A stretch of 64,000 nucleotides of DNA, from positions 55,152 to 119,151 of IMG/VR virus record IMGVR_UViG_3300047392_000113; one strand, given 5' to 3'. Positions 1-64,000 of this stretch are shown in pieces. The DNA comes from a virus. Lineage: Duplodnaviria > Heunggongvirae > Uroviricota > Caudoviricetes. The notes below the pieces were generated by a model. It was not told the origin of the DNA. It saw nothing but the letters and a program-made list of their open reading frames with translations, and searched no databases. A program made the position numbers and the translations under genes. Positions within the stretch are counted from its first letter, which is position 1. Every line of letters starts with the position of its first letter.

Positions 1-1918
1 TGCTACTACTCTAAGTTCTACTCTTGCAGTAACTAGCACTTCTACTTTCACAGGCGCTACAACTCACAATGGTGGTTTGACAGCAGCTTCTAGTTCTATT
101 ACTGGTAACGAAACTGTTGGTGGCACATTAGGTGTAACTGGTGCTACTACTCTTTCTAGCACTCTAGGTGTTACTGGTGCAACTACAGTTGGTGGTAACG
201 TAGCCGTTAACGGTGGTAGCTTGACTACTACTCAGACTACATTTAACTTAGTTAACGCTACTGCGACTACTCTAAACATCGGTGGTGCGGCAACTACTGT
301 TTCTATTGGTGCTGCTACTGGTACAACAACTGTTAACAATAACCTAGTTGTTGCTGGTAACTTAACAATCTCTGGTACAACAACTACAATCAACGCAACT
401 ACTCTTGATGTTGCTGACTTGAACATTACTGTTGCTAAGAATGCTGCAACTGCAGCAGCTGCGAACGGTGCAGGTCTAACAGTTGCTGGTGCAAATGCTA
501 CTATTCTCTATGCTTCTACAGGCGATCGTTGGGAACTAAACAAGCCTCTATATGTTGCTGGTACTGGCGCTATCACTGGAAATGCTACTGTTGGTGGTAC
601 GTTTGGTGTAACTGGTGCTACTACTCTTTCTAGCACTCTAGGTGTTACTGGTGCAGCGACATTCGGGACAAGTTTGATTCTGAATGGTTCTACAAGTGGT
701 GCTACAACAATCGTTTCTACAGCTGCAGCTTCTGGTACTTTAACTCTACCAGCTGCAACTGATCAGTTAGTTGGTCGTGCTACAACAGATACATTGACTA
801 ACAAGACAATGTCTGGTGCAAGTAATACTTTCACCAACATTCCAAATAGCGCATTGTCAAACAACACAATCTCTGGTGTTGCTTTAGGTGGTACTCTTGG
901 TACCTTGACTATGAACACTTCTGGAACTGGTCTAAGTGGTTCTACTACTTACAACGGTTCTGGTGCTGCAACGTTCACTGTAACAAGTAACGCTACTAGT
1001 GCAAACACTGCATCTACTATTGTTGCTCGTGATGCTTCTGGTAACTTTACTGCAGGTACTATTACTGCAGCGCTGAGCGGTAATGCTTCTACTGCGACTA
1101 CTCTACAAACTGCCCGTAACATCCAGACTAACCTTGGAAGCACTTCTGCTTCTTCGTTCAACGGATCTGCAGATATTGCTCCAGGTGTAACTGGCACTCT
1201 TGCTATCGGTAACGGTGGTACTGGTGCGACTACTGCAGCTGCTGCTCGTACTAACTTGTTGCCTGCTCAATCTGCGGGCGTTGCTGGTTATGTTCTTTCT
1301 ACTAACGGTACTGATGTTTCTTGGACATATCTTGGTAATGCGATGGTTACTACCTTCAACGGACGTGCCAACGCTGTTACATTAACTTCTGGTGACGTTA
1401 CTACTGCTCTTGGTTTCACACCATTAAATAGCTCATCAACTGCAGCTGCTGCAACATATGCAGCTTATCTAACTGGACGTGATGCTTACACTAACGGCTC
1501 TGATGGTTGGTTCCGTTCTAATGGACAAGCTGGCTGGTATAGCGCAACTTATGCTGTTGGTATCTATGCTACTCAAGCAGGATGGGTTCAGACTTATAAC
1601 TCTGCTGGTATTTTAGCCAATAACTTCCAGCAAGTATCTGACGTAAGACTAAAAGATAATATTACTGATTCTAAATATGGTTTAGATACAGTTCTTCAGT
1701 TACGCTCAGTAGAGTATGACATGAAGAGTAACGGTAATCACGAAGTTGGTTTGATCGCTCAAGAAGTTGAAAAAATCATTCCTGAGTTCGTTCATACTAG
1801 TGCAGATGAAGAAGGTACTAAGTCAGTTAACTATGCACAAATGGTTTCTGTTCTGATCAAAGCGGTGCAAGAACTTAGCGCAGAAGTTACTGCTCTTAAA
1901 GCAAAAATTAAGGAATAA
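1..1918 (+). CDS. Tail fibre / short-fibre-like protein, 5' partial (reading frame open to window start). Thr/Gly-rich repetitive shaft plus C-terminal intramolecular-chaperone autoprocessing domain (peptidase S74-like).
   Basis: Frame-2 ORF with no stop from nt 2. Repeated GATTLSSTLGVTGA motifs. C-terminal ~100 aa (SDVRLKDNITDSKYGLDTVLQLRSVEYDM...GLIAQEVEKIIPEFV...VNYAQMVSVLIKAVQEL) match the conserved S74 chaperone/autocleavage domain of phage fibres and tailspikes. Position is immediately upstream of gp13, like T4 gene 12. Confidence 0.8.
   Translation, partial: ATTLSSTLAVTSTSTFTGATTHNGGLTAASSSITGNETVGGTLGVTGATTLSSTLGVTGATTVGGNVAVNGGSLTTTQTTFNLVNATATTLNIGGAATTVSIGAATGTTTVNNNLVVAGNLTISGTTTTINATTLDVADLNITVAKNAATAAAANGAGLTVAGANATILYASTGDRWELNKPLYVAGTGAITGNATVGGTFGVTGATTLSSTLGVTGAATFGTSLILNGSTSGATTIVSTAAASGTLTLPAATDQLVGRATTDTLTNKTMSGASNTFTNIPNSALSNNTISGVALGGTLGTLTMNTSGTGLSGSTTYNGSGAATFTVTSNATSANTASTIVARDASGNFTAGTITAALSGNASTATTLQTARNIQTNLGSTSASSFNGSADIAPGVTGTLAIGNGGTGATTAAAARTNLLPAQSAGVAGYVLSTNGTDVSWTYLGNAMVTTFNGRANAVTLTSGDVTTALGFTPLNSSSTAAAATYAAYLTGRDAYTNGSDGWFRSNGQAGWYSATYAVGIYATQAGWVQTYNSAGILANNFQQVSDVRLKDNITDSKYGLDTVLQLRSVEYDMKSNGNHEVGLIAQEVEKIIPEFVHTSADEEGTKSVNYAQMVSVLIKAVQELSAEVTALKAKIKE
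113..184 (+). repeat. Direct repeat copy 1 inside the tail-fibre gene (encodes TVGGTLGVTGATTLSSTLGVTGA).
   Basis: About 51 nt (ggtgtaactggtgctactactctttctagcactctaggtgttactggtgca) is identical to the copy at ~606-656. A third degenerate copy lies at 1-40. Confidence 0.7.
587..656 (+). repeat. Direct repeat copy 2 inside the tail-fibre gene.
   Basis: Near-perfect duplicate of 113-184 at the nucleotide level, seen by eye. Confidence 0.7.
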
Positions 1919-1920
1919 TA

Positions 1921-2880
1921 ATGGCTGTTAATTCCAGAGAAAGTCTTAAACAGTATGCGCTGAGAGCACTTGGCGCACCTGTGTTAGAAATTAACATCGA
2001 TGACGATCAACTAGAAGATCGTCTAGATGAAGCCATCGACTACTGGCGACAGTACCATTACGATGGTATTGAAGAGATTTATATGAAGCAACAGATTCGT
2101 GCTTCTGAGATGACTCTAACGACTGGTAATGCAAGCAGTTTCGACATCGGCGAGATTATTACAGGCTTATCTTCTGGAGCCAAAGCAGTTGTCACAAAAG
2201 ACCACAGAACATCTTCTGGTAATCTTTTGTTAATTAAAGATATCACTGGATCATTCCAAACAGGTGAAGTTGTTGCTGGTAAAACAATCACAGCTACTCT
2301 TGATGTAAATACACCAGTAACTCTCCGAGAATACGATAACAAATTCATCTATATTCCAGATTATGTGTTTGGTGTTACAGATGTTCTTTCTATTGGTCAG
2401 GCATCCTCTTCTAAGAGTATGTTTGATTTACAATATCAGTTACGTTTGAATGATTTGTATGATTTGACTTCTACGTCTATCATCTACTATCAAACTGTTA
2501 TGACACATTTAGATCTTTTAGATTTCACTCTAAACGGTAAAGATACATTTAGATTTAACAGACTTCAAGATAGACTATACTTGGATGTTAACTGGAAACA
2601 AAACGTTATCCTTGGTGATTACATTATCATTAAAGCATACCGTGCGATGGATCCAAATCAATGGTCTAAGGTATGGAATGAGACTTGGTTGAAAGATTAT
2701 ACCATTGCGTTATTCAAGCGTCAATGGGCTATCAACATTAAAAAGTTTAAGGGTATTCAACTTCCAGGTGGTGTTACTCTTGATGGTGATTCATTATATG
2801 CAGAAGCGATGACTGAAATCACTGCGCTGAAAGAAGACTTAACTACTAAGTCTGCACCACTAAACTTTATGATGGGCTAA
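1921..2880 (+). CDS. gp13: Neck protein gp13 homolog.
   Basis: N-terminus LKQYALRALGAPVLEINIDDDQLEDRLDEAIDYWRQYHYDG and C-terminus WLKDYTIALFKRQW...LPGGVTLDGDSLYAEA...ALKEDL align to T4 gp13 ([23 protein letters not shown]...YHFDG; WVKDYATALAK...MLPGGVTIDGQRL). Synteny upstream of gp14/gp15. Confidence 0.8.
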   Translation: MAVNSRESLKQYALRALGAPVLEINIDDDQLEDRLDEAIDYWRQYHYDGIEEIYMKQQIRASEMTLTTGNASSFDIGEIITGLSSGAKAVVTKDHRTSSGNLLLIKDITGSFQTGEVVAGKTITATLDVNTPVTLREYDNKFIYIPDYVFGVTDVLSIGQASSSKSMFDLQYQLRLNDLYDLTSTSIIYYQTVMTHLDLLDFTLNGKDTFRFNRLQDRLYLDVNWKQNVILGDYIIIKAYRAMDPNQWSKVWNETWLKDYTIALFKRQWAINIKKFKGIQLPGGVTLDGDSLYAEAMTEITALKEDLTTKSAPLNFMMG

Positions 2881-2881
2881 A

Positions 2882-3793
2882 ATGTCTACAACAAATGTAT
2901 ATTTTTCACAAGGTACACGAAACGAACAGTACCTAATCGAAGACTTGATCATAGAATCTCTAAGAATCTATGGCCAAGAGGTAATGTACATTCCAAGAAC
3001 GTTAGTTTCTAAGGACGAAATTTTAGGTGAGGATCGTCTAAGTAAATTTAAGTCAGCTTTCCCTATCGAAATGTATTTCGAGAATGTAGATTCGTTCGGT
3101 GGACAAGGCGCATTCATTCAGAAGTTTGGTTTGATGATGGAGCAATCAGCTACATTGGTAGTTGCTCGTCGTCGTTGGGAACAATTCGTTGGTCGTTATG
3201 GAGTTACTACTGTTCCAACTAGACCAAACGAAGGTGACCTAATCTACTTCCCATTATCTAAAGGTTTGTTCGAGATTAAATTCGTTCAACATCAAGATCC
3301 ATTCTATCAGCTAGGTAAACTATATGTTTACAAGTTACAAGTAGAACTATTCCAGTATGCTTCAGAAGCTATCGATACTGGTATTGCTGCAGTAGATGCG
3401 TTTGAAACACTTAAGACTTTCAATACTAATACCACTAGAAATAATACTGGTGGTGTTAAGTCTATTACTATAACTTCTAATGGCTCTGGATATACTTCTG
3501 TGCCAACAATTTCGCTCATTAGCTCTACTGGTATGGGTGCTACAGCAGAAGCAGTGATCAATAACGGACAGGTAACTTCAATCAATGTCACTAACAGTGG
3601 AACTGGTTATCAAACTCCACCAGTTATCACAATCACTGGTGGTAGCGGTACTGGCGCTCAGGCAGAATCTCATATCGAAATTAACATCGACAAAGCAGAC
3701 TCTTTCGGTGATAATAATAAGTTTAAACAACAGTCTTCGACTGTTCTCAATTTTGACGATTCTAATCCATTCGGAGAGATAAACAATGCTTAA
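2882..3793 (+). CDS. gp14: Neck protein gp14-like, carrying two ~35-aa SGYT surface repeats in its C-terminal part.
   Basis: Position between gp13 and gp15 and size. Assigned by synteny. Repeats SITITSNGSGYTSVPTISLISSTGMGATAEA and SINVTNSGTGYQTPPVITITGGSGTGAQAE resemble the repeats inserted in the sheath protein. Confidence 0.55.
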   Translation: MSTTNVYFSQGTRNEQYLIEDLIIESLRIYGQEVMYIPRTLVSKDEILGEDRLSKFKSAFPIEMYFENVDSFGGQGAFIQKFGLMMEQSATLVVARRRWEQFVGRYGVTTVPTRPNEGDLIYFPLSKGLFEIKFVQHQDPFYQLGKLYVYKLQVELFQYASEAIDTGIAAVDAFETLKTFNTNTTRNNTGGVKSITITSNGSGYTSVPTISLISSTGMGATAEAVINNGQVTSINVTNSGTGYQTPPVITITGGSGTGAQAESHIEINIDKADSFGDNNKFKQQSSTVLNFDDSNPFGEINNA

Positions 3794-4529
3794 TGGAAAC
3801 GTGTATTATCACGGCATCATCCGAAAGGGTATCGTATCATTCGGACGTTTGTTCAGCGATATCTACATTGATCGTAAACAAGGTGACTCTGTTAATGGTA
3901 CAACTGCACAAAGACTGCAGGTTCCTTTAGCCTATGCACCTAAAGAAAAATGGTTGGTTCGTTTGGATTCTGATCCAAACTTGGAAAACCATACAATGAT
4001 TTCTTTACCAAGAATGTCTTTCGAGATTACAGATTATACATACGACTCTTCTCGTAAAACAAACCGTATGCAAAAGATTAAGTCTGGTGATTCTACAGTT
4101 CAATCTAGTGTCTATACCCCAGTCCCTTATAATGTTGGTATCAATTTATACATTCTGACAAAGACACAAGAAGACGGTCTTCAAATTCTAGAACAGATCT
4201 TACCAACGTTCACTCCAGAATACACTTTAACGATTAACACGATTGATTCATTGGGTATCAAAACGGACATCCCTATCATTCTAAATAATGTATCAGTCCA
4301 AGACGAGTATGATGGTTCTTTCCAAGAAAGAAGATTTGTTACTCATACATTGAATTTCAATATGAAGATGAATCTGTTTGGACCAGTTTCTGGGCAGAAC
4401 GTTATTCAACAAGTTAATGCAAACATTGGAAACTCTGAAGACTTTTCCAATGCTAATAGAATTTATACAGCTGATGGTGATTTAACTACTACAACTGTCA
4501 CTAACGAAACGTGGACAAATAACTTTTAA
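3786..4529 (+). CDS. gp15: Tail sheath stabiliser and completion protein gp15 homolog.
   Basis: RLFSDIYIDRKQG...LQVPLAYAPKEKWLVRL...SLPRMSF...DGLQILEQILPTFTPEY aligns with T4 gp15 (DLFSNIQIKRQ...IRVPITYASKEHFMMKL...ILPRINL...FQIVEQILPYFQPHF). Confidence 0.8.
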   Translation: MLNGNVYYHGIIRKGIVSFGRLFSDIYIDRKQGDSVNGTTAQRLQVPLAYAPKEKWLVRLDSDPNLENHTMISLPRMSFEITDYTYDSSRKTNRMQKIKSGDSTVQSSVYTPVPYNVGINLYILTKTQEDGLQILEQILPTFTPEYTLTINTIDSLGIKTDIPIILNNVSVQDEYDGSFQERRFVTHTLNFNMKMNLFGPVSGQNVIQQVNANIGNSEDFSNANRIYTADGDLTTTTVTNETWTNNF

Positions 4530-4531
4530 TA

Positions 4532-6106
4532 ATGGCAGAATTTTATAATAATAATCCTAACCTGAAGGCTGCTGGTGTTCAGATTAGTTTTACCCCAGAA
4601 CAGATCCAAGAATATATTAAATGTGCTCAGGATCCGATCTACTTCATCGAAAACTATTGCTACATCGTTTCTCTTGACCATGGCTTGATTAAGTTCGCCT
4701 TGTATGATTGTCAAAAGAATAAGATCAATGTCATCCACAATAACCGTCGTGTTATTCTTATGGAAGGACGTCAGCAAGGTAAGACCACCACATCTGCTGC
4801 ATACATCTTGTGGTATACCTTATTCCAACCGAATAAAAACGTAGCTATCTTGGCTAACAAAGCCACTGCTGCTCGAGAAGTTTTAGATCGTTATCAGATT
4901 ATGTATGAAGCATTACCTATATGGCTTCAACAAGGTGTTACAACTTGGAACAAGGGCGACATCGAATTAGAGAACGGATCTAAAGTTTTTACTGCAGCGA
5001 CTTCTGCTTCTGGTATTCGTGGTAAGTCTGTTAACTTATTGTACGTTGACGAAGCTGCGATTATTCCAAACACTGTTGCAGAGCAGTTCTTCACGTCTGT
5101 TTACCCTACTATTTCTGCGGGACAGACCACTAAGATTCTTCTTTCCTCTACACCACTCGGTTATAACCACTTCTGGAAGTTCTGGAATGACGCTGAGAAT
5201 GGTCGTAACGGATTCGTCCCATTATTCATTCCTTACTGGGAGATTCCAGGTCGTGATGAGAAGTGGGCTGAAGAACAAAAGGCGATGCTCGGTGAACTCA
5301 AGTACAACCAAGAGGTTGCTTGTAAGTTCTTGGGTTCTAGTTTAACATTGATTGCAGCAGATATCATAGCTCAGATGTCTATAGACCCAACAATCTATCA
5401 GAAAGAAGGGTTGGATGTTTATGTGAGACCATCGGCTGGACATATGTATTGTTTAATCGCAGACACCGCAAAGGGTGTTGGTGGAGATCACTCGGCATTC
5501 CAAGTTATAGATATCACAGAAACACCATATAGAATTGTAGCTAAGTATAGAAATAATGAGATTAGCCCACTTCTATATCCGAACGTCATCTACAAGATGG
5601 CCAAGGAATACAATGAAGCCTATGTTCTAATCGAAACTAACGTTAGTGAACAAGTGGCTTATATTTTACATGCAGAATTAGAATATGAAAACATTTTGAT
5701 GGTTAACCAATCTTCTACTGGACAGTATGTCGGTGGTGGTTTCGGCGGTGGTAAAAACCGTCTCGGTGTTAATACAGATAAACGTGTGAAGCGAATCGGA
5801 TGCCATAACTTTAAGTCTATGGTTGAAGAGAAAAAGATGATTATTAGCGATGCTGATACTATCTCCGAAATCTCTACTTTCATTGAAAGAAAGGGATCTT
5901 ATGAGGCGGATGAGGGTTATCACGATGATTTGGTTATGCCTCTTGTGTTGTTCGGATGGCTCACAACCCAGCCGTATTTCAAAGAGCTAAATAATGTGGA
6001 TCTTCGAAAAATTATGTATGAGAAGAAAATACAGGCTATCGAAGATGAATTGACTCCATTTGGGTTTTATGATGACGGGCAGGAAGCTGCTCCATTAAAC
6101 TTCTAA
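4532..6106 (+). CDS. gp17: Terminase large subunit gp17 (ATPase plus nuclease). N-terminally short relative to T4 gp17.
   Basis: Walker A LMEGRQQGKTT, Walker B LLYVDEAA, and a C-terminal acidic nuclease region (GYHDDLVMP). The order of ATPase and nuclease motifs is as in T4 gp17. Confidence 0.9.
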   Translation: MAEFYNNNPNLKAAGVQISFTPEQIQEYIKCAQDPIYFIENYCYIVSLDHGLIKFALYDCQKNKINVIHNNRRVILMEGRQQGKTTTSAAYILWYTLFQPNKNVAILANKATAAREVLDRYQIMYEALPIWLQQGVTTWNKGDIELENGSKVFTAATSASGIRGKSVNLLYVDEAAIIPNTVAEQFFTSVYPTISAGQTTKILLSSTPLGYNHFWKFWNDAENGRNGFVPLFIPYWEIPGRDEKWAEEQKAMLGELKYNQEVACKFLGSSLTLIAADIIAQMSIDPTIYQKEGLDVYVRPSAGHMYCLIADTAKGVGGDHSAFQVIDITETPYRIVAKYRNNEISPLLYPNVIYKMAKEYNEAYVLIETNVSEQVAYILHAELEYENILMVNQSSTGQYVGGGFGGGKNRLGVNTDKRVKRIGCHNFKSMVEEKKMIISDADTISEISTFIERKGSYEADEGYHDDLVMPLVLFGWLTTQPYFKELNNVDLRKIMYEKKIQAIEDELTPFGFYDDGQEAAPLNF

Positions 6107-6121
6107 TGAAAACTTGTAAAT

Positions 6122-6129
6122 CATAAATA
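6122..6129 (+). promoter_or_regulatory. T4-type late promoter motif (CATAAATA) upstream of the sheath gene.
   Basis: NATAAATA ~55 nt upstream of gp18 ATG, with a Shine-Dalgarno AAGGAG at 6171-6176. Confidence 0.4.
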
Positions 6130-6183
6130 AAATGTAGACATAAAACCTGTCTAGAGTAAAACTTATCAATAAGGAGAATTACA

Positions 6184-8352
6184 ATGCCTTTCCAATTATC
6201 TCCAGGCGTTGCAGTCGTAGAAAAAGATTTTTCAGCAATTGTTCCAGCAGTATCTAGCTCTCGTGGAGCATTCGCTGGCGCTTTTGCGTGGGGTCCAGTT
6301 TTGGCTCCCACTAGTGTTACCTCTGAAGGCGAACTAGTTCGCATCTTTGGTAAACCAACTGATGCTAACGCTCAGGCATTCTTTACTGCTGCCAACTTCC
6401 TATCTTATACAAACAGTATGCTTATCAGCCGTACTGATGGCTCAGCTGCTAAAAACGCTGTTGCTGTTCAATCTGGTAGCGTTTCTAACATTGCAGTCGG
6501 TGTTGCTGGTTCTGGTTATACAACCAACCCAACAGTAGCGATTTCTGCTCCACAAGATTCTGGCGGTACTCAAGCTACAGCTAACGCTATTCTATCTGGT
6601 GGTGGTGTTACAGCTGTAACTGTTTCTGCTGGTGGTTCTGGTTACACTACTGCTACTGCTATTTTCACTGGTCCACAAACTGTAGGTGGTACTACTGCTA
6701 CTGGTACAGTTACCCTAGCTGGTGGCGCTGTTACTGGTATCGTTATCACTAACGCTGGTACTGGTTATACTACTCCACCAACATTAACTATTAATGGTAA
6801 CGGATCTGGTGCTACTGTTGGTACAGTATCAATCTCTGCATCTTCTGTTCTAACTTTCGTTATCACTAACGCTGGTTCTGGATATACTGCTGCTCCAACA
6901 GTTACTGTTAGCGCTCCAGGTACTGGTGTTACTGCTACAGCAACTGCTACAATCACTACTGCTGGTGTTAAGATCAACAATAGCAATGATTACCTATCAT
7001 CTTTTGCTAACGGCTCTGGCGTATTCGGTGAATTTGCTGCTCGATATCCAGGTGCTCTAGGAAACTCTATCCTAGTTTCCATGGCAGATTCTGCAACATT
7101 TGCTACTTGGGCATACAAGGCTAACTTTGATGCTGCTCCAAGCACATCTACATACTCTGCTTCTGTTAATGGTTCTAACGATGAATTGCACATTGTTGTT
7201 ATCGATGAAGACGGTCTATGGACTGGTACACCAGGAACTGTTCTAGAGAAATATGCGTTCGTTTCTAAAGCATCTGATGCTAAGAAATCTGACGGTACAA
7301 ACAACTACTACAAAGACGCCATCAACGCCAATTCCGATTTTATCTATTGGATGGATCACCCTGCAGCTGTTGCTGCTAACTGGGGCGGTCAAGCTGCAGC
7401 TAAAGCATTCTCTTCTTTGAGTGCTGCTGTTACTCGTTCTCTAAGTGGTGGCGTTGATAGCTTGACTGCTACTGATGGTGAGACAATGACTGCATTCGGT
7501 CTATTCTCAAACGACATTCAGTATGACATCTCCCTAATCCCATTGGGTAAGGCTTCTCCAACTGTTGCTAACTACGTAATCGGTATTGCTGAGTCTCGTC
7601 TAGATTGCGTTGTATTCGCTTCTGCACAAGACGTTTCTTCTGGTGATCCAGTTATCGGTACTGGCTCTGCTGCTACTGATAAGATCGTTGCTTACCGTAA
7701 CGCTCTACCAAGCACTAGCTACGCTGTTCTTGACTCTGGTTTCAAATACCAATACGATCGTTACAATGACAAGTACCGTTGGATCCCATTGAACGGTGAC
7801 ACTGCTGGTCTATGCGCACGTACTGACTACACTAATGATCCATGGTTCTCTCCATCTGGTCTAAACCGTGGTCAAATCAAGAACGTTGTTAAGTTGGCAT
7901 TGAACCCAACTAAAGCAGATCGTGATGTTCTTTACAAGGTTGGTGTTAACCCAGTTGTTAGCTTCCCAGGTGAAGGCACTGTTCTATTCGGTGACAAGAC
8001 TCTATTGGCTAAGCCAAGTGCGTTTGATCGTATCAACGTTCGTCGCTTGTTCATCGTTATGGAAAAAGCAATCGCTACTGCTGCTAAATTCCAGTTGTTC
8101 GAATTCAATGATCCGTTTACACGTGCTCAGTTCAAGAACTTGATCGAGCCATTCCTACGTGACATTCAAGGTCGTCGTGGTATTACTGACTTTGCTGTTA
8201 AGTGCGATGAGTCTAACAACACTGGTCAAGTAATTGACTCTAATAACTTTGTTGCTGACATCTACGTTAAGCCAAATCGTTCTATCAACTTTATTACTCT
8301 AAACTTCGTAGCTGCTCGTTCTAACATCAGCTTCACTGAGTTGGGTGCGTAA
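6184..8352 (+). CDS. gp18: Tail sheath protein gp18, with ~4 copies of an inserted SGYT repeat domain.
   Basis: The C-terminal third (DTAGLCARTDYTNDPWFSPSGLNRGQIKNV...VLFGDKTLLAKPSAFDRINVRRLF...) is the conserved sheath C-domain. The N-terminal region has repeats VAGSGYTTNPTVAISAP, AGGSGYTTATAIFTGP, NAGTGYTTPPTLTING and NAGSGYTAAPTVTVSAP. Confidence 0.9.
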   Translation: MPFQLSPGVAVVEKDFSAIVPAVSSSRGAFAGAFAWGPVLAPTSVTSEGELVRIFGKPTDANAQAFFTAANFLSYTNSMLISRTDGSAAKNAVAVQSGSVSNIAVGVAGSGYTTNPTVAISAPQDSGGTQATANAILSGGGVTAVTVSAGGSGYTTATAIFTGPQTVGGTTATGTVTLAGGAVTGIVITNAGTGYTTPPTLTINGNGSGATVGTVSISASSVLTFVITNAGSGYTAAPTVTVSAPGTGVTATATATITTAGVKINNSNDYLSSFANGSGVFGEFAARYPGALGNSILVSMADSATFATWAYKANFDAAPSTSTYSASVNGSNDELHIVVIDEDGLWTGTPGTVLEKYAFVSKASDAKKSDGTNNYYKDAINANSDFIYWMDHPAAVAANWGGQAAAKAFSSLSAAVTRSLSGGVDSLTATDGETMTAFGLFSNDIQYDISLIPLGKASPTVANYVIGIAESRLDCVVFASAQDVSSGDPVIGTGSAATDKIVAYRNALPSTSYAVLDSGFKYQYDRYNDKYRWIPLNGDTAGLCARTDYTNDPWFSPSGLNRGQIKNVVKLALNPTKADRDVLYKVGVNPVVSFPGEGTVLFGDKTLLAKPSAFDRINVRRLFIVMEKAIATAAKFQLFEFNDPFTRAQFKNLIEPFLRDIQGRRGITDFAVKCDESNNTGQVIDSNNFVADIYVKPNRSINFITLNFVAARSNISFTELGA

Positions 8353-8357
8353 TTAGA

Positions 8358-8365
8358 GATAAATA
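8358..8365 (+). promoter_or_regulatory. Late promoter motif GATAAATA upstream of the tail tube gene.
   Basis: NATAAATA ~20 nt upstream of the gp19 start, followed by an AAGGAG RBS. Confidence 0.35.
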
Positions 8366-8386
8366 AGAAGAACAAAGGAGAATTAA

Positions 8387-8974
8387 ATGGCAAATATTGC
8401 TGATTTTAAATCACAGATGATTGGTGGGGGCGCTCGCCCTAACCAATTCCGTGTAGAACTAACATTCCCAAGTTTTGTTACGCTTGGGGCTGTAGCTGGA
8501 CAACGTGCACAATTCTTGTGTAAAGCTGCTCAACTACCAGCTTCTAGTATCGAGACTATCCCTGTACTATTCAAGGGTCGTCCAGTTAACTTTGCTGGTG
8601 AGCGTACTTTCGCTCCATGGACTGTTACAATCTATAACGATACCACTTTCGGTATTCGTAACGCTCTTGAGCAGTGGCAATCTGGTATCCAGAACTATGA
8701 CACTACTCTAGGTCGTACAAACCCTACTGATTATCAAGTAGACCTACAAGTTCACCAACTAGATCGTTCTGGTTCTATCATCAAGACTTACAAGTTTATC
8801 GATGCATTCCCAACCAACATCTCTGCGATCGGTTTGGATTACGAACAACAAAACGCTATCGAACAGTTTGATGTAGAGTTCCAATACAACTACTTCACTT
8901 CTGGCACTGGCGCTTCTGGTGGCTTTGGAGTTAATGTTTCTGTTGATACACCAGTTGGTTCTATTCCTCTATAA
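8387..8974 (+). CDS. gp19: Tail tube protein gp19.
   Basis: ARPNQFRVELTFPSF...AQFLCKAAQLPASSIETIPV...GRPVNFAGERTFAPWTVTIYND aligns with the T4 gp19 N-terminus (FARPNLFQVEISYLGQNFTFQCKATALPAG...). Confidence 0.9.
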   Translation: MANIADFKSQMIGGGARPNQFRVELTFPSFVTLGAVAGQRAQFLCKAAQLPASSIETIPVLFKGRPVNFAGERTFAPWTVTIYNDTTFGIRNALEQWQSGIQNYDTTLGRTNPTDYQVDLQVHQLDRSGSIIKTYKFIDAFPTNISAIGLDYEQQNAIEQFDVEFQYNYFTSGTGASGGFGVNVSVDTPVGSIPL

Positions 8975-8993
8975 TTAGAAGAAGGTTTATATA

Positions 8994-10625
8994 ATGCAAT
9001 TATTTGGATTCGACATTACACGTAAAAAAGAGAAGGATCTAGGCAGTGTCGTAGCTCCTCCTCCAGTAGACGGTAGTACCGTAATAAACACTGGCGTAAA
9101 TGCTGGTGGGTATTACGGTATGGTCATGGATGTTGAAGGTATCGTTAAAAACGAAAACGACCTAATCCGTCGTTATCGTGAGGTATCTCAATATTCAGAT
9201 TGCGATGGCGCAATCGAAGACATCGTTAATGAAGCAATCGTTGTTGATGAACAGGGTAAATGCGTCAAGATGAATCTTGATGACGTTGATGTTTCTCCCA
9301 ACATCAAGAAAAAGATTAATGATGAATTTTTGAATATTCTTAAAGTTCTAAAATTCGAAGAACGTGCTCACGACATTTTCCGTTCTTGGTATATTGATGG
9401 GCGTTTGTACTATCAAATCCTTATCGATGAAAAAAATATGAAGCAAGGTATCGTTGAATTGCGATACATTGATCCACGTAAGATTCGTCGTATTAAAAAC
9501 GTTGTTAAAGAAAAGAACCAACAAGGCGTTGAGATTATCAAGTCTGTTGAAGAGTTCTATCTGTTTAACGACAAAGGTATTACTGAACAAACAACACAAG
9601 GTGTCAAGCTATCCATTGACTCTGTTGTTTATGTTCCTTCTGGTTACCTAGATCAGAACACTGGTATGATGATGTCATACCTACACAAAGCAATTAAAGC
9701 TGTTAACCAGCTAAAGATGATCGAAGACGCATTGGTCATCTATCGTATTTCTCGTGCACCAGAACGTCGTATTTTCTACATTGACGTTGGTAACTTACCT
9801 AAGGTTAAAGCTGAGCAATATGTTACGGACATTATGAACAAGTTCCGCAACAAGATTGTTTATGACGCTACGACTGGTGAGGTGCGTGATGATCGTAAAC
9901 ATATGTCTATGATGGAAGATTTCTGGATGCCACGTCGTGAAGGTGGTAAAGGTACAGAGATTACTACTCTTCCAGGTGGACAGAATCTTGGCGATATCGA
10001 AGATATTCAATATTTCCAGAACAAACTATACCATGCGCTAAACGTTCCAGTTGGTCGTTTGCAAGAGCAACAAGGTTTCTCTATTGGTCGTTCTGTTGAA
10101 ATCTCTCGTGATGAAATTAAATTCCATAAATTTGTTAGCAGATTACGTAAGAAATTTGCCAATATCTTTACAGATGCCCTACGTGTTCAGCTAGCAGCTA
10201 AGAACATTATGAGCCCAGATGAATGGGATGAAATCAGACAAGATATTCGTTTTGATTTCGTAGAAGATAACCACTATGCTGAGTTGAAAGACAACGAAGT
10301 ATTGATGGCTCGTCTTGCTACTATCCAGCAATTAGAACCATACCTTGGTAAGTTCTTCTCAATGGACTGGGTTAAAAAGAATGTTCTTCAACAAACTGAA
10401 GGCGACATCGAACAGATGCAAAAAGAGATGGATGCCGAAGAAGATTACCATATGGATATGGCATCACGTGAAGGTGAATTGCAAGGTGTTGCAGCAGCTG
10501 CGGCAAGTAACTACCAAGCAAATAATGATCAACAATACTTAGACCAGCAAGCTGCACAAGAAGCTCAAATGTTGCAACAACAAGAGCAACAAGCACAAGC
10601 AGCTAAAGCACCAAAAGGAAAATAA
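8994..10625 (+). CDS. gp20: Portal vertex protein gp20, with a Gln-rich low-complexity C-terminus.
   Basis: Size and position between tube and prohead core/protease genes. Conserved portal core (RISRAPERRIFYIDVGNLPKVKAEQYV...). C-terminal ...QQAAQEAQMLQQQEQQAQAAKAPKGK. Confidence 0.85.
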   Translation: MQLFGFDITRKKEKDLGSVVAPPPVDGSTVINTGVNAGGYYGMVMDVEGIVKNENDLIRRYREVSQYSDCDGAIEDIVNEAIVVDEQGKCVKMNLDDVDVSPNIKKKINDEFLNILKVLKFEERAHDIFRSWYIDGRLYYQILIDEKNMKQGIVELRYIDPRKIRRIKNVVKEKNQQGVEIIKSVEEFYLFNDKGITEQTTQGVKLSIDSVVYVPSGYLDQNTGMMMSYLHKAIKAVNQLKMIEDALVIYRISRAPERRIFYIDVGNLPKVKAEQYVTDIMNKFRNKIVYDATTGEVRDDRKHMSMMEDFWMPRREGGKGTEITTLPGGQNLGDIEDIQYFQNKLYHALNVPVGRLQEQQGFSIGRSVEISRDEIKFHKFVSRLRKKFANIFTDALRVQLAAKNIMSPDEWDEIRQDIRFDFVEDNHYAELKDNEVLMARLATIQQLEPYLGKFFSMDWVKKNVLQQTEGDIEQMQKEMDAEEDYHMDMASREGELQGVAAAAASNYQANNDQQYLDQQAAQEAQMLQQQEQQAQAAKAPKGK

Positions 10626-10627
10626 TT

Positions 10628-10822
10628 ATGAGTGAAACTGTTAAACAATTAGTTGACGCTATGATGGCTAAAGATGCCAATGGAACACAAGCTGCATTCC
10701 AAGCAGCAATGGCAGAAAAGATTTCTACCAAGTTAGACGACATGCGCTCTTCTATGGCACAGAGTATGTTCAAGACTCCAGAAGCAGCACCTACAGAGAC
10801 ACCAGTAGAAGCGACAGAGTAA
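10628..10822 (+). CDS. Small acidic prohead core protein (gp67-like by position).
   Basis: 64-aa ORF translationally coupled between portal and protease, as gp67 is in T4. No strong motif. Confidence 0.4.
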   Translation: MSETVKQLVDAMMAKDANGTQAAFQAAMAEKISTKLDDMRSSMAQSMFKTPEAAPTETPVEATE

Positions 10823-11367
10823 TGCGTTATACAGAGTTTAGTAAATCAATCAAAGAAATGAGTATCATTGAAGATATTCGTTCTTATCGCCGACACATTC
10901 AGTTAAACACTGAGGGTAAGGTATTGATTGATGGCTCTGTTACAGACTTTAAGAGTTTGGAAGAAGCTAGACAATACGTTAAGCAAGAATATATTAGTGA
11001 AAAATTAGAACACCAAGTATCAAAAGACTTATACGAAGAACTATCTGCTAGTAAAGTAGCTGGTATCATTAAAGAATATTACGAAATCAAAGTCACAGAT
11101 ACCCTTATAGAAAATTATATTAAGCTGGCTTCTTCCAACATTTTTACAATAGACCCAGTCGTTCAAAGAATTCGTGCACTAAACAAATTGGATAAGATTG
11201 TTGAAGGTAAACTTCACTACGTTCTTGATGATGATACAATCATTGCAATCTCTGAACAAACGCAAGAACGCCTAAATAAGTTATTATCCAATCAAACAGA
11301 GATTATCGAGTATATGAGAGAAAGCAGTAGCAATTTCCTTCATGTGCTTGAACAAATAGAGGAATAA
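10822..11367 (+). CDS. Prohead core protein (gp68-like by position).
   Basis: Overlapping ATGA start with the previous gene. Position equals T4 gene 68. Sequence similarity not verifiable by eye. Confidence 0.35.
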   Translation: MRYTEFSKSIKEMSIIEDIRSYRRHIQLNTEGKVLIDGSVTDFKSLEEARQYVKQEYISEKLEHQVSKDLYEELSASKVAGIIKEYYEIKVTDTLIENYIKLASSNIFTIDPVVQRIRALNKLDKIVEGKLHYVLDDDTIIAISEQTQERLNKLLSNQTEIIEYMRESSSNFLHVLEQIEE

Positions 11368-11369
11368 AA

Positions 11370-11801
11370 ATGGCTGTCCTATTCACAACAGTTAAAAACA
11401 CTAACCAAGAAGTGATCGTACACTTTGATACAGTTCTTGCTGAATCAGGTACTATTGCTTTGAACACATTAACTGCTGCTTCACAAGCTCTTACTTCTGG
11501 TGGAACTCCAACAGTAAACATCGTTAAGTTTTTCAGCACTGGTCAACTTGGTTCTGGTCTTCGTATCACTCGTAATGGTAAAAACATTATTGCGTGCGCC
11601 CCAGAAAATGCACCAGCTTTAGAATTTAATGAAAATGGTTTTGTAGATAACATCAACAACACAGCAGATATCGTTATTGTTAATGATGTTGCTAAACCAG
11701 TTACTGGCTACCTAGTTCTACGTAAAGTAGATGGATGGTCATCTAAAGTTGAAACTGCTAGTTTTGGCGCTGCAGATAACGTTAACCAAGTAGGTGCATA
11801 A
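11370..11801 (+). CDS. Hypothetical protein in the head module (β-rich, possibly a structural or decoration protein).
   Basis: 143-aa ORF tightly packed (stop/start coupling) between the core protein and prohead protease genes. No recognisable motif. Confidence 0.35.
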   Translation: MAVLFTTVKNTNQEVIVHFDTVLAESGTIALNTLTAASQALTSGGTPTVNIVKFFSTGQLGSGLRITRNGKNIIACAPENAPALEFNENGFVDNINNTADIVIVNDVAKPVTGYLVLRKVDGWSSKVETASFGAADNVNQVGA

Positions 11802-12454
11802 TGAAACTTATTAGAGAAGACGTACAAGAAGCCAAGCTGATCGTTGAAGAAAAGCTAGGTAAAGGTAAGACTTATTTCATTGAGGGTATTTTCCTTCAAT
11901 CAGATCTTAAGAACCGTAATGGTCGTATGTATCCAGAACACGTTATGGATCGTGAGGTTGGTCGTTACTTACAAGAACAAGTTCAGAACATGCGTGCGTA
12001 TGGTGAACTTGGACACCCAGATACTCCTTCCATTAATTTGGACCGTGTGTCTCACTTGATCGTTGACCTTCGTAAAGAAGGTACTAACTACATCGGTAAA
12101 GCAAAGATTTTAGAAACCCCAATGGGTAATATCGCTAGAGGTCTTCTAGACGGTGGTGCAAACCTTGGTGTTTCTTCAAGAGCACTTGGCTCTCTTGTTC
12201 TAAACAAAGAGGGAGTTAATGTTGTTCAGGATGACTTTATGTTATCCACTGCTGCAGATATCGTAGCAGACCCATCTGCCCCAGACGCTTTTGTCCGTGG
12301 TATTATGGAAAACAAAGAGTGGATTTATATTGATGGAAAGTTTGTGGAGCAACAAATCGAAGCTGCTAAGGCTTCAATCAGAAAGGCTTCTACTCGACAA
12401 CTAGAGGAAGCTAAATTGCACGCTTTCCAAAATTTTCTGAGTAAAATCAGATAA
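11801..12454 (+). CDS. gp21: Prohead core protease gp21.
   Basis: YGELGHP motif and overall length (217 aa) typical of T4-type prohead protease. Located before scaffold and MCP. Confidence 0.85.
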   Translation: MKLIREDVQEAKLIVEEKLGKGKTYFIEGIFLQSDLKNRNGRMYPEHVMDREVGRYLQEQVQNMRAYGELGHPDTPSINLDRVSHLIVDLRKEGTNYIGKAKILETPMGNIARGLLDGGANLGVSSRALGSLVLNKEGVNVVQDDFMLSTAADIVADPSAPDAFVRGIMENKEWIYIDGKFVEQQIEAAKASIRKASTRQLEEAKLHAFQNFLSKIR

Positions 12455-12466
12455 ATAATAAATAAT
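12450..12466 (+). promoter_or_regulatory. Tandem late promoter motifs GATAAATA and ATAAATAA upstream of the scaffold gene.
   Basis: Two overlapping NATAAATA-like octamers ~35-45 nt upstream of gp22 ATG, with a GGAG RBS at ~12490. Confidence 0.35.
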
Positions 12467-12500
12467 TTAATAGAACTAATCCAGTTACAGGAGATAACGA

Positions 12501-13517
12501 ATGTCTATCGAACAAAAGATTGCTCAGATTCTAGCCGAATCAAAGAAGCAAAAATTAGATGAAGCAAAACTAGGTGGAGCTGAAACAGGCTCTAAAGATG
12601 TTGCTGCAGGCGCATCTGGTGAGAAGTCTGTCATCCGTCAAGGCAATTCAGTGCCAAACGGTGGCGAAACACCTAATCCAGATTCTGCACGTAACAACGT
12701 TGACGATGAGAAGCAAGCTGAAGAAGCACCAAAGGGAACTCAAAATCCTAAGAATGGTGACCAAGCTCCTATCCGTCAAGGTAATGCTGTTAAAGGCATG
12801 AAAGAAGATATGGATGCTCTTTTCAATGGTGAAGAGCTAACAGAAGAATTTAAAACTAAAGCAGCTACAATTTATGAAGCAGCTGTTTTAGCACGTGTTA
12901 ACGAAGAAGTTGCACGTATTAGCGAAGAATTCGAAGCTAAACTTGCTGAGCAAGTCGAGCAGAATACTCAGGGAATTGTTGAACAAGTTGATGGATATCT
13001 TGGCTATATTGCCGAGCAGTGGATTGCACAGAATGAATTAGCCCTTGAGCGTGGTATCAAGTCTGAGATCTTAGAAGGTTTCATTACTGGCTTGAAAGGT
13101 CTTTTCGAAGAACACTATATTGATATTCCAGAAGAAAAGTACGATGTACTTGGCGAGATGGAAGAAACAATTACTTCTTTGGAAGCTAAGCTAAATGAAC
13201 AAGTTGAAGCCAACGTTGAGTTGACTAAGACTTTGGCAGAAGCAAAGCGTCAAGAGATCGTTAAACAAATCAGCGAAGGTTTGACTGACTCTGAAACTGA
13301 AAAGTTCATGAGCCTAGTTGAAGAACTTTCTTATGAAGAAGCAGATACATTTGAGACTAAAGTAAAGACTATCCGTGAGAATTATTTCTCTGGTAAGAAG
13401 ACTGAAGTAGCATCTGTTGTTACTGACGCTCCAGTAGAAGTGTTGACTGAGGAAAAGAAGGCTACGCCTGTTGATCCAAAAATGTCTGCATATCTATCAG
13501 CACTCAACAAAATCTAA
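12501..13517 (+). CDS. gp22: Prohead scaffolding core protein gp22.
   Basis: Highly acidic, coiled-coil-rich 338-aa protein immediately upstream of the major capsid gene. Confidence 0.75.
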   Translation: MSIEQKIAQILAESKKQKLDEAKLGGAETGSKDVAAGASGEKSVIRQGNSVPNGGETPNPDSARNNVDDEKQAEEAPKGTQNPKNGDQAPIRQGNAVKGMKEDMDALFNGEELTEEFKTKAATIYEAAVLARVNEEVARISEEFEAKLAEQVEQNTQGIVEQVDGYLGYIAEQWIAQNELALERGIKSEILEGFITGLKGLFEEHYIDIPEEKYDVLGEMEETITSLEAKLNEQVEANVELTKTLAEAKRQEIVKQISEGLTDSETEKFMSLVEELSYEEADTFETKVKTIRENYFSGKKTEVASVVTDAPVEVLTEEKKATPVDPKMSAYLSALNKI

Positions 13518-13529
13518 AAGGAAAATAAA

Positions 13530-14831
13530 ATGACTACACGTCAACAATTAATCGAAAAGTGGGCACCGATTCTAAACCACGAATCTGCTCCAGCGTTCAA
13601 AGATCAGTATCGTAAGGAAGTTACTGCTGTTCTATTGGAAAACCAAGAACGTGAAATGCAAAAACAAGCTGAGGCATTGTTCGAAGCTGTTCCAACTAAC
13701 TCTGGTGGTACTGGTATCTCTATGGGTGGTGCAGGTACTAACGGTCAAATGGCTGGTTTCGACCCAGTTTTGATCAGCTTGGTTCGCCGTGCTATGCCAC
13801 AATTGATCGCCTATGATATCGCTGGCGTTCAACCAATGACTCAACCAACTGGCTTGATCTTCGCAATGAAGTCTCGCTATGCTACTCAAAACGGTACTGA
13901 AGCGTTGTTCAACGAAGCAGATACTGATTTCTCTGGTACTGGTACTCACGCTGGTTCCGACTGGAATCCAGGTACTAACACTACTGGTACTCCAATGTCT
14001 ACAGCTGCTGCTGAAGCACTAGGTTCTTCTGGTGGTGGTGCTTTCGGTGAGATGGCATTCTCTATCGAAAAGACTTCTGTAACTGCAAAGACTCGTGCTT
14101 TGAAGGCTGAATACTCTATCGAATTGGCACAAGACTTGAAATCTGTTCACGGTCTTGACGCTGAAGGCGAATTGAGCAACATTCTTTCTACAGAAATCTT
14201 GGCTGAAATCAACCGTGAAGTTGTTCGTACTGTTTACACTGCTGCTAAAGTTGGTGCACAAGTTGGTACTGCTACTGCTGGCACTTTCGACTTGGACGTT
14301 GACTCTAACGGTCGTTGGTCTGTTGAAAAGTTCAAAGGTCTAATGTTCCAAATCGAACGTGAAGCCAATGCTATCGGTCAACAAACACGTCGTGGTCGTG
14401 GTAACATCATCATCACTTCTGCAGACGTTGCTTCTGCATTGGCGATGGCTGGTGTTCTTGACTACTCTTCTGCAATCGTTGGTAAAAACAACCTAACTGT
14501 AGATGACACTTCTACTACTTTCGCTGGTATCCTAAACGGCAAGTACAAAGTTTATGTTGACCCATACACTGCAAACGTATCTGCTAACCAATTCTTCGTT
14601 GTTGGTTACAAAGGTACTTCTGCGTTTGACGCAGGTATGTTCTACTGCCCATACGTTCCATTGCAAATGGTTCGTGCAGTTGATCCTAACAGCTTCCAAC
14701 CAAAGATTGGTTTCAAGACTCGTTACGGTCTAGTTGCTAACCCATTCACTACTATCGACGCTGGCGCTGATGGTCTTGCTTCTGGTAACAACTACTACTA
14801 CCGCAAAGTTAAGGTTACTAACCTAATGTAA
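13530..14831 (+). CDS. gp23: Major capsid protein gp23.
   Basis: Position after gp21/gp22. Conserved gp23-family segments (e.g. ...AYDIAGVQPMTQPTGLIFAMKSRY..., ...GNIIITSADVASALAMAG...). Strongest codon bias in the window. Followed by a strong terminator. Confidence 0.9.
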   Translation: MTTRQQLIEKWAPILNHESAPAFKDQYRKEVTAVLLENQEREMQKQAEALFEAVPTNSGGTGISMGGAGTNGQMAGFDPVLISLVRRAMPQLIAYDIAGVQPMTQPTGLIFAMKSRYATQNGTEALFNEADTDFSGTGTHAGSDWNPGTNTTGTPMSTAAAEALGSSGGGAFGEMAFSIEKTSVTAKTRALKAEYSIELAQDLKSVHGLDAEGELSNILSTEILAEINREVVRTVYTAAKVGAQVGTATAGTFDLDVDSNGRWSVEKFKGLMFQIEREANAIGQQTRRGRGNIIITSADVASALAMAGVLDYSSAIVGKNNLTVDDTSTTFAGILNGKYKVYVDPYTANVSANQFFVVGYKGTSAFDAGMFYCPYVPLQMVRAVDPNSFQPKIGFKTRYGLVANPFTTIDAGADGLASGNNYYYRKVKVTNLM

Positions 14832-14856
14832 TCGGTAGCCGACTAGTTCGGTACTC

Positions 14857-14885
14857 AAAGGGTCTCTTCGGAGACCCTTTTTTAT
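14857..14885 (+). terminator. Rho-independent terminator after the major capsid gene.
   Basis: AAAGGGTCTC-TTCG-GAGACCCTTT perfect hairpin with UUCG loop followed by TTTTTAT. Confidence 0.8.
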
Positions 14886-14900
14886 TTCCTAAATAATATT

Positions 14901-15419
14901 ATGCCTATGTCACTACCTTCTCAGTTAAACCCGTTATCACCAAACGGCTTCCAGTTTTCTGTACAGAAACTGCCTGACATCTCATTCTTTTGTCAGCAGG
15001 CAAACCTTCCTGGAATTATGTTAGGTGAACCAACGTATGCTACTCCTTTCTCAACACAACCAATTCCAGGCGATACGTTATCGTATGAACCGCTGGAACT
15101 GCAGTTTCTGATTGATGAAGATATGAAGAACTATCGCACACTCTATAACTGGATTGTTGCGTTAGGTTTCCCAGAAAGTTATGAACAGTACATCAACCAA
15201 AACGCAACTGATACTACTGCGTATGGTGAACTTGCTAAAAACTATTCTGACGCTACATTGCAAATCTTAGATAGTAACAATCAGGCAGTACAGACTGTGC
15301 AATTCTATGATGTGTTTCCAACAAACATCAGTTCCCTGCAATTTGCATCTACCAATGAAGACGTTCAATACCTTGTAGGTAGTGTAACATTTAGATTCGG
15401 TTGGTACAAACTTTTGTAA
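14901..15419 (+). CDS. Tail tube family paralog (gp19 fold). Possibly tail completion/terminator gp3-like or baseplate tube protein.
   Basis: Shares the FPTNIS motif and general pattern with the gp19 ORF at 8387 (FYDVFPTNISSLQF vs FIDAFPTNISAIGL). Cyanophage-like synteny gp23-gp3-uvsY-uvsW suggests gp3. Confidence 0.45.
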   Translation: MPMSLPSQLNPLSPNGFQFSVQKLPDISFFCQQANLPGIMLGEPTYATPFSTQPIPGDTLSYEPLELQFLIDEDMKNYRTLYNWIVALGFPESYEQYINQNATDTTAYGELAKNYSDATLQILDSNNQAVQTVQFYDVFPTNISSLQFASTNEDVQYLVGSVTFRFGWYKLL

Positions 15420-15426
15420 ATTTAAA

Positions 15427-15455
15427 TTGATTTTTTTGCAACTCTACTGTATAAT
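15427..15455 (+). promoter_or_regulatory. Sigma70-type early promoter (TTGATT-17-TATAAT) upstream of uvsY.
   Basis: -35 TTGATT at 15427-32 and -10 TATAAT at 15450-55 with a 17-nt spacer. Confidence 0.5.
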
Positions 15456-15479
15456 GGTAGAGTCAAATAAAGGTATATT

Positions 15480-15917
15480 ATGAACATTGAACAACTGCAA
15501 GAAATGTGGGATGCCGATTCCGAGATCAACGATAACTTTCTCGGCGAGCAATCTACAGCAACTCCCAAACTCCACGCTAAGTACATTAAACTTTTAGTTA
15601 ATGTGAAACTCAAACACACCAAGCTGAGTTCGGACTATAACATCCTACGTAAAAATAAATTTCGATACTATCGTGGTGAAATGTCTCGTGAAGAATTAGT
15701 TGATTATGGATGGACACAATGGCAAGGAATCAAACCTCTCAAGAATGAGATGGATGAATTTCTAACTGGCGATAACGAACTAAATACATTGAAGGTAAAG
15801 ATTGAATACCTTGAGACAATGATTTATTTCCTTGAATCCATTTTGGGTCAGATCAAAGCACGTGATTGGCAGATCAAGACCCACGTAGAATGGAAGAAGT
15901 TTTTAGCAGGTATGTAA
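15480..15917 (+). CDS. uvsY: Recombination mediator UvsY.
   Basis: N-terminus MNIEQLQEMW and C-terminus QIKARDWQIKTHVEWKKFLAGM align to T4 UvsY (MRLEDLQEEL...IKSRGFAIKHIQDMRAFEAGK). YYRGEMS matches YYSGRGD. Confidence 0.8.
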   Translation: MNIEQLQEMWDADSEINDNFLGEQSTATPKLHAKYIKLLVNVKLKHTKLSSDYNILRKNKFRYYRGEMSREELVDYGWTQWQGIKPLKNEMDEFLTGDNELNTLKVKIEYLETMIYFLESILGQIKARDWQIKTHVEWKKFLAGM

Positions 15918-17393
15918 TTGGTTAATGTAACTATTGAAAAATTAGATGAGGTGTATGTTAGAATTTTCTCTGACGCCAGCGTTGAGCAAGAACTAGCAGA
16001 CTTCTTCACATATGAATATCCAGGTGCAAAATTTACACCACAATATAAAGCAAGATTGTGGGATGGTAAAGTTCGCCTGTACGATCAACTAAGAAAAACT
16101 CTTTACGTTGGTCTAATTAGTTACGTAGAGCAATTCTGCGAACAAAACGGATATGAGATTACTTGGAAAGATGACTTCAATAAAACGAATGACATCACTC
16201 CAGAAATCGTAGAAGGTTTTATCAAAGCACTTAAACTCCCAGATAAAATCGAAATCCGTGACTACCAGATAGATGCTATTCAAAAAGCATTAGACACAGA
16301 AAGAACATTGCTACTTTCTCCTACTGGTTCTGGTAAGTCATTTATCATCTATACAGTTATGCGTTGGTTAGTTGCCAAGGGCAACAAATGTGTTCTTATT
16401 GTACCAACAACATCTCTTGTTGAACAAATGCATTCTGACTTTGAAGATTATTCAAGCGTCAATGGATGGTCTGTTCAATCTCACTGCCAAAAACTTTACA
16501 GTGGATTCTCTAAAGAATTTACCAAAGACGTATTGATTACTACTTGGCAGTCAATCTATCTACAACCTAAGTCTTGGTTCAGACAGTTCGATGTAATCTT
16601 TGGCGATGAAGCACATAGCTTCAAAGCAAAGTCTTTGACTACTGTTATGGAAAAGATGGATACGATCCGTCATCGTATTGGAACTACGGGAACGCTTGAT
16701 AACAAGAAGGTTCATCGTTTAGTTCTAGAAGGCATTTTTGGTCCAGTACATAAAGTTGTAACTACAAAGAGTTTAATTCAGTCTGGAAGATTGGCTGACC
16801 TAAATATAACGTGTGTGGTCTTTAAGTATAATGAAGAGATTCGTAAGGGACGTAATAAAAATACATACCAAGAAGAAATGGATTGGCTAGTATCTTATTA
16901 TCCAAGAAATAAGTTTATCCGAAACTTGGCAGTAAATTCTAAAGGTAACACGCTGGTTCTTTTTCAATACGTTGAAAAGCACGGCAAAGTCCTATACGAT
17001 ATGATCAAAGAAAAGTCGCACGATAAGCGAAAAGTGTTTTTCGTTTATGGTGGCACTGAGACTTCTGATCGTGAATCGATTCGTCATATAACAGAAGGTG
17101 AAGATGATGCAATCATCATTGCATCTTATGGTACATTCTCGACTGGTATTAATATTCCTTCGATTGAGAATGTTGTATTTGCTTCGCCATCTAAAAGTAA
17201 AATTCGTAATTTGCAATCTATCGGTAGAGGATTGCGAAAGAAAGACGGTAAAGTTGGTTGTAACCTTTACGACCTTGCCGATGATTTACATTGGAAATCT
17301 TGGAAGAATCATACATTGAACCATGCAGCTGAACGTTACAAAACGTACGCAGAAGAAGAATTTGATATTAAAGTTATTGAGGTAGATCTTTGA
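15918..17393 (+). CDS. uvsW: UvsW SF2 DNA helicase (non-ATG TTG start proposed by the ORF track).
   Basis: The N-terminus resembles T4 UvsW (HFHDFSHVRIDCE... vs IEKLDEVYVRIFSD...). Walker A LLSPTGSGKS, DEAH box FGDEAH, helicase C-domain. Confidence 0.85.
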   Translation: MVNVTIEKLDEVYVRIFSDASVEQELADFFTYEYPGAKFTPQYKARLWDGKVRLYDQLRKTLYVGLISYVEQFCEQNGYEITWKDDFNKTNDITPEIVEGFIKALKLPDKIEIRDYQIDAIQKALDTERTLLLSPTGSGKSFIIYTVMRWLVAKGNKCVLIVPTTSLVEQMHSDFEDYSSVNGWSVQSHCQKLYSGFSKEFTKDVLITTWQSIYLQPKSWFRQFDVIFGDEAHSFKAKSLTTVMEKMDTIRHRIGTTGTLDNKKVHRLVLEGIFGPVHKVVTTKSLIQSGRLADLNITCVVFKYNEEIRKGRNKNTYQEEMDWLVSYYPRNKFIRNLAVNSKGNTLVLFQYVEKHGKVLYDMIKEKSHDKRKVFFVYGGTETSDRESIRHITEGEDDAIIIASYGTFSTGINIPSIENVVFASPSKSKIRNLQSIGRGLRKKDGKVGCNLYDLADDLHWKSWKNHTLNHAAERYKTYAEEEFDIKVIEVDL

Positions 17394-17791
17394 TGCTAAC
17401 AGGTAATGAATTTTACGTTGTAGTTAGGCTGACGTCAGGTGAGCAACTTATGTGTGCTCTGCAACAAGAGGATGACAACTATATTGAGTTGCTCCATCCC
17501 ATGCAAATAAGAACAATCCCAAATTTTGAAACAGGTAAAGAGCACGTTACTGCTGCTCCATTCTGCACGTTCACTGATGATGAATCATTCGTGCTAGATA
17601 AAAAGAACGTTTTGTTTATCAAACCGATGAAGGAAATGTTCGTTGCTCATTATTTGAATCTGGTTAGAGAAAGCCAGAATGTAAGATTCACCCCGAAGGG
17701 TGGAGAGGATGATGCAATGTCATCCGATGTGGAAGAGACTAGGGAAGAGAATCAGAGAGTGTTTATTGAAGGTAACGAAACTAAACATTAA
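17390..17791 (+). CDS. Hypothetical protein (133 aa) downstream of uvsW.
   Basis: ORF translationally coupled to uvsW. No recognised motif. Confidence 0.35.
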   Translation: MMLTGNEFYVVVRLTSGEQLMCALQQEDDNYIELLHPMQIRTIPNFETGKEHVTAAPFCTFTDDESFVLDKKNVLFIKPMKEMFVAHYLNLVRESQNVRFTPKGGEDDAMSSDVEETREENQRVFIEGNETKH

Positions 17792-17939
17792 GTAGTAACG
17801 ATCAACCCTAACTCCGTTATTATGCCCCAAAGTCAAGCAGAAAGCAAATATATTTTGTAAGAAAATAAGATTTGTCTTTTCTTACTAGTTGTTGTATACT
17901 TCTCCTTAGCTTTGTGAAAAACAAAGAAAGATATAGCCT

Positions 17940-18527
17940 ATGGCGCACTACGTAAACAACGCTGACTTTTTAGCAGCAATTTCAGAATATAAACGAAAAG
18001 TAAAAGAAGCTCAAGAACAGGGGCTACCTAAACCAATCGTTAGCAATTACATTGGAGAATGTATCCTAAAAATTGCTAACCACCTTTCGTATAAACCAAA
18101 CTTTATTAACTACTCTTATCGTGATGATATGATTCTCGATGGTATTGAGAACTGCATTCAATACATTGATAACTTTGATCCAGCGAAATCTAACAATCCA
18201 TTCGCATACTTCACGCAGATTATTTACTATGCATTCTTACGTAGGATCGCCAAAGAAAAGAAACAAGCATACATTAAAGGTAAGCTGATTCAAGAAATGC
18301 CATTTGAAATGTTCGAGTTACAAGAGCAAGATGAAAGTGGTGAGTTTCACAATGCATATCTTGAGTTTATGCAAAACAATCAAACATTTGATGATTCATT
18401 CATTGAACGTAAAAAAGAAAAAAAGAAAAAGAACCAAGCGAGTTTAGATAATTTTATAGGTGAAGAAAATGTCACAGAACATCCGCCAATTGATTCGGGA
18501 TCTGGCAGCGGGGATACCGAGCAGTAG
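17940..18527 (+). CDS. gp55: Late-transcription sigma factor gp55.
   Basis: MAHYVNNADFLAAISEYKRKVKEAQEQGLPKPIV...NPFAYFTQIIYYAFLRRIAKEKK aligns to T4 gp55 (YNYVNNKELLQAIIDWK...[23 protein letters not shown]). Confidence 0.85.
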   Translation: MAHYVNNADFLAAISEYKRKVKEAQEQGLPKPIVSNYIGECILKIANHLSYKPNFINYSYRDDMILDGIENCIQYIDNFDPAKSNNPFAYFTQIIYYAFLRRIAKEKKQAYIKGKLIQEMPFEMFELQEQDESGEFHNAYLEFMQNNQTFDDSFIERKKEKKKKNQASLDNFIGEENVTEHPPIDSGSGSGDTEQ

Positions 18528-18609
18528 TCCTCCGATTCGTCATAGAACACACAGAGTTAAAAGAAAACAAAGAACTCTCAAACGTCATGTTTGGGACGCA
18601 GCAGACAAT

Positions 18610-19647
18610 ATGTTAAATTTGAGTAATATTATGGAAAACGAAAACAAAATCTTCTTAGGTGTTTCTGACTTTGATGACTTGATCACTAGCCAGATTCTTG
18701 AACGTAGAATTGCACGTGGTGCTGATACAATCCATCGTGACACTACTGTTCTTGCTAATCGTGAGAAGTGGGCTGACTGGGCTGAACATAATTTTGCTGA
18801 AGGATATCTGTTGGTGCAATCCAACAACTCATCTGGGTTCATTATCCATAAAGAGTCTGAAAACTATATCAACTACAGCGTGAACAGTAACTCAACTTCT
18901 GTTCGTGCTTTTGGTGATATGGAATTCGCTGAAGGTATCATCGATGTTATCGAAAAGAAATTCTCTGTTGTAACATCTTACATCGAATGGGTTTACTCTA
19001 GTGATGGTCATTCTGTTAATGTTCCATTGAACCGTGAACGACTGCCAGTTGACGAGATGTATCCATTCCTTAATGGCGAAACTCTTGGTAGCTACTACGA
19101 TCGTTATATGGAATCCAATGCTAACATTCTGTTGTTGATTGGTCCTCCAGGAACTGGCAAGACTACATTCATTCGTGGTTTGCTTGCACACACAAACTCT
19201 TCTGCTATCGTTTCTTATGATGGTAACATCCTTGACAAGGATGGTTTCTTTGCTCGCTTTATTGAAGACGATGCCAGCATTATGGTTCTTGAAGACTCTG
19301 ATGCATTCTTGAAGAGCCGTTCTGATGGTAACACAATGATGCACCGATTCCTTAACGTTGGTGATGGTCTTGTCACAACCAAAGGTAAGAAGATGATCTT
19401 CTCTACAAACCTTCCAAGTATTCGTGATATCGATAGCGCATTGGTTCGTCCAGGACGTTGTTTTGATATTGTGACATTCGACAACTTAAATGTTGCTGAA
19501 GCACAAGCATTGGCAGATCGCCTTAACGTTAAGTTGCCTGTTCGCCAACGTGGTAAAGAAACTTCTAAGTATTCAATCGCAGAAGTATTCAATGAACAGG
19601 TGAACGCACCTGCTGCTCAGGCTAACCGTAAAGTGGGGTTTATCTAA
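18610..19647 (+). CDS. Classic-clade AAA+ ATPase with unknown N-terminal domain. Start uncertain: the ORF is open from 18460/18469 and would overlap gp55 by ~60 nt.
   Basis: Walker A LLIGPPGTGKTTF, Walker B IMVLEDSDAF, and a second region of homology motif STNLPSIRDIDSALVRPGRCFD typical of FtsH/p97/ClpA-type AAA modules. Confidence 0.6.
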   Translation: MLNLSNIMENENKIFLGVSDFDDLITSQILERRIARGADTIHRDTTVLANREKWADWAEHNFAEGYLLVQSNNSSGFIIHKESENYINYSVNSNSTSVRAFGDMEFAEGIIDVIEKKFSVVTSYIEWVYSSDGHSVNVPLNRERLPVDEMYPFLNGETLGSYYDRYMESNANILLLIGPPGTGKTTFIRGLLAHTNSSAIVSYDGNILDKDGFFARFIEDDASIMVLEDSDAFLKSRSDGNTMMHRFLNVGDGLVTTKGKKMIFSTNLPSIRDIDSALVRPGRCFDIVTFDNLNVAEAQALADRLNVKLPVRQRGKETSKYSIAEVFNEQVNAPAAQANRKVGFI

Positions 19648-19805
19648 TGTATAAAGTTAGCTACTATTTGGCAGGAACACGTTTAGCGTTCAGATGGTTT
19701 GATACACTCCACGAAGCTACTAAATTCTCAATAGAATTACCAACAGGCGATGTTCTTGAAATTAAATTCTATCCTGAGAAAATTAAAAAAGAGGATCGTA
19801 CATGA
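19647..19805 (+). CDS. Small hypothetical protein (52 aa) coupled between the AAA ATPase and gp47.
   Basis: TAATG start overlap with the upstream gene and ATGA overlap with gp47, filling the gap exactly. No motif. Confidence 0.3.
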   Translation: MYKVSYYLAGTRLAFRWFDTLHEATKFSIELPTGDVLEIKFYPEKIKKEDRT

Positions 19806-20854
19806 AGGTTGCCATTATCACAGACCAACACTTTGGCGCACGCAATGACAGTATTGCTTTCTTAGATTACTTTGAGAAGTTTTATAATGATGTTTTCTTC
19901 CCTACTCTTGCTGAAAATAATATCGATACTGTTCTTGTTCTCGGTGATACATTTGATCGTCGTAAGTACGTCAACTTCTATGCTCTTGATAGAGCAAAGA
20001 AAATGTTCTTTGATAAGTTACATAACCGTGGCATCGCTGTACACATGCTTGCTGGTAACCACGATACTTACTTTAAAAATACCAACGATGTAAACTCTCC
20101 AGATTTACTTCTGCGAGAGTATAATAACATCAATGTGATTGATCATCCAGCTACAATCTACATTGATGATGTTCCTATCTGCATGATGCCTTGGATTTGT
20201 CCTGAGAATTATCAAGATTCTATTGATACTCTTACAGACACCAAAGCAGAAATCTGTATGGGGCATTTTGAAATTGCTGGCTTCTCAATGTATAGAGGAA
20301 TGGAAAGCCATGAAGGAATGGGTAAAGAAATATTCAATAAATTTGATCTGGTTTTTAGCGGGCATTATCATCACCGCAGTAACGATGGTCACATTTATTA
20401 CCTTGGTAATCCCTACGAACTCACATGGCAAGATTATAATGACCCCAGAGGATTTCACTTGTTCGATCTTAGCACAAGAGAACTTAGATTCTACCAAAAT
20501 CCTTATCATATGTTTGAGCGAATTGAATATAATGACAAGGAAACAGATCCCATCGACCTCGACGCCACCGACCTTAAAGGGTTATATGTAAGATTGATTG
20601 TGGTCAATAAAACAGACTACTATAAATTTGACAAGTTCGTTCAGAAGCTGTATAATAAAGGATGCGCTGACATTAAGATTATCGAAGATCTATCAGACTT
20701 TGGTGATGGTGAGATCGGCGAAGAAATTAGTTTAGAAGATACATTATCTGTCTTGACTCATTATGTTGATAGTATTGAGACTGATGTTAGTAAAGAACAT
20801 ATCAAATCCTTTATGCGTAACCTTTACACCGAAGCAGTGAATGTTGAAGTATGA
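19802..20854 (+). CDS. gp47: Recombination endonuclease subunit gp47 (Mre11/SbcD-like phosphoesterase).
   Basis: Calcineurin-like phosphoesterase motifs (DQHFG, GDTFD, GNHD, GHFE). Located upstream of gp46 as in T4. Confidence 0.85.
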   Translation: MKVAIITDQHFGARNDSIAFLDYFEKFYNDVFFPTLAENNIDTVLVLGDTFDRRKYVNFYALDRAKKMFFDKLHNRGIAVHMLAGNHDTYFKNTNDVNSPDLLLREYNNINVIDHPATIYIDDVPICMMPWICPENYQDSIDTLTDTKAEICMGHFEIAGFSMYRGMESHEGMGKEIFNKFDLVFSGHYHHRSNDGHIYYLGNPYELTWQDYNDPRGFHLFDLSTRELRFYQNPYHMFERIEYNDKETDPIDLDATDLKGLYVRLIVVNKTDYYKFDKFVQKLYNKGCADIKIIEDLSDFGDGEIGEEISLEDTLSVLTHYVDSIETDVSKEHIKSFMRNLYTEAVNVEV

Positions 20855-21201
20855 AACAATTAGAAATTGAATTCTTCTTTCCATTAACTGAGCAGACTCG
20901 TCTTGACTTGGATTACACTCCATGTGAAGATTATGCTAAGAAGCGACAAGAAGAACTTTTAAAATCCTCTGTTAGTATTACCGCAGGACAATCTTTGTGG
21001 GCATTTAATGGTGGCTCAGTTACACTTGGACCAGCACCTCAGTCTCTGGCTAATATGACGGAGTTCCATCCAACTAAAGAATCTGTTGGATACTGGTTAG
21101 TAAGTCCAGAGTTGAAATACTATGTATCTAAAGAACCTAATTGGTTCGTTAAGAAAATGACCAAGTTTATGCTTGGTTGGGAATGGGGTAAAAAGAATTG
21201 A
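20851..21201 (+). CDS. Hypothetical protein (gp46.1-like by position).
   Basis: 116-aa ORF coupled between gp47 and gp46. Confidence 0.35.
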   Translation: MKQLEIEFFFPLTEQTRLDLDYTPCEDYAKKRQEELLKSSVSITAGQSLWAFNGGSVTLGPAPQSLANMTEFHPTKESVGYWLVSPELKYYVSKEPNWFVKKMTKFMLGWEWGKKN

Positions 21202-22916
21202 TCATCTTTAAAAGCGTTGAATGGAAGAACTTTCTATCTACAGGAAACTCTCCGAACAAAGTCCTACTTAATAAGTCTTCAACAACATTAATCATCGGTA
21301 AGAATGGTGAAGGTAAGAGCACAATCTTAGATGCATTGTGCTTTTCGCTTTTCGGTAAACCATTCCGTAACATCAATAAGGGACAGTTGGTAAACTCTAT
21401 CAACGGTAAGGGTTGTATTGTTACGATCGAATTTTCTATTGGTCCACGTAACTACAGAATTGTTCGTGGTATCAAACCAAACATCTTTGAGATTTATCTG
21501 AATGATGAGTTGATCAATCAGGATGCAGCATCACGTGATTACCAAAAGGTTTTGGAACAACAAATTCTTAAGTTGAACTATAAGACATTCACTCAGGTTG
21601 TTATCCTTGGTTCTGCTTCATTCGTTCCATTTATGCAGTTACCTTCTGGTCAACGTCGTGATGTTATCGAAGATATTCTTGACATCCGTATTTTCTCGAC
21701 TATGAATCAGATTCTGAAAGAAAAGGCTCAGGAGACTAAAGATGCCATCACTAAGATTGACACTGAGGTTGCAGCTGCTAAGACTAAAGTCGAAGCACAA
21801 AATGCAATTATTAAAACTATCTCGGAAGCGAAAGCAGATAGTATTAGATCCATCCAAACGAAAGTCGCTAACAGCCTTAAAGAAATTGAGCAAAATCAGT
21901 CGGATGTTGATGTCCTCGTCGGAGAAATCACAACTCTTAAAAATAAGACTTCAGACAAAGAGAAAATCAAAGAAGATCTTGCCAAAGCAAATCAACTCCA
22001 ACAACGACTGTTACAAAAAGTCGAGACTTGTGAGCATCACATGGAATTCTTTGGTGAACATGATGTATGTCCCTCTTGCAATCAAGACATCTCAGAGCAA
22101 TACAAAGAGAGCATTCTCAAAGACCTTAATGAGAAACTGTCAGAACAAAACAACAAGGTTGATGAACTCAACGCAGTCCACACCAAACTTCAAGAAAAAC
22201 TTTCTTCAATTAATGAAATTCTACAGGAAATTTCCGACAAGAACATTGAACTGTCTACAAAGAACTCATCAATCACCTTACTTAATCGCCAGATCAAAGA
22301 GGCAGAAGCTGAAGTTCTAAAGATTCAATCTGATACAACTAACATCGATGAAGAAAAGAATAAGCTAAAGGCTCTTGCTCAGGATGCTGTTTCTAAGATC
22401 AATCAGAAAACTGCACTACAAGAACATCGTAACTTAGAAGAAGTTGCTAGCATTCTTTTGAAAGACACTGGTATCAAGACAGCCATCATTCGTGAGTATC
22501 TCCCGATTATGAATAAGTTGATCAACAAGTATCTGAATGCTATGGATGCTTATATCCACTTTGAACTTGATGAGTCATTCAATGAAATTGTTAAGTCTCG
22601 TCATCGTGATGAATTCACTTACGCAAGTTTCTCTGAAGGCGAGAAGATGCGCATTGACTTGTCCATCTTATTCACTTGGCGTCAGATCGCTAAGATGAAG
22701 AACTCAGTTAACACTAACCTTCTACTGCTTGATGAAATCTTTGACTCAAGTTTGGATACAGCTGGTACTGACTACTTCTTGAATTTGATGAATACGTTTG
22801 GTGAAAATTCAAACATCTTCGTTATCAGTCACAAGGGCGACCAACTGTTCGACAAGTTCCGTTCGGTTATCAAGTTTGAGAAACGTAACGACTTTTCTGT
22901 AATAGCTACAAACTAA
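21198..22916 (+). CDS. gp46: Recombination endonuclease subunit gp46 (Rad50/SbcC-like ATPase).
   Basis: Walker A GKNGEGKST, long central coiled coil with CxxC zinc hook (CPSC), and a C-terminal signature/Walker B region (LLLLDE). 572 aa. Confidence 0.85.
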   Translation: MIIFKSVEWKNFLSTGNSPNKVLLNKSSTTLIIGKNGEGKSTILDALCFSLFGKPFRNINKGQLVNSINGKGCIVTIEFSIGPRNYRIVRGIKPNIFEIYLNDELINQDAASRDYQKVLEQQILKLNYKTFTQVVILGSASFVPFMQLPSGQRRDVIEDILDIRIFSTMNQILKEKAQETKDAITKIDTEVAAAKTKVEAQNAIIKTISEAKADSIRSIQTKVANSLKEIEQNQSDVDVLVGEITTLKNKTSDKEKIKEDLAKANQLQQRLLQKVETCEHHMEFFGEHDVCPSCNQDISEQYKESILKDLNEKLSEQNNKVDELNAVHTKLQEKLSSINEILQEISDKNIELSTKNSSITLLNRQIKEAEAEVLKIQSDTTNIDEEKNKLKALAQDAVSKINQKTALQEHRNLEEVASILLKDTGIKTAIIREYLPIMNKLINKYLNAMDAYIHFELDESFNEIVKSRHRDEFTYASFSEGEKMRIDLSILFTWRQIAKMKNSVNTNLLLLDEIFDSSLDTAGTDYFLNLMNTFGENSNIFVISHKGDQLFDKFRSVIKFEKRNDFSVIATN

Positions 22917-22977
22917 AGTATTACTTTTACCCTACTTGCAGTAGGGTATTGACTTTTCGACAGATTGATGTATAATA
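22917..22977 (+). promoter_or_regulatory. PeSL-like cassette: AAGTATTAC motif, hairpin ACCCTAC-ttgca-GTAGGGT, then early promoter TTGACT-16-TGTATAAT.
   Basis: Stem 22929-35/22941-47. -35 at 22949-54, extended -10 at 22969-76. Same architecture as cassettes at 26.1, 28.6, 29.9 and 38.7 kb. Confidence 0.6.
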
Positions 22978-23002
22978 AAGTCCTGTCGGAAAGGAGTTGA
23001 AG

Positions 23003-23197
23003 ATGTCTGAAGTTAAACTGAATGGGCTCTACAAAGTTACTGTAACTGAGTACGAACGTGGTTGGGGACAACGTGTTGACGAAAATGATACAAAGTTCTT
23101 CACAACCCTCGAAGAAGCCGAGAAGTACAAAACCCATTGGGAAGAAGGTGGTACACCTGAATACTTCTGGCGTGCAAGAATTGAGAAGGTAAGTTAA
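23003..23197 (+). CDS. Hypothetical small protein (64 aa).
   Basis: ATG preceded by AAGGAG RBS. Charged, Trp-rich. Confidence 0.4.
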   Translation: MSEVKLNGLYKVTVTEYERGWGQRVDENDTKFFTTLEEAEKYKTHWEEGGTPEYFWRARIEKVS

Positions 23198-23322
23198 TGA
23201 GTTTCAAAGAGTGGTTGAAGTCTTTAGAGCCAACTCGTCGTCAATCTGCTGGTGAAGACTTTGCAGACAGTGTCGGTTTGATGGTGATTATGGCTCTTGT
23301 TTGTTTTGTTATTTTTCTGTGA
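23197..23322 (+). CDS. Small protein (41 aa) with C-terminal transmembrane helix.
   Basis: TAATG coupling to the upstream ORF. C-terminal LMVIMALVCFVIFL hydrophobic segment. Below the ORF-track size cut-off. Confidence 0.3.
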   Translation: MSFKEWLKSLEPTRRQSAGEDFADSVGLMVIMALVCFVIFL

Positions 23323-23329
23323 GATCGTT

Positions 23330-23644
23330 ATGAAAACACTCGTAGCACTTATTCTTGTCGCATCTATTGCAGGCACTGCAGTCGCTAAAGGTGGCGGTGG
23401 TGGAGGTGGCCATGGCGGTGGCGGTGGTCATGCTAGTTCTAGTGGGCATTCCAGTTCTTCTGGCAGTCATTCTAGTTCTGGTGGTGGTAAGGGTACATCC
23501 ACTGGTAAAAGTGCATCGGTTGCACCTGAGCCAAGTCGTTCTTCGACAACTACAAACACAACAAGTTCTAGTTGGTTCCCATGGTTTGGTGGTGGATCAA
23601 AAGGTTCTTCTGAGGAGAAGTGTAAGAAAGAAAAAACCTGCTAA
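23330..23644 (+). CDS. Secreted Gly/His/Ser-rich low-complexity peptide (signal peptide plus ~83-aa mature region with two C-terminal Cys).
   Basis: N-terminal MKTLVALILVASIAGTAVA is a canonical Sec signal (AVA-K cleavage). Mature part KGGGGGGGHGGGGGHASSSGHSSSSGSHSSSGGG...WFPWFGGG...CKKEKTC. Confidence 0.5.
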   Translation: MKTLVALILVASIAGTAVAKGGGGGGGHGGGGGHASSSGHSSSSGSHSSSGGGKGTSTGKSASVAPEPSRSSTTTNTTSSSWFPWFGGGSKGSSEEKCKKEKTC

Positions 23645-23702
23645 CAGGTTTCCTATATAAACAGGACAGGTAGTCTGTCCTATAATTTCTAAGGAGTTTA
23701 GA

Positions 23703-24677
23703 ATGAAAACTGGTATATTCATTGGGCGTTTCCAGCCCATTCATCACGGTCACATCCATGCGCTTGGAGTGGCTGCATCCCAAGTACAAAAACTGTACAT
23801 CCTTGTTGGTTCTGCCAACACATGTCGTAGTATTAAAAATCCTTGGTCGTTTGAAGAACGCAAGCAAATGCTTACGTTGAAACTTCACACCGAGCGAATC
23901 ACAAACTACGAAATTATTCCACTCAACGATTATCGTTACAGCGATACGCAATGGATGTCTGACGTCCGTGCAACTATCGAACATTACAATATGGGTTCAC
24001 CGATTTTGTTCGGACATATGAAAGAAGGTAATGATTATCTCAAGTGGTTCCCCGAATTAAAATTTAAGAGCATTGAGGCTCAATACACTATCAACGCCAC
24101 GATGATTCGTGAGGAGATGTTCGAGAACAATGACCCTCTAATGCCAGAAACTGTCAGAGGCGACTATGCTTTCTACCAAAAAGAAAAACAACTCTTCAAA
24201 GATTATCCATTTCCCGAAACACTCAACTTCAACTGTTCAGATGCAATCCTCGAATGTCAAGGACACGTCTTGCTTATCCAACGCAAGTTCAGTCCAGGAC
24301 GTGGTGCTTGGGCACTTCCAGGAGGTTTTCGCAATCAGCGTGAAACATTTCTCGACTGTGCAATCCGTGAATTGATTGAAGAAACTAATGTAAGAGTCCC
24401 AGAGAAAGTTCTCCGTGGCTCTATCGTGAAGACCGAATTGTTTGACAATCCAAGTCGTTCATTTGGTATTCCAAGAAACACTATGGCTGTGTACATGCGA
24501 GTTAGTCCTAATCCAGACTATTCGTTGCCACGTGCCAATGGTGCGGATGATGCTGCTCTGTGCAAGTGGGTGCCACTTACTGATGCACTGAACAACATCG
24601 AAATGTATGATGACCACAAGGACATCATCTCTAAAGTAACTGGTGTCATGCCGATGCCAGCGTTTGTTAAACTGTAA
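23703..24677 (+). CDS. natV: Bifunctional NMN adenylyltransferase / Nudix hydrolase (NatV-type).
   Basis: N-terminal cytidylyltransferase HIGH motif GRFQPIHHGH. C-terminal Nudix box GGFRNQRETFLDCAIRELIEETN. Confidence 0.85.
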   Translation: MKTGIFIGRFQPIHHGHIHALGVAASQVQKLYILVGSANTCRSIKNPWSFEERKQMLTLKLHTERITNYEIIPLNDYRYSDTQWMSDVRATIEHYNMGSPILFGHMKEGNDYLKWFPELKFKSIEAQYTINATMIREEMFENNDPLMPETVRGDYAFYQKEKQLFKDYPFPETLNFNCSDAILECQGHVLLIQRKFSPGRGAWALPGGFRNQRETFLDCAIRELIEETNVRVPEKVLRGSIVKTELFDNPSRSFGIPRNTMAVYMRVSPNPDYSLPRANGADDAALCKWVPLTDALNNIEMYDDHKDIISKVTGVMPMPAFVKL

Positions 24678-24687
24678 GGAGCTTACT

Positions 24688-26085
24688 ATGAAACTCGCAA
24701 AAAACATTCTCTTGAACACTGACAGCTACAAAGTCTCGATGTTCAAACAATATCCCGCTGGTACTACTGGCGTTTATAGCTACATCGAATCTCGTGGTGG
24801 TCGTTATGACAAAACCGTGATGTTCGGTCTACAAGCATTCATTAAGGAGTACCTGCTTGAACCAATCACCCAAGCCGATATTGATATTGCTGATGAAATT
24901 CTTACAGCCCATGGCGAACCTTTCAACCGAGAAGGATGGGAATACATTCTATCAGCACACGGAGGTTTCCTTCCTGTCGTTATTCGGGCTGTTCCTGAAG
25001 GCACAGTGGTTCCTGTTAAAAACGTTTTGGCAACTATTGAAAACACTGATCCAAAGGCGTTTTGGTTGACCACTTATCTGGAAACTGCATTGCTTCGTGC
25101 TGTGTGGTATCCTACTACTGTGGCTACTCAAAGCTACACTATTCGTAAAGTAATTCTTGACTATTTGGAGCGTACAGGTGACCCTAGTGGAATCGATTTT
25201 AAGTTGCACGATTTCGGTGCTCGTGGTGTGTCTAGCCTTGAATCTGCGGGCATCGGAGGTGCAGCACACTTGGTTAACTTCATGGGTAGTGATACTATTT
25301 CTGGTGTTCTGTATGCTCGTGAATACTATGGTGCTGGGATTGCAGGTTTCTCGATTCCTGCCGCAGAGCACAGTACAATTACTTCGTGGGGACGTGAAGG
25401 TGAAGTCGACGCCTACCGAAACATGCTTACCCAATTCGCAAAACCTGGAAGCATCGTCGCAGTAGTAAGCGACAGCTACGATGTATTCAATGCAGCTGGC
25501 AACTTGTGGGGTGATGAATTGAAAGCAGAGGTTGTTGCTTCTGGTGCTACTGTTGTTATTCGTCCTGACTCTGGTGATCCTTTGACTATTAACCAACAAT
25601 TGATCGAGATTCTTGGTCGTAAGTTTGGTTACACTGTTAACGGTAAAGGATTCAAAGTTTTGAACAACGTTCGTCTTATCCAAGGTGACGGTGTTAACGA
25701 ATTGAGCATTCGTTCTATCCTTGGTGGCTTTATGGCAATGGGTTGGTCTGCTGACAACATTGCATTCGGTATGGGTGGTGCTTTGCTCCAACAAGTGGAT
25801 CGTGACACTCAGAAGTTCGCAATGAAGTGTTCAGCTGCTCAAGTCAATGGTGTATGGGTTGATGTGCAAAAAGATCCTATCACTGATAGCGGTAAAAAGT
25901 CTAAAGCAGGGCGTGTAACCTTGTGGCAGTCTGGTGGTGAGTTTGCTTCTGGTGTGACTCCACCTTCTGGTTGGACTGATAAAGGTTTTGGTGGTTGGAC
26001 TGAAGCAATGCAAACAGTGTTCCGTGATGGTAAAATCATCCGTGAATACGACTTTGCAGAGGTTCGAGCCAACGCTAAAAAGTAA
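24688..26085 (+). CDS. nadV: Nicotinamide phosphoribosyltransferase (NAMPT/NadV).
   Basis: N-terminus NILLNTDSYKVSMFKQYP and overall 465-aa length typical of NAMPT. Adjacent to natV, forming an NAD+ salvage pair. Confidence 0.9.
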   Translation: MKLAKNILLNTDSYKVSMFKQYPAGTTGVYSYIESRGGRYDKTVMFGLQAFIKEYLLEPITQADIDIADEILTAHGEPFNREGWEYILSAHGGFLPVVIRAVPEGTVVPVKNVLATIENTDPKAFWLTTYLETALLRAVWYPTTVATQSYTIRKVILDYLERTGDPSGIDFKLHDFGARGVSSLESAGIGGAAHLVNFMGSDTISGVLYAREYYGAGIAGFSIPAAEHSTITSWGREGEVDAYRNMLTQFAKPGSIVAVVSDSYDVFNAAGNLWGDELKAEVVASGATVVIRPDSGDPLTINQQLIEILGRKFGYTVNGKGFKVLNNVRLIQGDGVNELSIRSILGGFMAMGWSADNIAFGMGGALLQQVDRDTQKFAMKCSAAQVNGVWVDVQKDPITDSGKKSKAGRVTLWQSGGEFASGVTPPSGWTDKGFGGWTEAMQTVFRDGKIIREYDFAEVRANAKK

Positions 26086-26104
26086 TACTTTAGACTTACA
26101 AAAG

Positions 26105-26130
26105 AAACCCCACCTCGTGTGGGGTTTTCT
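26105..26130 (+). terminator. Rho-independent terminator after nadV.
   Basis: AAACCCCAC-ctcgt-GTGGGGTTT followed by TTTCT. Confidence 0.7.
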
Positions 26131-26163
26131 AACTTGTTGATTTTACACGTCTTTTTTCAACTG

Positions 26164-26192
26164 TTGACTTTTTACAAGAATTCAGGCATAAT
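26164..26192 (+). promoter_or_regulatory. Early promoter TTGACT-17-CATAAT, part of a PeSL-like cassette that also contains the AACTTGTTGATTTTACA motif at 26131-26147.
   Basis: -35 at 26164-69, -10 at 26187-92. Upstream GTAATACT motif at 26082-89. Confidence 0.5.
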
Positions 26193-26216
26193 TCATTATA
26201 CTGAATCGGAGAAAAT

Positions 26217-26384
26217 ATGTGGGATGACTTTAGTGACTACGAACTAGCCGAACTGGCTGGTCAGTATGGGTTGGAAGACAACCTAGTTTTTGATTATGAA
26301 CTTGGTCTTGCGAATCGTGATGAGATCGAGAAACTTTTGACAGAATTTGAATGGGAGATTGCAAATGCAGAATACAGCATCTGA
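26217..26384 (+). CDS. Small acidic protein (55 aa).
   Basis: ATG with GGAGAAAAT RBS. Overlaps the start of the following VWA gene by ~20 nt in another frame. Confidence 0.3.
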   Translation: MWDDFSDYELAELAGQYGLEDNLVFDYELGLANRDEIEKLLTEFEWEIANAEYSI

Positions 26385-28563
26385 TCTGAGCGCACGTTTG
26401 TTGGCCACAGAAAACCTTTCTGTTGTTCGTGCCAAAGCACCCACTGCATCCTTTAACATTAAGTCTCGTGTTTTGACTTTGCCTCTTTGGAAAGATATGA
26501 CTCCAGAGATCGAAGATATGCTTATCGGACACGAAGTTGGTCACGCATTGTGGACTGGCGAAGCATACTTGGAGCCGATTAAAGAAACACCCAAGTTGAT
26601 GACATATATGAACGTATTGGAAGACGTTCGTATCGAAAAGATGATGAAGCGTAAGTATCCTGGAATTCGTAAGCGTATGAATGAAGGTTACAAGCAACTC
26701 AATGAACGTGACTTCTTTGGTGTTAAGTCTATCCAAGACTTCAATGAGTTGCTATTGATTGACCGCATCAATCTGTATTTCAAAGTTGGTTTCGATTGTG
26801 GTGTTACATTCACGCCTGTAGAAAAAGCATTCGTGAATCGTGCAGAGCGCACTGAGACCATGGAAGAGATTGTTGCCTTGGCTCAGGAAATTTTCGCATA
26901 TTCTAAAGAACAAGCTGAGAAGCGTAAACAAGAGCGCATGGAATTGGGCTTGGACTCTGAAGAAGATGAAGACGAAGACGATGAACCGATGCAAGGTGAT
27001 TTTGATATCGATGATCTTGATGACTTTGATCTTGAAGAAGACGAAGACGCTGGCGATGATAAGAAAACATCCAAGGGTGGTTCAAGCAAAGAAAATCAAG
27101 ATGCTGCCAGTGACGATGTTAAGGATGAAGACTTAGAAGCCAAAACTGATAAGGTATTCCAACAACGTCTTGAGGAATTGGCTGACGATTCTACAGAGTA
27201 CTTGTACTGGAAATTCGATACAAAATACTATGAAGATCCAGTTGTTGGCTACAAGACTATTCTCAATGAGACTAAGTCTATCCACGATTGGAATGCTGAC
27301 TTGTATCAACAACAAGACTACAAGACTCGCTACATGGACGATGCCCAGCGTAGAGAATTCTTTGGCACTTTCACCCGAGAGTATGATCAATTCAAAACCG
27401 ATTCTATGCGCACGGTAAATTACCTTGTTAAAGAATTCGAGATGAAGAAGTCTGCACAAATTCTTAAACGTGCTCAGGTTTCCAAATCTGGTTCTCTGAG
27501 TATGGGTAAGGTTTGGGCTTACAAACTGCAAGATGATTTATTCAAGCGTGTGACTGTCTTACCACAAGGTAAGAATCACGGTATGGTTATGTTGCTGGAC
27601 TGGTCTGGTTCCATGGACGCTGTATTGCAAGACACATTGAAGCAGGTTATTAACCTTGCTATGTTCTGCCAACGAATCCAAGTGCCATATCGTGTGTATG
27701 CATTTTCAACTGATTACGAAAAAGATTTGTCTTATGACGAACGCAATCTTCGTCATCAAAAGATGCGTGACTTCTATTCATCTCTTGGTGATCGTACTAG
27801 TTTGTTGAGCAACACACGTGGTTTCCACTTGTTGGAATTCTTCAACGATAAGATGTCTTCATCCGAGTTTAATGAAATGTCTCGTCGTTTGTTGGATTAT
27901 CGTTTCCGTTGGAATGATGGTTACAGTACTTCTGGTACTCCATTGAACGAAGCATTGGCATGGTGCTATCTGAATCTTGGTGAGTTTATCAAGAGAAACA
28001 ATCTCGAGAAAACTACATTCATTACTCTTACTGATGGTGAAGGTGGTCAGCTGCATGGTGATGGTCGTCGTCTTGAGTCTGTTCGTAATGATTATATTGA
28101 CGGTAAATACACCCGCACTAAACTGCGCCATTTTATCCGTGATGACGTTACGAAGAAAACTTATGAGTTGAACAATCATTCTGCAACTCAGACTGAAACG
28201 ATTTTGCGAATGATCAAAGATCGCCACAATGTGAACACCGTAGGTTTCTATATCTGCCGTAATCATCGTCGTGATTTGCAGTCTGTCATTGGTGCAAACC
28301 TTCCAGGTTATACTGGCAGTACTGAAGTTTTGATTGAGAATTGGAGAAAACAATTCCGTGATCAATCCTTCGCTTCTGTCAAAAACACTGGGCGTGATGA
28401 GTTGTTCTTGATTCCTCAGTCTTCTACAAAGATTGAAGAAGGTGAACTTGATGTCAAGTCTGATGCAAAGGCTGCTAGCATTGCTCGCAACTTTAGCAAA
28501 TACCTGAACGTTAAGAAGACTTCTCGGGTGCTTTTGAATCGTTTCGTGGCTCTTGTAGCCTAA
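26365..28563 (+). CDS. cobT: CobT-like von Willebrand factor A (VWA) domain protein with an acidic linker and a predicted metallopeptidase-like HExxH (HEVGH) near the N-terminus.
   Basis: MIDAS motif LLDWSGSM in a VWA fold region. Long acidic stretch EEDEDEDDEP...DDLDDFDLEEDED. HEVGHALW motif near the N-terminus. Gene pairs with the following MoxR/CobS ATPase. Confidence 0.65.
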   Translation: MQNTASDLSARLLATENLSVVRAKAPTASFNIKSRVLTLPLWKDMTPEIEDMLIGHEVGHALWTGEAYLEPIKETPKLMTYMNVLEDVRIEKMMKRKYPGIRKRMNEGYKQLNERDFFGVKSIQDFNELLLIDRINLYFKVGFDCGVTFTPVEKAFVNRAERTETMEEIVALAQEIFAYSKEQAEKRKQERMELGLDSEEDEDEDDEPMQGDFDIDDLDDFDLEEDEDAGDDKKTSKGGSSKENQDAASDDVKDEDLEAKTDKVFQQRLEELADDSTEYLYWKFDTKYYEDPVVGYKTILNETKSIHDWNADLYQQQDYKTRYMDDAQRREFFGTFTREYDQFKTDSMRTVNYLVKEFEMKKSAQILKRAQVSKSGSLSMGKVWAYKLQDDLFKRVTVLPQGKNHGMVMLLDWSGSMDAVLQDTLKQVINLAMFCQRIQVPYRVYAFSTDYEKDLSYDERNLRHQKMRDFYSSLGDRTSLLSNTRGFHLLEFFNDKMSSSEFNEMSRRLLDYRFRWNDGYSTSGTPLNEALAWCYLNLGEFIKRNNLEKTTFITLTDGEGGQLHGDGRRLESVRNDYIDGKYTRTKLRHFIRDDVTKKTYELNNHSATQTETILRMIKDRHNVNTVGFYICRNHRRDLQSVIGANLPGYTGSTEVLIENWRKQFRDQSFASVKNTGRDELFLIPQSSTKIEEGELDVKSDAKAASIARNFSKYLNVKKTSRVLLNRFVALVA

Positions 28564-28569
28564 AACGTA

Positions 28570-28672
28570 AGTATTACATCTGTAAGTTGTTGATTTTACA
28601 AGGAAAATAACCCTACTTTTTGTGGGGTTATTTCCAAAAAGTTGTTGACTTTTTTGCAGATTGATGTATAAT
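28570..28672 (+). promoter_or_regulatory. PeSL-like cassette: AAGTATTAC, 21-nt motif TGTAAGTTGTTGATTTTACAA (28581-28601), hairpin 28607-28631, promoter TTGACT-16-TGTATAAT.
   Basis: -35 at 28645-50 and -10 at 28667-72. The 21-nt motif recurs inverted at 38682-38702 and degenerate at 26131-47. Confidence 0.6.
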
Positions 28673-28694
28673 ATGTGTATGTTCTTGATTATGA

Positions 28695-29867
28695 ATGGAG
28701 TTTGTGATGAGTAAAGTTGACGCTGTGGTTCGCCGTGAGTTTGAGATTAAACTTGCTGAGATGTTCCCCGATACCCAAACGTCTGGGCAGGTATCTCGCC
28801 CCCAACTTATTGAAGTTATGGGTGCTCTAAAGACAGAGAAGTTCCCTCTCTGGCTTATGAAAAATAAAGTTGGTCGTGGTATTTACGCTATTGATGGTGG
28901 TAAAACTACAACTGTTGTTGGTAATACCGCATTGAAAGATGAACCCGTGGAATCATACGTTGTTGACTACACAAATGTAGAATCACTTATCCCTCTTAAA
29001 GATCCAAACTTTGTTCCATTCGGTAACTACACTGATTTGGAAAACATTATCAAGTCTGGTATTTTCTATCCTGCATACATCTCTGGTCCAACTGGTAACG
29101 GTAAGTCCACGATGGTCGAACAAATTTGTGCCAAGCACAAGCGTCCACTGATTCGTGTTAACCTGAACATGATGACTGACGAAGAACAACTCATCGGTTC
29201 CAAAACTCTTCAGAATGGAAACGTAGAAGTTGTGGAAGGTCCAGTTCTTATCGCTATGCGCACTGGTACAACTCTGCTGCTTGACGAAATTGACGCTGGC
29301 TCTGCTAACACTCTGTTGTGTTTGCAACCAATTCTCGAAGGTAAACCCTACTACTTCAAGCTGAACAACGAGATGATTGTTCCTGCCAAGGGTTTCAATA
29401 TCTGCGCCACTGCTAACACAAAGGGTAAAGGCTCAGACGATGGTCGTTATATTGGTACTAACGTACTGAACGAAGCGTTCTTGGAGCGTTTCGCTGTAAC
29501 CTTTGAACAGGAATATCCTAGTGCTAAGGTTGAAGTTAAGATTGTTAAGAATCTTATGGAATCTTACGGTTGTGCAGACGAAGAATTTGCAGAGACTCTC
29601 GTTAAGTGGGCTGATGCAATTCGTCGCACATTCGAAGATGGTGGTGTCGATGAGACTATTACGACTCGTCGTATGATTCACATCGTACGTGCCTTTGCGA
29701 TTTTCCAGAATCGTGCTAAGGCAGTTGAGTTGTGTTGCAATCGTTTCGACTCGGCTACTAAGGATGCGTTCCTGAAGCTGTACGATAACATTGCAAACCC
29801 TGCTCCCGAAGCACCTCCTGTAGTGGAAGCACCGACTCCTCGTCCTTCGGATGAAGTTCCATTCTAA
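28695..29867 (+). CDS. cobS: CobS-like MoxR-family AAA+ ATPase.
   Basis: Walker A GPTGNGKST, Walker B LLLDEIDAG, overall similarity to aerobic cobaltochelatase CobS / phage CobS proteins. Probable start MSKVDAV at 28707. Confidence 0.85.
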   Translation: MEFVMSKVDAVVRREFEIKLAEMFPDTQTSGQVSRPQLIEVMGALKTEKFPLWLMKNKVGRGIYAIDGGKTTTVVGNTALKDEPVESYVVDYTNVESLIPLKDPNFVPFGNYTDLENIIKSGIFYPAYISGPTGNGKSTMVEQICAKHKRPLIRVNLNMMTDEEQLIGSKTLQNGNVEVVEGPVLIAMRTGTTLLLDEIDAGSANTLLCLQPILEGKPYYFKLNNEMIVPAKGFNICATANTKGKGSDDGRYIGTNVLNEAFLERFAVTFEQEYPSAKVEVKIVKNLMESYGCADEEFAETLVKWADAIRRTFEDGGVDETITTRRMIHIVRAFAIFQNRAKAVELCCNRFDSATKDAFLKLYDNIANPAPEAPPVVEAPTPRPSDEVPF

Positions 29868-29870
29868 AAA

Positions 29871-29948
29871 GTAATACTTAAGTAATCCCTTGCAAGTTGT
29901 AGGGGATTACAACTAAGTGTTGACTTCTTGGATGGTTTGGTGTATAAT
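29871..29948 (+). promoter_or_regulatory. PeSL-like cassette: GTAATACT motif, hairpin GTAATCCC-13nt-GGGATTAC, promoter TTGACT-17-TATAAT.
   Basis: Stem 29882-89/29903-10. -35 at 29920-25, -10 at 29943-48. Confidence 0.6.
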
Positions 29949-29990
29949 ATAGTCTTGAAATCGTTGAAATCTTTCTAAAGGAAATTTATT

Positions 29991-30473
29991 ATGTTGAAAT
30001 TTGCTGACTTGTCTTTGTCTCAAAAGCGTTTTGTTGTGGCTCTGTTGGAAGCTAATCCTCAGTACAAGAAAAACTCTCAGATTACTCTGAAGGAATGTGC
30101 TGCGTTCTATTACACTATGCGTGACCAACGCACTGGTGCTAAGGGCGAGAAGATCGGTTATCCTAACTGGTTGTTCAACAAGAACAAAGTTGAGCGTGGT
30201 TTGTACCAAGTACCTGTGCCTAACGCAACTGAATTGTCTGCGTTCGCTAAGGAAGTTGCTGCAAAGCAAGCACCGAAGGCTACTGCAAAAGCAGCTAAGG
30301 CTACTGTAGCCAAAGTTGTTAAGGTGAAGACTGCAAAGGTCGCACCTGCTCCTGCCAAGGAGAAAACTCTGGAAGGCACTCGTCTCCAGAAAGTTATCGA
30401 TGAATCCATCAGCATGGACGACGAAGTCGAAGACTTCAATCAGATCCTGCGTGAGAATGGTATCGAAGTCTAA
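29991..30473 (+). CDS. Protein with N-terminal globular domain and histone H1/AlgP-like Ala/Lys-rich repeat tail. Putative DNA-binding.
   Basis: AAKQAPKATAKAAKATVAKVVKVKTAKVAPAPAKEK low-complexity KA(P) repeats, acidic C-terminus. Confidence 0.45.
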   Translation: MLKFADLSLSQKRFVVALLEANPQYKKNSQITLKECAAFYYTMRDQRTGAKGEKIGYPNWLFNKNKVERGLYQVPVPNATELSAFAKEVAAKQAPKATAKAAKATVAKVVKVKTAKVAPAPAKEKTLEGTRLQKVIDESISMDDEVEDFNQILRENGIEV

Positions 30474-30490
30474 TTATTTTAGTTTAGTTG

Positions 30491-30527
30491 GCTGACGAGG
30501 GACACCATCCCCTCGTCGGCTTTTTTC
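30491..30527 (+). terminator. Rho-independent terminator.
   Basis: GCTGACGAGGG-acaccatc-CCCTCGTCGGC followed by TTTTTT. Confidence 0.8.
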
Positions 30528-30556
30528 GTTTGATGGTTTTATAATGGAGAAATTCT

Positions 30557-30817
30557 ATGTCTCGACAAGCTAAGTTGCTTTCTTACCTGCAGACTGGTGC
30601 TGAAGTTACTGCTCGCCAGATCCACGGATCTTTTGGTTTGAAGAATCCTCATGATGCAATTCACCAATTGCGTTCACAAGGATATTGCATTTATTCTAAT
30701 CGTGCTAAACTTTCTGATGGCTCTGCCACCACTAAGTACCGTATCGGTAAACCAAGCAAGCGTATGGTTGCATTGGCTAACATGATCGGTGGCGGTTCTA
30801 TTTTCGCCCGTAGCTAA
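30557..30817 (+). CDS. Small basic protein, possible winged-helix DNA-binding protein.
   Basis: 86 aa with a predicted HTH-like segment (AEVTARQIHGSFGLKNPHDAIHQLRSQG). No firm family assignment. Confidence 0.3.
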   Translation: MSRQAKLLSYLQTGAEVTARQIHGSFGLKNPHDAIHQLRSQGYCIYSNRAKLSDGSATTKYRIGKPSKRMVALANMIGGGSIFARS

Positions 30818-30869
30818 TCGGTCAATGGGTATTCTCTGAGTACCCATTAGCAGTTTAACTGGAGAGAAA

Positions 30870-31202
30870 ATGGCTACGTTAGAAGAAGTAAAAGCATCCC
30901 AAAAATCGACCACTGGAGGTCGTAAATTTGACGGTGGTAAACTGCAGTATGGTTTACTCCCACCTTTGGCACTGGCAGAAACAGTAAAGGTTCTGACATT
31001 TGGTGCAGAGAAATACGAACCCGATAATTGGAAACAAGTACCTGATTCCAAGCGTCGTTATTTCGATGCCCTTCAACGACACCTGTGGGCTTACAAAGCA
31101 GGTGAAGAACTAGACCCTGAGTCTGGTATCCACCATCTGGCACATGCAATGTGTTGCCTGATGTTTCTTTATGAACACGATGTGAAGTACTCGAAGGAAT
31201 AA
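30870..31202 (+). CDS. DUF550-like nucleoside triphosphate pyrophosphohydrolase (MazG-related, dATP/dGTP diphosphohydrolase N-domain family).
   Basis: KFDGGKLQYGLLPPLALAETVKVLTFGAEKYEPDNW...HLAHAM resembles the conserved core of the phage dATP/dGTP pyrophosphohydrolase DUF550 domain. Confidence 0.45.
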   Translation: MATLEEVKASQKSTTGGRKFDGGKLQYGLLPPLALAETVKVLTFGAEKYEPDNWKQVPDSKRRYFDALQRHLWAYKAGEELDPESGIHHLAHAMCCLMFLYEHDVKYSKE

Positions 31203-31203
31203 T

Positions 31204-31578
31204 ATGTTATTTGGTATCAATCCAATTATACATTCAGATCTTAAAGTTCAACTTGAGAATCTGAAAAAAGAAAACGAAAACCTAAAATATGCCAATGACG
31301 TATATCGTAAACGTCTTGAAGGTGAGATGGCTACTGCTTCAGTTGCTATTGACTGGAATGCAATGAAAGTTTTCTCAGTTGAGCGTATGTGGGAAAACGG
31401 ACTACCAAAAACAGTCCTTGGTTATATGTTATCAGAGCCAATGGTCACTACTTCTGGCGAAGGTGTTGAACGTGTAACTGAGAAAGAAATTGTTCGTGAG
31501 TGGACGTTATATTGTTCTGCAGAAAAGCATGAACAATTGGTCGTGGAATTTAATCAATATTTAATGGAGAAACAGTGA
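31204..31578 (+). CDS. Hypothetical protein with N-terminal coiled coil.
   Basis: 124-aa ORF coupled to neighbours. No motif. Confidence 0.35.
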   Translation: MLFGINPIIHSDLKVQLENLKKENENLKYANDVYRKRLEGEMATASVAIDWNAMKVFSVERMWENGLPKTVLGYMLSEPMVTTSGEGVERVTEKEIVREWTLYCSAEKHEQLVVEFNQYLMEKQ

Positions 31579-32450
31579 TGTTTATTTTTGGCGTAACCTT
31601 GCTCTTGGCGATTGCAGCTGCAATTTTTCTTTATGTTTTGCACGAAACTCGTGGTGGAACTACAACGTATCCATTCCGTAAACTTGTAGCACTACCTTTC
31701 ATTCTTCCAGTAGTTGTTCTGGTGTTTGAATCCTTTACTGTTGTTTCTGCTGGTCACGTTGGTGTTCAGGTTACAATGGGTACTGTGAATCCCGAAACTC
31801 TTTCTGAAGGTGTTCACTTGGTGAATCCTGTGTCACGTGTTCGTGATGTTGAAGTTCGAGTTGTAAAGGCAGACTTGAAGGGTGCTAGTGCTGGTACCAA
31901 AGACTTGCAAGTTGTACACACTGACCTAGTTGTTAACTACCGAATTGATGGTAGCAAAGCAGCACACATGTACAAAGAGTTTGGATTGGATCTAGAGAAT
32001 AAGATTCTTCTTCCTGCTGCAAACGAATCTTTCAAAGCAGTCACTGCACATTACAATTCTGAAGAACTTGTTATCAAACGTGATCAAGTCAGCAAGGGTA
32101 TTCACGATGAGTTACAAAACAAAGTCGGTAAGTATGGTTTGACTATTAGCGAAATCTCTTTGGTTAACTTTGGATTCTCTGCAGAGTACCAACAAGCCAT
32201 CGAACAAAAGGTTATTGCTACACAACAAAAGCAAAAAGCTGAACAAGACTTAGAGCGTATCAAAGTTGAAGCACAACAAGCAATTGCTCGTGCTGAGGGT
32301 AATGCAAAGGCTATTCAGATTCAAGCACAGGCTATCCAAAATCAAGGTGGTGCTGCTTATGTGCAACTTCGTGCAATTGAAAAGTGGGACGGTAAGCTAC
32401 CCCAATACAATGGCGGTGGTGCAGTTCCTTTCGTAAACTTGGGGAAATAA
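31575..32450 (+). CDS. SPFH/band-7 (prohibitin/HflK-like) membrane protein.
   Basis: N-terminal TM helix, then SAGHVGVQVTMG...VHTDLVVNYRI...IKRDQVS...LTISEISLVNFGFSAEYQQAIEQK plus a C-terminal coiled coil (QQKQKAEQDLERIKVEAQQAIARAEG) typical of the PHB domain. Confidence 0.7.
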   Translation: MMFIFGVTLLLAIAAAIFLYVLHETRGGTTTYPFRKLVALPFILPVVVLVFESFTVVSAGHVGVQVTMGTVNPETLSEGVHLVNPVSRVRDVEVRVVKADLKGASAGTKDLQVVHTDLVVNYRIDGSKAAHMYKEFGLDLENKILLPAANESFKAVTAHYNSEELVIKRDQVSKGIHDELQNKVGKYGLTISEISLVNFGFSAEYQQAIEQKVIATQQKQKAEQDLERIKVEAQQAIARAEGNAKAIQIQAQAIQNQGGAAYVQLRAIEKWDGKLPQYNGGGAVPFVNLGK

Positions 32451-32699
32451 ATGACACTAGCATCTGATGCAGATAAAAAGAAACTCCACGCTGCAATCGT
32501 GGAAATTAGTAACTCAATGACTCGTATTGAAGGTGAGCGAGACTTGATTAAGGAAACTGTGAAGGATCTTTCTGATGCCTTCCAGATTCCTAAGAAGACT
32601 ATTAGCAAGATTGCCAAAACGTACCACAAACAAAACTTCTCTCAAGCTGTTGCTGAGAACGAAGAATTTGAAGAGTTGTACGAAAAGATTACAAAATAA
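32451..32699 (+). CDS. Hypothetical small acidic protein.
   Basis: 82-aa ORF. No motif. Confidence 0.35.
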   Translation: MTLASDADKKKLHAAIVEISNSMTRIEGERDLIKETVKDLSDAFQIPKKTISKIAKTYHKQNFSQAVAENEEFEELYEKITK

Positions 32700-32769
32700 A
32701 TTTGTCAGAAAGCCCAATTTCGGGTAAAATGTTTTATACATAGTAATGTGTTTATTGAATGGAGAAAAT

Positions 32770-33426
32770 ATGAAACTTAGTAAAGAGACTGTCGGTCTGA
32801 TTAAGAATTTTGCTGGCATCAACAGCAACCTTCTGTTAAAGAGTGGCAACAAGCTGGCAACAATCAGCGCACAGAAAAACGTAATGGCTGACGCCACTGT
32901 TACAGAAACATTCCCAGACTTTGGTATCTATGACTTGAATGAGTTTTTGGGTGCAATGTCTTTGTTTGAAGATCCTGAATTGGACTTCAGCGAGAAGTAT
33001 GTAACTATTAAACAAGGTAATAGTTCTATCAAGTATTTCGCTGCAGATGCTAGCGTACTTACTGCTCCTCAAAAGAGCATTACATTCCCGAATGCTGAGA
33101 TCGAATTTAATATGAGCGCAAATATGCTCAGTATGATTCAGCGTACTGCTTCTGTACTTCGTGCATCTGACGTATCAATCGTTGGTGACGGATCAACAAT
33201 CACTGCAGTTGTTGGCGATAAAAAGAACTTAACTGGTAACTCGTTTAACCAACCTGTTGGTCAAACTGATAAATCTTTCAAGGTTAACTTGAAGGTTGAA
33301 AACCTAAAGATGCTTCCAGGCGATTATGTCGTGAGCATCTCTAGCAAGAAAATCTCTCGCTTCCAAGGCACTGGAGACCTAGTTTATTATGTAGCAGTCG
33401 AAGCAGATTCCACCTTTGACTTTTGA
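32770..33426 (+). CDS. gp45: Sliding clamp gp45.
   Basis: MKLSKETVGLIKNFAGINSNLLLKSG...YVVSISSKKISRFQGTGDLVYYVAVEADSTFDF aligns end-to-end with T4 gp45 (MKLSKDTTALLKNFATINSGIMLKSG...ANYVVALEADSTHDF). GGAG RBS. Confidence 0.9.
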   Translation: MKLSKETVGLIKNFAGINSNLLLKSGNKLATISAQKNVMADATVTETFPDFGIYDLNEFLGAMSLFEDPELDFSEKYVTIKQGNSSIKYFAADASVLTAPQKSITFPNAEIEFNMSANMLSMIQRTASVLRASDVSIVGDGSTITAVVGDKKNLTGNSFNQPVGQTDKSFKVNLKVENLKMLPGDYVVSISSKKISRFQGTGDLVYYVAVEADSTFDF

Positions 33427-33429
33427 TTT

Positions 33430-33460
33430 AAGAGGGAGATTATAATCCCTCTTCTTTTTA
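33430..33460 (+). terminator. Rho-independent terminator after gp45.
   Basis: AAGAGGGA-gattataa-TCCCTCTT followed by CTTTTTATT. Confidence 0.6.
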
Positions 33461-33473
33461 TTATGGATGTATT

Positions 33474-34037
33474 ATGACTGCAAATATCAAAGATCCTTTA
33501 TACTTTTACACATCGTTCAACTCACGTGAAGAACTAGAAGCTGAGATACAAAAGCGTGAAGAGGTTTCTGCTTACAACAAACAGAATGCAGAAACTTGGT
33601 ATGAGGATTTGTCGAGATTCATCAATAGAAACCTTTATCAAAACACTATTGACAATGCTAGACCTAAGGGTAAGAACAAGAGAAAGTTTGAACACACCAT
33701 AACGTTGGATAACCTAGAGAAAATGTGGGAACATAATAAAGGGTTATGTGCTGCAACTGGTGTTCCTATGACTTGGCGTAAAGACGATTCTCCTATCACT
33801 CGTGTCACAGTAGATAGGATCGATTCTTATCGTGGTTATACTCTTGATAATATATGGCTAGTTACAAGTGGATTTAATACGATGAAGATGGAGTTTCATC
33901 TTAGCGAAGTGTTAAAGGTTTTCCCTTATGAGAAAACGACAGATACATTTAAACAAATTTTGGAAGAAATGCGGTTAGGAAAAAGATTGACTCATAATGA
34001 TCATCTGCTTCCTACTAATATTGAAGCAACTTTTTGA
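33474..34037 (+). CDS. Hypothetical protein with a degenerate HNH-like segment (possible homing-endonuclease relic) inserted between gp45 and gp44.
   Basis: LCAATGVPMTW...VDRIDSYRGYTLDNIWLVTSGFNTMK fits the HNH pattern C..CG...DHID...N...LC..CN..K with His→Arg and Cys→Ser/Gly substitutions. Confidence 0.35.
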   Translation: MTANIKDPLYFYTSFNSREELEAEIQKREEVSAYNKQNAETWYEDLSRFINRNLYQNTIDNARPKGKNKRKFEHTITLDNLEKMWEHNKGLCAATGVPMTWRKDDSPITRVTVDRIDSYRGYTLDNIWLVTSGFNTMKMEFHLSEVLKVFPYEKTTDTFKQILEEMRLGKRLTHNDHLLPTNIEATF

Positions 34038-34047
34038 GGATTATATA

Positions 34048-34998
34048 ATGGATATTCGTGATGGACAGTTTTTGTGGGTCGAGAAGTATCGCCCACAGAC
34101 TATTGATGATTGTATTTTACCCGAACGTCTGAAAAAGACTTTCAAGGACTATGTGGCACAGGGTGAACTGCCACATATGCTACTCTGTGGAACTGCTGGT
34201 GTAGGTAAGACCACAATTGCTAAGGCATTGTGTAACGAGATTGGTGCAGAGTATATCGTTCTTAACGGCTCTGACACTGGTGGTCACGTTGATACTTTGC
34301 GTGATCTAGTCAAAGGTTTTGCCACAACAGTCTCTCTAACTGACGCTAAGAAAGTCGTTATTATGGACGAGGCTGACTATATGCAAGTAGCCTCAACGCA
34401 ACCTGCTTTGCGTAACTACATGGAAGAGTTTTCTGCAAACTGCCGATTCATTTTCACTTGTAACTTTAAGAATCGTATCATTGAACCCATCCATAGCCGT
34501 TGTGCTGTGATTGAGTTTAAGATCGATGCTGCAGATAAAGCTAAGATTGCTACCGCATTCTATCGACGTGCCGTAGATATTCTTACTGCGGAAAAGATTG
34601 AATTTGATTCCAAAGTCGTAGCTGAACTTATCACTAAGCACTACCCAGATTGGCGTCGTGTTTTGAACGAGTTGCAACGCTATAGCGTTTCTGGTAAGAT
34701 CGATACAGGTATCCTTGCTAACCTTAGCGAAGAATCCTATAATGCTCTTATTAATGCGATGAAGGTTCGTGACTACTCCGCTGTACGTAAGTGGGTTGGT
34801 ACTAATACCGACGTTGATACCATTCAATTGTTTAGAGAACTTTACGATAGCGCCAGCGAAAAGATGGAACCTTCTACGATCCCTAATCTAGTTTTGGTTC
34901 TTGCAGACTATCAGTATAAAGCTGCTTTTGTTGCTGATCAAGAATTGAATACCATGGCTGCAATGACAGAAATTATGGTGCAATGTAAATTCAAGTGA
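34048..34998 (+). CDS. gp44: Clamp loader large subunit gp44 (RFC-like AAA+).
   Basis: EKYRPQTIDDCILPE...LLCGTAGVGKTT aligns with the T4 gp44 N-terminus (EQKYRPSTIDECILPA...SPSPGTGKTT). Walker B VVIMDEAD. SRC-like motif. Confidence 0.85.
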   Translation: MDIRDGQFLWVEKYRPQTIDDCILPERLKKTFKDYVAQGELPHMLLCGTAGVGKTTIAKALCNEIGAEYIVLNGSDTGGHVDTLRDLVKGFATTVSLTDAKKVVIMDEADYMQVASTQPALRNYMEEFSANCRFIFTCNFKNRIIEPIHSRCAVIEFKIDAADKAKIATAFYRRAVDILTAEKIEFDSKVVAELITKHYPDWRRVLNELQRYSVSGKIDTGILANLSEESYNALINAMKVRDYSAVRKWVGTNTDVDTIQLFRELYDSASEKMEPSTIPNLVLVLADYQYKAAFVADQELNTMAAMTEIMVQCKFK

Positions 34999-35005
34999 GG
35001 ATACT

Positions 35006-35329
35006 ATGGAAGAATTTTTAGTAGTTGTTGCAGTGTTTGTTGTAGGTTTCATATTTGGTTGGGATTTCCGTGAACGTACTGCACGTAAATTTGTTGATAA
35101 ATTCTTAAGTGAGAATCTGGATACCCTCCAACGCCATGTAGATGAGAACACGGTAAGTATTATTATCGAGAGACATGGAGAAATGCTCTATATCTTTCAA
35201 AAAGATGACAGTTCTTTTATGGCTCAGGGTAAGAATCGTGAAGAATTGGAATCGGCTTTGGCTAAAAAGTATCCAGGAAAACAATTCTTTGCATCCCCAG
35301 AAAACTTAAAAGAAGTTGGGTTTAAATAA
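35006..35329 (+). CDS. Small membrane-anchored hypothetical protein.
   Basis: N-terminal TM helix FLVVVAVFVVGFIFGW. 107 aa. Confidence 0.35.
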   Translation: MEEFLVVVAVFVVGFIFGWDFRERTARKFVDKFLSENLDTLQRHVDENTVSIIIERHGEMLYIFQKDDSSFMAQGKNREELESALAKKYPGKQFFASPENLKEVGFK

Positions 35330-35330
35330 T

Positions 35331-35519
35331 ATGATGAAAATTTTAAGTGAGTTCCAACAAGGGACACGTAACGCTAGAGTTTATAAAACTACTAATGGTG
35401 AGTACGGTGTTGTGGTTTATGATTCACAAGATGATTACAATGGTTTCGATAGCTTCGAATTCTTAGAGCATGCTGAGGATTTCGCAGAAGATTGGGTGAC
35501 AGGAAATGTCTCCATTTGA
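35331..35519 (+). CDS. Small acidic hypothetical protein (62 aa).
   Basis: ORF coupled to neighbours. No motif. Confidence 0.3.
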   Translation: MMKILSEFQQGTRNARVYKTTNGEYGVVVYDSQDDYNGFDSFEFLEHAEDFAEDWVTGNVSI

Positions 35520-35889
35520 TTTCGTCAACGCCATTAACTTTAAAAAGAACATCTTAGCAGAAGACCCTCAAGCAGAAAAGGAGTACGATAAAGGTAAGTG
35601 GATCGTCAATAAAGCGTATAGTTATTTTCCAGATACGATTATGCCAGCCAATGCTATGAATGAGCATTGGTCTATTCCAGCTAAGTGGCAATTTCAGTTT
35701 TTCCTAAATACAATTACCAAAGGTAAGCGTAAGTCTGATTGGATCAAAAAAGAACCAACACCAGAGGCGCTCAAACTCGTAAAAGAATACTTTGGTTACT
35801 CAAGCGAAAAGGCAAAGGAAGCGTTAAGAATTCTCACAGCTGAAGACTTGAAAGTGATTGAAGAAAAATTATTTAAAGGTGGAAAATAA
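35506..35889 (+). CDS. gp62: Clamp loader small subunit gp62-like (by position between gp44 and regA).
   Basis: 127-aa ORF in the T4 gene-62 slot. Short gp62 orthologues exist in divergent T4-like phages. Direct similarity weak. Confidence 0.45.
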   Translation: MSPFDFVNAINFKKNILAEDPQAEKEYDKGKWIVNKAYSYFPDTIMPANAMNEHWSIPAKWQFQFFLNTITKGKRKSDWIKKEPTPEALKLVKEYFGYSSEKAKEALRILTAEDLKVIEEKLFKGGK

Positions 35890-36308
35890 TGTCTGTAGAG
35901 ATGATATACTACGACTGGACACCCGAGTCCATGCTTGAAGTGACACTGCCAGAACCCGACAACTTTTTGAAGGTTCGAGAGACTCTTACTCGCATCGGCA
36001 TCGCATCCAGAAAAGAAAACAAATTGTACCAATCCTGCCATATCTTACATAAGCAGGGTAGGTATTTCATCGTCCATTTCAAAGAACTCTTTGCATTGGA
36101 TGGTAAAGAATCGAATATCACTAGCGGTGATATCGAGAGACGAAACGCTATTGCTAGTCTGTTGGCTGATTGGGATCTATTAAAGATTCTAAATACTCAG
36201 CAGGCAGAACAAAAAGCGTCTCTGTCTCAAATTAAGGTGGTCTCTTATAAAGAGAAAGACCAATGGGAATTAGTGCCAAAATATAATATTGGGAAAAAAG
36301 CAAAATGA
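35889..36308 (+). CDS. regA: Translational repressor RegA.
   Basis: FLKVRETLTRIGIASRKENKLYQSCHILHKQGRYFIVHFKELF...WELVPKYNIG aligns closely with T4 RegA (FLKVKETLTRMGIANNKDKVLYQSCHILQKKGLYYIVHFKEML...WKLVPKYTIG). Confidence 0.9.
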   Translation: MSVEMIYYDWTPESMLEVTLPEPDNFLKVRETLTRIGIASRKENKLYQSCHILHKQGRYFIVHFKELFALDGKESNITSGDIERRNAIASLLADWDLLKILNTQQAEQKASLSQIKVVSYKEKDQWELVPKYNIGKKAK

Positions 36309-36481
36309 TTAAACTTGATTTGACAATTGAAGAAGTAAATACTATTCTACGCTCTTTGGGTAAGCACCCTTTTGACGAGATCGCAAACTTAATCGTTAAG
36401 ATTAAACAGCAAGGTGAACCACAGGTTGAAGAAATCGTTCGCCAAGCTGAAGCAGCAAAAGCTGAAGCACCAGCTGCATAA
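36305..36481 (+). CDS. Small hypothetical protein (58 aa).
   Basis: ATGA overlap with the regA stop. Ala/Glu-rich C-terminus. Below the track size cut-off. Confidence 0.3.
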   Translation: MIKLDLTIEEVNTILRSLGKHPFDEIANLIVKIKQQGEPQVEEIVRQAEAAKAEAPAA

Positions 36482-36482
36482 A

Positions 36483-36705
36483 TAAATTTGCATCCCTCGG
36501 GATGGGAACCAGCATACCTGCGAAGGCTGGATAAATGTCCACAGGTGCCGAATTTAAGAACCCACCTTAGGGCACGTTAGTCGTCACGGTAACAGGCGTC
36601 CGAGCAATTGCACTGACACTCGTAGTTGTCGCTGGATAAAGTAACCAGCATGTTATGCCTTCGGGGTAACTACAATTTAATTAACTCGCTTAATAGGAGA
36701 AAACT
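36483..36705 (+). ncRNA. Candidate structured non-coding RNA / leader upstream of hsp20. GC-rich island with multiple tetraloop hairpins.
   Basis: Largest non-coding gap in the window. ~50% GC vs ~38% genome. Hairpins CATCCC-tc-GGGATG, CCAG..CCT-GCGA-AGG..CTGG (GNRA loop), GTGCC...GGCAC, CC-TTCG-GG (UUCG loop). Repeated AACCAGCAT. Confidence 0.35.
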
Positions 36706-37215
36706 ATGATTACTAAATCATTCGTACCCGCATTCTTTTCACAAGATGCATTCAAAGACATCGATAAACTATTTCTAGGATTCGATGACCAATTCAAGCA
36801 AATGCAACAACTGCATGATGACTTGACAAAAAACATTCCAAACTATCCTCCATTTAATGTCCGTAAGAACGGTAACACTTACACAATCGAATTAGCTGTT
36901 GCTGGTTTCGCACAAAACGAAATCGACATCACTATCGATGGTGGTAAGCTAATCGTCAAGGGCAACTCTGAGTCTACTGAACCAGAGGATAACTTTGTAT
37001 TCAAAGGTATCGCTAACCGTGCATTCACTCGTGCATGGGCTATCGGCGATACTTATGAAGTCAAAGATGCTGAGTTGTTCAACGGTATCTTGAAAATTGC
37101 GCTTGATAAGCTAGTTCCAGAAGAACAAAAAGCTAAGAAAGTTCCAGTAAAAACTAAAGGAAGCAAGCAATTTTTACAGGAGGATGGTTATGACAAAGCT
37201 GCTGAAAGCCTGTAA
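36706..37215 (+). CDS. Small heat-shock protein (Hsp20/alpha-crystallin family).
   Basis: Alpha-crystallin domain features (PPFNVRKNGNTYTIELAVAGF...IDITIDGGKLIVKG...GILKIAL). 169 aa. Confidence 0.8.
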   Translation: MITKSFVPAFFSQDAFKDIDKLFLGFDDQFKQMQQLHDDLTKNIPNYPPFNVRKNGNTYTIELAVAGFAQNEIDITIDGGKLIVKGNSESTEPEDNFVFKGIANRAFTRAWAIGDTYEVKDAELFNGILKIALDKLVPEEQKAKKVPVKTKGSKQFLQEDGYDKAAESL

Positions 37216-37518
37216 AGAAATCGTACTTGGAATTGCTGATGGCATTAATCAGTTTAAAACTTACAAGCAAGGTAAAGTAAAATGATGAACTTGCTCAAAA
37301 GACTGTCCAAGTTATTTGAGCAAAAATCCCAACTTGAGTTGTATATACTTTCTAAGAATCCACAATCTGCCGCAGATGTAGAGCACTGGTCTAGAAATTA
37401 TTCTCAAAGAAGGGGTTATACATTATGAACAACTGGATTCCAATGACTGATGACGACTGGGATTGGGTGAACGGTAAAGTTCCACCAAACCCAAATGATA
37501 AAACAAAGTGAGGAAATC

Positions 37519-37968
37519 ATGTCACTAACATTAAAAAATATTGAGAGTGCTTTAGCTGGTGAGTCTATGGCTCACATCAAGTATCGTTACTTCGCTAAGA
37601 TCGCACGTGAAGAAGGTTTCGAGGAAGTTGCTCAACACTTTGAGCATACAGCTGACCAAGAAATCAAGCACGCATGGGGTCATCTAGAATTGCTAATCGG
37701 CAAGCCATCCACTAAGGAATGCTTGGAGAAAGCGATCGAAGGTGAGACTTATGAGTATACAGAAATGTATCCGCAGTTTGAAAATACTGCAAAGGCAGAA
37801 CAAAACATTGAAGCTGTTAAAGAATTCAATGAGCAGGGTCGTGAATCAAACGAACACGCTCAACAATTCAAAGCAGTACTTGCAAAAGCAGAAAAGCGTT
37901 TCGCAGCTTTGAAGAAAGTTGAAGAGCGCCATGCTAATGCATACAAACAAGTTTTGGGAGGTCTATAA
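37519..37968 (+). CDS. Rubrerythrin-like ferritin-type diiron domain protein (lacks the fused rubredoxin-like domain).
   Basis: Paired diiron motifs E..H: ALAGESMAHIKYRYFAKIAREEGFEEVAQHFEHTADQEIKHAWGH and a second EGETYEYTEMYPQF...E half. Immediately followed by a separate rubredoxin gene. Confidence 0.75.
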   Translation: MSLTLKNIESALAGESMAHIKYRYFAKIAREEGFEEVAQHFEHTADQEIKHAWGHLELLIGKPSTKECLEKAIEGETYEYTEMYPQFENTAKAEQNIEAVKEFNEQGRESNEHAQQFKAVLAKAEKRFAALKKVEERHANAYKQVLGGL

Positions 37969-38096
37969 TGGAACACGTATGTGTAGTTTGTGGTCACATC
38001 CACGATGAGGAAACTGAAGGTAAGTGGGAAGATCTTCCAGCTGACTTTCTCTGTCCAGAGTGTGGTGTAGGTAAAGACGAATACGAAAGTATTTAA
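37968..38096 (+). CDS. Rubredoxin (42 aa).
   Basis: MEHVCVVCGHIHDEE...W.DLP.DF.CPECGVGKDEYE has both CxxCG and CPxCG knuckles and the conserved W. TAATG coupling to the rubrerythrin gene. Not in the ORF track because it is under 60 aa. Confidence 0.8.
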   Translation: MEHVCVVCGHIHDEETEGKWEDLPADFLCPECGVGKDEYESI

Positions 38097-38140
38097 TCGT
38101 CATACAATTTTAGGGGTCTTAGGATCCCTAAATAATTTGT

Positions 38141-38344
38141 ATGATGAGAGCAAGACTATCCCCCAATCTAATTTCATTCGTCTTAGTGCGAAGAGGGGAA
38201 TGGCATCTCAAGGTATCTGTTTACAAAAACAAATACATAATGGTTGCAGCACATCACACGATAGACTTTGATAAGTTTATCATCAAGTTCTTTGAAGACC
38301 AAAATGTTGCTGCAGATTTTATCGAAAGATTAGTTGAGGAATAG
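38141..38344 (+). CDS. Hypothetical small protein.
   Basis: 67-aa ORF. No motif. Confidence 0.3.
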   Translation: MMRARLSPNLISFVLVRRGEWHLKVSVYKNKYIMVAAHHTIDFDKFIIKFFEDQNVAADFIERLVEE

Positions 38345-38636
38345 TATGATTAAAGTGTTTAAGTTGATTAATGGTGAAGAAGTTATTAGCGAAGTTACAT
38401 CTGACTCACAAGCTGGGTATTTCTTAGAGAGTCCAGCATCAATTCAATTACAACAAACTGCTCAGGGTGTTGGTGTAGGTATTGCTCCGTATATGCCTTA
38501 CGCTAAAGATAAGATTTATCTTTTCAAGCATGCAATTGCCAGTGAAGCTAATGCTGATGAAAAGATGGAAAACGAATATCGCAGAGTTTTCGGCTCTGGT
38601 ATTCAGGTAGTCTCCGCTGGCTCCATCAAACTGTAA
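38334..38636 (+). CDS. Hypothetical protein (100 aa).
   Basis: ORF with overlapping start. No confident family. Confidence 0.35.
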   Translation: MRNSMIKVFKLINGEEVISEVTSDSQAGYFLESPASIQLQQTAQGVGVGIAPYMPYAKDKIYLFKHAIASEANADEKMENEYRRVFGSGIQVVSAGSIKL

Positions 38637-38642
38637 TCCAAA

Positions 38643-38766
38643 AGTATTACTTTTTAGGCTCCCTCTTGGGGGCTTTTTTCATTGTAAAATCAACAACTTA
38701 CAATCCCCTCAACCCTGTAGGGTTACTCCAGAAAGGTGTTGACTTTTTTGCAGATTAGGGTATAAT
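38643..38766 (+). promoter_or_regulatory. PeSL-like cassette: AGTATTAC, terminator hairpin (38657-38679), inverted 22-nt motif TTGTAAAATCAACAACTTACAA (38682-38703), hairpin AACCC-tgta-GGGTT, promoter TTGACT-16-GGTATAAT.
   Basis: -35 at 38739-44, -10 at 38761-66. The motif is the exact reverse complement of 28581-28601. Confidence 0.6.
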
Positions 38767-38799
38767 ATATCTTATGATGAATTGAAAAGGAGCTTTGTC

Positions 38800-39264
38800 A
38801 TGGGTCTCGATATGTATTTTTCGGCTAAGAAGTATATGAGCAAGTATTTCGACACAGCTGATGTTAAGCGAATTGAACAAGTCAATGACATCTTTGGCGT
38901 CACTGGTATTGAAGACGAAGACTATGGCGCACAAGAAGTGACTTTCCGTGTTGCTTATTGGCGCAAAGCCAATGCCATCCACGAATGGTTTGTTAAGAAT
39001 TGTCAAGATGGTCGAGACGAATGCCAAGAAGCATGGGTTAGCCGTGAGCAGATGCAAGAACTCATTGAGATCTGTAAACAGATTATTGCTGATCCAAAGA
39101 AAGCTGACGACCTTCTCCCAACTGCAAGTGGATTCTTCTTTGGCTCTACTGAATACGATGAGTGGTATATGGGTCAACTTCAGTACACAGCTGAACGAAT
39201 GGAAAAGATCCTAAAAGATCCTGCGTTCGCTAAAGCAGACTTCTACTATCAGTCGAGCTGGTAA
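38800..39264 (+). CDS. Hypothetical protein (154 aa).
   Basis: ATG with AAAGGAG RBS downstream of the PeSL promoter. No motif. Confidence 0.4.
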   Translation: MGLDMYFSAKKYMSKYFDTADVKRIEQVNDIFGVTGIEDEDYGAQEVTFRVAYWRKANAIHEWFVKNCQDGRDECQEAWVSREQMQELIEICKQIIADPKKADDLLPTASGFFFGSTEYDEWYMGQLQYTAERMEKILKDPAFAKADFYYQSSW

Positions 39265-39452
39265 TGAAAGCGTTCCAAGAAACGACTAAAGACTGGGTAG
39301 GAAATGTGAGCAATCACATCTACTACCTGTCTGACGACAAGCGTAAGATGTACGCATTTTATAATGTTGATACTGGTGTCGTGAAGAAATTTAGTAAGCC
39401 ACTTGGTTTTGATCCACGTTACCGCACCTTTAAAGAATTGAAACGCAAATGA
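39264..39452 (+). CDS. Hypothetical small protein.
   Basis: 62-aa coupled ORF. Confidence 0.3.
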   Translation: MKAFQETTKDWVGNVSNHIYYLSDDKRKMYAFYNVDTGVVKKFSKPLGFDPRYRTFKELKRK

Positions 39453-40759
39453 ATATCAATGAGTTTTTCGAGAGTCTATCCAGCAACAACTCACGCAACT
39501 TTAAAATTGAGCAGCTGGAACAACAGCGCAATAATACTCTTTTGAGAGAAGTTGTTCGGTTGGCTCTCGATCCCTTCACACAGTTTTACATTCGGAAAAT
39601 CCCGAAGTACACCCCAAACACTGGTAAAGGTATTGCTCTTAAGTTTGCTCTCGATTCTCTTTATGACTTGTCATCACGCCAAGTGACTGGTAATGCAGGC
39701 ATTGCTCATCTTAAGGGTATGCTCGAAGCATTGAACATCGAAGACGCTAAAGTTATCGAACGCATTATTGCAAAGGATCTAAAATGTGGAGTAGCAATCT
39801 CAACCGCAAACGCAGTGTGGACTGGTTTGGTGAGCGAATATCCCGTGATGTTGTGCAGCCAGTTCGAGCAGAAACTCGTGGACAAGGTAAAGTTCCCAGC
39901 ACTGGTACAAACCAAAATGGATGGAATGCGGTTCAACGCTATCGTCCGCAATGGGGCAGTAGAGTATCGTTCCCGAAACGGTAAAGAGATCCAACTGCTT
40001 GGTAATCTCGATGAAGATTTTATTGCATTGGCTGGCGACATCGACTGTGTGTTTGATGGAGAACTAATTGTCAAAGACAAAGGTATCATTCTCGATCGTC
40101 AGACTGGTAATGGTATTCTCAACAAAGCCAACAAAGGTACAATCTCTGATTTGGAAGCACACAAGGTTCGTGCAACCATCTGGGATGTGATTCCATTTAT
40201 TCAATTTTCTGAAGGACGTTGCGACGTTCCCTATGGAAAGCGATGGGACTCTCTTTGCACGTTGGTGAATAAGAATAAACCCAACAAAGTTTCTACTGTT
40301 CAAAGCTGGGAAGTTGAGAACTACGAAACTGCAAAAGCGTTGTTTGAAGAACTACTGCAACGTGGTGAAGAAGGTATCATCCTCAAAGATAAGTCTGGTG
40401 TCTGGGAGGATAAACGTGCTAAACACCAGATCAAGTTCAAAGGGGAGATGGAGTGTGATCTCGAAATTCTCGCTGTGGAAGAAGGCACTGGCAAGTACGC
40501 TGGAAAACTCGGTGCTGTTGTATGTGGCTCCAGACTCGAAAACGGAAAGCGTCTTACCGTCTCTGTTGGTTCTGGTTTCAACGATGCTCATCGTGATAAT
40601 CTATGGGCTATTCGTGATAGTCTCATTGGTAAAATTGTTGCAGTAAAATACAACATGCGCATTCAAAACAAGCAGGGTGAGGAATCTTTGTTCCTTCCAA
40701 TCTTTGTTGAAGTGCGTAGTGATAAAGATGTTGCAGATTCTATTGGAGACATTAAATGA
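39449..40759 (+). CDS. gp30: ATP-dependent DNA ligase.
   Basis: Nucleotidyltransferase motif I VQTKMDGMR (KxDG), downstream motifs (FDGELIV, EGIILK), and a C-terminal OB region. 436 aa. Confidence 0.8.
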   Translation: MNINEFFESLSSNNSRNFKIEQLEQQRNNTLLREVVRLALDPFTQFYIRKIPKYTPNTGKGIALKFALDSLYDLSSRQVTGNAGIAHLKGMLEALNIEDAKVIERIIAKDLKCGVAISTANAVWTGLVSEYPVMLCSQFEQKLVDKVKFPALVQTKMDGMRFNAIVRNGAVEYRSRNGKEIQLLGNLDEDFIALAGDIDCVFDGELIVKDKGIILDRQTGNGILNKANKGTISDLEAHKVRATIWDVIPFIQFSEGRCDVPYGKRWDSLCTLVNKNKPNKVSTVQSWEVENYETAKALFEELLQRGEEGIILKDKSGVWEDKRAKHQIKFKGEMECDLEILAVEEGTGKYAGKLGAVVCGSRLENGKRLTVSVGSGFNDAHRDNLWAIRDSLIGKIVAVKYNMRIQNKQGEESLFLPIFVEVRSDKDVADSIGDIK

Positions 40760-40980
40760 TTCTTGAAACTCTTGTTAGACAAAAACGTTACTTTGATGTT
40801 AGCAAAAAGGCAGACATCGAATCTGCCAAAGAATTCTTTACTAACCTTAGTTGGGGGCATGACAAGGGTTGTCCTTTTATTCTAGAGTATCCCTATGTTT
40901 CTGTTCCTGATATGATCAAAGATAAGTTGATCCACAAGGTGTTGGGAATTACATTTGACCGAGAACATCATTGGCGATAG
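40756..40980 (+). CDS. Hypothetical small protein.
   Basis: 74-aa coupled ORF. Confidence 0.3.
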   Translation: MILETLVRQKRYFDVSKKADIESAKEFFTNLSWGHDKGCPFILEYPYVSVPDMIKDKLIHKVLGITFDREHHWR

Positions 40981-41001
40981 AATATACCTATTGGAGATAC
41001 T

Positions 41002-41544
41002 ATGAACTACGAAGAATTTGAAAAACATATGGTAGAAAAATATCCTCGCTACTTTGGTGAGGGTAAACAATATGGTGGTTTTGCAATTGGTGAGGGTTGG
41101 TATCCTATCATCGAGTCGCTTATTGGTCAGATTGATCACTACACTAAGTGGAAACGAAATCAACGTTCATATGAATTGAAACGTCAACGTGCCAAGAAGA
41201 AGGGTGTCGATGGTGTATTGAAGTTTATGGTTAAGGCAGGACGTACCCCAAGTGATTGGGATATTGAGAATGCAGAGAATATCATGAACAGCGAACAAAC
41301 CATTCCACCAAAAGTTGATTGGGTTCGTGTTGCACAAATCAAAGAAAAGTTTGGTGGGCTACGTTTCTATTATGATGGTGGCGATGAACATATCTCTGGT
41401 ATGGTAACAATGGCTGAAGTTTGGGCAGGTCGCACATGCGAAACCTGCGGAGAAAAAGGTAAGCAACGAGGTGGTGGGTGGATCCGTACTTTGTGTGACA
41501 CACACGAAGCTGAATATCAAGCAAGGAGAAACAGTGATGAGTAA
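41002..41544 (+). CDS. Hypothetical protein with C-terminal Cys cluster (CETCGEKG...C).
   Basis: 180-aa ORF. CxxC...C motif possibly Zn-binding. Confidence 0.35.
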   Translation: MNYEEFEKHMVEKYPRYFGEGKQYGGFAIGEGWYPIIESLIGQIDHYTKWKRNQRSYELKRQRAKKKGVDGVLKFMVKAGRTPSDWDIENAENIMNSEQTIPPKVDWVRVAQIKEKFGGLRFYYDGGDEHISGMVTMAEVWAGRTCETCGEKGKQRGGGWIRTLCDTHEAEYQARRNSDE

Positions 41545-41857
41545 GTATGTATTAGTCGAGGCTATCTCGCAATTCCGTGAACGCTATGTTATCGAAGTTC
41601 CAGATAACCATGCTGATGTTAATGAAACCCAATTTGGTTGCACAGCTAAGACTTGGGCTGAAGATACTGTAACAATGGAAGAGATGAAAGAGTTTTCTCA
41701 ACTATGGTTGGGTGAAACTATCACTAGCTCTCGTGAACTCACAAAAGAACAAGTTCTTGAATTGTGTGATGAGGATAACAGTTACACTAAAGCGTGGACA
41801 GACGAACAAAAGTTCAATGCGTTCGTTACTGAAATTGGATACAAGAGAGATTATTAA
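41537..41857 (+). CDS. Hypothetical protein (106 aa).
   Basis: ATG after GGAGAAACAGTG RBS. Acidic. Confidence 0.35.
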   Translation: MSKYVLVEAISQFRERYVIEVPDNHADVNETQFGCTAKTWAEDTVTMEEMKEFSQLWLGETITSSRELTKEQVLELCDEDNSYTKAWTDEQKFNAFVTEIGYKRDY

Positions 41858-42429
41858 TGTTTATCTTTGACATAGAGAGTTTAGGTGTCGAATCAAATGC
41901 TGTCGTTTTATCGGCAGCTTTGATTCATTTTGACCCAGAGAAACGACCAACATATCAAGACCTTCTTGATGGTGCGTGTTTTGTTAAGTTTAAAGCCAAG
42001 GAACAGGTAACCAAGTATGGTCGTACCGTGTCTCAATCTACTCTCGAGTGGTGGCAGAATCAACACGAATACGTAAAGAGCGTTTCACTAGATCCATCTA
42101 GCACCGATGTTACAGCAGAGGAAGGTCTTGCTCTGCTGCATAACTATATGAATAAGTTTCCAAACGCAAGGAAACAAACTATGTGGGCACGTGGCTCACT
42201 TGACCAACTTGTAATCGACTCGCTTGCTGTAAAAATTGGAGCAGTAGAGATTACAGACTACGCACAATGGCGTGATGTTCGCACTGCCGTTGATATTATG
42301 TATGGTTCAACTAATGGATATTGTAATGTTGACCATCCACTATTTTTAAGGCATAATGTTATTAAGCATCACCCTGTTCACGATTGTGCATTGGATGCTA
42401 TGATGTTAATGTATGGTAAATCAAACTAA
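41857..42429 (+). CDS. DnaQ-like 3'-5' exonuclease (DexA-like).
   Basis: Exo I motif FIFDIESLG at the N-terminus, and a C-terminal H..D (HHPVHDCALDA) typical of DEDDh exonucleases. Confidence 0.55.
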   Translation: MFIFDIESLGVESNAVVLSAALIHFDPEKRPTYQDLLDGACFVKFKAKEQVTKYGRTVSQSTLEWWQNQHEYVKSVSLDPSSTDVTAEEGLALLHNYMNKFPNARKQTMWARGSLDQLVIDSLAVKIGAVEITDYAQWRDVRTAVDIMYGSTNGYCNVDHPLFLRHNVIKHHPVHDCALDAMMLMYGKSN

Positions 42430-42567
42430 CGAATATGGTGTTCCGTTGCATGCGTGTAACGGATATCGACACGATGAACATTGGTGGGTTTGGGCTAAGT
42501 GGGTTACAGAAAACTATGGACAACTTGGCAGCGATGGCATTAAGGTTTATTACAAGAGAAAAGATTA

Positions 42568-45057
42568 ATGGAATTTTATACAAGCGTTCACCCCATGGGA
42601 GACAAGATGTTGGTTCGTGGGTATGATAAGGGGCGAGCATATCAGCGTAAGGTGGATTTCTACCCTACGCTGTATGTCACTTCTAAGAAAGAATCTTCTA
42701 AGTGGCGCACACTTGAAGGCACTATTGTTGATGAAGTAAAACCTGGAACCATCAAAGAGACTCGTGACTTTGTTAAACGTTACGAAGGTGTGCAGGGTTT
42801 TGATGTTTATGGTAATACAAACTACTCATACCAATACATCAGTGATATGTATCCCGATGACATCAAATGGGATATGGAAATGTTCAAGGTATTCACCATT
42901 GACATTGAGACATCTACAGAAGGTGGCTTCCCAGATATTCGCTCAGCCAACGAAGAAATTCTTCTGATCACAGTTAAGGATCTACAATCAAAGCGTATCA
43001 TTACGTTTGGCTGCAAGACCTTTGTACACAATCGTGAAGATCTAATTTATGTCCATGCAAACGATGAACGTCATCTGTTGCAGGAGTTTTTGGCATTTTG
43101 GGAAAAGAGTTATCCCGATGCCGTGACTGGTTGGAACACAGACTTCTTCGATATGCCATATCTGATTCGGCGTATTTCTCGTGAACTTGGTGACAAAGAA
43201 GCCGAGCGTATTAGCCCATGGCGTTATATCAACGAACGTAAAACCTTTATCAAAGGTAACGAAGAGCTTCATTACGATATTCTTGGTATTAGTCAGCTGG
43301 ACTATTTGGAACTCTACAAGAAGTACACCTATCAAAAACAAGAGTCTTATCGTCTTGACTACATTGCCGAGCAAGAACTTGGCGACAAGAAGAAAGAAAA
43401 CCCTGGAGAGTCTTTCAAAGACTTTTATACTGACCACTGGCAACAATTCGTAGAGTATAACATCCACGACGTAGAGTTGGTTGACAAGCTAGAAGATAAG
43501 ATGCGTTTGATTGAACTGCATCTGACTATGGCTTACAATGCCAAGATCAATCCTGAAGATGTTTACTCACAGGTTCGTATGTGGGATACGATCATCTATA
43601 ACCACTTACGCAAAAAGGGTATTGTTATCCCACAGAAGACTCACAGTGGCAAAGATGCGCAGTTTGAAGGTGCTTATGTAAAAGATCCAATCATCGGTGG
43701 TCACAAATGGGTTGCCTCGTTTGACTTGAACAGTCTGTATCCTCACTTGATTATGCAGTATAACATCAGTCCAGAAACTCTAACATCTGATAAACTAAGT
43801 GTTACTGTTGACAAGTTGTTGAACAAAGAAGTGGATACCTCACATTGCCACAAACGTGACTTGGCTCTAACTGCAAATGGTTGGTGTTATCGAAAAGACA
43901 TCAAAGGGTTTATGCCTGAGTTGATGGAAGAGATGTATAAAAACCGTTCCAAGTTTAAAAAGCAGATGTTGAAGATCGAACAGGAATATCAAAACGACAA
44001 GAGCAAGAAGCACTTGCTGAAAGATATCTCTCGTCTCAATAACTTGCAGATGGCTATGAAAATTGCCCTAAACTCTGCTTATGGTGCGATGGGTAATCAA
44101 TACTTCCGTTACTTTGATATTCGTATGGCTGAAGGTATTACCACTTCTGGTCAGTTGTCAATCCGTTGGATGGCTAACAAGTTGAATGCGTTTATGAACA
44201 AAACGCTAAAGACCGAAGGTGATGATTTCGTTATTGCGATTGACACAGACTCAATCTATCTTTCTCTCGAGAAGTTAGTAGAGACTGTTGCTGGTGATAA
44301 AGATACAACTGGTAAGATCAAGTTTATGGACAAGATCTGTGATGATGTATTCCAACCTTTCATTGACTCTGGTTACACTGAACTGTCTCAATATATGAAT
44401 GCTTATAGCCAGAAGATGGTTATGAAACGTGAGGTTCTTGCTGACAAAGGTATCTGGACAGCCAAGAAGCGTTACATTCTTCGAGTGCATAACTCTGAGG
44501 GTGTTCAGTTTGCCAAACCTAAGATCAAGGTGATGGGATTGGAGATGGTTAAGTCTTCAACTCCAGCTGTCATTCGTGATAAGTTGCACCAGTCTATTGA
44601 TGTTATTCTGGAAGGCGACGAAAAAGTACTACATAAGTATGTGTCTGACTTCAGAGAAAAGTTTGTTGAGTTGCCAGTTCAAGATATAGCATTCCCTCGT
44701 AGTTGTAATGGTGTAAAGCAGTATGCTGGTTCACCTATTTACCAAAAGGGAACACCGATTCAAGTGCGTGGTGCTCTGCTCTACAATCACTATTGTAAAC
44801 GTCATGGGCTTGATAGAAAGTATCAGGCTATCCGTGATGGTGATAAGATCAAGTTTGTGTATCTGCGAACACCGAATCCAATTCACGAGAACGTGATTGC
44901 ATTCCCTCAAGAGATGCCAAAGGAACTTGGACTTCACGACTACATAGATTACGACTTACAATTCGAAAAGGTTTTTCTTGATGCGCTTCAGATTGTTATT
45001 CAGCCACTGGGCTGGAAGACGCAAGAAGAATCTTCGTTGGAGGATTTCTTTGGATAA
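42568..45057 (+). CDS. gp43: Family B DNA polymerase gp43.
   Basis: MEFYTS (T4 MKEFYIS). Exo motifs FDIETS and YNIHDVEL. Pol motifs FDLNSLYPHLIMQYNISPETL, NSAYGAMGNQYFRYFDIRMAEGITTSGQ, IAIDTDSIY, KKRYIL and KIKVMGLEMVKSSTP. C-terminus EESSLEDFFG. Confidence 0.95.
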   Translation: MEFYTSVHPMGDKMLVRGYDKGRAYQRKVDFYPTLYVTSKKESSKWRTLEGTIVDEVKPGTIKETRDFVKRYEGVQGFDVYGNTNYSYQYISDMYPDDIKWDMEMFKVFTIDIETSTEGGFPDIRSANEEILLITVKDLQSKRIITFGCKTFVHNREDLIYVHANDERHLLQEFLAFWEKSYPDAVTGWNTDFFDMPYLIRRISRELGDKEAERISPWRYINERKTFIKGNEELHYDILGISQLDYLELYKKYTYQKQESYRLDYIAEQELGDKKKENPGESFKDFYTDHWQQFVEYNIHDVELVDKLEDKMRLIELHLTMAYNAKINPEDVYSQVRMWDTIIYNHLRKKGIVIPQKTHSGKDAQFEGAYVKDPIIGGHKWVASFDLNSLYPHLIMQYNISPETLTSDKLSVTVDKLLNKEVDTSHCHKRDLALTANGWCYRKDIKGFMPELMEEMYKNRSKFKKQMLKIEQEYQNDKSKKHLLKDISRLNNLQMAMKIALNSAYGAMGNQYFRYFDIRMAEGITTSGQLSIRWMANKLNAFMNKTLKTEGDDFVIAIDTDSIYLSLEKLVETVAGDKDTTGKIKFMDKICDDVFQPFIDSGYTELSQYMNAYSQKMVMKREVLADKGIWTAKKRYILRVHNSEGVQFAKPKIKVMGLEMVKSSTPAVIRDKLHQSIDVILEGDEKVLHKYVSDFREKFVELPVQDIAFPRSCNGVKQYAGSPIYQKGTPIQVRGALLYNHYCKRHGLDRKYQAIRDGDKIKFVYLRTPNPIHENVIAFPQEMPKELGLHDYIDYDLQFEKVFLDALQIVIQPLGWKTQEESSLEDFFG

Positions 45058-45598
45058 TATCCGAATCATTAAAACTGGAATCAATGTGTCAAAGATTTTG
45101 GCACAATTGAATGCACACCCAGAAGACTGGGGAAGTCAACTCAACGTGGCTGGAGTTAAGTCACTGCTTGATCGTGGATTTCCTCAGGTAGAAGCTGGTG
45201 TGCTTCAACTTGTTATGGGTGGTATAGAATCTATAGATCAGTACGTTGGAGATACAGAGATTTGTATTCCAACTCCTGCGATTGAAAGACATACTGAAGT
45301 TGTTCGATTCCTCAAACGCAACTTTAAGAAGTTCAGTCGTTGTGGTTTCCTTTCACTGCCAGTTGGTGGAGAAGTTGGAAAGCATATCGACATTGGCAGT
45401 TACTACCAAACTCGAGATCGTTATCATCTGTCCATCCAAGGCAGATACATATACACTGTAGGAGATGAATCTGTTACAGTGGAACCTGGAACCCTGTTGT
45501 GGTTCAATAATAAATTACCCCATGGGACTAAAAATGTTGGTGATTGCGTTCGTGTTACATTCGTTTTCGATGTACCACATTCCAAGAACAATCCATAA
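44981..45598 (+). CDS. 2OG-Fe(II) oxygenase / cupin-like protein. Start uncertain: an ATG at 44981 overlaps the polymerase 3' end by 77 nt, and alternatives are GTG ~45094 or ATG ~45216.
   Basis: HxD...H facial triad candidates (VGKHIDIG ... LPHGTKNV) and a C-terminal RVTFVFD strand. Confidence 0.45.
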   Translation: MRFRLLFSHWAGRRKKNLRWRISLDNIRIIKTGINVSKILAQLNAHPEDWGSQLNVAGVKSLLDRGFPQVEAGVLQLVMGGIESIDQYVGDTEICIPTPAIERHTEVVRFLKRNFKKFSRCGFLSLPVGGEVGKHIDIGSYYQTRDRYHLSIQGRYIYTVGDESVTVEPGTLLWFNNKLPHGTKNVGDCVRVTFVFDVPHSKNNP

Positions 45599-45626
45599 TT
45601 GTCCTGTAATACTTTTTAGGAGATAA
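45598..45626 (+). promoter_or_regulatory. Early promoter TTGTCC-17-GATAAT with embedded GTAATACT motif upstream of the thioredoxin gene.
   Basis: -35/-10 spacing of 17 nt. Same GTAATACT element as the PeSL cassettes. Confidence 0.4.
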
Positions 45627-45628
45627 TA

Positions 45629-45880
45629 ATGAAACTATACAAATTTTACGCTGAGTGGTGCGCACCTTGCAAGATGTTGAGTAAGGTTATTGATGATGCT
45701 AAGGACAAGATTAATGTTGACATTGTCGAGTTCGATATTGATGCAGAAATGATGACTGCTATTAACTATGGAGTTCGCAGCGTACCTACGATGGTTCTTG
45801 TTGACGAGAACGATAAAGAAATCAAGCGTTTAAATGGATATGCCAACGAAGAAAAACTTCTAGACTTTTTGAAAGTTTAA
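45629..45880 (+). CDS. Thioredoxin.
   Basis: WCAPC active site (thioredoxin WCGPC variant). 83 aa. SVPTMVL cis-Pro loop. Confidence 0.8.
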   Translation: MKLYKFYAEWCAPCKMLSKVIDDAKDKINVDIVEFDIDAEMMTAINYGVRSVPTMVLVDENDKEIKRLNGYANEEKLLDFLKV

Positions 45881-45881
45881 A

Positions 45882-46262
45882 ATGAGAGACCCACTAAGGA
45901 ATGTTATGAATAGTGTAAAAATGAACCGCAAAGAACTTCTTAAAATTGTTAAAGACAATGCCAAGAAGCATGTTACAGAATATGTCGAGTCTGTTGAAGA
46001 CTATAAGGTAGCTGTGTTGAAAGTCGCACAAGAGAATCTTAAGAAAGCTAAGACTGCAGATACAAAACAATTTAAGTTTCGTGCAATGCCAACAGCACCG
46101 CAAAGCTATGAAGACAACTACAATCGTGCGATCCGTATGCTAGAGTTGTCTGTTGAAGATATCATCGAAGTTGAAGAGCATGTCTTCAATCAGTTGGTAT
46201 TGGACGAGTGGGGTTGGAAGCAAAACTTTGTTGCACAATCAGCATTGTATAAATCTATCTAA
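45882..46262 (+). CDS. Hypothetical protein (126 aa).
   Basis: ORF between trx and uvsX. No motif. Confidence 0.35.
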   Translation: MRDPLRNVMNSVKMNRKELLKIVKDNAKKHVTEYVESVEDYKVAVLKVAQENLKKAKTADTKQFKFRAMPTAPQSYEDNYNRAIRMLELSVEDIIEVEEHVFNQLVLDEWGWKQNFVAQSALYKSI

Positions 46263-46270
46263 GGAACATT

Positions 46271-47341
46271 ATGAGTATTCTTGATAAAATTAAAAAGAAT
46301 AGCACGATCAAAGACTCTGCTATTCTTGCGAACTCAAAATTCTTCACTAAGAAGGATATGATTCCTACTAGCATTCCAGTCATTAACGTGGCTCTTTCTG
46401 GTCGTCTTGATGGTGGTCTAACTCCAGGTCTTACTATGTGGGCTGGTCCATCTAAACACTTTAAGACAGCGTTCAGCTTGCTGATGGCAAAGTCTTATCT
46501 GGACAAATATCCAGATGCTGCTTTGTTGTTTTATGACTCTGAGTTTGGTACACCTCAGTCATACTTCGATAGCTTTGGTATCGATACAGATCGTGTGCTT
46601 CATACTCCTGTGACAGATGTTGAACAACTCAAGTTTGATATTATGCAACAACTGCAAAACATCGAACGTGGCGAGCGAGTGATGATTGTTATTGACTCCA
46701 TCGGTAACTTGGCTTCTAAGAAAGAAGTTGAAGATGCTTTGGATGGTAAGTCTGTAGCAGATATGTCTCGTGCCAAACAAATGAAGTCATTGTTCCGTAT
46801 GGTAACACCTCACTTGACTCTCAAGGATATTCCTTGCGTAGTTGTTAACCACACTTACAAAGAAATTGGTTTGTATCCTAAAGACATCGTTGGTGGTGGC
46901 ACTGGTTCTTACTACTCTGCCGATAACATCTTTATCTTAGGTCGTCAACAAGAAAAAGACGGAACTGAAGTTGTTGGTTATAACTTTATTATCAACGTAG
47001 AAAAATCACGATATGTTAAAGAAAAATCTAAAATCCCTGTTGCCGTATCTTTTGATGGCGGTATTAGCAAGTGGAGCGGTCTATTGGATCTTGCACTCGA
47101 GTCAGGGCATGTTGTCAAGCCTAGCAATGGTTGGTATTCAAAAGTAGACGCTGATGGTGTTGTAGAAGATAAGAAGTATCGTATCAAAGATACAGACACT
47201 AAAGAGTTCTGGATGCCTATTCTAACCAACAAGTCATTCTATGATTTTGTTAAGAGCAAGTATTCAGTTGGTAATGTTTCAATGGTTCAGTCTGATGAGT
47301 TGGACAAAGCCTTAGAAGAATTGGAGTTTGAAGATGAGTGA
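46271..47341 (+). CDS. uvsX: RecA-like recombinase UvsX.
   Basis: Near-colinear identity with T4 UvsX (FFTKKDMIPTSIPVINVALSGRLDGGLTPGLTMWAGPSKHFKT...IDSIGNLASKKEVEDAL...MSRAKQMKSLFRMVTPH...IPCVVVNHTYKEIG). Confidence 0.95.
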   Translation: MSILDKIKKNSTIKDSAILANSKFFTKKDMIPTSIPVINVALSGRLDGGLTPGLTMWAGPSKHFKTAFSLLMAKSYLDKYPDAALLFYDSEFGTPQSYFDSFGIDTDRVLHTPVTDVEQLKFDIMQQLQNIERGERVMIVIDSIGNLASKKEVEDALDGKSVADMSRAKQMKSLFRMVTPHLTLKDIPCVVVNHTYKEIGLYPKDIVGGGTGSYYSADNIFILGRQQEKDGTEVVGYNFIINVEKSRYVKEKSKIPVAVSFDGGISKWSGLLDLALESGHVVKPSNGWYSKVDADGVVEDKKYRIKDTDTKEFWMPILTNKSFYDFVKSKYSVGNVSMVQSDELDKALEELEFEDE

Positions 47342-47522
47342 TCCATCTAAATTTAAACAAGAGTGGGAAGCTAAGAAACTTCTCAATCGTGCCAAGAAGA
47401 AAGCTAAAAAGACTCTACAGAAACAGGGTTGGGGTCGTAAAGAAGCCACGAAGCAGGTTAAAGATGCTGTGAAACGAATCACAACACAACCAGTTACCCG
47501 TAGCACTGGTCGAGGCGAATAA
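47328..47522 (+). CDS. Small basic protein (64 aa).
   Basis: Lys/Arg-rich ORF coupled between uvsX and the next gene. Confidence 0.3.
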   Translation: MKMSDPSKFKQEWEAKKLLNRAKKKAKKTLQKQGWGRKEATKQVKDAVKRITTQPVTRSTGRGE

Positions 47523-47842
47523 TGGGAGAACACCTCGCTAAACCTCCGTACACAGTTCTTCAAAGTGCATCAACTGGAGCTTACAGGCTAAAGTTGACAA
47601 GTGGTCCATACTCAGGTATAATCTTCTCTTACGGTGAGGTTAAGTTTGAAGAAATGGGTGATACTTGTAAGATGCATTTTGAATATGAAGTGCATGAAGA
47701 CGCAGGTGTTACCTATACTGCCACTGATCTTGAGCATTATCTTGGTGACTTGTTGCAGTTTATCATTGTTGACCAACTGCAACAAAATGAAATAACATAT
47801 ACTGGTGGAGTTGATGAGAATAGAACAACAGATTCTGAGTAG
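47522..47842 (+). CDS. Hypothetical protein (106 aa). gp40-like by position between uvsX and gp41.
   Basis: Position only. Confidence 0.3.
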   Translation: MGEHLAKPPYTVLQSASTGAYRLKLTSGPYSGIIFSYGEVKFEEMGDTCKMHFEYEVHEDAGVTYTATDLEHYLGDLLQFIIVDQLQQNEITYTGGVDENRTTDSE

Positions 47843-49205
47843 ACTAATTTATGATGAACACTATTGCCGAAAAGTAATTCCCTTTATTAAAAAAGAATAT
47901 TTTGGCGATAAGAAAGAATCCATCGTAGCTACGATTGTATCAGAATTTTTCAGTAAGTATAACAAACCTCTAACGAAAGAAATCCTTTCGATTGAAATTG
48001 GTAATAGAAAAGACCTCAATGACAAAGAGTTAGCTGATGTTAACTCTTATGTTAATGAGTTAACTGACGCTCCAGTCAATGAAGACTGGATGATGGAAAA
48101 CACTGAAAAGTTTTGTAAGGATCGTGCAGTTTACAATTCAATCCTAAAGTCTATTCAGATTATTGATGGGCGTGAGAAGACTTTAACCCAAGATGCTATT
48201 CCTTCTATTCTTTCTGAAGCACTAGCAGTTTCTTTCGACAGTCATATTGGTCACGATTATTTGGGTGACCACGAATCTCGTTATGAATTTTATCACCGAG
48301 TTGAAGAGAAGATTGCCTTTGACTTGGAGATGTTTAACAAGATTACAAAGGGTGGTCTTTCTAAGAAAACTTTGAACATCGCACTGGCTGGTACTGGTGT
48401 TGGTAAGTCTTTGTTTATGTGTCACGTTGCCTCTGGTTGTTTAACACAGGGTAAAAACGTATTATACATAACAATGGAAATGGCAGAAGAGCGTATCGCT
48501 GAACGTATTGACGCCAATCTTTTGAATCTGACGATGGACGAACTAAAGGTTATCGATAAAGATATCTACGAAAGTCGTATCAATAAGATTACAAAGAAGA
48601 CTAAAGGCAGATTGATCATTAAAGAATACCCAACTGCTGGTGCGCACTCAGGTCATTTCCGTGCATTGTTAGAAGAATTAAAACTCAAACTAGAGTTTAT
48701 GCCAGACATTATCTTCATCGACTACTTGAACATCTGTGCAAGTCAGCGTATGAAGCAAGGGGCAAATGTTAATTCTTATACATATGTTAAGGCAATTGCA
48801 GAAGAGTTGCGTGGTTTGGCAGTCGAGTTTAATGTTCCAATCGTCTCAGCTACCCAAACCACCCGATCTGGATTTAGCAGTTCAGATCCAGGACTCGAGG
48901 ATACCTCAGAATCTTTCGGTTTACCTGCGACAGCCGACTTTATGTTTGCGTTGGTTAGTAATGAAGAACTAGAAGCACTGAATCAAATTATTGTTAAGCA
49001 GTTGAAAAACCGATACAATGATCCTAGTTATTTTAAAAGATTTGTTATTGGCATTGATAGGTCAAAGATGAAGTTATATGATGTAGAGGCTTCTGCTCAA
49101 GTAGGCTTAGCAGATTCTGGTCAAGATACTGGTCCAGTTTTTGACAAGGGAGACTTTGGTAAGAGAATGAAGTCTGAGGGTAGTTTTGACGGTTGGAAGT
49201 TTTAA
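47814..49205 (+). CDS. gp41: Replicative DNA helicase gp41 (DnaB family).
   Basis: IEQQILSRLIYDEHY (T4 VEIILSHLIFDQAY), Walker A LAGTGVGKS, ITMEMAEE, RIDAN, GLPATADFMFALV. All colinear with T4 gp41. Confidence 0.9.
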   Translation: MRIEQQILSRLIYDEHYCRKVIPFIKKEYFGDKKESIVATIVSEFFSKYNKPLTKEILSIEIGNRKDLNDKELADVNSYVNELTDAPVNEDWMMENTEKFCKDRAVYNSILKSIQIIDGREKTLTQDAIPSILSEALAVSFDSHIGHDYLGDHESRYEFYHRVEEKIAFDLEMFNKITKGGLSKKTLNIALAGTGVGKSLFMCHVASGCLTQGKNVLYITMEMAEERIAERIDANLLNLTMDELKVIDKDIYESRINKITKKTKGRLIIKEYPTAGAHSGHFRALLEELKLKLEFMPDIIFIDYLNICASQRMKQGANVNSYTYVKAIAEELRGLAVEFNVPIVSATQTTRSGFSSSDPGLEDTSESFGLPATADFMFALVSNEELEALNQIIVKQLKNRYNDPSYFKRFVIGIDRSKMKLYDVEASAQVGLADSGQDTGPVFDKGDFGKRMKSEGSFDGWKF

Positions 49206-49215
49206 GGAGAAAGAA

Positions 49216-50550
49216 ATGGTTAAAGTATTAGTTGCACCAATCAAGCACGATTGTTCTCATATGCAAGGACAATTTCCAACAGAGAAAGATTACGATCTTC
49301 TAATTGAAGAAGATATGGATGTTTATATGCCTGAGATTCCAGGACATCCTGAGTTAACTGGTACTGAAGAACGTATCATTCTAAAGTTTCGTAAGAACTA
49401 CTTCACCAAAGAACAACAAGACCAAGCATATGCTGGTTTGCGTGAAGCTGCTGTTGAAACTCAGAACCGTGGTATGGCAGCTGGACCACGTGGTGAGAAA
49501 TTAGGTAATCGTGAGTGGGTTACTGAATACGAATCTGACATCATTGATTACTTCTCAAATCCAGGTGCTAATTTGTACGGAGATGATCCAGTAGAAGACA
49601 TTCGTGCAAACCATAAAGGCAAGAAGGAACAACCTTCTACACGAAATAATGTTTGGGGTATTCAGGCAGTAAAACGTGATAACTTTGATTTTGAAACTTG
49701 GGTAGATACTTGTAAGCAATTACCTGATAACGAAAAGAAGAAAGAAGTAGACCGTATCGTTAAGAAGTACGTTTGTTCTACTACTTACGCTAATGGAGTA
49801 TTCTCTGGAATCGCTGGTTGGTTTGATCGTTACCCACGTATCCCTTATGGTCGTGCAACTTCTTATACACAGCGTGAACCTGAGAAGTTTGCTATGTCAT
49901 TCCCATTCCTGCAGACTCTGTCTAAAGGTTTCATGGATTTATTACCACAACGTTTTGCTGCCCAGATGAATGCTGCAAGTAAGGTTGACAGTGGTTTCTT
50001 AGTTCCAGGAACTCCATTCACTACTATCACGGTGAACAAAACATTCCGTACTGCTTGCCACTTTGACGCTGGTGATTTGACATCTGGTTTGAGTAACCTG
50101 TTGGTTCTGTCTAACAATGGTAACTACTCTGGTTGCTATCTTGTTGCTCCAGAATATCGTGTTGCAGTTAACGTTCGTCCAGGTGACTTGTTGTTGATTA
50201 ACAACCACGAAGTTATGCACGGTAATACTGAAATCAAATTGCTTGACGAAGAAGCAGAACGTGTTTCACTGGTTTGTTATTTCCGTGAGAAGATGCTTGA
50301 ACTTGGTACAAAAGATTACGAAGATTTGCGTTATGAGTATGTTGAATCTCGTCGTCTTAACAAGGAACATCCAGGACATCTGAATGAAGATGGTTCTCAA
50401 CGTCACCTCTGGAATGGTGTTAGCCAAGCTATGTGGGAGAACGAAGAATGGTATGACTTCTTGCGTAACAAAGGTCGCCAAGATTTGGTCGATAAGTATC
50501 ACCCACCAAAGACAACTACTGTTGGTGCTCTCGAGAATTTCTTCGGATGA
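49216..50550 (+). CDS. Large 2OG-Fe(II)-dependent dioxygenase (candidate nucleic-acid base hydroxylase or other hydroxylase).
   Basis: HxD CHFDAGD, distal His VMHGNTE, and Arg ~14 residues later (RVSLVCYFR). AGGAG RBS. 444 aa with a long N-terminal extension. Confidence 0.5.
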   Translation: MVKVLVAPIKHDCSHMQGQFPTEKDYDLLIEEDMDVYMPEIPGHPELTGTEERIILKFRKNYFTKEQQDQAYAGLREAAVETQNRGMAAGPRGEKLGNREWVTEYESDIIDYFSNPGANLYGDDPVEDIRANHKGKKEQPSTRNNVWGIQAVKRDNFDFETWVDTCKQLPDNEKKKEVDRIVKKYVCSTTYANGVFSGIAGWFDRYPRIPYGRATSYTQREPEKFAMSFPFLQTLSKGFMDLLPQRFAAQMNAASKVDSGFLVPGTPFTTITVNKTFRTACHFDAGDLTSGLSNLLVLSNNGNYSGCYLVAPEYRVAVNVRPGDLLLINNHEVMHGNTEIKLLDEEAERVSLVCYFREKMLELGTKDYEDLRYEYVESRRLNKEHPGHLNEDGSQRHLWNGVSQAMWENEEWYDFLRNKGRQDLVDKYHPPKTTTVGALENFFG

Positions 50551-51146
50551 TCTTAGAAGCATTTCCAGAGCCGATCTATAAAGGTGAGATGGTTTTCTCT
50601 AACGAGGTACTGTCTTACTTTAATTCGGCTAGAGAAAAAGGTGGTTACAAAAACATCTCTGGTAACTATACATCCAATGATAGTTTTGTTTTAGAAAATG
50701 AAGAAATGTCTGGTGTAAAGATCCAAGCCCAACACCATCTAGATTACTATCTCAAAAATATCATAGGTGCTGGTAATGTTAGTTTGGAAATTACACAGTC
50801 TTGGTTAAACTTTAATGACTATGCTTCTTCACATCATACACACATTCACGTGAACAGTATTGTCAGCGGAGTAATCTATACATCACCAAATCCAGCACCA
50901 CTTGTTGTGTTCAGGAAGCAGGATTATTTCCCACTTAGACCGATGATAACTAATATGACAGAGTACAATAATCCTATGAGAGTTATTGATGTCAAGCAGG
51001 GTGATATTGTTTTGTTCTCTTCACAACTACCTCATGGTGTTCAAGCAAACAAAACGAATAAAACTAGAACATCTCTGGCATTTAATACTTTCTACAAAGG
51101 TGTTCTTGGAAGCGCACCAAACTTAACTCACTTGGAGATCTCTTAA
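50547..51146 (+). CDS. Second 2OG-Fe(II) oxygenase-like protein (PhyH-like).
   Basis: His-rich metal site candidates SHHTHIHVNS and a C-terminal GDIVLFSSQLPHGVQANKTNKTRTSLAFN signature typical of the oxygenase C-termini. Confidence 0.4.
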   Translation: MILEAFPEPIYKGEMVFSNEVLSYFNSAREKGGYKNISGNYTSNDSFVLENEEMSGVKIQAQHHLDYYLKNIIGAGNVSLEITQSWLNFNDYASSHHTHIHVNSIVSGVIYTSPNPAPLVVFRKQDYFPLRPMITNMTEYNNPMRVIDVKQGDIVLFSSQLPHGVQANKTNKTRTSLAFNTFYKGVLGSAPNLTHLEIS

Positions 51147-51862
51147 TGTGTGCCGTTATTGGGGCTGTTATTCAAAAGCCCACTACTAAAGATTTTGATA
51201 TGTTGAAGCGTGTCTTCCACGAATCTCGTATTCGTGGATTGCATGCCACTGGTATCTCGTTTCTACCGAAGTGGTCTACTGGTATCGAAACTATCAAAGA
51301 ACCTATCCCTGCAGATAAGTTCATTGAAAAGTTTATGCACAATGACAACTTAGCAGATATGGTTGCTGATGATGGAAACCTTTATCTAATCGGACATTGT
51401 CGTTACAGTACTTCTGATCTTGAGTACAACCAACCAATCGGTAATAGCTATATGAGCGTTGCACATAATGGTGTTATCACGCAAGAACTTCCAGAGAACT
51501 GGGAGAAGTTGTATGGTTACAAATGCGATGGTAAGAATGATACTGAATTGTTGGTGCACACATTTGCTTCTGGAAAGTCTCCGTTAGTAGAGTGGCAAGA
51601 TTCTTCTCTTGCAGTATGTGTTCTTAATAAAGGTAGAACACTTACAGCATTCCGTAATGGAAAGCGACCATTATATTTGACAAGTTTAGATAATGGTTGT
51701 ATAATTACTTCTACTGCCGATGTTATAAAACGTGCGGGTATCGAAGAAGAACCATTCTTACTCAATATGAATATGTATTGCGTCTTTGATGGTGATTTAA
51801 CTATGTCTATTGAAGCTGTGCCAATTGAAGGAGCAGTTGATCTACAAAATGCTATTTGTTAA
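51146..51862 (+). CDS. Class II (Ntn) glutamine amidotransferase domain protein.
   Basis: N-terminal nucleophile MCAVIG (Cys2 after Met removal), as in GATase type 2 / asparagine synthetase N-domains. 238 aa stand-alone. Confidence 0.6.
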   Translation: MCAVIGAVIQKPTTKDFDMLKRVFHESRIRGLHATGISFLPKWSTGIETIKEPIPADKFIEKFMHNDNLADMVADDGNLYLIGHCRYSTSDLEYNQPIGNSYMSVAHNGVITQELPENWEKLYGYKCDGKNDTELLVHTFASGKSPLVEWQDSSLAVCVLNKGRTLTAFRNGKRPLYLTSLDNGCIITSTADVIKRAGIEEEPFLLNMNMYCVFDGDLTMSIEAVPIEGAVDLQNAIC

Positions 51863-52487
51863 CTCTACAAAAGTCGAACAACTTATTGCCACTAGTCCAG
51901 CTGGTAAGAACACAAAGTTCTTATCGACTGCACATTCATTATGGTATCGGTTTAAGAATTATGAAAAGTGCCCACCGATGGCTTACGAAGACAACGGTGA
52001 TGTTGTATGCTTAATCTTTGCTACATTTAATCGAGATGGTTATGCCAATCTGTATGAGATTGTTACACTCGAAGGAAAAGAAGGAAAAGGATATGCGTCA
52101 AAGTGTTGGGATTCGTGGATCAAATATGCAGTCGAAGAACGAAAAACTCAACGTCTCAAAATCTCCTGCACTCCCTCATCTGTCAGCTGGCACTTACGGA
52201 ATGGCTTGGTCTTCTGGGCAGTTGATCCAACAGGTTCACTCCGTAGCGACCAGCCACTATTCCCTACACGTACAGAACAAATTGCCTACAGAGACAAAGC
52301 AATCGTAAATCCACTTCAAGCACTTCCACCTTACAAAGCTCGTGAACAATTCCGAGCAGAAGGATTAGAATCTTATTCATGGGGTGAGAAAAAGAAAGCT
52401 AAAACTCAAACTGCTATCGATGCAGTTGGTAAGGCATGGTTACGAGAAGCATTGATGGATCAACCATCACTAGAAGAATTTTTATAA
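51849..52487 (+). CDS. GNAT-like acyltransferase domain protein with C-terminal extension.
   Basis: Putative acetyl-CoA binding motif EGKEGKGYASKCWDSWIKYAVEE resembling GNAT motif A (Q/RxxGxG/A). Confidence 0.35.
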   Translation: MLFVNSTKVEQLIATSPAGKNTKFLSTAHSLWYRFKNYEKCPPMAYEDNGDVVCLIFATFNRDGYANLYEIVTLEGKEGKGYASKCWDSWIKYAVEERKTQRLKISCTPSSVSWHLRNGLVFWAVDPTGSLRSDQPLFPTRTEQIAYRDKAIVNPLQALPPYKAREQFRAEGLESYSWGEKKKAKTQTAIDAVGKAWLREALMDQPSLEEFL

Positions 52488-53506
52488 TGGATTATCGTTT
52501 AAAAGAGAATCGCCGAGAAGCGTTCATTCGTTGGTATGCTTGGTCGTTGAAATATGATGACTGCGATCCAGCAGTCTGGGCTACGAACTATCTACACAAT
52601 AGATACAACCACAATGATGAAGAACGTATTTGGCTTGCTTGGTTGTATGGTAATACTTACCAACTCCCAACTGCATGGGTTTTAAAGAATGAATTTCCTG
52701 ATTATGAATTAGCCACAGTTGATCGTATCACTCAATGGAACACAACTAATTATAAACGTCTGCGTTATCAAACAGACACAAAGTGGAACAAGGGACATCT
52801 ACCATCGATGTTCGAATCATATCAGAAGTTTATTGGTGATGGCACTCAACGTGAGAAAATGGAGTCTTATTATGGAGACAGTGAAAAACAAAATTTTACA
52901 AATTTGTGGAATGTTCTTAAAGGAGAGCTTCATAAGTTTGGGCGTTATAGTACTTGGTTCTATATTCAGCATCTTAAGCACACTGCTAATATTGTTGTTG
53001 AGCCCACTAGTCTTATGCTGGATGATTATGATGGCTCTCGCTCTCATCGTAATGGATTACTTTATGCCCTTGGACAAGAAGACGATGTGGATCGAAAACT
53101 CACTGCAGCGGAGTATGGAAGACTTGAATCGCACGGCACAAGCATTATCGAAGAAATGAAACAGCGTTTCCCTGAGTTGAAATCCCAGATTGATTTCTTT
53201 ACAATGGAAACATGCCTTTGTTCTTTTAAGAAAATCTTTCGTGAGAAGCATGGACGTTATCTTGGATACTATCTGGATCGTCAGGCAGAAGAAATTGTCC
53301 AAGCTGAGAAAGACGGTTGGTATGGTATCGAGTGGCAGGTTATGTGGGACGCACGTAATGAAACCATTGACTTGAGACTCGATGATAAACGTGGTATTGA
53401 TAAAGAAAGATTCTCTAACTTTATTCGTACAGGTAAAATGGAAAACTTAGGATGGATGTTCGATGATGAAGAACCTATTCTAATGGGATTGGAAGCGTTC
53501 GCTTAA
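52487..53506 (+). CDS. Hypothetical 339-aa protein immediately upstream of a P-loop kinase. Candidate DNA-base transferase (aGPT-Pplase-like) by context only.
   Basis: No motif recognised by eye. The assignment rests on gene neighbourhood. Confidence 0.25.
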   Translation: MDYRLKENRREAFIRWYAWSLKYDDCDPAVWATNYLHNRYNHNDEERIWLAWLYGNTYQLPTAWVLKNEFPDYELATVDRITQWNTTNYKRLRYQTDTKWNKGHLPSMFESYQKFIGDGTQREKMESYYGDSEKQNFTNLWNVLKGELHKFGRYSTWFYIQHLKHTANIVVEPTSLMLDDYDGSRSHRNGLLYALGQEDDVDRKLTAAEYGRLESHGTSIIEEMKQRFPELKSQIDFFTMETCLCSFKKIFREKHGRYLGYYLDRQAEEIVQAEKDGWYGIEWQVMWDARNETIDLRLDDKRGIDKERFSNFIRTGKMENLGWMFDDEEPILMGLEAFA

Positions 53507-53516
53507 AGGAAATACT

Positions 53517-54125
53517 ATGTCATTTGTTGATAAATTGGGTGTGCAGGATCAGATTAGTGTTCAACTTATTAAGAACACTTTAAAGACTCGTAAAATTATT
53601 GCTGTAGGTGGACAACCTGGAACTGGTAAGACTACCCTATTCCGTAAGTATATGGAAGGTAAAGACTGGATCGTTGGTGAGCCAGCTAAGCTAGTCTCAG
53701 CTTCTTACAATGCAGATCGAGATCTATACATCCTCGGTAAATATGATGAAGGTGAAACCTTTGCTGGAACAGATCGTCTTTCTATGGCGGTTCAACCACC
53801 TCTTCAAGAATGGGTTGCCTCTCACAACTGCAACATCCTTTTCGAGGGAGATCGAGTCTTTAATCAGTCTTTCTTGGAGTTCTGTATGGGACTACCGAAT
53901 ACAGACTTACAGGTGGTCTATTTGAAGGCTCCGAAGACTCTTCTAGAGCAACGATATAAGGATCGAGGATCCGAACAGTCCGAGCAATTCCTAAGAGGGC
54001 GAGAGACTAAATATAGTAATCTATTATCGAATTTTGAGTTAATGCCCTATATTACTGAGTTCAGCAATACTAACTTAGAGGAACAAACGAAAGTCCTAAC
54101 CTTCTTGGATAAACATCTAGGCTGA
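53517..54125 (+). CDS. P-loop kinase (polynucleotide-kinase / 5-hydroxymethyl-dU DNA kinase-like).
   Basis: Walker A IIAVGGQPGTGKTTLF similar to the T4 Pnk kinase N-terminus (IILTIGCPGSGKSTWA). 202 aa, with no phosphatase domain. Confidence 0.55.
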   Translation: MSFVDKLGVQDQISVQLIKNTLKTRKIIAVGGQPGTGKTTLFRKYMEGKDWIVGEPAKLVSASYNADRDLYILGKYDEGETFAGTDRLSMAVQPPLQEWVASHNCNILFEGDRVFNQSFLEFCMGLPNTDLQVVYLKAPKTLLEQRYKDRGSEQSEQFLRGRETKYSNLLSNFELMPYITEFSNTNLEEQTKVLTFLDKHLG

Positions 54126-54147
54126 GGTTAGGGCTTTCTGGGAAGCT

Positions 54148-54846
54148 ATGAATTTCCTAGAGAAAGCCAACTTCGACTGGATGGAAATGCTCAATTTTTA
54201 TGAGCGTCCATTTAGAGCTAAACTCATTCCTGCGAAAATCTGGAGAGACTTAGACGAGTATGAAAATGACTCGGCTGGTCTCTCAAACTATTTTAGGAAG
54301 TGGAAAACTAAGATAGAGTTTAGAGATCCACCTAAAAAGTCTAAACTATGGACCAAGTATGTAGCTGTGGGTGGCGAATACGCACCAGATGAGAGACAGT
54401 GCGCTATTCAGATTTACACGTTGAACTTCGACAAACATGAGTTCGACCAGAAGACTTGGGATAAATTTAAGTATCGTGTCATTCAAACTTTGATGCACGA
54501 GATGATTCACTTCATGCAGTATGATCGTCGTTTTGACGAATCCAGTGGTTACGTAGTCCCATATAAAAGAGTAGGGCATTCTTTAAAGGACGCTGAACGT
54601 AGATACCTATCAGAGTTCGATGAGATTCAGGCATATGCTCACTGTGTCTATCTCGACTATAAAATGAACAAACCTAATGTTCCTCTGCACATACTATTGA
54701 ATCGTTGCAAGACAAAACGAGACTCCTCAACTCTACACTATTTCTTAAAGACGTTCAACTACGACTTTAGAAACAACATCTCCCCTCAAAAAATTATTCA
54801 GCAAATCGGCAAGTGGGATAGAAAGTATAATCGACTAACTAAATAG
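54148..54846 (+). CDS. HExxH zinc-metallopeptidase-like protein (SprT/Wss1-like).
   Basis: TLMHEMIHFMQYD motif with a downstream Glu/His. 232 aa. Confidence 0.45.
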   Translation: MNFLEKANFDWMEMLNFYERPFRAKLIPAKIWRDLDEYENDSAGLSNYFRKWKTKIEFRDPPKKSKLWTKYVAVGGEYAPDERQCAIQIYTLNFDKHEFDQKTWDKFKYRVIQTLMHEMIHFMQYDRRFDESSGYVVPYKRVGHSLKDAERRYLSEFDEIQAYAHCVYLDYKMNKPNVPLHILLNRCKTKRDSSTLHYFLKTFNYDFRNNISPQKIIQQIGKWDRKYNRLTK

Positions 54847-54873
54847 TAGATCTACTAATTCGGATAAAGATTA

Positions 54874-55596
54874 ATGAGTGCTGCTTCAGACAAATATGAA
54901 AAAGACGTTGCTGATAACGTCGATAAAATTCCAGGTGTTACTGCTATTCGTCCACCTGGAGACACAGCGTATGCTGATGTAAAAATCACTTACAAGAAAG
55001 TCACTTCTTGGATGGAAGTGAAGATGAATCACACTGACAATTTGTCTAACCCTCGTGTATACTATGAGAATGGTATGTGGAAGACTACCTATAAAACTCC
55101 ATCCGCTAAAGCTGCTGTTGATATCCTAAACAAAGACCCAAAGACTAAGAAGTTTCTTAAGGATATCGCTGAGTTCTCTGGCATCCCATTTAGATCTCTA
55201 AAGATTCCTACCACTAAAGGTGGTTTAAAGGAAGAGGGAGCAGTTCCACTTCACATCATGAAGAAGTTTTTCGATCAACCAAGCGTTAATCGTTATATCG
55301 CTAATAGTGAAAACGTAGACTTAGGTAAGGTAGTAACCGAACACTACACTAAAGGTAAGGCTGAGCCAGCATACTACATGCAAGCAGGTGATGACTTTTA
55401 TCGTATCTCAAATACAGACCCATTCAAATTAGGTGTAAGTATTCCACTATTGACTGGTCGTGGAGATTTCAAGGTTCGAGTTGCAACACGTTCTGAGTTC
55501 TATGAGGTACAAGCTGAGATCAAGATCGCTCATATGCCATCCAGCAGATACTCAGTGAAACCTGGAACCAACAAGACTAATCCGTTTTTAAAATAA
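54874..55596 (+). CDS. PD-(D/E)xK nuclease-like protein.
   Basis: PGDTAYADVKI ... WMEVKMN fits the PD...ExK pattern with ~20-aa spacing. 240 aa. Confidence 0.35.
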   Translation: MSAASDKYEKDVADNVDKIPGVTAIRPPGDTAYADVKITYKKVTSWMEVKMNHTDNLSNPRVYYENGMWKTTYKTPSAKAAVDILNKDPKTKKFLKDIAEFSGIPFRSLKIPTTKGGLKEEGAVPLHIMKKFFDQPSVNRYIANSENVDLGKVVTEHYTKGKAEPAYYMQAGDDFYRISNTDPFKLGVSIPLLTGRGDFKVRVATRSEFYEVQAEIKIAHMPSSRYSVKPGTNKTNPFLK

Positions 55597-55603
55597 CTCG
55601 GAT

Positions 55604-55611
55604 TATAAATA
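55604..55611 (+). promoter_or_regulatory. Exact T4 late promoter octamer TATAAATA upstream of the capsid-targeting-motif gene cluster.
   Basis: TATAAATA 28 nt upstream of the 55639 ATG. Confidence 0.5.
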
Positions 55612-55638
55612 AGATTATTACTTTATAGATGGATTCCA

Positions 55639-56418
55639 ATGAAAGATTACAAACAATTCCTAAGAGAATTGCCGTCCAAAACTGTCGTTTTAGCGTGCGG
55701 GAGATTTAATCCTCCTACATTAGCCCATGAAATGATAGTGAAGACTGTCAAGAAACTGGCTGAGTCGAAAGGCGCTGACCACGTAGTCTATGCATCCAAT
55801 GTAAGCGATGCGAAAAAGAATCCTCTATTAGTAGAAAAGAAACTTCAGTACCTAGAACTGGTATTCCCTAAGACCAACTTTGTTGAGAGTGGGGATAACG
55901 TCGGTGAGGTTATTAAGAAGCTGAAGGAAAGTTATAAGAATATCATCGTTGTCACTAGCGCTGACAAGGTTCAATCATTGAAGAAATATATGGTTGAAAC
56001 TGTATCCATTGTTGACAAGGATCCAGACAGTGAAGACTCTGTTAGAAGTCTGGCATCAAAGGGTTTATACGAAGAGTTTAAGAAGAATCTTCCTACTTCT
56101 ATTCGTGAACTTGATAGTCGTCGCTTGATGAATGATATGCGTATTGGTTCTGGATTGGAACCGATCAAAGAACAGATTAACTTGGTAAAAGATAGTCTCA
56201 GAGAACAGTATTTTAGAGGTGAGATCTTCAATATAGGAGATCTTGTTGAAAACTGTGGCGTTGAATATCAGATTGTTAAACGTGGTTCAAATCACTTGCT
56301 TTTGAAAGACGAATCAGGTAAACTTGTATCTAAGTGGATTCAAGAAGTTACACAAAAAGATATTAGATCAGATGAACCTTTCTTTAAGGAATCGTTCAAA
56401 GAGTGGAGAAAGAAATAA
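55639..56418 (+). CDS. HIGH-motif nucleotidyltransferase-fold protein (paralog A) with T4-like capsid targeting sequence at the N-terminus.
   Basis: N-terminus MKDYKQFLRE matches T4 IP capsid-targeting sequence MKTYQEFIAE. ACGRFNPPTLAHEMIV is a (T/H)xGH nucleotidyltransferase motif. Paralogous to the 59030 ORF. Confidence 0.5.
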   Translation: MKDYKQFLRELPSKTVVLACGRFNPPTLAHEMIVKTVKKLAESKGADHVVYASNVSDAKKNPLLVEKKLQYLELVFPKTNFVESGDNVGEVIKKLKESYKNIIVVTSADKVQSLKKYMVETVSIVDKDPDSEDSVRSLASKGLYEEFKKNLPTSIRELDSRRLMNDMRIGSGLEPIKEQINLVKDSLREQYFRGEIFNIGDLVENCGVEYQIVKRGSNHLLLKDESGKLVSKWIQEVTQKDIRSDEPFFKESFKEWRKK

Positions 56419-56864
56419 TGGACGAGTTAAGAACAAGAATTAAAATTTTACTTGCCAATGCTACAGTTATGTACTATAAGGCACATCAGTTCCATTGGAA
56501 CCTTGAAGGCATCGAATTCACTCAGTACCATGAATTCTTTGGGGATATTTACACTGATGTGTATGCTTCAGTAGACCCAATTGCAGAATTGCTACGTAAG
56601 CTAGATGATTACGCTCCAGTTAGTATTGACGAATTGTACAAATTTAAAACACTTGAAGAAGAAACTACTCGTGTTGTTCTTCTAAAAGATATCCTTGTCA
56701 GTTTAATCAAAGCAAATGACGAAGTTCTTTCTAATTTGAATAAAGTGTTTGAAGTTGCGAATGCAAACAAACAACAAGGTGTGTGTAACTTTATCGCAGA
56801 TAGAATAGATACTCACCAAAAACATGGTTGGTTCCTAAAGGCATCAGCCAAAAAGGTAGGATAA
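56418..56864 (+). CDS. Dps-like ferritin (DNA-binding protein from starved cells family).
   Basis: LLANATVMYYKAHQFHWNLEGIEFTQYHEFFGDIYTDVYASVDPIAELLRKLDDYAP matches the Dps ferroxidase-site helix pair (H..HWN...F...HE..). Confidence 0.75.
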   Translation: MDELRTRIKILLANATVMYYKAHQFHWNLEGIEFTQYHEFFGDIYTDVYASVDPIAELLRKLDDYAPVSIDELYKFKTLEEETTRVVLLKDILVSLIKANDEVLSNLNKVFEVANANKQQGVCNFIADRIDTHQKHGWFLKASAKKVG

Positions 56865-56865
56865 A

Positions 56866-58038
56866 ATGAAATCATTTATCGATTTTCTAAAAGAAGAAGC
56901 CGAAGAAGGTGCTAAGTTAAAGCACATTCACCACGCTGAAGATCGCCCATTGATGCATGGTGCAAGTGGTTTTGAGCACACTCATGAAGCATTGACAAAA
57001 GCGCATGAACATATGAAAGCTGGTAAAAAGTCCAGCGACTTGACCATGAAGTATGATGGTTCTCCATCAGTTGTTTATGGTCATCATCCAGAAACAAAAA
57101 AATTCTTCGTTGCATCTAAGTCTGCATTCAACAAAGATCCAAAGATCAATTATACTCACGAAGATATCGAAAAGAACCATGGACATGCTCCAGGTCTTGT
57201 TACTAAACTAAAAGCTGCTCTTGATCACCTACCAAAGATTGCACCAAAGAAAGGTGTTTATCAGGGTGACATTATGCACAGTGGTGACGTCGAGAAAAAG
57301 AAAGATGGCGTCTCTTTCAAACCAAACACTATCACATATACGGCTAAAGGTGATCAAGCCAAAGCCCATGAGAATGCTAAGTTAGGTATTGTCACTCATA
57401 CCAAGTATGAAGGTAAGACAATGGCTTCTATGAAAGCTACACCTAATGTTAGCGACAAAGAATTTGGTCACCATAAAGATGTAGCACATCATACTGCTGA
57501 ACACGATACATCTAAGATCAGTTATCCAGAAAAGGCTCAGAACGAATTCCAAAGCCATATGGATAAGGCAAAAGAAATCCACGATAAACATGGCGCAGAA
57601 ATGTATGATGCTGCAAAGCCACATCGTGGTGAGAATACTCATCTAACTACTTACATTAACAGCACTGTTAAAAATGATGAGAAGCCTTCTGCAGAAGGTT
57701 TACAAAAGCACATAACTTCTCAAGGAGAGAAGGCAGCTGCTAAAGTTAAGACAGACAGAGCCAAATCCGCTAAAATGTCTGAACATCAATCTCAAGTTGA
57801 TCACATCGAACAGAATAAAGAACACTACAATAATCTTCTAACGATGCACGATCATTTACAAAAAGCCAAGAATACTCTAGTGAAACATCTAGAAACTCAC
57901 GAAGGTGGTTATGAACACCACATCAATGGAACTAAATCAAAACCAGAAGGGTTTGTTGTAAACCACAAAGAAGAACCTACCAAGTTGGTTAATCGTGCTG
58001 AGTTTGCAAAGGCTAACTTTTTAAAGGCAAAGAAATGA
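56866..58038 (+). CDS. His/Lys-rich protein with capsid-targeting N-terminus and covalent-nucleotidyltransferase-like motifs (KxDG ... EGFVV ... KxK). Possible RNA/DNA ligase-like enzyme.
   Basis: N-terminus MKSFIDFLKE (CTS-like). LTMKYDGSPSVVYG (motif I-like) and PEGFVVNHKE...KANFLKAKK (motif IV/V-like). ~35 His in 390 aa (HIHHAED, HTHEALTKAHEHM, HHTAEHD...). Confidence 0.4.
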   Translation: MKSFIDFLKEEAEEGAKLKHIHHAEDRPLMHGASGFEHTHEALTKAHEHMKAGKKSSDLTMKYDGSPSVVYGHHPETKKFFVASKSAFNKDPKINYTHEDIEKNHGHAPGLVTKLKAALDHLPKIAPKKGVYQGDIMHSGDVEKKKDGVSFKPNTITYTAKGDQAKAHENAKLGIVTHTKYEGKTMASMKATPNVSDKEFGHHKDVAHHTAEHDTSKISYPEKAQNEFQSHMDKAKEIHDKHGAEMYDAAKPHRGENTHLTTYINSTVKNDEKPSAEGLQKHITSQGEKAAAKVKTDRAKSAKMSEHQSQVDHIEQNKEHYNNLLTMHDHLQKAKNTLVKHLETHEGGYEHHINGTKSKPEGFVVNHKEEPTKLVNRAEFAKANFLKAKK

Positions 58039-59030
58039 TTAAATTTAAAGACTACATTGACGAAGGTAAACGTGGCTTGTGGGACAACATCCACGCTAAA
58101 CAAAAACGTATCAAAGCTGGTTCTGGTGAACGTATGCGTAAACCTGGAAGTAAGGGTGCTCCAACTGCAGCAGCATTGAAGGCATCTCAGAATGAAGAAG
58201 TTTCTCTTGATGAGGGAATTGATCCTAGTGAAGTTGCTGGTAATCCAAAGATGTATAATGCAGATACTGCAAAGAAAGCATACTACCACAAGAACGCCAG
58301 TGCCAGTGACAAAGAATCTCTAGCAAAACATCTAGATCGTCATCATGGCAATAAAGAGTGGCGCACACCAGTTAAAGAAGAATTAACAGCAGAAGAGATG
58401 TTTGATCTTATCGAAGAAATGGCTGTAGAACTTGCTGAAGAAACTCAACTTGATCTTGAACAAGTTTGGGAAGAGTTAGACGAGTTTAGTGATAACGAAT
58501 TACTAGAAGCATGCACCTGCTGGACTGGTTATAAGCGCAAGACTGGAACTAAGCCATGTGAAGAAGGTTCTTGTGTTAAAGAAGAGTCTGAACTTGATGA
58601 GGGTATGAAACAAAACCTAAGAAAGTATGTTCCTGGTTATGCCAAGCGTGAAATTGATAAAAAGATGGATGCTGGAAAATTTGGTAAAGATGATGTGGCC
58701 AAGGATGCTAATTACTATCGCTATAAAAATATTCAAGACAAAATCAAAAAAGAAGAAGTTGAACTTGATGAAGCAGCTGTTGACGCTAAAGGTTACAAGT
58801 CTTCTACTGGTGGCTTGACTCAAAAGGGTCGTGATGCTTACAACCGTAAAGAAGGCAGTAATCTCAAGGCTCCAGTAACAACATCACCATCTAAGCTAAA
58901 GAAGGGTAGTAAAGCTGCCAATCGCCGCAAGTCTTTCTGTGCACGTATGAGTGGCGTGGAAGGTCCAATGAAGAAACCAAATGGTGAACCAACACGTAAA
59001 GCGTTGGCATTAAGAAAGTGGAACTGCTAA
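58035..59030 (+). CDS. Lys/Glu-rich protein with capsid-targeting N-terminus (candidate internal head protein).
   Basis: N-terminus MIKFKDYIDE (CTS-like). Highly charged, with a Cys cluster CTCWTGYKRKTGTKPCEEGSC. ATGA coupling. Confidence 0.4.
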   Translation: MIKFKDYIDEGKRGLWDNIHAKQKRIKAGSGERMRKPGSKGAPTAAALKASQNEEVSLDEGIDPSEVAGNPKMYNADTAKKAYYHKNASASDKESLAKHLDRHHGNKEWRTPVKEELTAEEMFDLIEEMAVELAEETQLDLEQVWEELDEFSDNELLEACTCWTGYKRKTGTKPCEEGSCVKEESELDEGMKQNLRKYVPGYAKREIDKKMDAGKFGKDDVAKDANYYRYKNIQDKIKKEEVELDEAAVDAKGYKSSTGGLTQKGRDAYNRKEGSNLKAPVTTSPSKLKKGSKAANRRKSFCARMSGVEGPMKKPNGEPTRKALALRKWNC

Positions 59031-59641
59031 TGTTATCATTTCTTTCATTCCTAAAAGAATCTGCTGGCGAGAAACACGGTGTTCTTGCCTTTGGTCGTAT
59101 GAACCCTCCGACTGCTGGACACGAACAAGTTATCAATAAGGTTCACGAAGTTGCTAAGATGCACAAGGCTGAACATCATGTTGTTCTTTCTCATAGCCAC
59201 GATTCAAAGAAGAATCCTCTTCCAGTAGATCGTAAAGTTGAACACGCTAAGAATGCATTCCCTGGAACTAATGTAGTTGGAGCATCGAAAGAAAAACCAA
59301 CGATTCTACACCATGCTGCCGAACTACACAAAGCTGGTGTTAAGCATCTTCATGTTGTTGCTGGTTCTGATCGTAAAGATAACATGCACGAATTGTTGCA
59401 TAAATATAATGGGCAGAAATCTGCACATGGTCATTATAACTTTAAGTCAATCACAGTTCACTCTTCTGGTGATCGTGATCCAGACTCTGAGGGTACTGAA
59501 GGTGTTTCTGGAACTAAGATGCGTGAACATGCATCTCATGGTGATACAGAATCTTTTAACAAGAACTTACCTTCTAAGATGAAGCCAGAGCATAGAGAAG
59601 CACTGTATCACGACTTACGTAAACATATGGGGCACGAATAA
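59030..59641 (+). CDS. HIGH-motif nucleotidyltransferase-fold protein (paralog B), His-rich, with capsid-targeting N-terminus.
   Basis: N-terminus MLSFLSFLKE (CTS-like). AFGRMNPPTAGHEQVI parallels ACGRFNPPTLAHEMIV of paralog A. C-terminal SGTKMRE resembles the ISSTxIR motif of cytidylyltransferases. TAATG coupling. Confidence 0.5.
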   Translation: MLSFLSFLKESAGEKHGVLAFGRMNPPTAGHEQVINKVHEVAKMHKAEHHVVLSHSHDSKKNPLPVDRKVEHAKNAFPGTNVVGASKEKPTILHHAAELHKAGVKHLHVVAGSDRKDNMHELLHKYNGQKSAHGHYNFKSITVHSSGDRDPDSEGTEGVSGTKMREHASHGDTESFNKNLPSKMKPEHREALYHDLRKHMGHE

Positions 59642-60777
59642 TGAAAACGTTTAAACAATTTTCTGAGAAGATGGATATGAAATCCGCATCTATGGGAGAT
59701 GTGATTAAAGATTTTCAAGCATCTGATGCGCCACAGTTCTCTGGTAAGAGCAAAGAAAAACGTCGTCAAATGGCCATCGCTGCTAAGATGCAAGCAGAAG
59801 GTACTATCCAATCAAACGGTACAGATAAGATCGAGCTTGGTGTTCCTGATGTAGCTACTAAAAAGAAAACGGATAAAGAGATGAAAGATCAACAAAACGA
59901 ATCATGGGGTTTTGATACAGCTGCTATGGCCAAGCAAGAACTAGCAGACGCTAAGAATAAGAAACACCGCAAACGTGGTAAGGTTGCTAACCTTCTACGT
60001 AAGTTGGGTATGAAAGAAGAAGTTCAACAAGACCCTCTTCTAGAATATGAAATCTCTCACGATGGTAATGGTAACTATCGTGACGATGAAGGTAACGAAT
60101 GGAGTGACAAAGATAAGAATCGCCCACGTGGTTCATTCGCTCGTCGTCACACTATCACTTCTAAAGAACCAGAGCATCCACATGCTGTTCATATCAATGG
60201 TAAGAAGTGGAAGTCATTCGGTTCCCACTCCCACGCAACGAACGTAGCTAAGAAAATTAAAGGAGCAACTGTGCACAAAGAAGAATTAAATCAAGAAGGT
60301 ATTCTTGATAAAGTCAAAGCTGTAGGTAAGAAGGCATTAGATACACTAACGCATGGTTCAGACGAAGATTTGCGCAAAGACCTTCAGAAGAAGGTTGGTG
60401 TGCCACAAACTGGTCAAAAGCCAAAGAAACTTCGTGAGTTCATTGAAACTCTTAAAGAAGGCAAACCTACTGCTTCTAAAGAAGTCGATGTAGATAAAGT
60501 TCACGCTGCGGGCGAGAAACCACACGAAGAAAAGTGGGAAGACGCTAAGAAAGTTAAGAAAGAATCCTATACTGCAGACCAACTTCTACAGGCTTTAAAA
60601 GAAGGTATGTGGCCAGGAACTCCAGAGTATACTGCTAAGTTTGGTAATCAAGCTAAACAAGGTGGAGGTGCTGGTGTTAAAAAGGGAAGTCGTTATGGTG
60701 GCTCACTACAAAAGCCAGAAAAAGAAGATGATAACGATGCTGATGACAAACCAGCAAAGAAACCAAAGAATAAATAA
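59641..60777 (+). CDS. Lys-rich low-complexity protein with capsid-targeting N-terminus (candidate internal head protein).
   Basis: N-terminus MKTFKQFSEK (CTS-like). Extremely Lys/Glu-rich. TAATG coupling to paralog B. Confidence 0.4.
   Translation: MKTFKQFSEKMDMKSASMGDVIKDFQASDAPQFSGKSKEKRRQMAIAAKMQAEGTIQSNGTDKIELGVPDVATKKKTDKEMKDQQNESWGFDTAAMAKQELADAKNKKHRKRGKVANLLRKLGMKEEVQQDPLLEYEISHDGNGNYRDDEGNEWSDKDKNRPRGSFARRHTITSKEPEHPHAVHINGKKWKSFGSHSHATNVAKKIKGATVHKEELNQEGILDKVKAVGKKALDTLTHGSDEDLRKDLQKKVGVPQTGQKPKKLREFIETLKEGKPTASKEVDVDKVHAAGEKPHEEKWEDAKKVKKESYTADQLLQALKEGMWPGTPEYTAKFGNQAKQGGGAGVKKGSRYGGSLQKPEKEDDNDADDKPAKKPKNK
60769..60776 (+). promoter_or_regulatory. Late promoter-like AATAAATA upstream of the 60807 ORF.
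   Basis: NATAAATA 30 nt upstream of the ATG, with AAGGAG RBS at ~60793. Confidence 0.3.
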
Positions 60778-60806
60778 GATTACAGTCCAAAATCAAGGAG
60801 ATTAAA

Positions 60807-61097
60807 ATGGCACTATGGGGAAATACAGATAATGCACAAAGCAAGCCAAAGTTCGTTACACAAGACGCTAACGGAACTATTGGTGGTACTGCTGGTGTAG
60901 CAATCACTTACGGCGTTGACGCTGTAGAAGAAAACGTAGCTTCTAACAAAGCTAAAGGTATGCAACACGCTGGATGGGTTCGTCGTGTAACATATACCGA
61001 TGCACAAGGTAACGTTCGCAACAAGACTGAAACTCTAGTTGCTATGGGTTCCATGACTGGTGACGCTGCTGACGACTCAGTTGTAGCTGACGCTTAA
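60807..61097 (+). CDS. Hypothetical protein (96 aa), likely a late/structural gene.
   Basis: Strong RBS, late promoter-like motif, Gly/Thr/Ala-rich composition similar to structural proteins. Confidence 0.35.
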   Translation: MALWGNTDNAQSKPKFVTQDANGTIGGTAGVAITYGVDAVEENVASNKAKGMQHAGWVRRVTYTDAQGNVRNKTETLVAMGSMTGDAADDSVVADA

Positions 61098-61128
61098 TTT
61101 ATTATACTGGAGGGCTTAGTCCCTCCAC

Positions 61129-61512
61129 TTGATTATGCAAACAAAATTGGATGAGAATAACTTTTTAGTATATGCGATGCACCATTATGACAACCCACAG
61201 TGTCACAGTGTTGCAGAGTTTGAAGATGATCTTAAAAAGATCTTATACCTTAAAAAATTATTGACAAGGTATAAAGTTAATGGTGACCTAAGAGAACGAT
61301 TGATTCTTAATCATATAATCGTTCTTTACAATATTTTTGGAGAAGCTGCGACTAATATACTTTTCCATAAAATCGAAGAATCTAATTGGGATGCTTTAGT
61401 AACATTTTTGGTATATCTACAGAGAATGCCAGAAACGATACCACAATATGGTATAAAACTTTCTGAGATTAAGTTGGACGAAAGAATTATAGCTACCTTA
61501 AGGAACATTTAA
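61129..61512 (+). CDS. Hypothetical protein (127 aa).
   Basis: ORF only. Confidence 0.3.
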   Translation: MIMQTKLDENNFLVYAMHHYDNPQCHSVAEFEDDLKKILYLKKLLTRYKVNGDLRERLILNHIIVLYNIFGEAATNILFHKIEESNWDALVTFLVYLQRMPETIPQYGIKLSEIKLDERIIATLRNI

Positions 61513-62039
61513 TGTCTCGTGTTGTAGATAACGTATTAGCGTTAAAGATAGTTAGAATGATGGTAACGAATTTTACCGACACACCAGCATTCAGACTCGG
61601 TATTATCGACGCTAACGGTAATACTTTAAAACCATCTAACACTCTTAAAAGCAATGAAGAGAAGGATGCGTTCACGTATTTGCACAGACTAGTGTTCAAT
61701 ATGAAAAAGATTATCAACAGATTTCCAGGTGGTGAAAATCACTTGAAGAGTATGGTTGGTGCTCTTTGGTTAGTTAAAGAATACTATGAGAATGGTTCTC
61801 GTACCACATCTCTAATGGAAGCACGCTATAAAGAAGTTATGCGTATGCTTGAGAACAATATTATCTTAGCAGAAGAACAACTTGTTGTTTCTAAAGTTCT
61901 TGCTGAGGATGGTATGGTAGTTGGTGCACCAACAAATAATACTAGTGGTCCAGTTGCTACTCAAGAACCAAAGATTAGCAAAAAGAACATTAAAAAGTAT
62001 CAAGTGATGGCTCGTCGTTCTACTCCAGTAAATAAATAA
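61512..62039 (+). CDS. Hypothetical protein (175 aa).
   Basis: ATGA-coupled ORF. Confidence 0.3.
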   Translation: MSRVVDNVLALKIVRMMVTNFTDTPAFRLGIIDANGNTLKPSNTLKSNEEKDAFTYLHRLVFNMKKIINRFPGGENHLKSMVGALWLVKEYYENGSRTTSLMEARYKEVMRMLENNIILAEEQLVVSKVLAEDGMVVGAPTNNTSGPVATQEPKISKKNIKKYQVMARRSTPVNK

Positions 62040-62040
62040 T

Positions 62041-62469
62041 ATGTGGATACTAGACTGGTTACCTTTTTGGATTTTCCACCTTGTTACTTTGGTGGGATTT
62101 GTTGCGTTGATTGCAGCGCAGTTCTTTAAAGTTATTCCAGTAATCTCTCAATACCGTCTACCGATTCAAGTTGGTGGCGTTCTTGTTTTAGCTTTCGGGC
62201 TTTACATGGAAGGTGGTATTGCTACTCAAGAAAAATGGGAAGCGAGAGTAAAGGAAGTAGAAGCAAAGGTTGCCGAAGCTGAAGCTAAATCTGCTAAAGT
62301 TAATACTAAGATCATCGAAAAAGTTAATACTAAAATCGAGATCGTTAAAGTTCGTGGTGAAGAAATCGTTAAATATGTTGACAGAGAATTGGTTAAATAT
62401 GATGACCAATGTAAGATTCCTAAAGAATTTGTAAAAGCACATAATGACGCAGCGGAGCCATTGAAATGA
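62041..62469 (+). CDS. Inner-membrane spanin component (i-spanin-like). N-terminal TM plus periplasmic coiled coil.
   Basis: Hydrophobic N-terminus followed by an EAKVAEAEAKSAKVNTKIIEKVNTKIEIV coiled coil. Immediately upstream of a lipoprotein gene. Confidence 0.5.
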   Translation: MWILDWLPFWIFHLVTLVGFVALIAAQFFKVIPVISQYRLPIQVGGVLVLAFGLYMEGGIATQEKWEARVKEVEAKVAEAEAKSAKVNTKIIEKVNTKIEIVKVRGEEIVKYVDRELVKYDDQCKIPKEFVKAHNDAAEPLK

Positions 62470-62738
62470 TTAGAACATTATTAACTGTTGTTGTAACATT
62501 AAGCCTTATTGGTTGCTCAACAACAGTGCCAGTTACTGCCAAGTTTCCAGAAGCTCCAGGAAAACAAGCTACAACACAATGCCCAGATCTAAAAAAGTTA
62601 AATGAAGACGCTAAACTAAGCGACGTAGCTAAAATGGTAACTATCAATTACGGCGAATATTATACTTGTGCTGTAAAAGTTGATGCATGGATCGAGTGGT
62701 ACAGCATTCAAAAACAAATATTCGAGAACATCAAATGA
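62466..62738 (+). CDS. Outer-membrane lipoprotein spanin component (o-spanin-like).
   Basis: Lipobox LSLIG-C in the signal peptide MIRTLLTVVVTLSLIGCSTT. 90 aa, with periplasmic Cys residues. ATGA coupling to the i-spanin. Confidence 0.55.
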   Translation: MIRTLLTVVVTLSLIGCSTTVPVTAKFPEAPGKQATTQCPDLKKLNEDAKLSDVAKMVTINYGEYYTCAVKVDAWIEWYSIQKQIFENIK

Positions 62739-63061
62739 TAGACGCAGAAAGAGTTGCTAAATTGGAAGCGCAAGTAGAAGCCATCAAAGATGATGTCTGC
62801 GAGGTTAAAGCAGACATAAAGGAAATACACTCACGCATTACAACAGGTAACCGTGAGATCATGGACAAACTAGACGACAAGATTGACAGTCTTGCAAAAT
62901 CTGACGCTGAACAACACAAGAGTCTAAAAGGCACGATGGAAGAAGTTAAATCCCGTGTTGATGTTCTTGAGAAATGGCGCTGGATGATTGTGGGTGGGGC
63001 TGTCGTATTAGGTTATGTGCTAGGACATTTAGAAATTTTTGCAAAGTTTTTTAATAAATAA
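62735..63061 (+). CDS. Coiled-coil protein with C-terminal TM anchor. Start uncertain: an alternative ATG lies at 62687.
   Basis: Coiled coil then a C-terminal hydrophobic helix WRWMIVGGAVVLGYVLGHL. Confidence 0.35.
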   Translation: MIDAERVAKLEAQVEAIKDDVCEVKADIKEIHSRITTGNREIMDKLDDKIDSLAKSDAEQHKSLKGTMEEVKSRVDVLEKWRWMIVGGAVVLGYVLGHLEIFAKFFNK

Positions 63062-63064
63062 ACT

Positions 63065-63093
63065 TTGCTTTGCAACCGTAGTTGGTGTATAAT
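63065..63093 (+). promoter_or_regulatory. Early promoter TTGCTT-17-TATAAT upstream of the primase gene.
   Basis: -10 TATAAT at 63088-93 preceded by TG (extended -10). Confidence 0.4.
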
Positions 63094-63119
63094 TACATCA
63101 TCTACGGAGATATTTTGGA

Positions 63120-64000
63120 ATGCTATACATTGATGTGAAGTTTGCGCAAATCTTAGGACCACGCCTAAGAAACTTCAAAAAGAAAAAAGATTACAACTGG
63201 AACTTCTCGTGTCCATTTTGTGGCGATAGTACAACCAACAAGCTAAAGGCACGTGGTTATCTCTATCGTGCAAAGGCAGATCTTTTTTACAAATGTCACA
63301 ACTGCGGTAAGGGTACTAACCTAGGAAACCTTATCAAGTGTGTAGACCACAAACTATATGATGAGTATGTTCTTGAACGCTACAAAGCTGGCGCATCAAA
63401 ACATAATGATCACAAAGACATTAGTGACACTAGTGTTATCTTAGAATCACCCAAAGAAGACTTACTTGAGGATGACATCCTTGAGTCGTTGACACGCATG
63501 GATAAATTACCCAGTAATCATCCAGCGTTGCAGGTTCTGCTTGATAGAAAGATCCCACGTGACAAGTGGAATCTGCTATATTTTGCTCCGAAATTTAAAG
63601 CATTCACCAATTCGGTGACGCCAAAATTTCAAGAACCAATCGAGGGTGAACATCCTCGACTAATTATTCCATTCTTCACCAATGCTGGAAAGTGTTTCGC
63701 TTTCCAAGGTAGAGCATTTGGAGATGAACAGCCTAAGTATTATACCATTAAAGTCGATGAGACTGAGGAGAAAATTTATGGACTCGACAGAATTGATTTC
63801 AGCAAACGAATTTATGTGGTTGAGGGTCCAATCGATTCTCTATTCATCCCGAACTGCGTGGCTGTTTCAGGAAGCAGTTTTGACACCCCTACTGTTCGTC
63901 GCATCCTTGCCAACGCTACGTTGGTAATGGATAATGAACCGAGATCTAAAGAAATTACCAAACTTTTAGAGAAGAATATCGACGCTGGTTATTCAGTTTG
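63120..64000 (+). CDS. gp61: DNA primase gp61, 3' partial (open to the window end). Missed by the ORF track because it has no stop inside the window.
   Basis: N-terminal zinc ribbon NFSCPFCGDSTTNKLKARGYLY...YKCHNCGKG (T4 FRCPVCGDSKTDQNKARGWYY...IHCYNCNYH). Later YVVEGPIDSLFIPNCVAVSGS and VMDNEPRSKEITKLLEKNIDAG match T4 gp61 (YVLEGPIDSLFIENGIAITGG; VLDNEPRHPDTIKRMTKLVDAG). Confidence 0.85.
   Translation, partial: MLYIDVKFAQILGPRLRNFKKKKDYNWNFSCPFCGDSTTNKLKARGYLYRAKADLFYKCHNCGKGTNLGNLIKCVDHKLYDEYVLERYKAGASKHNDHKDISDTSVILESPKEDLLEDDILESLTRMDKLPSNHPALQVLLDRKIPRDKWNLLYFAPKFKAFTNSVTPKFQEPIEGEHPRLIIPFFTNAGKCFAFQGRAFGDEQPKYYTIKVDETEEKIYGLDRIDFSKRIYVVEGPIDSLFIPNCVAVSGSSFDTPTVRRILANATLVMDNEPRSKEITKLLEKNIDAGYSV

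Follow-up and report, generated by a model that had tools for sequence, protein, structure and literature searches.

The five intergenic gaps at 22.9, 26.1, 28.6, 29.9 and 38.6 kb of the window (the whole 64-kb stretch of viral DNA analyzed here) each contain a palindrome by a stop codon, a hairpin and a near-consensus sigma70 promoter. These five elements are probably PeSL-type composite regulatory cassettes, which are built from modules and may occasionally serve as crossover points; we assign this reading a probability of about 0.72. It draws on the observed anatomy of the cassettes, the conservation of their promoters, the covariation of their hairpins, their repeated appearance in relatives and the patchy distribution of an NAD block. 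Judged by sequence, the cassettes add a further case to the PeSL elements already known, in an uncultivated T4-like phage, where they are spaced among the early/replication genes. PeSLs combine a sigma70-like early promoter with a stem-loop and have an SD and an ATG at the 3' end (PMC2839356, PMC4122927); they are known from RB49/phi1, T4/PST and KVP40/nt-1 (Arbiol et al. 2010, PMC2839356; Comeau et al. 2014, PMC4122927). The first-pass annotation had called the gaps PeSL-like, a label that is appropriate because they fit this published definition: the promoter lies 5' of SD and ATG, a stem-loop adjoins it and an A-rich stretch precedes the -35 box.

Anatomy of the cassettes

The cassettes, the modules within them and the associated sites are as follows.

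22915..23002, +: cassette 1, from the gp46/SbcC-like stop to a small ORF
22915-22927: palindrome AAAGTATTACTTT
22928-22948: hairpin TACCCTAC-TTGCA-GTAGGGTA, directly abutting the -35 box (-12.4 kcal/mol, z -2.8)
22949-22954 and 22971-22976: putative promoter, -35 TTGACT and -10 TATAAT; SD GGAG; ATG at 23003
22997..26085, +: NAD-salvage module between cassettes 1 and 2, including small ORFs
23658: promoter-like site within the NAD-salvage module
23703-24677, +: NatV (NMNAT + Nudix; Pfam)
24643-26085, +: NadV (NAMPT; Pfam)
26079..26216, +: cassette 2, from the NadV stop to a small ORF and the CobT-like gene
26079-26091: palindrome AAAGTAATACTTT, overlapping the stop codon
26105-26127: hairpin AAACCCCAC-CTCGT-GTGGGGTTT, followed by TTTTCT
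26128-26148: variant of the 21-mer (core 26131-26147, one mismatch), 27 nt from the -35 box
26164-26169 and 26187-26192: putative promoter, -35 TTGACT and -10 CATAAT; ATG at 26217
28564..28694, +: cassette 3, from the CobT-like stop to the CobS-like start
28570-28577: degenerate palindrome
28581-28601, +: 21-mer TGTAAGTTGTTGATTTTACAA
28602-28635: hairpin, core CCCTAC-TTTTT-GTGGGG at 28611-28627 (z -3.6)
28645-28650 and 28667-28672: putative promoter, -35 TTGACT and -10 TATAAT; ATG at 28695
29868..29990, +: cassette 4, from the CobS-like stop to the KA-rich ORF
29870-29878: palindrome AGTAATACT
29882-29910: 13-bp hairpin GTAATCCCTTGCA-AGT-TGTAGGGGATTAC, without U-tract (-22.6 kcal/mol, z -6.3)
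29920-29925 and 29943-29948: putative promoter, -35 TTGACT and -10 TATAAT; ATG at 29991
32700..32745, +: gp45 promoter, TTGTCA-17-TAAAAT, a further cassette
38637..38799, +: cassette 5, from the stop of ORF 38334-38636 to ORF 38800
38640-38654: 15-bp palindrome AAAAGTATTACTTTT
38656-38675: terminator-like hairpin (SL1), followed by TTTTTT
38682-38702, -: inverted 21-mer, 46 nt from the -35 box
38685-38725: inverted unit of ~42 nt holding the 21-mer and one hairpin arm
38705-38722: hairpin remnant
38739-38744 and 38761-38766: putative promoter, -35 TTGACT and -10 TATAAT; ATG at 38800
45599..45628, +: sixth site, with half-palindrome GTAATACTTTTTAGG at 45606-45620 that has 11 nt in common with cassette 5

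The gp45 promoter was absent from the earlier list; in relatives a hairpin lies within its spacer, which is the RB49-type geometry. At the sixth site the lack of a stem-loop was confirmed. The putative -10 GATAAT of the weaker TTGTCC/GATAAT promoter proposed there overlaps the SD 2 nt before the ATG, so that it is probably not a promoter, and the site is probably a cassette remnant rather than a functional cassette.

Eleven copies of the motif AGTATTAC/GTAATACT are present in the 64-kb window, where 2.1 are expected and none of 100 shuffles reached 11. Six lie 0-9 nt 3' of a plus-strand stop codon (22917, 26082, 28570, 29871, 38643 and 45606), as had been noted previously except that the last was placed at 45604, and the remaining five are inside coding DNA (822, 20974, 50222, 52650 and 61618). 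As AGTATTACT and AGTAATACT are one 9-bp palindrome, AGTA-W-TACT, an orientation of the motif is meaningless. In cassettes 1, 2 and 5 the palindrome is extended to 13-15 bp (AAAGTAWTACTTT).

Predicted promoters

The promoter matches at 22949, 26164, 28645, 29920 and 38739 agree with the sigma70 consensus at 10-11 of 12 positions, have spacers of 16-17 nt and sit 16-43 nt 5' of a start codon, in line with the hairpin and near-consensus promoter first described for these gaps. They are exactly the top intergenic sigma70 matches within 20-40 kb. With a threshold of at least 10 matching positions out of 12, the plus strand has 26 such sites and the minus strand 3. The 33-mer that had been quoted for the promoter has no exact copy anywhere; the sequence at 28642 deviates by one mismatch and that at 38736 by three.

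For comparison, ~270 related uncultivated-phage loci were used. At the orthologous positions flanking CobS, the promoter is retained in 53/55 and 58/58 unique relatives, and the extended consensus derived from 537 unique promoter instances includes an A-tract at -9..-4; the spacer is 17 nt long in 91% of them. In the window an A-tract is located 5' of the -35 box in cassettes 2-5, while cassette 1 has the abutting hairpin instead. The elements recur in many related uncultivated phages that make up a large family, in which the promoter is nearly always there and hairpin, palindrome and 21-mer are optional. Judged by sequence, the cassettes would act as promoters and terminators and would be early.

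The hairpin family

All five cassettes carry a hairpin of the family CCCYAC…GTRGGG, which occurs at no other place in the window, and all five fold better than shuffles. Folds of -8 kcal/mol or better were obtained for 61% of the segments upstream of promoters versus 19% of controls. Across hairpin copies, 88% of cells are paired versus 81% in shuffles, with 54 versus 27 compensatory cells; either value was matched by 0/500 shuffles, and the covariation clearly exceeds that of slid controls. The centre of the hairpin lies 24-25 nt 5' of the -35 box.

As in the intrinsic terminators that accompany early promoters in phage T4, a GC-rich stem runs into a U-rich tail in cassettes 1 (TTGACTTTT), 2 (TTTTCT), 3 (TTATTTCC) and 5 (SL1, TTTTTTCATT), the exception being cassette 4, the tail of which is AACTAAG and has no U-tract. 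The hairpins also resemble T4 terminators in lying between convergent ends of transcription units, with genes all co-directional. Unlike those of T4 terminators, the stems are not idiosyncratic but form a single conserved sequence family, and the spacing between the hairpin and the following promoter is fixed.

The 21-mer and a candidate IHF site

The exact inverted pair of 21-mers at 28581-28601 (+) and 38682-38702 (-) was verified, and the direct copy with one mismatch at 26131-26147 was confirmed for the 17-nt core. More than 118 copies of the 21-mer were found in viral contigs, in both orientations and at several positions. At the cassette 3 position, the TAA within it is the CobT stop codon in most relatives; the inverted copy of cassette 5 is kept in L001 and L004 and missing from L002 and L003.

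The reverse strand of the 21-mer holds an exact match to the 13-bp IHF core, WATCAANNNNTTR. The matching sequence is AATCAACAACTTA both at 28583-28595 (-) and at 38688-38700 (+); at 26130-26142 (-) it is AATCAACAAGTTA. Since the IHF consensus has a base rate of 5.9 +/- 2.7 per window, a match by itself is weak evidence. In 64 unique copies of the 21-mer, TAA and TTG are the only invariant bases and correspond to the TTR and CAA of the IHF core on the other strand. The distances from the 21-mer to the -35 box step by ~10.5 bp in both orientations, a helical phasing that is compatible with an IHF site as indirect evidence. Exact core, CAA/TTR invariance and ~10.5-bp steps are all shared with IHF sites upstream of sigma70 promoters; unlike in a normal IHF site, all ~22 positions are conserved here, far more than in such sites. 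A search of 2.9 Mb with approximate query sequences yielded no phage HU/IHF homologue.

Relationship to known PeSLs

Like the PeSLs of RB49/phi1, T4/PST and KVP40/nt-1, the cassettes are intergenic and pair a sigma70-like promoter with a stem-loop whose arms contain G/C runs. Also in common with PeSLs of T4-type phages are the A-rich stretch 5' of -35, a 3' end formed by SD and ATG, the grouping of several copies among early or variable genes, and at least one multi-gene module between two copies where relatives have one copy. A hairpin 5' of the -35 box corresponds to one of five published subclasses, and relatives of the phage also have the RB49-type position between -35 and -10. However, the phage's lineage is remote from each of the three published groups, the nearest cultured phages being cyanomyoviruses with 55% gp43 identity. 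Two conserved modules, the 13-bp palindrome by the stop codon and the 21/22-mer, are undescribed for PeSLs. Within the genome, copies are homologous to one another over at most 21 nt (the longest direct identity is 20 nt and the longest inverted one 21 nt) versus roughly 100 bp reported for RB49/phi1, and unlike published PeSLs the cassettes have no statistical association with indels.

Our proposal is that the cassette hairpin would close one early transcription unit and a strong sigma70-type promoter, with an A-tract just 5' of its -35 box and SD and ATG after it, would open the next. The cassettes are drawn from a small module vocabulary common to a large uncultivated T4-like lineage, in the order (5' to 3') palindrome AAAGTAWTACTTT, hairpin AATAACCCYAC-N5-GTRGGGTTATT, 21/22-mer GTAAGTTGTTGATTTTACAGGG and promoter. 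The promoter is the constant part, and the other three are optional modules with quick turnover. Because blocks of 10-21 identical nt are common to them, the cassettes may occasionally serve as crossover points.

Gene content at the cassettes and possible recombination

The five cassettes lie within 16 kb of the 64-kb window, a region in which about two thirds of the gene junctions vary among relatives. Published PeSLs have many copies per genome that gather in hyperplastic regions and border the insertions, deletions or replacements by which close relatives differ. The first-pass annotation had the cassettes flank accessory genes. NatV/NadV and the CobT-like, CobS-like and KA-rich ORFs were confirmed between cassettes, but the 8.6-kb interval between cassettes 4 and 5 chiefly carries the core replication genes gp45, gp44, gp62 and regA rather than accessory ones. 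The NatV-NadV block is missing from 43 of the 46 gp46-bearing relatives, each of which has exactly one cassette in its place. In L009 there is one cassette, which aligns collinearly with cassette 2 and is near-identical to it in the 3' part, and its palindrome and hairpin bear diagnostic bases of cassette 1, although its full length can also be aligned with just cassette 2. The same palindrome-hairpin units flank the NAD module in at least three genomic contexts (the window, L194 and L204), and L003 has a 3.2-kb insertion at cassette 2 with a cassette on either end. Most likely, the 3.2-kb NatV-NadV unit was gained or lost when a resident gp46-CobT cassette recombined in its hairpin or close to it, which would leave one cassette on either side; at the relatives' 70-80% divergence the crossover point is not mappable.

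The cassettes could instead be regulatory punctuation, similar through functional constraint and common descent and without a role in shuffling. The NAD block would then border on cassettes since any self-contained transcription unit needs a promoter and a terminator. This agrees with several observations. Synteny breaks no more often at cassettes than elsewhere (3/5 cassette junctions versus ~27/40 other junctions), the position of cassette 3 is kept in 60/61 relatives and that of cassette 4, where modules turn over at the orthologous site, in 80/80, and exact blocks in common do not exceed 21 nt. Among ~13 recent indels between genome pairs with 93-100% identity none has cassettes on both sides; these indels use SD/ATG microhomology. 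Many indels are without any cassette. An indel hotspot (31204-32699, different in 72/76 relatives) has the gp45 promoter as its right border. Thus, of the modular shuffling originally proposed, the NatV-NadV topology is what fits, whereas breakpoints, fixed cassettes and recent indels do not. The recurrence of the same units around the NAD module in different contexts, the single cassettes of NAD-less relatives with mixed features as expected of a recombinant, and the PeSL mini-circles demonstrated experimentally in RB49/phi1 (PMC2839356, which also gives the methods: reporter fusions for promoter/terminator activity and inverse PCR for mini-circles) argue against mere punctuation, which we regard as rather unlikely.

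Far less probable is a spread of the hairpins as REP/BIME-like selfish palindromes by a RAYT or IS200-type transposase rather than by homologous recombination. A RIP/BIME of E. coli consists of REP hairpins flanking an IHF site, and cassette 5 has the same order of hairpin, candidate IHF site and second hairpin. The stems contain GTAG, many intergenic sites have a hairpin of one and the same family, in which stems are conserved and loops are free, and some cassettes hold two or three copies. However, GTAG adjoins the loop here, while PMC3733652 places it at the palindrome foot in GTAG-tagged REPs. The combination of a GTAG/CGTC tag at the palindrome foot with a RAYT (Y1) transposase is not found within the window, where no annotated ORF is transposase-like. 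The fixed distance of 24-25 nt to the -35 box fits a promoter/terminator part better than random insertion.

The exact inverted repeat had also suggested that the 10 kb between the 21-mers at 28581 and 38682 could be inverted by way of these repeats, which now appears extremely improbable. The repeat exists, but it is a common cassette module rather than a unique pair, and homologous recombination would have little to work with in 21 nt. The interval includes the gp45, gp44, gp62 and regA genes, and every called gene in the window is on the plus strand. The relatives are collinear: no inverted segment was found in 80 of them, with 697 plus-strand HSPs (770 kb) versus 3 minus-strand HSPs (114 nt), the latter confined to a fragment of cassette 5 (38675-38725). 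As these minus-strand HSPs span the hairpin arm and the 21-mer only, the inverted 21-mer of cassette 5 reflects, on alignment evidence, a local flip of ~42 nt, which probably arose between palindromic hairpin arms.

Gene order and position of the cassettes

All called genes of the window lie on the + strand, and the cassettes separate them in the following order:

Up to 22.9 kb, +: gp46/SbcC-like gene, followed by cassette 1
22.9 to 26.1 kb, +: small ORFs, NatV (NMNAT-Nudix) and NadV (NAMPT), between cassettes 1 and 2
26.1 to 28.6 kb, +: CobT-like gene, between cassettes 2 and 3
28.6 to 29.9 kb, +: CobS-like gene (MoxR AAA), between cassettes 3 and 4
29.9 to 38.6 kb, +: KA-rich ORF, MazG, lipoprotein, regulator, gp45, HNH endonuclease, gp44, gp62, regA and Hsp20, from cassette 4 to cassette 5
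From 38.6 kb, +: cassette 5, followed by one ORF, DNA ligase and gp43

The cassettes had been described as bracketing accessory genes. This applies to the NAD-salvage pair, the CobT-like and CobS-like genes and the KA-rich ORF, whereas the stretch from cassette 4 to cassette 5 consists largely of core replication machinery. Megablast against GenBank phages did not find a close relative; CobS (50-59% identity) and gp43 (55%) match Pelagibacter phage HTVC008M and cyanomyoviruses, and the phage is thus without a close cultured relative. The window gave no hits in Rfam and tRNA scans.

The HNH/endonuclease VII-like ORF at 33474-34037, situated between gp45 (clamp) and gp44 (clamp loader) and overlapping the latter by 41 nt, is missing in 65/65 relatives having both neighbours and looks like a genome-specific free-standing homing endonuclease. 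A GC-rich intergenic stretch of 224 nt (36482-36705) separates ORF 36305-36481 from Hsp20; it has no Rfam hit, folds no better than shuffles (z -1.35), and additional DNA is present at this junction in 22 of 46 relatives. Finally, a 55-aa ORF with a good Shine-Dalgarno sequence (26217-26384), conserved in 44 loci, extends in a different frame over the beginning of the CobT-like ORF (26347-28563); it may represent a small gene of its own or the N-terminus of CobT, frameshifted.

The window contains 11 copies of the 8-mer AGTATTAC/GTAATACT, with 2.1 expected. Six copies lie 0-9 nt past + strand stop codons (22917, 26082, 28570, 29871, 38643 and 45606, the last corrected from 45604 in the first-pass annotation) and the remaining five inside coding DNA. 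Over 9 nt both "orientations" are one palindrome, AGTA-W-TACT, which is perfect over 13-15 bp (AAAGTAWTACTTT) in cassettes 1, 2 and 5. An RNA hairpin is impossible for it, since only 1 nt would be left for the loop. Five of the six gaps carry a hairpin followed by a promoter with 10-11/12 sigma70 consensus positions, as had been annotated; these promoters are the top intergenic sigma70 matches within 20-40 kb, and the hairpins fold better than shuffled sequence. The window has 26 sigma70 sites of at least 10/12 matching positions in + orientation, compared with 3 in - orientation. The sixth site is probably a cassette remnant, since the hairpin is absent and the putative -10 overlaps the Shine-Dalgarno sequence. 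The 21-mer was recovered as reported, exact at 28581-28601 (+) and 38682-38702 (-), with one mismatch in its 17-nt core at 26131-26147. Apart from the cassettes, three 12/12 consensus sites (TTGACA-17-TATAAT; 20628-20656, 47594-47622 and 51677-51705) were observed within coding DNA, 150-200 nt 5' of the next gene start and with neither hairpin nor cassette.

Conserved cassette modules in related phages

IMG/VR contains hundreds of related contigs, from which three locus sets were fetched: 80 loci around CobS (78-96% amino-acid identity), 80 loci around NadV and more than 100 loci containing the 19-nt core of the 21-mer. Together with the window they comprise ~2.9 Mb, from which 591 unique promoter-centred segments were extracted.

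The extended promoter consensus reads cAAAAAa..cTTGaCtttnAtt....tTG..GTATAATa, with a spacer of 17 nt in 91% of cases. A folding energy of -8 kcal/mol or lower was obtained for 61% of stretches of 54 nt lying 5' of the -35, compared with 19% of control stretches. The hairpins belong to one sequence family, AATAACCCYAC-N5-GTRGGGTTATT, with free loops; among the intergenic sites of the window, only the five cassettes carry it. Among 53 distinct copies 88% of cells were paired (81% in shuffles) and 54 were doubly changed (27 expected); these pairing and covariation values were reached by 0/500 shuffles, and the score was well above slid controls. The distance from hairpin centre to -35 is 24-25 nt in 57/85 cases. 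The composition of the cassettes on either side of CobS was compared among unique relatives:

Modules at the two cassette positions flanking CobS
5' of CobS (cassette 3 position), 55 unique relatives: promoter 53, hairpin 43, 21-mer 28, palindrome 0
3' of CobS (cassette 4 position), 58 unique relatives: promoter 58, hairpin 37, 21-mer 3, palindrome 9

The promoter is the stable core, and hairpin, palindrome and 21-mer are interchangeable add-ons.

By definition, promoter-early stem-loop (PeSL) elements combine an early promoter of sigma70-like type with a stem-loop whose arms have G/C runs; the upstream region is A/T-rich, a Shine-Dalgarno sequence with ATG lies at the 3' end, and a hairpin 5' of the -35 is one of five subclasses described (PMC2839356, PMC4122927). 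The window-type anatomy fits this definition and the cassettes recur in the ~2.9 Mb of relatives, which bears out their first assignment and supports, at the level of sequence, a PeSL-type identity. As in RB49-type PeSLs, the hairpin arms of some relatives bracket the -35 and the spacer. Such RB49-style promoter hairpins (TACCCCTTGACT...GGGGTATAAT) were observed 3' of NadV in seven related loci (L191, L193, L203, L205, L218, L220 and L223) and, judged by this arrangement, represent a second cassette type in the same lineage. While the PeSL type itself was already known, these data extend it to a large uncultivated T4-like lineage distant from the three defining phage groups, provide a dataset of ~590 unique cassette instances and add two conserved modules, the 21/22-mer and the stop-adjacent palindrome, in an unstudied lineage.

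A phased 21/22-mer with an IHF-like core

The 21/22-mer, GTAAGTTGTTGATTTTACAGGG, is a discrete element, since 70 cassette copies of its 19-nt core have 0-2 mismatches and the background has at least 6, equal to shuffles. In unique promoter segments it is oriented + in 71 and - in 13 cases, and in most relatives the CobT stop codon is formed by its TAA. The exact inverted pair in cassettes 3 and 5 had been proposed to mediate inversion of the intervening ~10 kb. This was not supported: blastn of 80 loci against the window yielded 770 kb of plus-strand alignment in 697 HSPs, compared with 3 minus-strand HSPs totalling 114 nt, which cover only cassette fragments (38675-38725 and 28581-28617), and inverted alignments of the interval were absent in all 80 relatives. 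The inversion in cassette 5 is restricted to ~42 nt, consisting of a hairpin arm and the 21-mer. This unit has its usual orientation in many relatives (e.g. the loci L057 and L075), while the flip is common to L001 and L004 and absent from L002 and L003; it may have arisen by recombination between the palindromic hairpin arms.

Several functions of the 21-mer were considered. An RNA hairpin formed by TGTAA/TTACA was rejected, as the putative pairs do not covary (G0/C17; half of the copies have C at position -1, opposite an invariant A18). The element is also no promoter of its own and no MotA-box-type middle promoter, a conserved -10 being absent downstream at any fixed spacing. It resembles a -35 region and could be taken for the degraded "-35 half" of a PeSL; the sharply bimodal mismatches and the phasing towards the -35, however, argue for a maintained element and not a remnant. 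Its reverse strand, AATCAACAACTTA, exactly matches the IHF core WATCAANNNNTTR known from the literature (e.g. PMC8942017), and across 64 unique copies no triplets other than TAA and TTG (TTR and CAA on the opposite strand) are invariant. A consensus match alone is weak evidence, with 10 matches in the window and 5.9 expected.

The distance between the 21-mer centre and the -35 is 25-28, 36-39, 46-48 or 55-60 nt in + orientation and 25-27 or 44-46 nt in - orientation, with none between these bands. The copies of the window lie at 27, 55 and 46 nt when measured from the first T of TTGAT, a reference that gives distances one nucleotide below the centre-based bands. Rayleigh R was 0.80 at a period of 10-10.5 bp and, over 15 conservative classes, 0.81 at 10.5 bp (0/20,000 random draws as high), part of which could be generated by module sizes such as the hairpin unit of ~31 nt. 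Hairpin-less versions carry phased A-tracts in the spacer between 21-mer and -35. Phasing of the palindrome was weak (R ~0.45).

We tentatively propose, at roughly one chance in four, that a DNA-bending protein, host IHF or a functional analogue encoded by the phage, binds the 21/22-mer in helical register with the early promoter, and that the 13-bp stop-adjacent palindrome would be a second protein site or a crossover core. A search of the 2.9 Mb for a phage-encoded HU/IHF gene found none, and a scan of bacterial genomes for the 22-mer as a host clue gave two hits and was uninformative. If the DNA-bending reading is true, these PeSL-like cassettes would be architecturally controlled promoters and might also form nucleoprotein complexes promoting recombination at the adjoining hairpins. 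PeSL-mediated exchange would then gain the kind of protein cofactor on which the original authors had speculated without identifying it. The phased 21-mer with its IHF-like core offers a concrete hypothesis on the regulation of such cassettes. An exact 22-mer GTAAGTTGTTGATTTTACAGGG was noticed in an AT-rich intergenic stretch (1769-1790) of a 3.7-kb Acidobacteriota MAG contig (L272, JBDTUN010000909.1), which encodes no homologues of window proteins.

Gene-content variation at the cassette junctions

Gene-level synteny of 55 window genes was compared with 80 loci, in which the cassette junctions differed from the window as follows:

Relatives differing from the window at each cassette junction
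Cassette 1: 43/46
Cassette 2: 41/43
Cassette 3: 1/61
Cassette 4: 0/80
Cassette 5: 22/24

Breakpoint enrichment at cassettes was not found in this comparison, because ~27/40 cassette-free junctions are also variable. Gene content across relatives varies at cassettes 1, 2 and 5; cassettes 3 and 4 are nearly invariant.

The clearest case of movement is the NAD module. NAD-less relatives have gp46, one cassette and CobT. In the closest of these (L009) the one cassette aligns collinearly with cassette 2 of the window and is near-identical to it in 21-mer, promoter and 5'UTR, whereas the palindrome centre (T) and the hairpin (CCCTAC/GTAGGG) of the L009 cassette have the bases diagnostic of cassette 1; this pattern is suggestive of the NAD-block crossover, ~75-80% identity being too low to map it. 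In other contigs the module has different neighbour genes, still between palindrome-hairpin-promoter cassettes, and the CCCCAC-type hairpin 3' of NadV accompanies NadV into other contexts. The two flanking cassettes have ~45 nt in common in one locus (L194), and another (L003) has a 3.2-kb insertion at cassette 2 with a cassette at either end. On the negative side, exact direct repeats between window cassettes do not exceed 20 nt. Window NadV (24643-26085) is 88-89% identical in amino acids to copies on other contigs (L191/L192 and L206/L227), compared with 82-85% on the contigs closest by CobS, a possible sign that lineages exchange the NAD module.

Among locus pairs of 93-100% identity within L001-L270, the fetched related loci, ~13 distinct clean indels were found, none of which has cassettes on both sides. 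Most of these indels consist of one small ORF, with junctions at Shine-Dalgarno/ATG-stop overlaps and repeats of 0-24 nt, which suggests that ORFs are usually gained and lost through gene-boundary microhomology and not through cassettes. The proposal that PeSLs drive modular shuffling is thus tempered: it is partly supported, by the NAD block and the L003 insertion, with one clear multi-gene module, the NAD-salvage auxiliary metabolic unit, moving between cassettes, but most indels, and all recent ones, lack cassette involvement. We read the cassettes primarily as transcription-unit boundaries that may occasionally serve as crossover points.

An indel hotspot was observed directly 5' of the gp45 promoter (31204-32745), where near-identical pairs of loci (L017/L055, L026/L040 and L028/L033) carry three different insertions of 192, 371 and 988 nt at one point, and which is also occupied by window block 31204-32699. 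The gp45 promoter of relatives has its hairpin inside the spacer, the geometry of RB49-type PeSLs. At the same gene, locus L064 (12503-12601) differs from L063 by a 97-nt tandem duplication over the gp45 5'UTR and start, with flanks that are 100% identical.

Follow-up and report, generated by a model that had tools for sequence, protein, structure and literature searches.

The locus upstream of hsp20 raises the question of what is encoded in 223 nt (36482–36705) that hold no plus-strand ORF of 40 aa or more (ORF scan) within the window, i.e. the whole 64,000-nt stretch of viral DNA analysed here. The gap is quite probably the 5′ untranslated leader of the hsp20 mRNA, the final ~60 nt (36649–36711) of which constitute a two-hairpin ROSE-like RNA thermometer, and its function, judged by analogy, is most likely the heat-sensitive occlusion of the hsp20 ribosome-binding site. 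ROSE-like elements are known from bacterial heat-shock genes, and as far as was found, their occurrence in hsp20-carrying phages is new.

Among the non-coding stretches of the window the gap ranks first, followed by stretches of 148 and 145 nt. A seemingly larger one of 620 nt (63062–63681) is an artefact of the ORF listing, with a primase-like ORF from 63121 running past the window end, and the preliminary description of the region as the largest ORF-free gap was thus correct. As also described, the gap is richer in GC than its surroundings (46.4% against 40.1% for the window, a level reached by 4% of 223-nt windows), with the excess in 36482–36648 (50%) and 35% GC in the final 57 nt, and it contains the internal direct repeat AACCAGCAT (36507–36515 and 36643–36651). 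A second direct repeat, CTGGATAAA, is located at 36527–36535 and 36632–36640. The region had further been called highly structured, which did not hold in terms of energy: the fold energy of the gap was −61 kcal/mol versus −56.3 ± 4.5 for shuffled sequences (z −1.04), its sub-segments ranged from z −1.0 to +0.8, and when folded whole, neither strand was more stable than shuffled sequence. Stability is not the signal of the gap. Of the checks proposed for refuting a structured element, the shuffling control told against it, the shuffles folding equally well, whereas conservation and covariation in relatives were strong.

The absence of a terminator T-run was confirmed, as no intrinsic terminator was present on the plus strand in 35800–37400, where the sole call was on the minus strand, at the 5′ hairpin. 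Neither tRNA nor tmRNA genes were found. A nucleotide search of the region against isolated phages returned only short regA matches in five records, and no close cultured relative. At gathering thresholds, Rfam gave zero matches over the whole window, and below threshold, ROSE_3 apart, matches were at chance level (E above 1).

Table 1. Location of features in and around the hsp20 leader (window coordinates).
Feature	Position	Strand	Composition	Basis or remark
Late-promoter-like motif	36477–36484	+	CATAAATA	Sequence; overlaps TAA stop (36479–36481) of the 58-aa upstream ORF
5′-terminal hairpin and conserved GGAAC	36491–36509 (hairpin 36491–36504)	+	CAUCC-CUCG-GGAUG, then GGAAC	Comparison
Clade-specific insert, 46 nt	36510–36555	+		blastn; in two near-identical contigs only
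Start of long-leader domain	36556–36588	+	AAGAA; putative hairpin CCC-ACCUUA-GGG (36561–36572); putative hairpin CGU...ACG (36575–36577 / 36586–36588)	
Box and 8-bp palindrome	36594–36611	+	AGGCGUCC (36594–36601); GCAATTGC (36604–36611)	
HpA	36615–36630	+	GACA (36615–36618) / UGUC (36627–36630), loop CUCGUAGU	Covariation within classes
HpB	36631–36649	+	GCUGG (36631–36635) / CCAGC (36645–36649), loop AUAAAGUAA ending in conserved GUAA	
ROSE-like core, two hairpins	36649–36711	+	Last ~60 nt of leader	
Hp1	36652–36670	+	GUUAU, bulged G36657, CC-UUCG-GG, GUAAC	Covariation, minimum-free-energy fold
Single-stranded AU/U-rich linker	36671–36684	+	UACAAUUUAAUUAA	Relatives: 5–15 nt, always A/U-rich, sequence free to vary
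Hp2, putative sensor	36685–36699	+	CUC, bulged G36688, CU / loop UAAU / AGGAG	
Predicted start-codon hairpin	36706–36721	+	AUGAUU-ACUA-AAUCAU	Minimum-free-energy fold; window-specific, weakly supported
hsp20, IbpA/AgsA-type small heat-shock protein, 169 aa	36706–37215	+		Pfam PF00011 E 2e-16; PHROG 432

In T4-like cyanophages, few "host-like" genes are as conserved as hsp20. The phage Hsp20 shares 38% identity with an IbpA-like protein of Betaproteobacteria whose gene is preceded by the same leader, and its relatives in PDB include AgsA. For comparison, about 90 related phage loci were collected, with Hsp20 identities to the window protein of 34% to 100%. A covariance model built here, R1, matched the window once with 74.6 bits (next best 16.6), and each of 90 related loci once, in each case on the strand of hsp20 and with its end at the AUG either of hsp20 or of an ORF inserted before it. 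Barring the cases with an inserted 74-aa ORF, the element adjoins the hsp20 AUG in 90 metagenomic and 15 isolate loci, and this invariable position in about 100 loci supports the earlier suggestion of a leader or thermosensor for hsp20.

Among isolated hsp20-carrying phages the element was detected in 15 of the 16 tested. These comprised all 13 T4-like cyanophages (S-PM2, S-RSM4, P-SSM2, P-SSM4, P-HM1, S-RIM2/8/12, S-T4, Bellamy, ACG-2014f, S-CRM01 and S-CAM9), of which S-PM2, P-SSM2/4, P-HM1 and S-CRM01 are cultured carriers, together with Methylophilales phage Melnitz and Sinorhizobium phage Phosso. The same leader directly precedes IbpA-type small heat-shock protein (sHSP) genes in at least six genomes of Betaproteobacteria, as identified by a loose genome-wide pattern scan, which returned mostly chance matches, followed by screening with R1.

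The structure of Hp1 is demonstrated, at the level of compared sequences, by covariation. Across 78 distinct sequences 95% of its cells were paired and both-sided changes occurred at seven of the eight pairs, while none of 500 shuffles matched any of the measures and slid controls collapsed. The stem varies in sequence, and the bulged G36657 is invariant (78/78), at the position of the bulge in the Rfam ROSE_3 consensus GAUGCC...GGGUC. The apex of Hp1, CC-UUCG-GG (36658–36665), is one of two hairpins of the preliminary description that proved conserved, the other being CATCCC/GGGATG (36491–36504).

In Hp2 the ROSE motif UCGCU (36686–36690) lies opposite the Shine-Dalgarno (SD) sequence AGGAG (36695–36699), which is 6 nt 5′ of the AUG at 36706. 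The motif U(C/U)GCU is nearly invariant in the 78 sequences (U 78/78, C/U 73/5, G 78/78, C 78/78, U 77/78), and its bulged G36688, conserved in all 78, is unpaired in every predicted fold. The only variation among the pairs is C-G to U-G; compensatory changes are missing because the SD cannot vary, and pairing of SD and anti-SD is therefore suggested by energy models and by the conservation of the motif. At minimum free energy the window element folds into exactly Hp1 and Hp2, both bulges included, and this agrees with the consensus fold in making these two hairpins the conserved core, to which the window adds HpA and HpB.

According to the energy model, the ΔG of Hp2 is −6.1, −3.8 and −2.5 kcal/mol at 5, 25 and 37 °C, and the predicted probability of an unpaired SD is 0.05 at 5 °C, 0.07 at 25 °C, 0.14 at 45 °C and 0.26 at 50 °C; in nearest-neighbour models the SD thus stays mostly paired up to 45–50 °C. 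By predicted occlusion the hsp20 SD ranks fourth among 41 in the window. The fold energy of the ROSE-like element is no better than that of shuffles (z −0.7 to −1.0), and when 77 relatives were folded at 25 °C, the minimum-free-energy structure of 24 did not pair the SD with the upstream anti-SD; in examples of these, the SD pairs with the coding sequence (UUCCU) instead. The start-codon hairpin of the window is not conserved, with a median probability of an unpaired AUG of 0.35 at 25 °C in the 77 relatives.

The Rfam family ROSE_3 (RF02523) aligned over its full length (1–69) exactly at the hsp20 start, with 15.1 bits in the window, 20.0 in S-CAM9, 34.1 in Melnitz (E 0.0014) and 36.8 in a Bordetella-like MAG (E 0.0004), all below the curated gathering threshold of 43 bits. 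These sub-threshold matches, the ROSE signature and the covariation likewise favour the thermosensor. The families ROSE (RF00435) and ROSE_2 (RF01832) gave no match in 36300–36900 at E up to 10. A fourU thermometer was rejected, since the anti-SD is CUCGCU and no UUUU lies opposite AGGAG, and so was Rfam freshwater-2 (17.1 bits versus a threshold of 49.9), whose match stems from the SD/AUG end alone; a literature search on that family returned nothing.

The closest counterparts are the ibpA leaders of Pseudomonas, two-hairpin ROSE-like elements of 61–62 nt that are proven thermometers, in which hairpin II holds the SD paired to U(U/C)GCU and suffices alone (Krajewski et al. 2013, PMC3669281). 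The phage element shares with them the two hairpins of ~60 nt, the stable hairpin I with its core AU-G(bulge)-CC...GG-GU, the A/U-rich single-stranded linker, the imperfect pairing of U(U/C)GCU with the SD in hairpin II, an AUG outside that hairpin and an IbpA-type sHSP gene directly 3′. It differs in its shorter hairpin II (5 pairs and a bulge, versus about 8–9 pairs in the consensus), in its occurrence in lytic T4-like phages, apparently under a phage late promoter rather than a sigma-32 promoter, and, in the window, in ~160 nt of extra conserved leader 5′ of the element. The classical ROSE elements (Bradyrhizobium, Rhizobium, Agrobacterium, E. coli ibpA) are similar as sHSP leaders of 3–4 hairpins with the SD in the 3′ hairpin opposite U(U/C)GCU and a bulged G; their layout resembles HpA-HpB-Hp1-Hp2 of the window, and their 5′ hairpins aid folding, but the 5′ hairpins of the window are unrelated in sequence and the sensor hairpin is much shorter. 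The betaproteobacterial ibpA leaders (L187, L184, L201, L209, L171, L222) share the linker, the ACU(U/C)GCU...AGGAG hairpin and Hp1 (stem-G-CC-UUCG-GG-stem) with the phage element, whereas they are cellular, more GC-rich, mostly carry UUGCU instead of UCGCU and score only 27–43 bits with the phage model.

Known phage RNA thermometers are lambda cIII, the SPbeta blyA fourU and a gut phage sigma-70 fourU; a 2024 survey counted three in phage genomes, none of them ROSE-like (PMC11182007). The hsp20 element has in common with these a predicted temperature-sensitive mRNA structure at translation initiation, while they belong to other classes (alternative structures, fourU), other genes and temperate or gut phages, and none precedes an sHSP gene.

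We infer temperature sensing, as well as promoter use and the transcript start, along the following lines. Transcription would probably proceed from the late-type promoter CATAAATA (36477–36484), and the mRNA would open with the conserved 5′ hairpin. Hp1, as a stable hairpin, would nucleate folding, and Hp2 would be marginally stable, with the anti-SD CUC(G)CU imperfectly paired, around its bulged G, with the SD AGGAG. The ribosome-binding site would be occluded in the cold, with little Hsp20 made; upon warming Hp2 would melt, 30S subunits would bind and Hsp20 would be translated. Because neither protein nor ligand is needed, such a switch could function in any host. If the leader is a thermometer, an RNA device independent of the host couples the synthesis of phage Hsp20 to temperature, and a hypothesis is that Hsp20 matters for the integrity of the virion or of the host proteome in warm or stress episodes.

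The same SD occlusion could be real and serve no temperature sensing, with the leader setting a constant low rate of translation and/or stabilising the mRNA. The slow shift of predicted SD accessibility with temperature, the narrow temperature range met by aquatic phages and the likeness of the 5′ hairpin and the stable Hp1 to stabilisers are all consistent with this reading. It is nevertheless unlikely, given that a plain occluding stem would need no bulge, whereas the destabilising bulged G of the ROSE motif is invariant in 78 of 78 sequences, that this architecture has been proven to act as a thermometer in Pseudomonas (PMC3669281), and that the controlled gene encodes a heat-shock chaperone.

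In the 5′ part of the gap, the preliminary description had seen no late-promoter-like motif; CATAAATA is however present across the stop of the upstream ORF (Table 1). The canonical form TATAAATA is absent from the window, and NATAAATA occurs ten times in 64 kb, about as expected by chance, so that the motif alone is not significant. What supports a promoter is the conserved position: among 20 distinct relatives with the conserved 5′ hairpin, 18 have a TAAATA that ends 9–15 nt 5′ of GGGATGG, and relatives carry TATAAATA (4 of these 18) or CTAAATA at equal distance from the same hairpin. A putative start of the late hsp20 transcript would be placed at about 36489–36491. In short leaders, (T/C)ATAAATA ends 1–5 nt 5′ of Hp1 (16 distinct sequences, including ACG-2014f, S-CRM01 and Melnitz), which makes their length Pseudomonas-like.

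In the 5′-terminal hairpin, GGGATGGGAAC, which occurs once in the window, is kept across 20 distinct loci, in which the 5′ arm is variable (AUCCC, GUCCC, CCCC...). The hairpin is followed by no T-run on the plus strand, and rather than a terminator it is probably a stabilising stem-loop with which the late mRNA begins. The insert that follows (query positions 28–73) was recovered by blastn only in L001/L002/L081/L146, i.e. two contigs ~94% identical to the window. It bears both arms of HpB (AACCAGCAU ... GCUGGAUAAA) in swapped order, which suggests that it is probably a partial duplication. Two further hairpins of the preliminary description, the GNRA hairpin (36509–36530; CCAG 36509–36512 / CUGG 36527–36530) and GTGCC...GGCAC (through its 5′ arm), lie in or depend on this insert, and were rejected as conserved structures for want of comparative support.

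The long-leader domain upstream of the core exists in three classes, and a single consensus fold for its 5′ half was rejected, as the classes fold differently. All three keep the ACCUUAGG box, presented in the window by the putative hairpin at 36561–36572, with closing stems that vary by class (CCC/GGG, UCC/GGA, UCCC/GGGA, CUCU/GGAG); in class II the box is within a longer hairpin, AUUC..CUUAG-GACCR-CUAAG..GAAU. As a repeated phage signal, CTTAGG was not enriched (20 observed versus 20 expected). The palindrome GCAATTGC is replaced by GAAATTTC in L008 and L073.

Covariation among the aligned leaders also demonstrates the structures HpA and HpB. HpA was assessed within classes, the cross-class MAFFT alignment having misaligned it; in class I, three of its four pairs showed changes on both sides, and in class II, with 97.6% of cells paired, four of five did; arms in relatives include GAUGU/ACAUC, GACAG/CUGUC and GCCAC/UUGGC. 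HpB was paired in 100% of cells in 35 sequences, with both-sided changes at 4 of 5 pairs and a covariation score of 0.418 versus 0.095 in shuffles (0/500), slid controls being close to zero. Together with the ACCUUAGG hairpin, they would most likely serve as scaffolds for folding and stability, comparable to hairpins I–III of classical ROSE, and they appear dispensable because many relatives have a late promoter directly 5′ of Hp1.

Alternatively, 36553–36648 (ACCUUAGG hairpin, HpA and HpB) may be a separate regulatory RNA, either binding a ligand or protein or acting as an anti-anti-SD switch. The domain is conserved and covarying, its ACCUUAGG and GUAA loops are conserved in sequence, it is found even in the distant phages L050 and L064 (Hsp20 35% identical), and AGGCG (36594–36598) is able to pair with CGCUU of the anti-SD, RNAalifold pairing them with all five pairs invariant. 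This pairing shows no covariation and is missing from most class II leaders, the domain is absent from many phages, whose transcripts would begin right at Hp1, the fold of the domain's 5′ half differs among the three classes, no Rfam family matches, and classical ROSE likewise has one or two additional 5′ hairpins of no separate function; we hence consider a separate RNA improbable. Equally doubtful is that the upstream domain as a whole (36491–36649: 5′ hairpin with GGGAAC, ACCUUAGG hairpin, HpA, HpB) forms an additional sensor or switch of its own that gates the ROSE hairpin, possibly as an SD mimic or anti-anti-SD (AGGCG 36594–36598 against CGCUU 36687–36691) or as a protein- or ligand-binding module. 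If true, phage hsp20 would have an RNA control with two inputs, as is known for no ROSE element.

It is very improbable that Hp1 and the U-rich linker form an intrinsic terminator or attenuator for transcripts from regA and the small ORF, as a GC-clamped UUCG hairpin followed by an A/U-rich tract, with UUUUUU directly after the stem in some relatives (e.g. L038), might suggest: in the window the Us of the tract are scattered (UACAAUUUAAUU) and no terminator was called, the equivalent hairpin I of Pseudomonas is no terminator (PMC3669281), and phages with short leaders carry the promoter between Hp1 and the preceding gene, so that Hp1 cannot terminate upstream transcripts. The remaining roles proposed at the outset are the least probable of all, namely a RegA translational operator (regA is two genes upstream and regA-(ORF)-hsp20 synteny is widespread, but no AU-rich sequence is conserved around the AUG, bases there and the codons after it vary among relatives, and the element follows genes other than regA in P-SSM2, P-SSM4 and the S-RIM phages), a free-standing small RNA (which the promoter-like motif and 5′ hairpin could start, but which no terminator separates from hsp20) and a mobile intron remnant (with neither an Rfam intron family match nor an endonuclease ORF).

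No description of a thermometer at cyanophage hsp20 was found in literature outside subscription journals. With respect to the ROSE-like thermometer, the Rfam ROSE_3 model misses both the phage and the betaproteobacterial members, and ROSE-like elements are thus broader in distribution than databases show. The element also marks the true hsp20 start codon, and the annotated start appears mis-set in P-HM1 and S-T4.

The leader of hsp20 is structured, as the preliminary description had proposed; structure, conservation, position and family resemblance are shown. Its core (36649-36711), composed of hairpins Hp1 and Hp2, the latter holding the Shine-Dalgarno (SD) sequence AGGAG, is most likely a zipper-type RNA thermometer. 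The window is a partial genome of an uncultured T4-like myovirus, whose gp44 clamp loader shared at most 60% identity with any isolate and best matched marine single-cell viruses and the cyanophages S-SM2, Bellamy and P-SSM2.

Features of the hsp20 region (window coordinates unless loci are named)
Feature	Position	Description
gp44	33997-34998	
gp62-like	35506-35889	
regA	35889-36308	PF01818
58-aa ORF	36305-36481	no family
Late-promoter-like box CATAAATA	36477-36484	overlaps small-ORF stop codon
Gap	36482-36705	between 58-aa ORF and hsp20
5' hairpin	36491-36509	CAUCC-CUCG-GGAUG, then GGAAC; six bases after CATAAATA
Insert	36510-36555	clade-specific
HpA	36615-36630	
HpB	36631-36649	
Hp1	36652-36670	GUUAU-G-CC-UUCG-GG-GUAAC
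Hp2	36685-36699	CUC-G-CU / UAAU / AGGAG
hsp20	36706-37215	PF00011
74-aa ORF	L010 688-912; also L005, L011-L016, L059, L074/75, L141-L145	no Pfam/PHROG match

The gap contained no plus-strand ORF of 40 aa or more and was the longest non-coding stretch in an ORF scan of the window. A 620-nt stretch at 63062-63681 was dropped as a larger candidate, as the ORF lists leave out ORFs running off the window end and a primase-like ORF from 63121 does so. The gap was also GC-rich as described (46.4% against 40.1%, among the highest 4% for windows of 223 nt), the excess falling in its first 167 nt; the named hairpins and repeats were present, and the plus strand carried no terminator. The term "highly structured" did not hold in energetic terms, since against dinucleotide shuffles the whole gap gave z-scores of -1.04 (plus strand) and -0.79 (minus strand), and sub-segments folded no better than shuffles (z -1.0 to +0.8).

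Among 149 IMG/VR loci retrieved with the two flanking proteins, the gap was modular: some loci shared the 5' hairpin (bases 1-27), bases 28-73 were confined to two near-identical contigs, about 30 loci matched bases 74-220 at 72-92% identity, and most loci had bases 142-220. The sequence upstream of hsp20 was read in ca. 85 distinct loci, with Hsp20 identities of 34%-100%, and the common unit comprised a variable stem, G-CC-tetraloop-GG (mostly UUCG) and the complementary stem, followed by 5-15 A/U-rich bases, (A/U)CU(C/U)GCU, a loop of 4-9 nt, AGGAG, 4-9 nt and AUG. In a MAFFT alignment of 45 sequences, 94% of the Hp1 cells were paired and six of eight pairs had changed on both sides; none of 500 shuffles matched any measure, and the signal was lost when the partner was moved by 1-3 columns. 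A model-based alignment of 90 hits gave 95% pairing and double-sided changes in 7/8 pairs. The Hp2 stem was invariant except for C-G to U-G, exactly the U(U/C)GCU alternation which defines ROSE elements, and the bulged G of each hairpin was kept in all 78 distinct sequences.

For the window core, the minimum-free-energy fold and the centroid fold were both precisely Hp1 plus Hp2, each with its bulge. Hp1 was sturdy (-6.3 kcal/mol at 37 °C) and Hp2 marginally stable (-2.5 at 37 °C, -6.1 at 5 °C). At low temperature Hp2 would conceal AGGAG, and upon warming its bulge-weakened 5-bp stem would melt, allowing 30S subunits to bind, while Hp1 and the upstream hairpins would prevent misfolding of the leader and possibly protect the mRNA. 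Of the 41 genes in the window whose SD could be recognised, hsp20 had the fourth most occluded SD. As a caveat, energy models predicted a mostly paired SD up to 45-50 °C. In about one third of the relatives, moreover, the SD and the upstream anti-SD were not paired with each other in the best predicted fold; where examples were displayed, the SD paired with coding sequence instead. The hsp20 start codon can also pair with codons 4-6 (36706-36721, AUGAUU/AAUCAU), a window-specific feature not conserved in relatives.

R1, a covariance model of 61 positions and 13 pairs for the ROSE-like core, matched the window once (74.6 bits; runner-up 16.6) and 90 related loci once each, always on the hsp20 strand. 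The element ended at the hsp20 AUG in 15 of 16 isolated phages with hsp20 (S-PM2, S-RSM4, P-SSM2, P-SSM4, P-HM1, S-RIM2, S-RIM8, S-RIM12, S-T4, Bellamy, ACG-2014f, S-CRM01, S-CAM9, Melnitz and Sinorhizobium phage Phosso), the exception being Vibrio phage PWH3a-P1. In some relatives the 74-aa ORF, of no known family, lies between element and hsp20, so that the element heads, and would control, a two-gene unit. The position of the element places the hsp20 start at L280:459 in P-HM1 (element 405-464; GenBank start 408) and at L276:432 in S-T4 (element 377-437; GenBank start 507), and these annotated starts are probably wrong. A second, weak R1 match in S-CAM9 (L155 1906-1958, 22.8 bits), directly downstream of hsp20 and before the next gene, possibly combines a terminator hairpin and an SD.

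ROSE-like thermometers preceding sHSP genes are textbook knowledge in alpha- and gammaproteobacteria (PMC3669281, PMC11182007). The Pseudomonas prototype is a two-hairpin leader of 61-62 nt, in which hairpin II is enough by itself for thermoregulation; hairpin I, rich in G-C, is still closed at 42 °C (PMC3669281). No Rfam family reached its gathering threshold in the window. Under permissive settings, ROSE_3 (RF02523, Pseudomonas ibpA-type thermometers) aligned full-length exactly at the core with 15.1 bits, and it scored 20.0 in S-CAM9, 34.1 in Melnitz (E 0.0014) and 36.8 in a Bordetella-like genome (L222), against a threshold of 43. The core of phage Hp1 recurs in hairpin I of the ROSE_3 consensus (GAUGCC...GGGUC, unpaired G). 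When bacterial genomes were scanned with a sequence pattern and the hits filtered with R1, the same two-hairpin, ROSE-like leader was found before IbpA-type genes in at least six betaproteobacterial genomes (L187, L184, L201, L209, L171, L222), all below the ROSE_3 threshold, the first five without a match at E up to 0.1. Phage Hsp20 was 38% identical to one of these IbpA proteins, and the simplest explanation is that gene and leader moved together and have a common ancestry with proteobacterial ibpA. The scan also returned a cyanophage-type hsp20 and leader in a "Thermoplasmata archaeon" MAG (CP070751.1, L232 1444-1505), where Hp1 and the following spacer match S-CAM9; this is probably mis-binned cyanophage DNA. 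A 2024 paper counted only three thermometers in phage genomes, of other types (PMC11182007). No paper linking ROSE-like thermometers to phage hsp20 was found in a search largely outside subscription journals, and a prior description is possible. The phage leader is ordinary in mechanism; its breadth in cyanophages, its putative phage late-promoter context and its extra conserved domain are noteworthy.

Contrary to the preliminary description, a late-promoter-like motif was present at the 5' edge of the gap, although the frequency of the CATAAATA box in the window was not above chance. TAAATA ended 9-15 nt before GGGATGG in 18/20 distinct relatives with the 5' hairpin, four of the 18 having canonical TATAAATA, and (T/C)ATAAATA ended 1-5 nt before Hp1 in 16 distinct sequences of the short-leader type, from 13 IMG/VR loci and the isolates ACG-2014f, S-CRM01 and Melnitz. 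Given this conserved spacing in long- and short-leader relatives, the 5' hairpin is best read as the putative 5' end of a late transcript rather than as a terminator. Elsewhere, at 38097-38140, a hairpin UUAGGG-GUCUUAGGAU-CCCUAA, with CUUAGGA, a box conserved in the hsp20 long leader, in its loop, is followed at once by late-promoter-like CTAAATA, right before the ORF at 38141.

In the insert both HpB arms are repeated in swapped order (AACCAGCAU...GCUGGAUAAA), and from 36556 onward a conserved domain is common to three leader classes. HpA and HpB were well supported by covariation; the ACCUUAGG box was kept in sequence, but its host hairpin differs between leader classes. RNAalifold paired AGGCG (36594-36598) with CGCUU of the anti-SD, and because all these pairs are invariant, the predicted pairing stays an idea only. 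An 8-bp palindrome at 36604-36611, GCAATTGC, is GAAATTTC in L008 and L073, a double change which leaves the palindromic symmetry intact. Being unable to fold into a hairpin by itself, the palindrome may serve for dimerisation or protein binding. Within the first codons of the primase-like ORF, CUUAGGACCACGCCUAAG (63152-63169) forms a 6-bp hairpin and has the 11-mer CUUAGGACCAC in common with relatives' hsp20 leaders of class II; two matches to the degenerate pattern CTTAGGRNCNC were counted against 0.33 expected.

What the first reader, a model, noticed from the sequence alone, without database searches (positions are those of the whole stretch)
36706..38096. Oxidative/iron-stress gene set: split rubrerythrin plus separate rubredoxin, next to Hsp20 (with Dps and thioredoxin elsewhere in the window).
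- The ferritin-like diiron domain of rubrerythrin (37519-37968) lacks its usual C-terminal rubredoxin-like domain.
- Instead a 42-aa canonical rubredoxin (CxxCG...CPxCG) is encoded from a TAATG overlap immediately downstream, as if the fusion had been split.
- The window also carries Hsp20 (36706), a Dps-like ferritin (56418), thioredoxin (45629), a secreted His-rich peptide and a His-rich packaged protein.
- This is an unusually large peroxide/iron-handling repertoire for a phage.
- It hints at a host living under micro-oxic or iron-fluctuating conditions.
- The rubredoxin gene is absent from the ORF track because it is under 60 aa.
Basis: seen in the sequence. Interest (0 to 1): 0.55.

Follow-up and report, generated by a model that had tools for sequence, protein, structure and literature searches.

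The report
Phage rubrerythrin–rubredoxin peroxide-defence gene pair
An uncultured T4-like phage carries a tightly coupled two-gene module (a di-iron rubrerythrin-type protein plus a miniature rubredoxin) that it shares with hundreds of related phages and that derives from a bacterial three-gene peroxide-detoxifying operon, so it is a real but fairly ordinary "borrowed host gene" case rather than a phage-made gene split.

Summary
Window 37519-37968 encodes a 149-aa rubrerythrin-family di-iron protein with no rubredoxin domain. Window 37968-38096 encodes a 42-aa CxxCG...CPxCG rubredoxin that starts in a TAATG overlap. Hsp20, a Dps-like ferritin and a thioredoxin are also present.

The "split fusion" reading is only partly right. 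The di-iron protein belongs to the "cyanobacterial-type" (group 5) rubrerythrins. Its closest cellular relatives (57-68% identity) are Beta/Gammaproteobacteria such as Polynucleobacter, Limnohabitans and Gallionella. In these the gene is already followed by a separate 54-56-aa rubredoxin, and usually by a rubredoxin reductase and a divergent LysR regulator. Only the more distant cyanobacterial relatives are fused.

The phage copy keeps the first two genes of that operon. The spacer is reduced to a 1-4 nt overlap and the rubredoxin is 9-12 residues shorter. No reductase was found.

The pair occurs in 155 of 159 viral loci examined, with none fused, and is under purifying selection (dN/dS 0.10 and 0.15).

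Most likely function: a peroxide reductase fed by a host reductase. This is a new member of a known kind, of moderate interest.

Side finding: a conserved structured RNA lies upstream of hsp20.

The parts
37519..37968 (+). One-domain rubrerythrin ('erythrin', 149 aa) of the group 5 / 'cyanobacterial-type' family, proteobacterial clade. Candidate di-iron ligands are E15, E48, H51, E76, E79, plus either E109/H113 or E135/H138.
   Evidence: - Family match: Pfam PF02915 2.3e-17. The best solved relatives are sulerythrin (1.7e-20), B. pseudomallei and P. furiosus rubrerythrins.
- Fold: AF2 model with pLDDT 95.4 and four helices. Foldseek TM 0.77-0.82 to rubrerythrin structures.
- Family signature: a 25-aa insertion carrying ESxEH and a C-terminal ExxH helix, shared with group 5.
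- Conservation: the ligand residues are invariant in 79 phage sequences and dN/dS is 0.10.
37956..37961 (+). Shine-Dalgarno-like GGGAGG for the rubredoxin gene, embedded in the last codons of the rubrerythrin gene, 6 nt before the ATG.
   Evidence: Read directly from the sequence. A GGAGG/GAGG-type motif is kept at this position in most related loci (junction sequences).
37968..38096 (+). Miniature rubredoxin (42 aa), CVVCG...CPECG. Its start codon overlaps the rubrerythrin stop codon (TAATG).
   Evidence: - Family match: Pfam PF00301 1.1e-9. The best solved relative is P. aeruginosa rubredoxin 2, 2v3b_B, at 3.8e-11, with a 9-residue loop gap.
- Conservation: present directly downstream in 155 of 159 viral loci, with junctions of -1, -4 or +1 nt in the closest 79. 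C5, C8, C29, C32, H10, P30, G33, K36 and Y39 are invariant in those 79, and dN/dS is 0.15.
- Size: 9-12 residues shorter than the rubredoxin of the bacterial operon.
38109..38132 (+). Terminator-like hairpin (10-bp stem) immediately after the rubredoxin gene.
   Evidence: Consensus scan. No terminator-like site was found on the + strand between hsp20 and this point.
36706..37215 (+). Hsp20 / alpha-crystallin small heat-shock protein. It lies upstream on the same strand and is loosely linked to the pair.
   Evidence: PF00011 2.2e-16 and PHROG 432 5e-38. It is within 1 kb upstream of the rubrerythrin gene in 40 of 80 related loci, and elsewhere or absent in the rest. It is common in T4-like cyanophages and pelagiphages (403 records).
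37184..37510 (+). Three small overlapping ORFs (33, 48 and about 28 aa) filling the space between hsp20 and the rubrerythrin gene. Function unknown.
   Evidence: ORF list and sequence. There are no Pfam or PHROG matches for the 48-aa ORF. JGI gene calls at the same place are 31 and 48 aa.
56403..56864 (+). Dps/ferritin-like protein, elsewhere in the window and not linked to the pair.
   Evidence: PF00210 3.8e-20. NCBIfam DpsA models match below their cut-offs. Only 9 phage records hold a relative.
45629..45880 (+). Thioredoxin (83 aa, WCAPC motif), elsewhere in the window.
   Evidence: PF00085 4.2e-18. Sequence.

Best explanation
**What it is.** The two genes are a phage-borne auxiliary module derived from the bacterial rbr-rub-rubB operon: one-domain rubrerythrin, rubredoxin and NAD(P)H:rubredoxin reductase, usually next to a divergent LysR-type regulator. 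This operon is found in Beta/Gammaproteobacteria.

**How it got here.** An ancestor of a large clade of uncultured T4-like myoviruses took up the first two genes. The clade has since kept them under purifying selection. The intergenic spacer shrank to a 1-4 nt stop/start overlap, with the Shine-Dalgarno sequence inside the upstream gene, which implies translational coupling and roughly equimolar synthesis. The rubredoxin shrank from about 54 to 42-46 residues.

**How it most likely works.** During infection a host flavoprotein reduces the phage rubredoxin with NAD(P)H. The candidate is the host's own rubredoxin reductase, or ferredoxin:NADP reductase as for the characterised relatives RbrA and ferriperoxin. 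The rubredoxin then passes single electrons to the di-iron site of the phage rubrerythrin, which reduces H2O2 (and possibly organic hydroperoxides) to water. This would limit Fenton damage to replicating DNA and to iron enzymes.

**Shown versus inferred.**
- Shown here: homology, fold, conservation of metal-binding residues, gene order, origin and selection.
- Inferred: peroxidase activity, the identity of the reductase, and the benefit to the phage.
For: - **Family and fold.**
- **Group 5 signature.** The insertion and C-terminal ExxH helix are shared with cyanobacterial RbrA orthologues. RbrA is reported to be a strong NADPH peroxidase that depends on FNR (Zhao et al. 2007, as summarised in PMC6616624). 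The one-domain relative ferriperoxin is an FNR-dependent peroxidase (PMC3317640).
- **Closest cellular relatives.** They are Beta/Gammaproteobacteria at 57-68% identity.
  - A separate rubredoxin lies directly downstream in 42 of 42 loci.
  - A reductase with Pyr_redox_2 and the rubredoxin-binding domain PF18113 follows in 36 of 42. Three of the six misses are contig ends.
  - A LysR regulator is adjacent in 26 of 42, and a Fe/Mn superoxide dismutase lies nearby in Polynucleobacter.
- **Rubredoxin origin.** The phage rubredoxin is closer to these operon rubredoxins (E 1e-8 to 1e-12) than to the cyanobacterial fused domain (E 1e-2 to 1e-4).
- **Single origin.** The phage rubrerythrins are monophyletic in 50 of 50 neighbour-joining bootstraps.
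- **Conservation of the pair.** It is present in 155 of 159 viral loci. dN/dS is 0.10 and 0.15, and the Cys and ligand residues are invariant in the 79 closest phage sequences.
- **Age of the acquisition.** GC content of the two genes (0.41-0.43) matches the window (0.40), consistent with an old acquisition.
Against: - No biochemical or expression data exist for any phage copy.
- No reductase gene was found in the window or within about 5 kb in 80 related loci. The electron source is therefore assumed, and the rest of the phage genome was not available.
- The helix-D ligand pair is ambiguous.
  - The AF2 model, Foldseek and HMMER place Ser110/His113, preceded by an invariant Glu109, at the canonical ExxH position.
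  - BLASTP and MAFFT instead align the canonical motif with E135xxH138, beyond a 25-residue insertion.
- In RbrA the review states that FNR reduces the di-iron centre without the rubredoxin domain. The role of rubredoxin in this subfamily is therefore not settled.
- The function of sulerythrin, the best solved match, is itself not firmly established.
- The phage rubredoxin replaces two conserved aromatic residues with His (CGHxH) and lacks a loop. Its redox partner specificity may have changed.
Confidence: 0.68

Rival explanations
1. One reading: a fused rubrerythrin (di-iron domain plus C-terminal rubredoxin domain) was split into two genes in the phage lineage.
For: Fused relatives of this same subfamily exist in cyanobacteria (229-233 aa; P0154 and P0201). 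The phage genes abut with a 1-4 nt overlap, which is what a recent split by a stop mutation could look like.
Against: - The nearest relatives (57-68% identity) are already split in 42 of 42 proteobacterial loci, with spacers of 12-107 nt and three overlaps of 4 nt. The fused forms are only 40-44% identical.
- No fused copy occurs among 159 viral loci.
- The two phage ORFs are in different reading frames.
- The phage rubredoxin resembles the operon rubredoxins more than the fused domain.
- Cardenas et al. 2016 infer that the one-domain form is ancestral for the group.
Confidence: 0.04
2. The di-iron protein does not act mainly as a peroxidase. It acts as an O2-reducing oxidase, or as a ferroxidase or iron-buffering protein working with the Dps-like protein. 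This would lower free Fe(II) and O2 around phage iron enzymes, with rubredoxin serving as reductant or for iron release.
For: - The ferritin-like fold matches weakly to Pfam Ferritin (3e-05).
- The best solved match, sulerythrin, is studied for O2 and H2O2 activation at its di-metal site (PDB titles).
- The window also encodes a Dps-like protein and several Fe(II)/2-oxoglutarate-type oxygenases.
Against: - The characterised members nearest in family, RbrA and ferriperoxin, are peroxidases.
- The bacterial operon context (LysR regulator, rubredoxin reductase, nearby superoxide dismutase) fits peroxide defence.
- The Dps-like gene is 18 kb away, and its linkage to the pair was not examined.
Confidence: 0.15
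3. The rubredoxin is the important component. It shuttles electrons to some other phage or host enzyme (for example an oxygenase or desaturase), and the rubrerythrin is a co-inherited passenger.
For: Free rubredoxins of this type serve alkane hydroxylases and flavorubredoxin systems; the best solved hit is the P. aeruginosa Rd2-reductase complex. The window encodes Tet/JBP-type and Asp/Arg-hydroxylase-type oxygenases.
Against: - The rubrerythrin gene is at least as constrained as the rubredoxin (dN/dS 0.10 against 0.15).
- The two are translationally coupled in nearly all loci.
- Three viral loci keep the rubrerythrin without a detectable rubredoxin. The reverse case could not be seen, because both viral scans selected loci by the rubrerythrin gene.
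- By general enzymology (my own knowledge), 2-oxoglutarate oxygenases do not need a rubredoxin.
Confidence: 0.08
4. The pair is a non-functional hitch-hiker or an assembly or binning artefact of bacterial DNA in a viral contig.
For: The genes are clearly of bacterial origin.
Against: - The pair sits between phage genes: clamp loader, RegA and Hsp20 upstream, DNA ligase and DNA polymerase downstream.
- It recurs in hundreds of viral contigs.
- The phage copies are monophyletic and under purifying selection.
- GC content equals the phage background.
Confidence: 0.02

Closest known systems
Proteobacterial rbr-rub-rubB operon (one-domain group 5 rubrerythrin + rubredoxin + NAD(P)H:rubredoxin reductase, with a divergent LysR regulator), e.g. 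in Polynucleobacter, Limnohabitans, Gallionella, Aromatoleum
   Same: - Same rubrerythrin subfamily, at 57-68% identity.
- Same insertion and C-terminal ExxH helix.
- Same gene order, rubrerythrin then rubredoxin, as separate genes.
   Different: - The phage lacks the reductase and the regulator.
- The spacer is reduced to an overlap in the phage.
- The rubredoxin is 42-46 aa instead of 54-56 aa, with CG(F/Y)xY changed to CGHxH, W changed to F, and F changed to Y.
- I found no experimental study of this bacterial operon in the paper library. Its function is itself inferred.
Anabaena/Nostoc RbrA (Alr1174), 'cyanobacterial-type' rubrerythrin
   Same: - Same group 5 family, with ESxEH plus a C-terminal ExxH.
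- Reported NADPH peroxidase that needs a separate flavoprotein, FNR.
   Different: [quoted passage not shown]
- It is only 40-44% identical to the phage protein.
- It is a cellular, heterocyst-specific protein.
Sulerythrin (Sulfolobus tokodaii) and ferriperoxin (Hydrogenobacter thermophilus): 'aerobic-type' one-domain rubrerythrins
   Same: One-domain four-helix-bundle di-iron proteins without a rubredoxin domain. Sulerythrin is the best solved-structure match. Ferriperoxin is an FNR-dependent peroxidase.
   Different: - They belong to a different subfamily (group 4 of Cardenas et al.).
- That subfamily lacks the 25-aa insertion and the C-terminal helix.
- It is typically linked to DUF3501 and an Fe-S oxidoreductase, not to rubredoxin.
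Pelagibacter phage Mosig EXVC030M 'putative rubrerythrin' (the only cultured-phage relative found)
   Same: A T4-like (Kyanoviridae) phage that carries a one-domain rubrerythrin.
   Different: - It is only 42% identical and of the sulerythrin-like type, without the insertion.
- No rubredoxin gene is annotated next to it, and tblastn found none in the 8.4-kb locus.
- It probably represents an independent acquisition.
Short natural rubredoxins (Desulfovibrio desulfuricans 45-aa rubredoxin, PDB 6rxn) and P. aeruginosa rubredoxin 2 with its reductase (2v3b)
   Same: The CxxCG...CPxCG Fe(Cys)4 motifs are present, and 6rxn is likewise a short rubredoxin (45-46 aa); that its missing residues lie in the same loop is my own knowledge. 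The best sequence match is Rd2, the partner of a reductase homologous to the one in the bacterial operon.
   Different: At 42 aa the phage protein is shorter than these. It carries phage-specific His substitutions next to the first Cys knuckle.

Membership tests
Rubrerythrin family (Pfam PF02915, ferritin-like di-iron four-helix bundle) | Sequence match above the curated family threshold | tested here: met
   64.1 bits against a 22.8-bit cut-off, E 2.3e-17.
Rubrerythrin family (Pfam PF02915, ferritin-like di-iron four-helix bundle) | Four-helix-bundle fold like solved rubrerythrins | tested here: met
   AF2 pLDDT 95.4 with helices 3-31, 35-60, 65-93 and 97-148. Foldseek TM 0.77-0.82 and rmsd 0.9-1.8 A to P. 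furiosus and C. difficile rubrerythrins and sulerythrin.
Rubrerythrin family (Pfam PF02915, ferritin-like di-iron four-helix bundle) | Seven di-iron ligands: E (helix A), ExxH (B), ExxE (C), ExxH (D) | tested here: inconclusive
   E15, E48/H51 and E76/E79 are canonical and invariant. For helix D the position-equivalent residues are S110/H113, preceded by an invariant E109. A perfect E135xxH138 lies in the C-terminal extension. Which set binds iron cannot be decided without a structure. The same ambiguity holds for the whole group 5 family, including RbrA orthologues.
Rubrerythrin family (Pfam PF02915, ferritin-like di-iron four-helix bundle) | NAD(P)H-linked peroxidase activity | not testable with these tools
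   Needs an enzyme assay. It is known only for the relatives RbrA and ferriperoxin.
Classical rubrerythrin (NCBIfam NF045767 equivalog; di-iron domain fused to a short-spaced C-terminal rubredoxin-like domain) | C-terminal CxxC-(10-14 residues)-CxxC domain in the same polypeptide | tested here: not met
   The protein ends at residue 149 with no cysteine pair. NCBIfam scores 71.7 bits against a 200-bit cut-off.
Group 5 'cyanobacterial-type' rubrerythrins, proteobacterial one-domain clade (Cardenas et al. 2016) | Closest similarity to group 5 members; shared about 25-aa insertion (ESxEH) and C-terminal ExxH helix; no fused rubredoxin in the proteobacterial clade | tested here: met
   Alignments A1 and A2. 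57-68% identity to proteobacterial members and 40-44% to cyanobacterial fused members. In the tree the phage clade is sister to the proteobacterial clade.
Rubredoxin (Pfam PF00301) | Two CxxCG / CPxCG knuckles; family score above threshold | tested here: met
   C5VVCG and C29PECG are present. 38.6 bits against a 23-bit cut-off. The four Cys are invariant in 79 phage copies.
Rubredoxin (Pfam PF00301) | Canonical length of about 52-56 aa with the loop between the knuckles (27-32 residues between Cys pairs) and the aromatic core (Y11, Y13, W37, F49 in clostridial numbering, from my own knowledge) | tested here: not met
   The protein is 42 aa with 20 residues between C8 and C29. It has a 9-residue deletion relative to operon rubredoxins and substitutions Y/F to H10, Y to H12, W to F27 and F to Y39. 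NCBIfam RubredRD scores 38.2 bits against a 90-bit cut-off.
Rubredoxin (Pfam PF00301) | Binds one Fe in an Fe(Cys)4 centre and is redox active | not testable with these tools
   Needs spectroscopy of the purified protein.
Three-component rubredoxin-dependent peroxidase operon (rbr-rub-rubB) | A dedicated NAD(P)H:rubredoxin reductase encoded with the pair | tested here: not met
   tblastn with the Polynucleobacter reductase finds nothing in the window or in the first 80 viral loci plus the Mosig locus. No flavoprotein reductase is among 10 further mid-size window ORFs. The rest of the phage genome was not available.
Phage auxiliary metabolic gene (host-derived, phage-maintained) | Embedded among phage genes, cellular homologues exist, maintained by selection in a phage lineage | tested here: met
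   Flanked by clamp loader, RegA and Hsp20 upstream and by DNA ligase and DNA polymerase downstream. 538 viral contigs carry a relative. The phage copies are monophyletic and dN/dS is 0.10-0.15.

The most novel reading that the evidence does not exclude
The phage clade has re-engineered a host peroxide-defence operon into a minimal, host-plug-in module.

- A 42-aa rubredoxin, shorter than any characterised natural one that I know of, carries phage-specific His residues beside the iron site. It may have been selected to accept electrons from several host flavoproteins, so that the module works without its own reductase.
- The module, together with the Dps-like protein, may specifically shield the phage's Fe(II)/2-oxoglutarate DNA-hypermodification enzymes (Tet/JBP and the amino acid:DNA transferase) and replicating DNA from Fenton chemistry. 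This would matter in freshwater hosts with weak peroxide defences.
- A second untested novelty concerns the doubled helix-D motif (ESxEH plus ExxH on one 52-residue helix). It may mean that the di-iron site of group 5 rubrerythrins is completed in trans across a dimer.
Probability: 0.2. Interest if true: 0.6.

Novelty: new member of a known kind. Interest (0 to 1): 0.38.

Why it matters
- **Scale.** If the module is active, a very abundant group of uncultured T4-like phages carries its own peroxide-scavenging enzyme and electron carrier. Relatives were found in 538 IMG/VR contigs and in thousands of metagenomic proteins. This would add oxidative-stress relief to the list of functions that phages import from hosts.
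- **Host lead.** The origin of the pair points to Beta/Gammaproteobacteria, with Polynucleobacter- or Limnohabitans-like plankton as candidates, for a phage clade that has no cultured member.
- **Tractable system.** It offers a small natural system (149 aa plus 42 aa) for studying rubredoxin-to-di-iron electron transfer and the minimal size of a rubredoxin.
- **Limits.** It does not overturn any concept. One-domain rubrerythrins, their pairing with separate redox partners and phage-borne rubrerythrin genes are all on record.

Tried and rejected
- **DNA search against deposited phages.** A megablast of the region found nothing. The phage has no close cultured relative; its DNA polymerase is at most 55% identical to cyanophage polymerases.
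- **PHROGs.** It gave no useful family for the rubrerythrin (one 0.0075 hit) and none for the rubredoxin.
- **'Aerobic-type' (sulerythrin-like) rubrerythrin.** I first filed the protein there because sulerythrin is the best solved match. I rejected this once the alignment showed the group 5 insertion and C-terminal helix and the genome scan showed the relatives.
- **Fused viral versions.** I searched with a cyanobacterial fused protein and with a profile of fused proteins. All 76 new pairs were split. The apparent full-length matches in the table were joined hits in two reading frames.
- **RNA and promoter scans.**
  - Rfam at gathering thresholds and at E<=1, and a tRNA scan of the window, found nothing relevant.
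  - The T4 late-promoter motif TATAAATA is not enriched and is absent near the genes. Expression timing could therefore not be inferred.
- **First tree script.** It timed out and was rerun in lighter form.
- **Literature.** Searches for phage rubrerythrin plus rubredoxin found only survey-level mentions of phage rubrerythrin and no description of this pair. The library is incomplete, so this is not proof of novelty.
Full report
**Observation**

The window is part of an uncultured T4-like myovirus.
- It encodes a T4-type portal, major head protein, tail sheath, DNA ligase, RegA and a DNA polymerase (PHROG matches).
- The polymerase is at most 55% identical to those of Synechococcus phages.
- A megablast of the region finds nothing in 50,697 phage records.
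- The exact rubrerythrin protein is on JGI metagenome contigs of up to 170 kb; the locus read is from a 99-kb contig, and there a 42-aa gene with PF00301 is called directly after it.

At 37519-37968 (+) lies a 149-aa protein that matches Pfam Rubrerythrin (E 2.3e-17) and has no cysteine pair. At 37968-38096 (+) lies a 42-aa protein with CVVCG...CPECG that matches Pfam Rubredoxin (E 1.1e-9). Its ATG shares a base with the TAA of the upstream gene, and a GGGAGG lies 6 nt upstream inside that gene.

Hsp20 (36706-37215), a Dps/ferritin-like protein (56403-56864) and a thioredoxin (45629-45880) are confirmed.

**Is the small ORF real?**

A scan of IMG/VR found 538 viral contigs that encode a close relative of the di-iron protein.
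- In the best 80 loci, 79 have a rubredoxin ORF directly downstream. The remaining locus ends at the contig edge.
- For one of those 79 loci the contig ends inside the rubredoxin ORF. Counting the window itself, this leaves 79 complete pairs, with stop/start junctions of -1 nt (43), -4 nt (34) or +1 nt (2). The rubredoxin is 42-46 aa.
- A second scan reached more divergent viral copies (58-77% identity). It gave 76 more split pairs, 3 loci without a detectable rubredoxin, and no fusion.
- In the 79 aligned pairs all four cysteines are invariant, as are H10, L23, P30, E31, G33, K36 and Y39.
- Median pairwise dN/dS is 0.15 for the rubredoxin and 0.10 for the di-iron protein.

**What kind of rubrerythrin is it?**

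The best solved relatives by sequence are sulerythrin (E 1.7e-20), B. pseudomallei rubrerythrin and P. furiosus rubrerythrin.
- An AlphaFold2 model is confident (pLDDT 95.4). It has helices 3-31, 35-60 and 65-93, and one long helix 97-148.
- It superposes on P. furiosus, C. difficile and B. pseudomallei rubrerythrins and on sulerythrin with TM 0.77-0.82.

Alignment with representatives from a 1.8-billion-protein library shows that the phage protein shares two features with a particular subfamily. One is an insertion of about 25 residues containing an invariant E-S-x-E-H. The other is a C-terminal helix with K-R-F-x-x-L-x-x-V-E-E-R-H-A-x-x-Y.

This subfamily is the "cyanobacterial-type" group 5 of Cardenas et al. 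2016 (PMC5114695). It has a cyanobacterial clade fused to a long-spaced rubredoxin domain and a proteobacterial clade without it. Pelagibacter phage Mosig is the only cultured phage with a relative (42% identity). Its protein is the other, sulerythrin-like type, and no rubredoxin gene is annotated next to it or found by tblastn in the 8.4-kb locus.

**Origin**

A scan of one genome per prokaryotic species found the closest cellular relatives at 57-68% identity. They are in Beta/Gammaproteobacteria: Polynucleobacter, Limnohabitans, Rhodoferax, Gallionella, Sideroxydans, Aromatoleum, Zoogloea, Thiobacillus and others. Cyanobacteria follow at 40-44%.

In all 42 proteobacterial loci the di-iron gene (151-163 aa) is followed by a separate rubredoxin gene. 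This rubredoxin is 54-56 aa in most loci. The spacer is 12-107 nt, with three overlaps of 4 nt. In the cyanobacteria the two are one ORF of 229-233 aa.

In Polynucleobacter the next gene is a 394-aa flavoprotein with Pyr_redox_2 plus the rubredoxin-binding C-terminal domain PF18113, that is, a rubredoxin reductase. A LysR-type regulator is divergently transcribed upstream, and a Fe/Mn superoxide dismutase lies nearby.
- The reductase follows the pair in 36 of 42 loci. Three of the six misses are contig ends.
- The LysR gene is adjacent in 26 of 42.
- No reductase homologue is found in the window or in 80 phage loci, and none among ten further mid-size window ORFs.

The phage di-iron proteins are monophyletic in 50 of 50 neighbour-joining bootstraps. 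They sit next to the proteobacterial clade without a resolved donor genus. The phage rubredoxin is more similar to the operon rubredoxins (E 1e-8 to 1e-12) than to the fused cyanobacterial domain (E 1e-2 to 1e-4). The GC content of the two genes equals the phage background.

The simplest history is a single old capture of the first two genes of a proteobacterial rbr-rub-rubB operon, followed by compaction.

**What changed in the phage**

The spacer was eliminated, and the ribosome-binding site now lies in the last codons of the upstream gene.

The rubredoxin lost 9 residues of the loop between the two cysteine knuckles, and 11-12 in one sub-clade. It also changed CG(F/Y)xY to CGHxH, W to F, and F to Y.
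- It still scores as a free-type rubredoxin: PF00301 38.6 bits against 23.7 bits for the rubrerythrin-type domain PF21349.
- Its best solved match is P. aeruginosa rubredoxin 2 from the rubredoxin-reductase complex 2v3b.
- At 42 aa it is shorter than the 45-aa Desulfovibrio protein found in the same search.
- Both phage proteins fall below the NCBIfam equivalog cut-offs. They are divergent family members, not orthologues of the textbook proteins.

**Di-iron ligands**

E15, E48/H51 and E76/E79 align with the canonical ligands and are invariant. Helix D is ambiguous.
- HMMER, Foldseek and the model put S110...H113, preceded by an invariant E109, where ExxH sits in solved rubrerythrins.
- BLASTP and MAFFT against a classical rubrerythrin open a 25-residue gap and align E135-E-R-H138 with the classical I-E-E-R-H.

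The two segments resemble each other (EHAQQFKAVL and RHANAYKQVL), which suggests an internal duplication on one 52-residue helix. The same pair of motifs is present in Anabaena and Synechococcus orthologues of RbrA. RbrA is reported to be an active peroxidase. I therefore treat the site as complete, with an unresolved assignment. This is a property of the family, not of the phage.

**Mechanism proposed**

NAD(P)H passes electrons to a host flavoprotein, either the rubredoxin reductase of the homologous host operon or FNR. These go to the phage rubredoxin, then to the phage di-iron centre, which reduces H2O2 to water.

Support from relatives:
- RbrA has strong NADPH peroxidase activity that needs FNR (Zhao et al. 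2007, as summarised in PMC6616624).
- The one-domain ferriperoxin is an FNR-dependent peroxidase for H2O2 and organic hydroperoxides (PMC3317640).
- The bacterial operon context is that of peroxide defence.

Caveats:
- No phage copy has been assayed.
- The review states that FNR reduces RbrA's di-iron centre without its rubredoxin domain.
- The reductase is assumed to come from the host.

Rival roles (oxidase or ferroxidase; rubredoxin serving another enzyme) cannot be excluded but fit the context less well.

**Gene neighbourhood**

hsp20, three small ORFs, the rubrerythrin gene and the rubredoxin gene lie on one strand without a terminator-like site between them. A 10-bp hairpin follows the rubredoxin gene at 38109-38132. 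The link to hsp20 is loose: hsp20 is within 1 kb upstream in 40 of 80 loci. Hsp20 itself is routine in this kind of phage (403 records). Rubrerythrin, rubredoxin and Dps relatives are rare in deposited phage genomes (8, 7 and 9 records).

**Comparison and novelty**

One-domain rubrerythrins, their dependence on separate redox partners, and phage-borne rubrerythrin genes are all on record. Examples of the last are the Mosig annotation and AMG surveys.

I found no description of three things in the paper library, which is incomplete:
- the conserved rubrerythrin-rubredoxin pair in a large clade of T4-like phages;
- its derivation from the proteobacterial three-gene operon;
- the miniaturised rubredoxin.

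I rate it a new member of a known kind (a host-derived auxiliary gene module). It has moderate interest and gives a useful host lead.

**Side observation**

The 224-nt gap upstream of hsp20 contains an element of about 145 nt (36557-36700). It is conserved at 70-85% nucleotide identity directly upstream of hsp20 in more than 35 related loci.
- It has invariant blocks and three hairpins supported by compensatory changes: 9 of 17 predicted pairs.
- The last hairpin has a UUCG loop followed by a U-rich tract.
- An invariant AACUCGCUU lies just before the ribosome-binding site.
- It has no Rfam match.

It may be a new regulatory leader or small RNA and deserves its own look.

Noticed in passing
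window 36557-36700 (+), within the non-coding gap 36482-36705 upstream of hsp20: A conserved, apparently structured non-coding element.
- It shows 70-85% nucleotide identity directly upstream of the hsp20 homologue in more than 35 related phage loci.
- It has invariant blocks: ACCUUAGG, GGCGUCC, CCUUCGGGG and AACUCGCUU.
- RNAalifold predicts 17 pairs, 9 with compensatory changes. They include a CUGG/CCAG stem that flips to CCAG/CUGG or CCUG/CAGG, and a terminator-like UUCG hairpin followed by a U-rich tract about 30 nt before the Shine-Dalgarno sequence.
- It has no Rfam match at gathering thresholds or at E<=1.
- The single-sequence fold z-score is only -1.35.
- It may be a new hsp20 leader, thermosensor or small RNA.
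   Followed up: partly
window 49186-50550 and 52436-53506 (+): A Tet/JBP-type 2-oxoglutarate/Fe(II) dioxygenase (PF12851, 1.4e-23) and an amino acid:DNA transferase (PF18724, 5e-22). Together these suggest that the phage hypermodifies its DNA bases. A cupin / Asp-Arg-hydroxylase-like protein lies at 44978-45598. These iron- and oxygen-dependent enzymes could be what a peroxide scavenger protects, but that link is speculation.
   Followed up: no
proteins P0121-P0125, P0129-P0134 (not in the window): The highest-scoring representatives in the 1.8-billion-protein library are very long proteins (651-1957 aa) with 3-8 tandem rubrerythrin-like domains at 32-42% identity. Their origin and meaning are unknown.
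   Followed up: no
window 37614-37694 (rubrerythrin residues about 96-122) and 37895-37968 (residues about 126-149): The di-iron protein carries two similar helix-D-like motifs on one predicted 52-residue helix: ESNEHAQQFKAVL and EERHANAYKQVL. This looks like an internal duplication shared by all group 5 rubrerythrins, including cyanobacterial RbrA orthologues. Which motif ligates iron is unresolved.
   Followed up: partly
window 56866-58038 and 59030-59641 (+): Two histidine-rich ORFs (9.7% and 12.3% His) flank the Dps-like gene region. I did not test secretion, packaging or metal binding.
   Followed up: no
window 28695-29867 and 26347-28563 (+): A CbbQ/NorQ-type AAA ATPase (PF07728 and PF08406) lies next to a 738-aa protein that matches the PHROG 'peptidase' family and, weakly, a PHROG family annotated as 'cobalamin biosynthesis protein'. 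From my own knowledge this resembles the CobS/CobT-like pair common in T4-like marine phages. There is also an SPFH/Band 7 protein at 31575-32450.
   Followed up: no
L190, L192, L230 (viral loci): Three divergent viral relatives keep the one-domain rubrerythrin, but no rubredoxin is detectable within 400 nt downstream although about 2.5 kb of sequence follows. This is either loss of the rubredoxin or a copy too divergent for tblastn.
   Followed up: no
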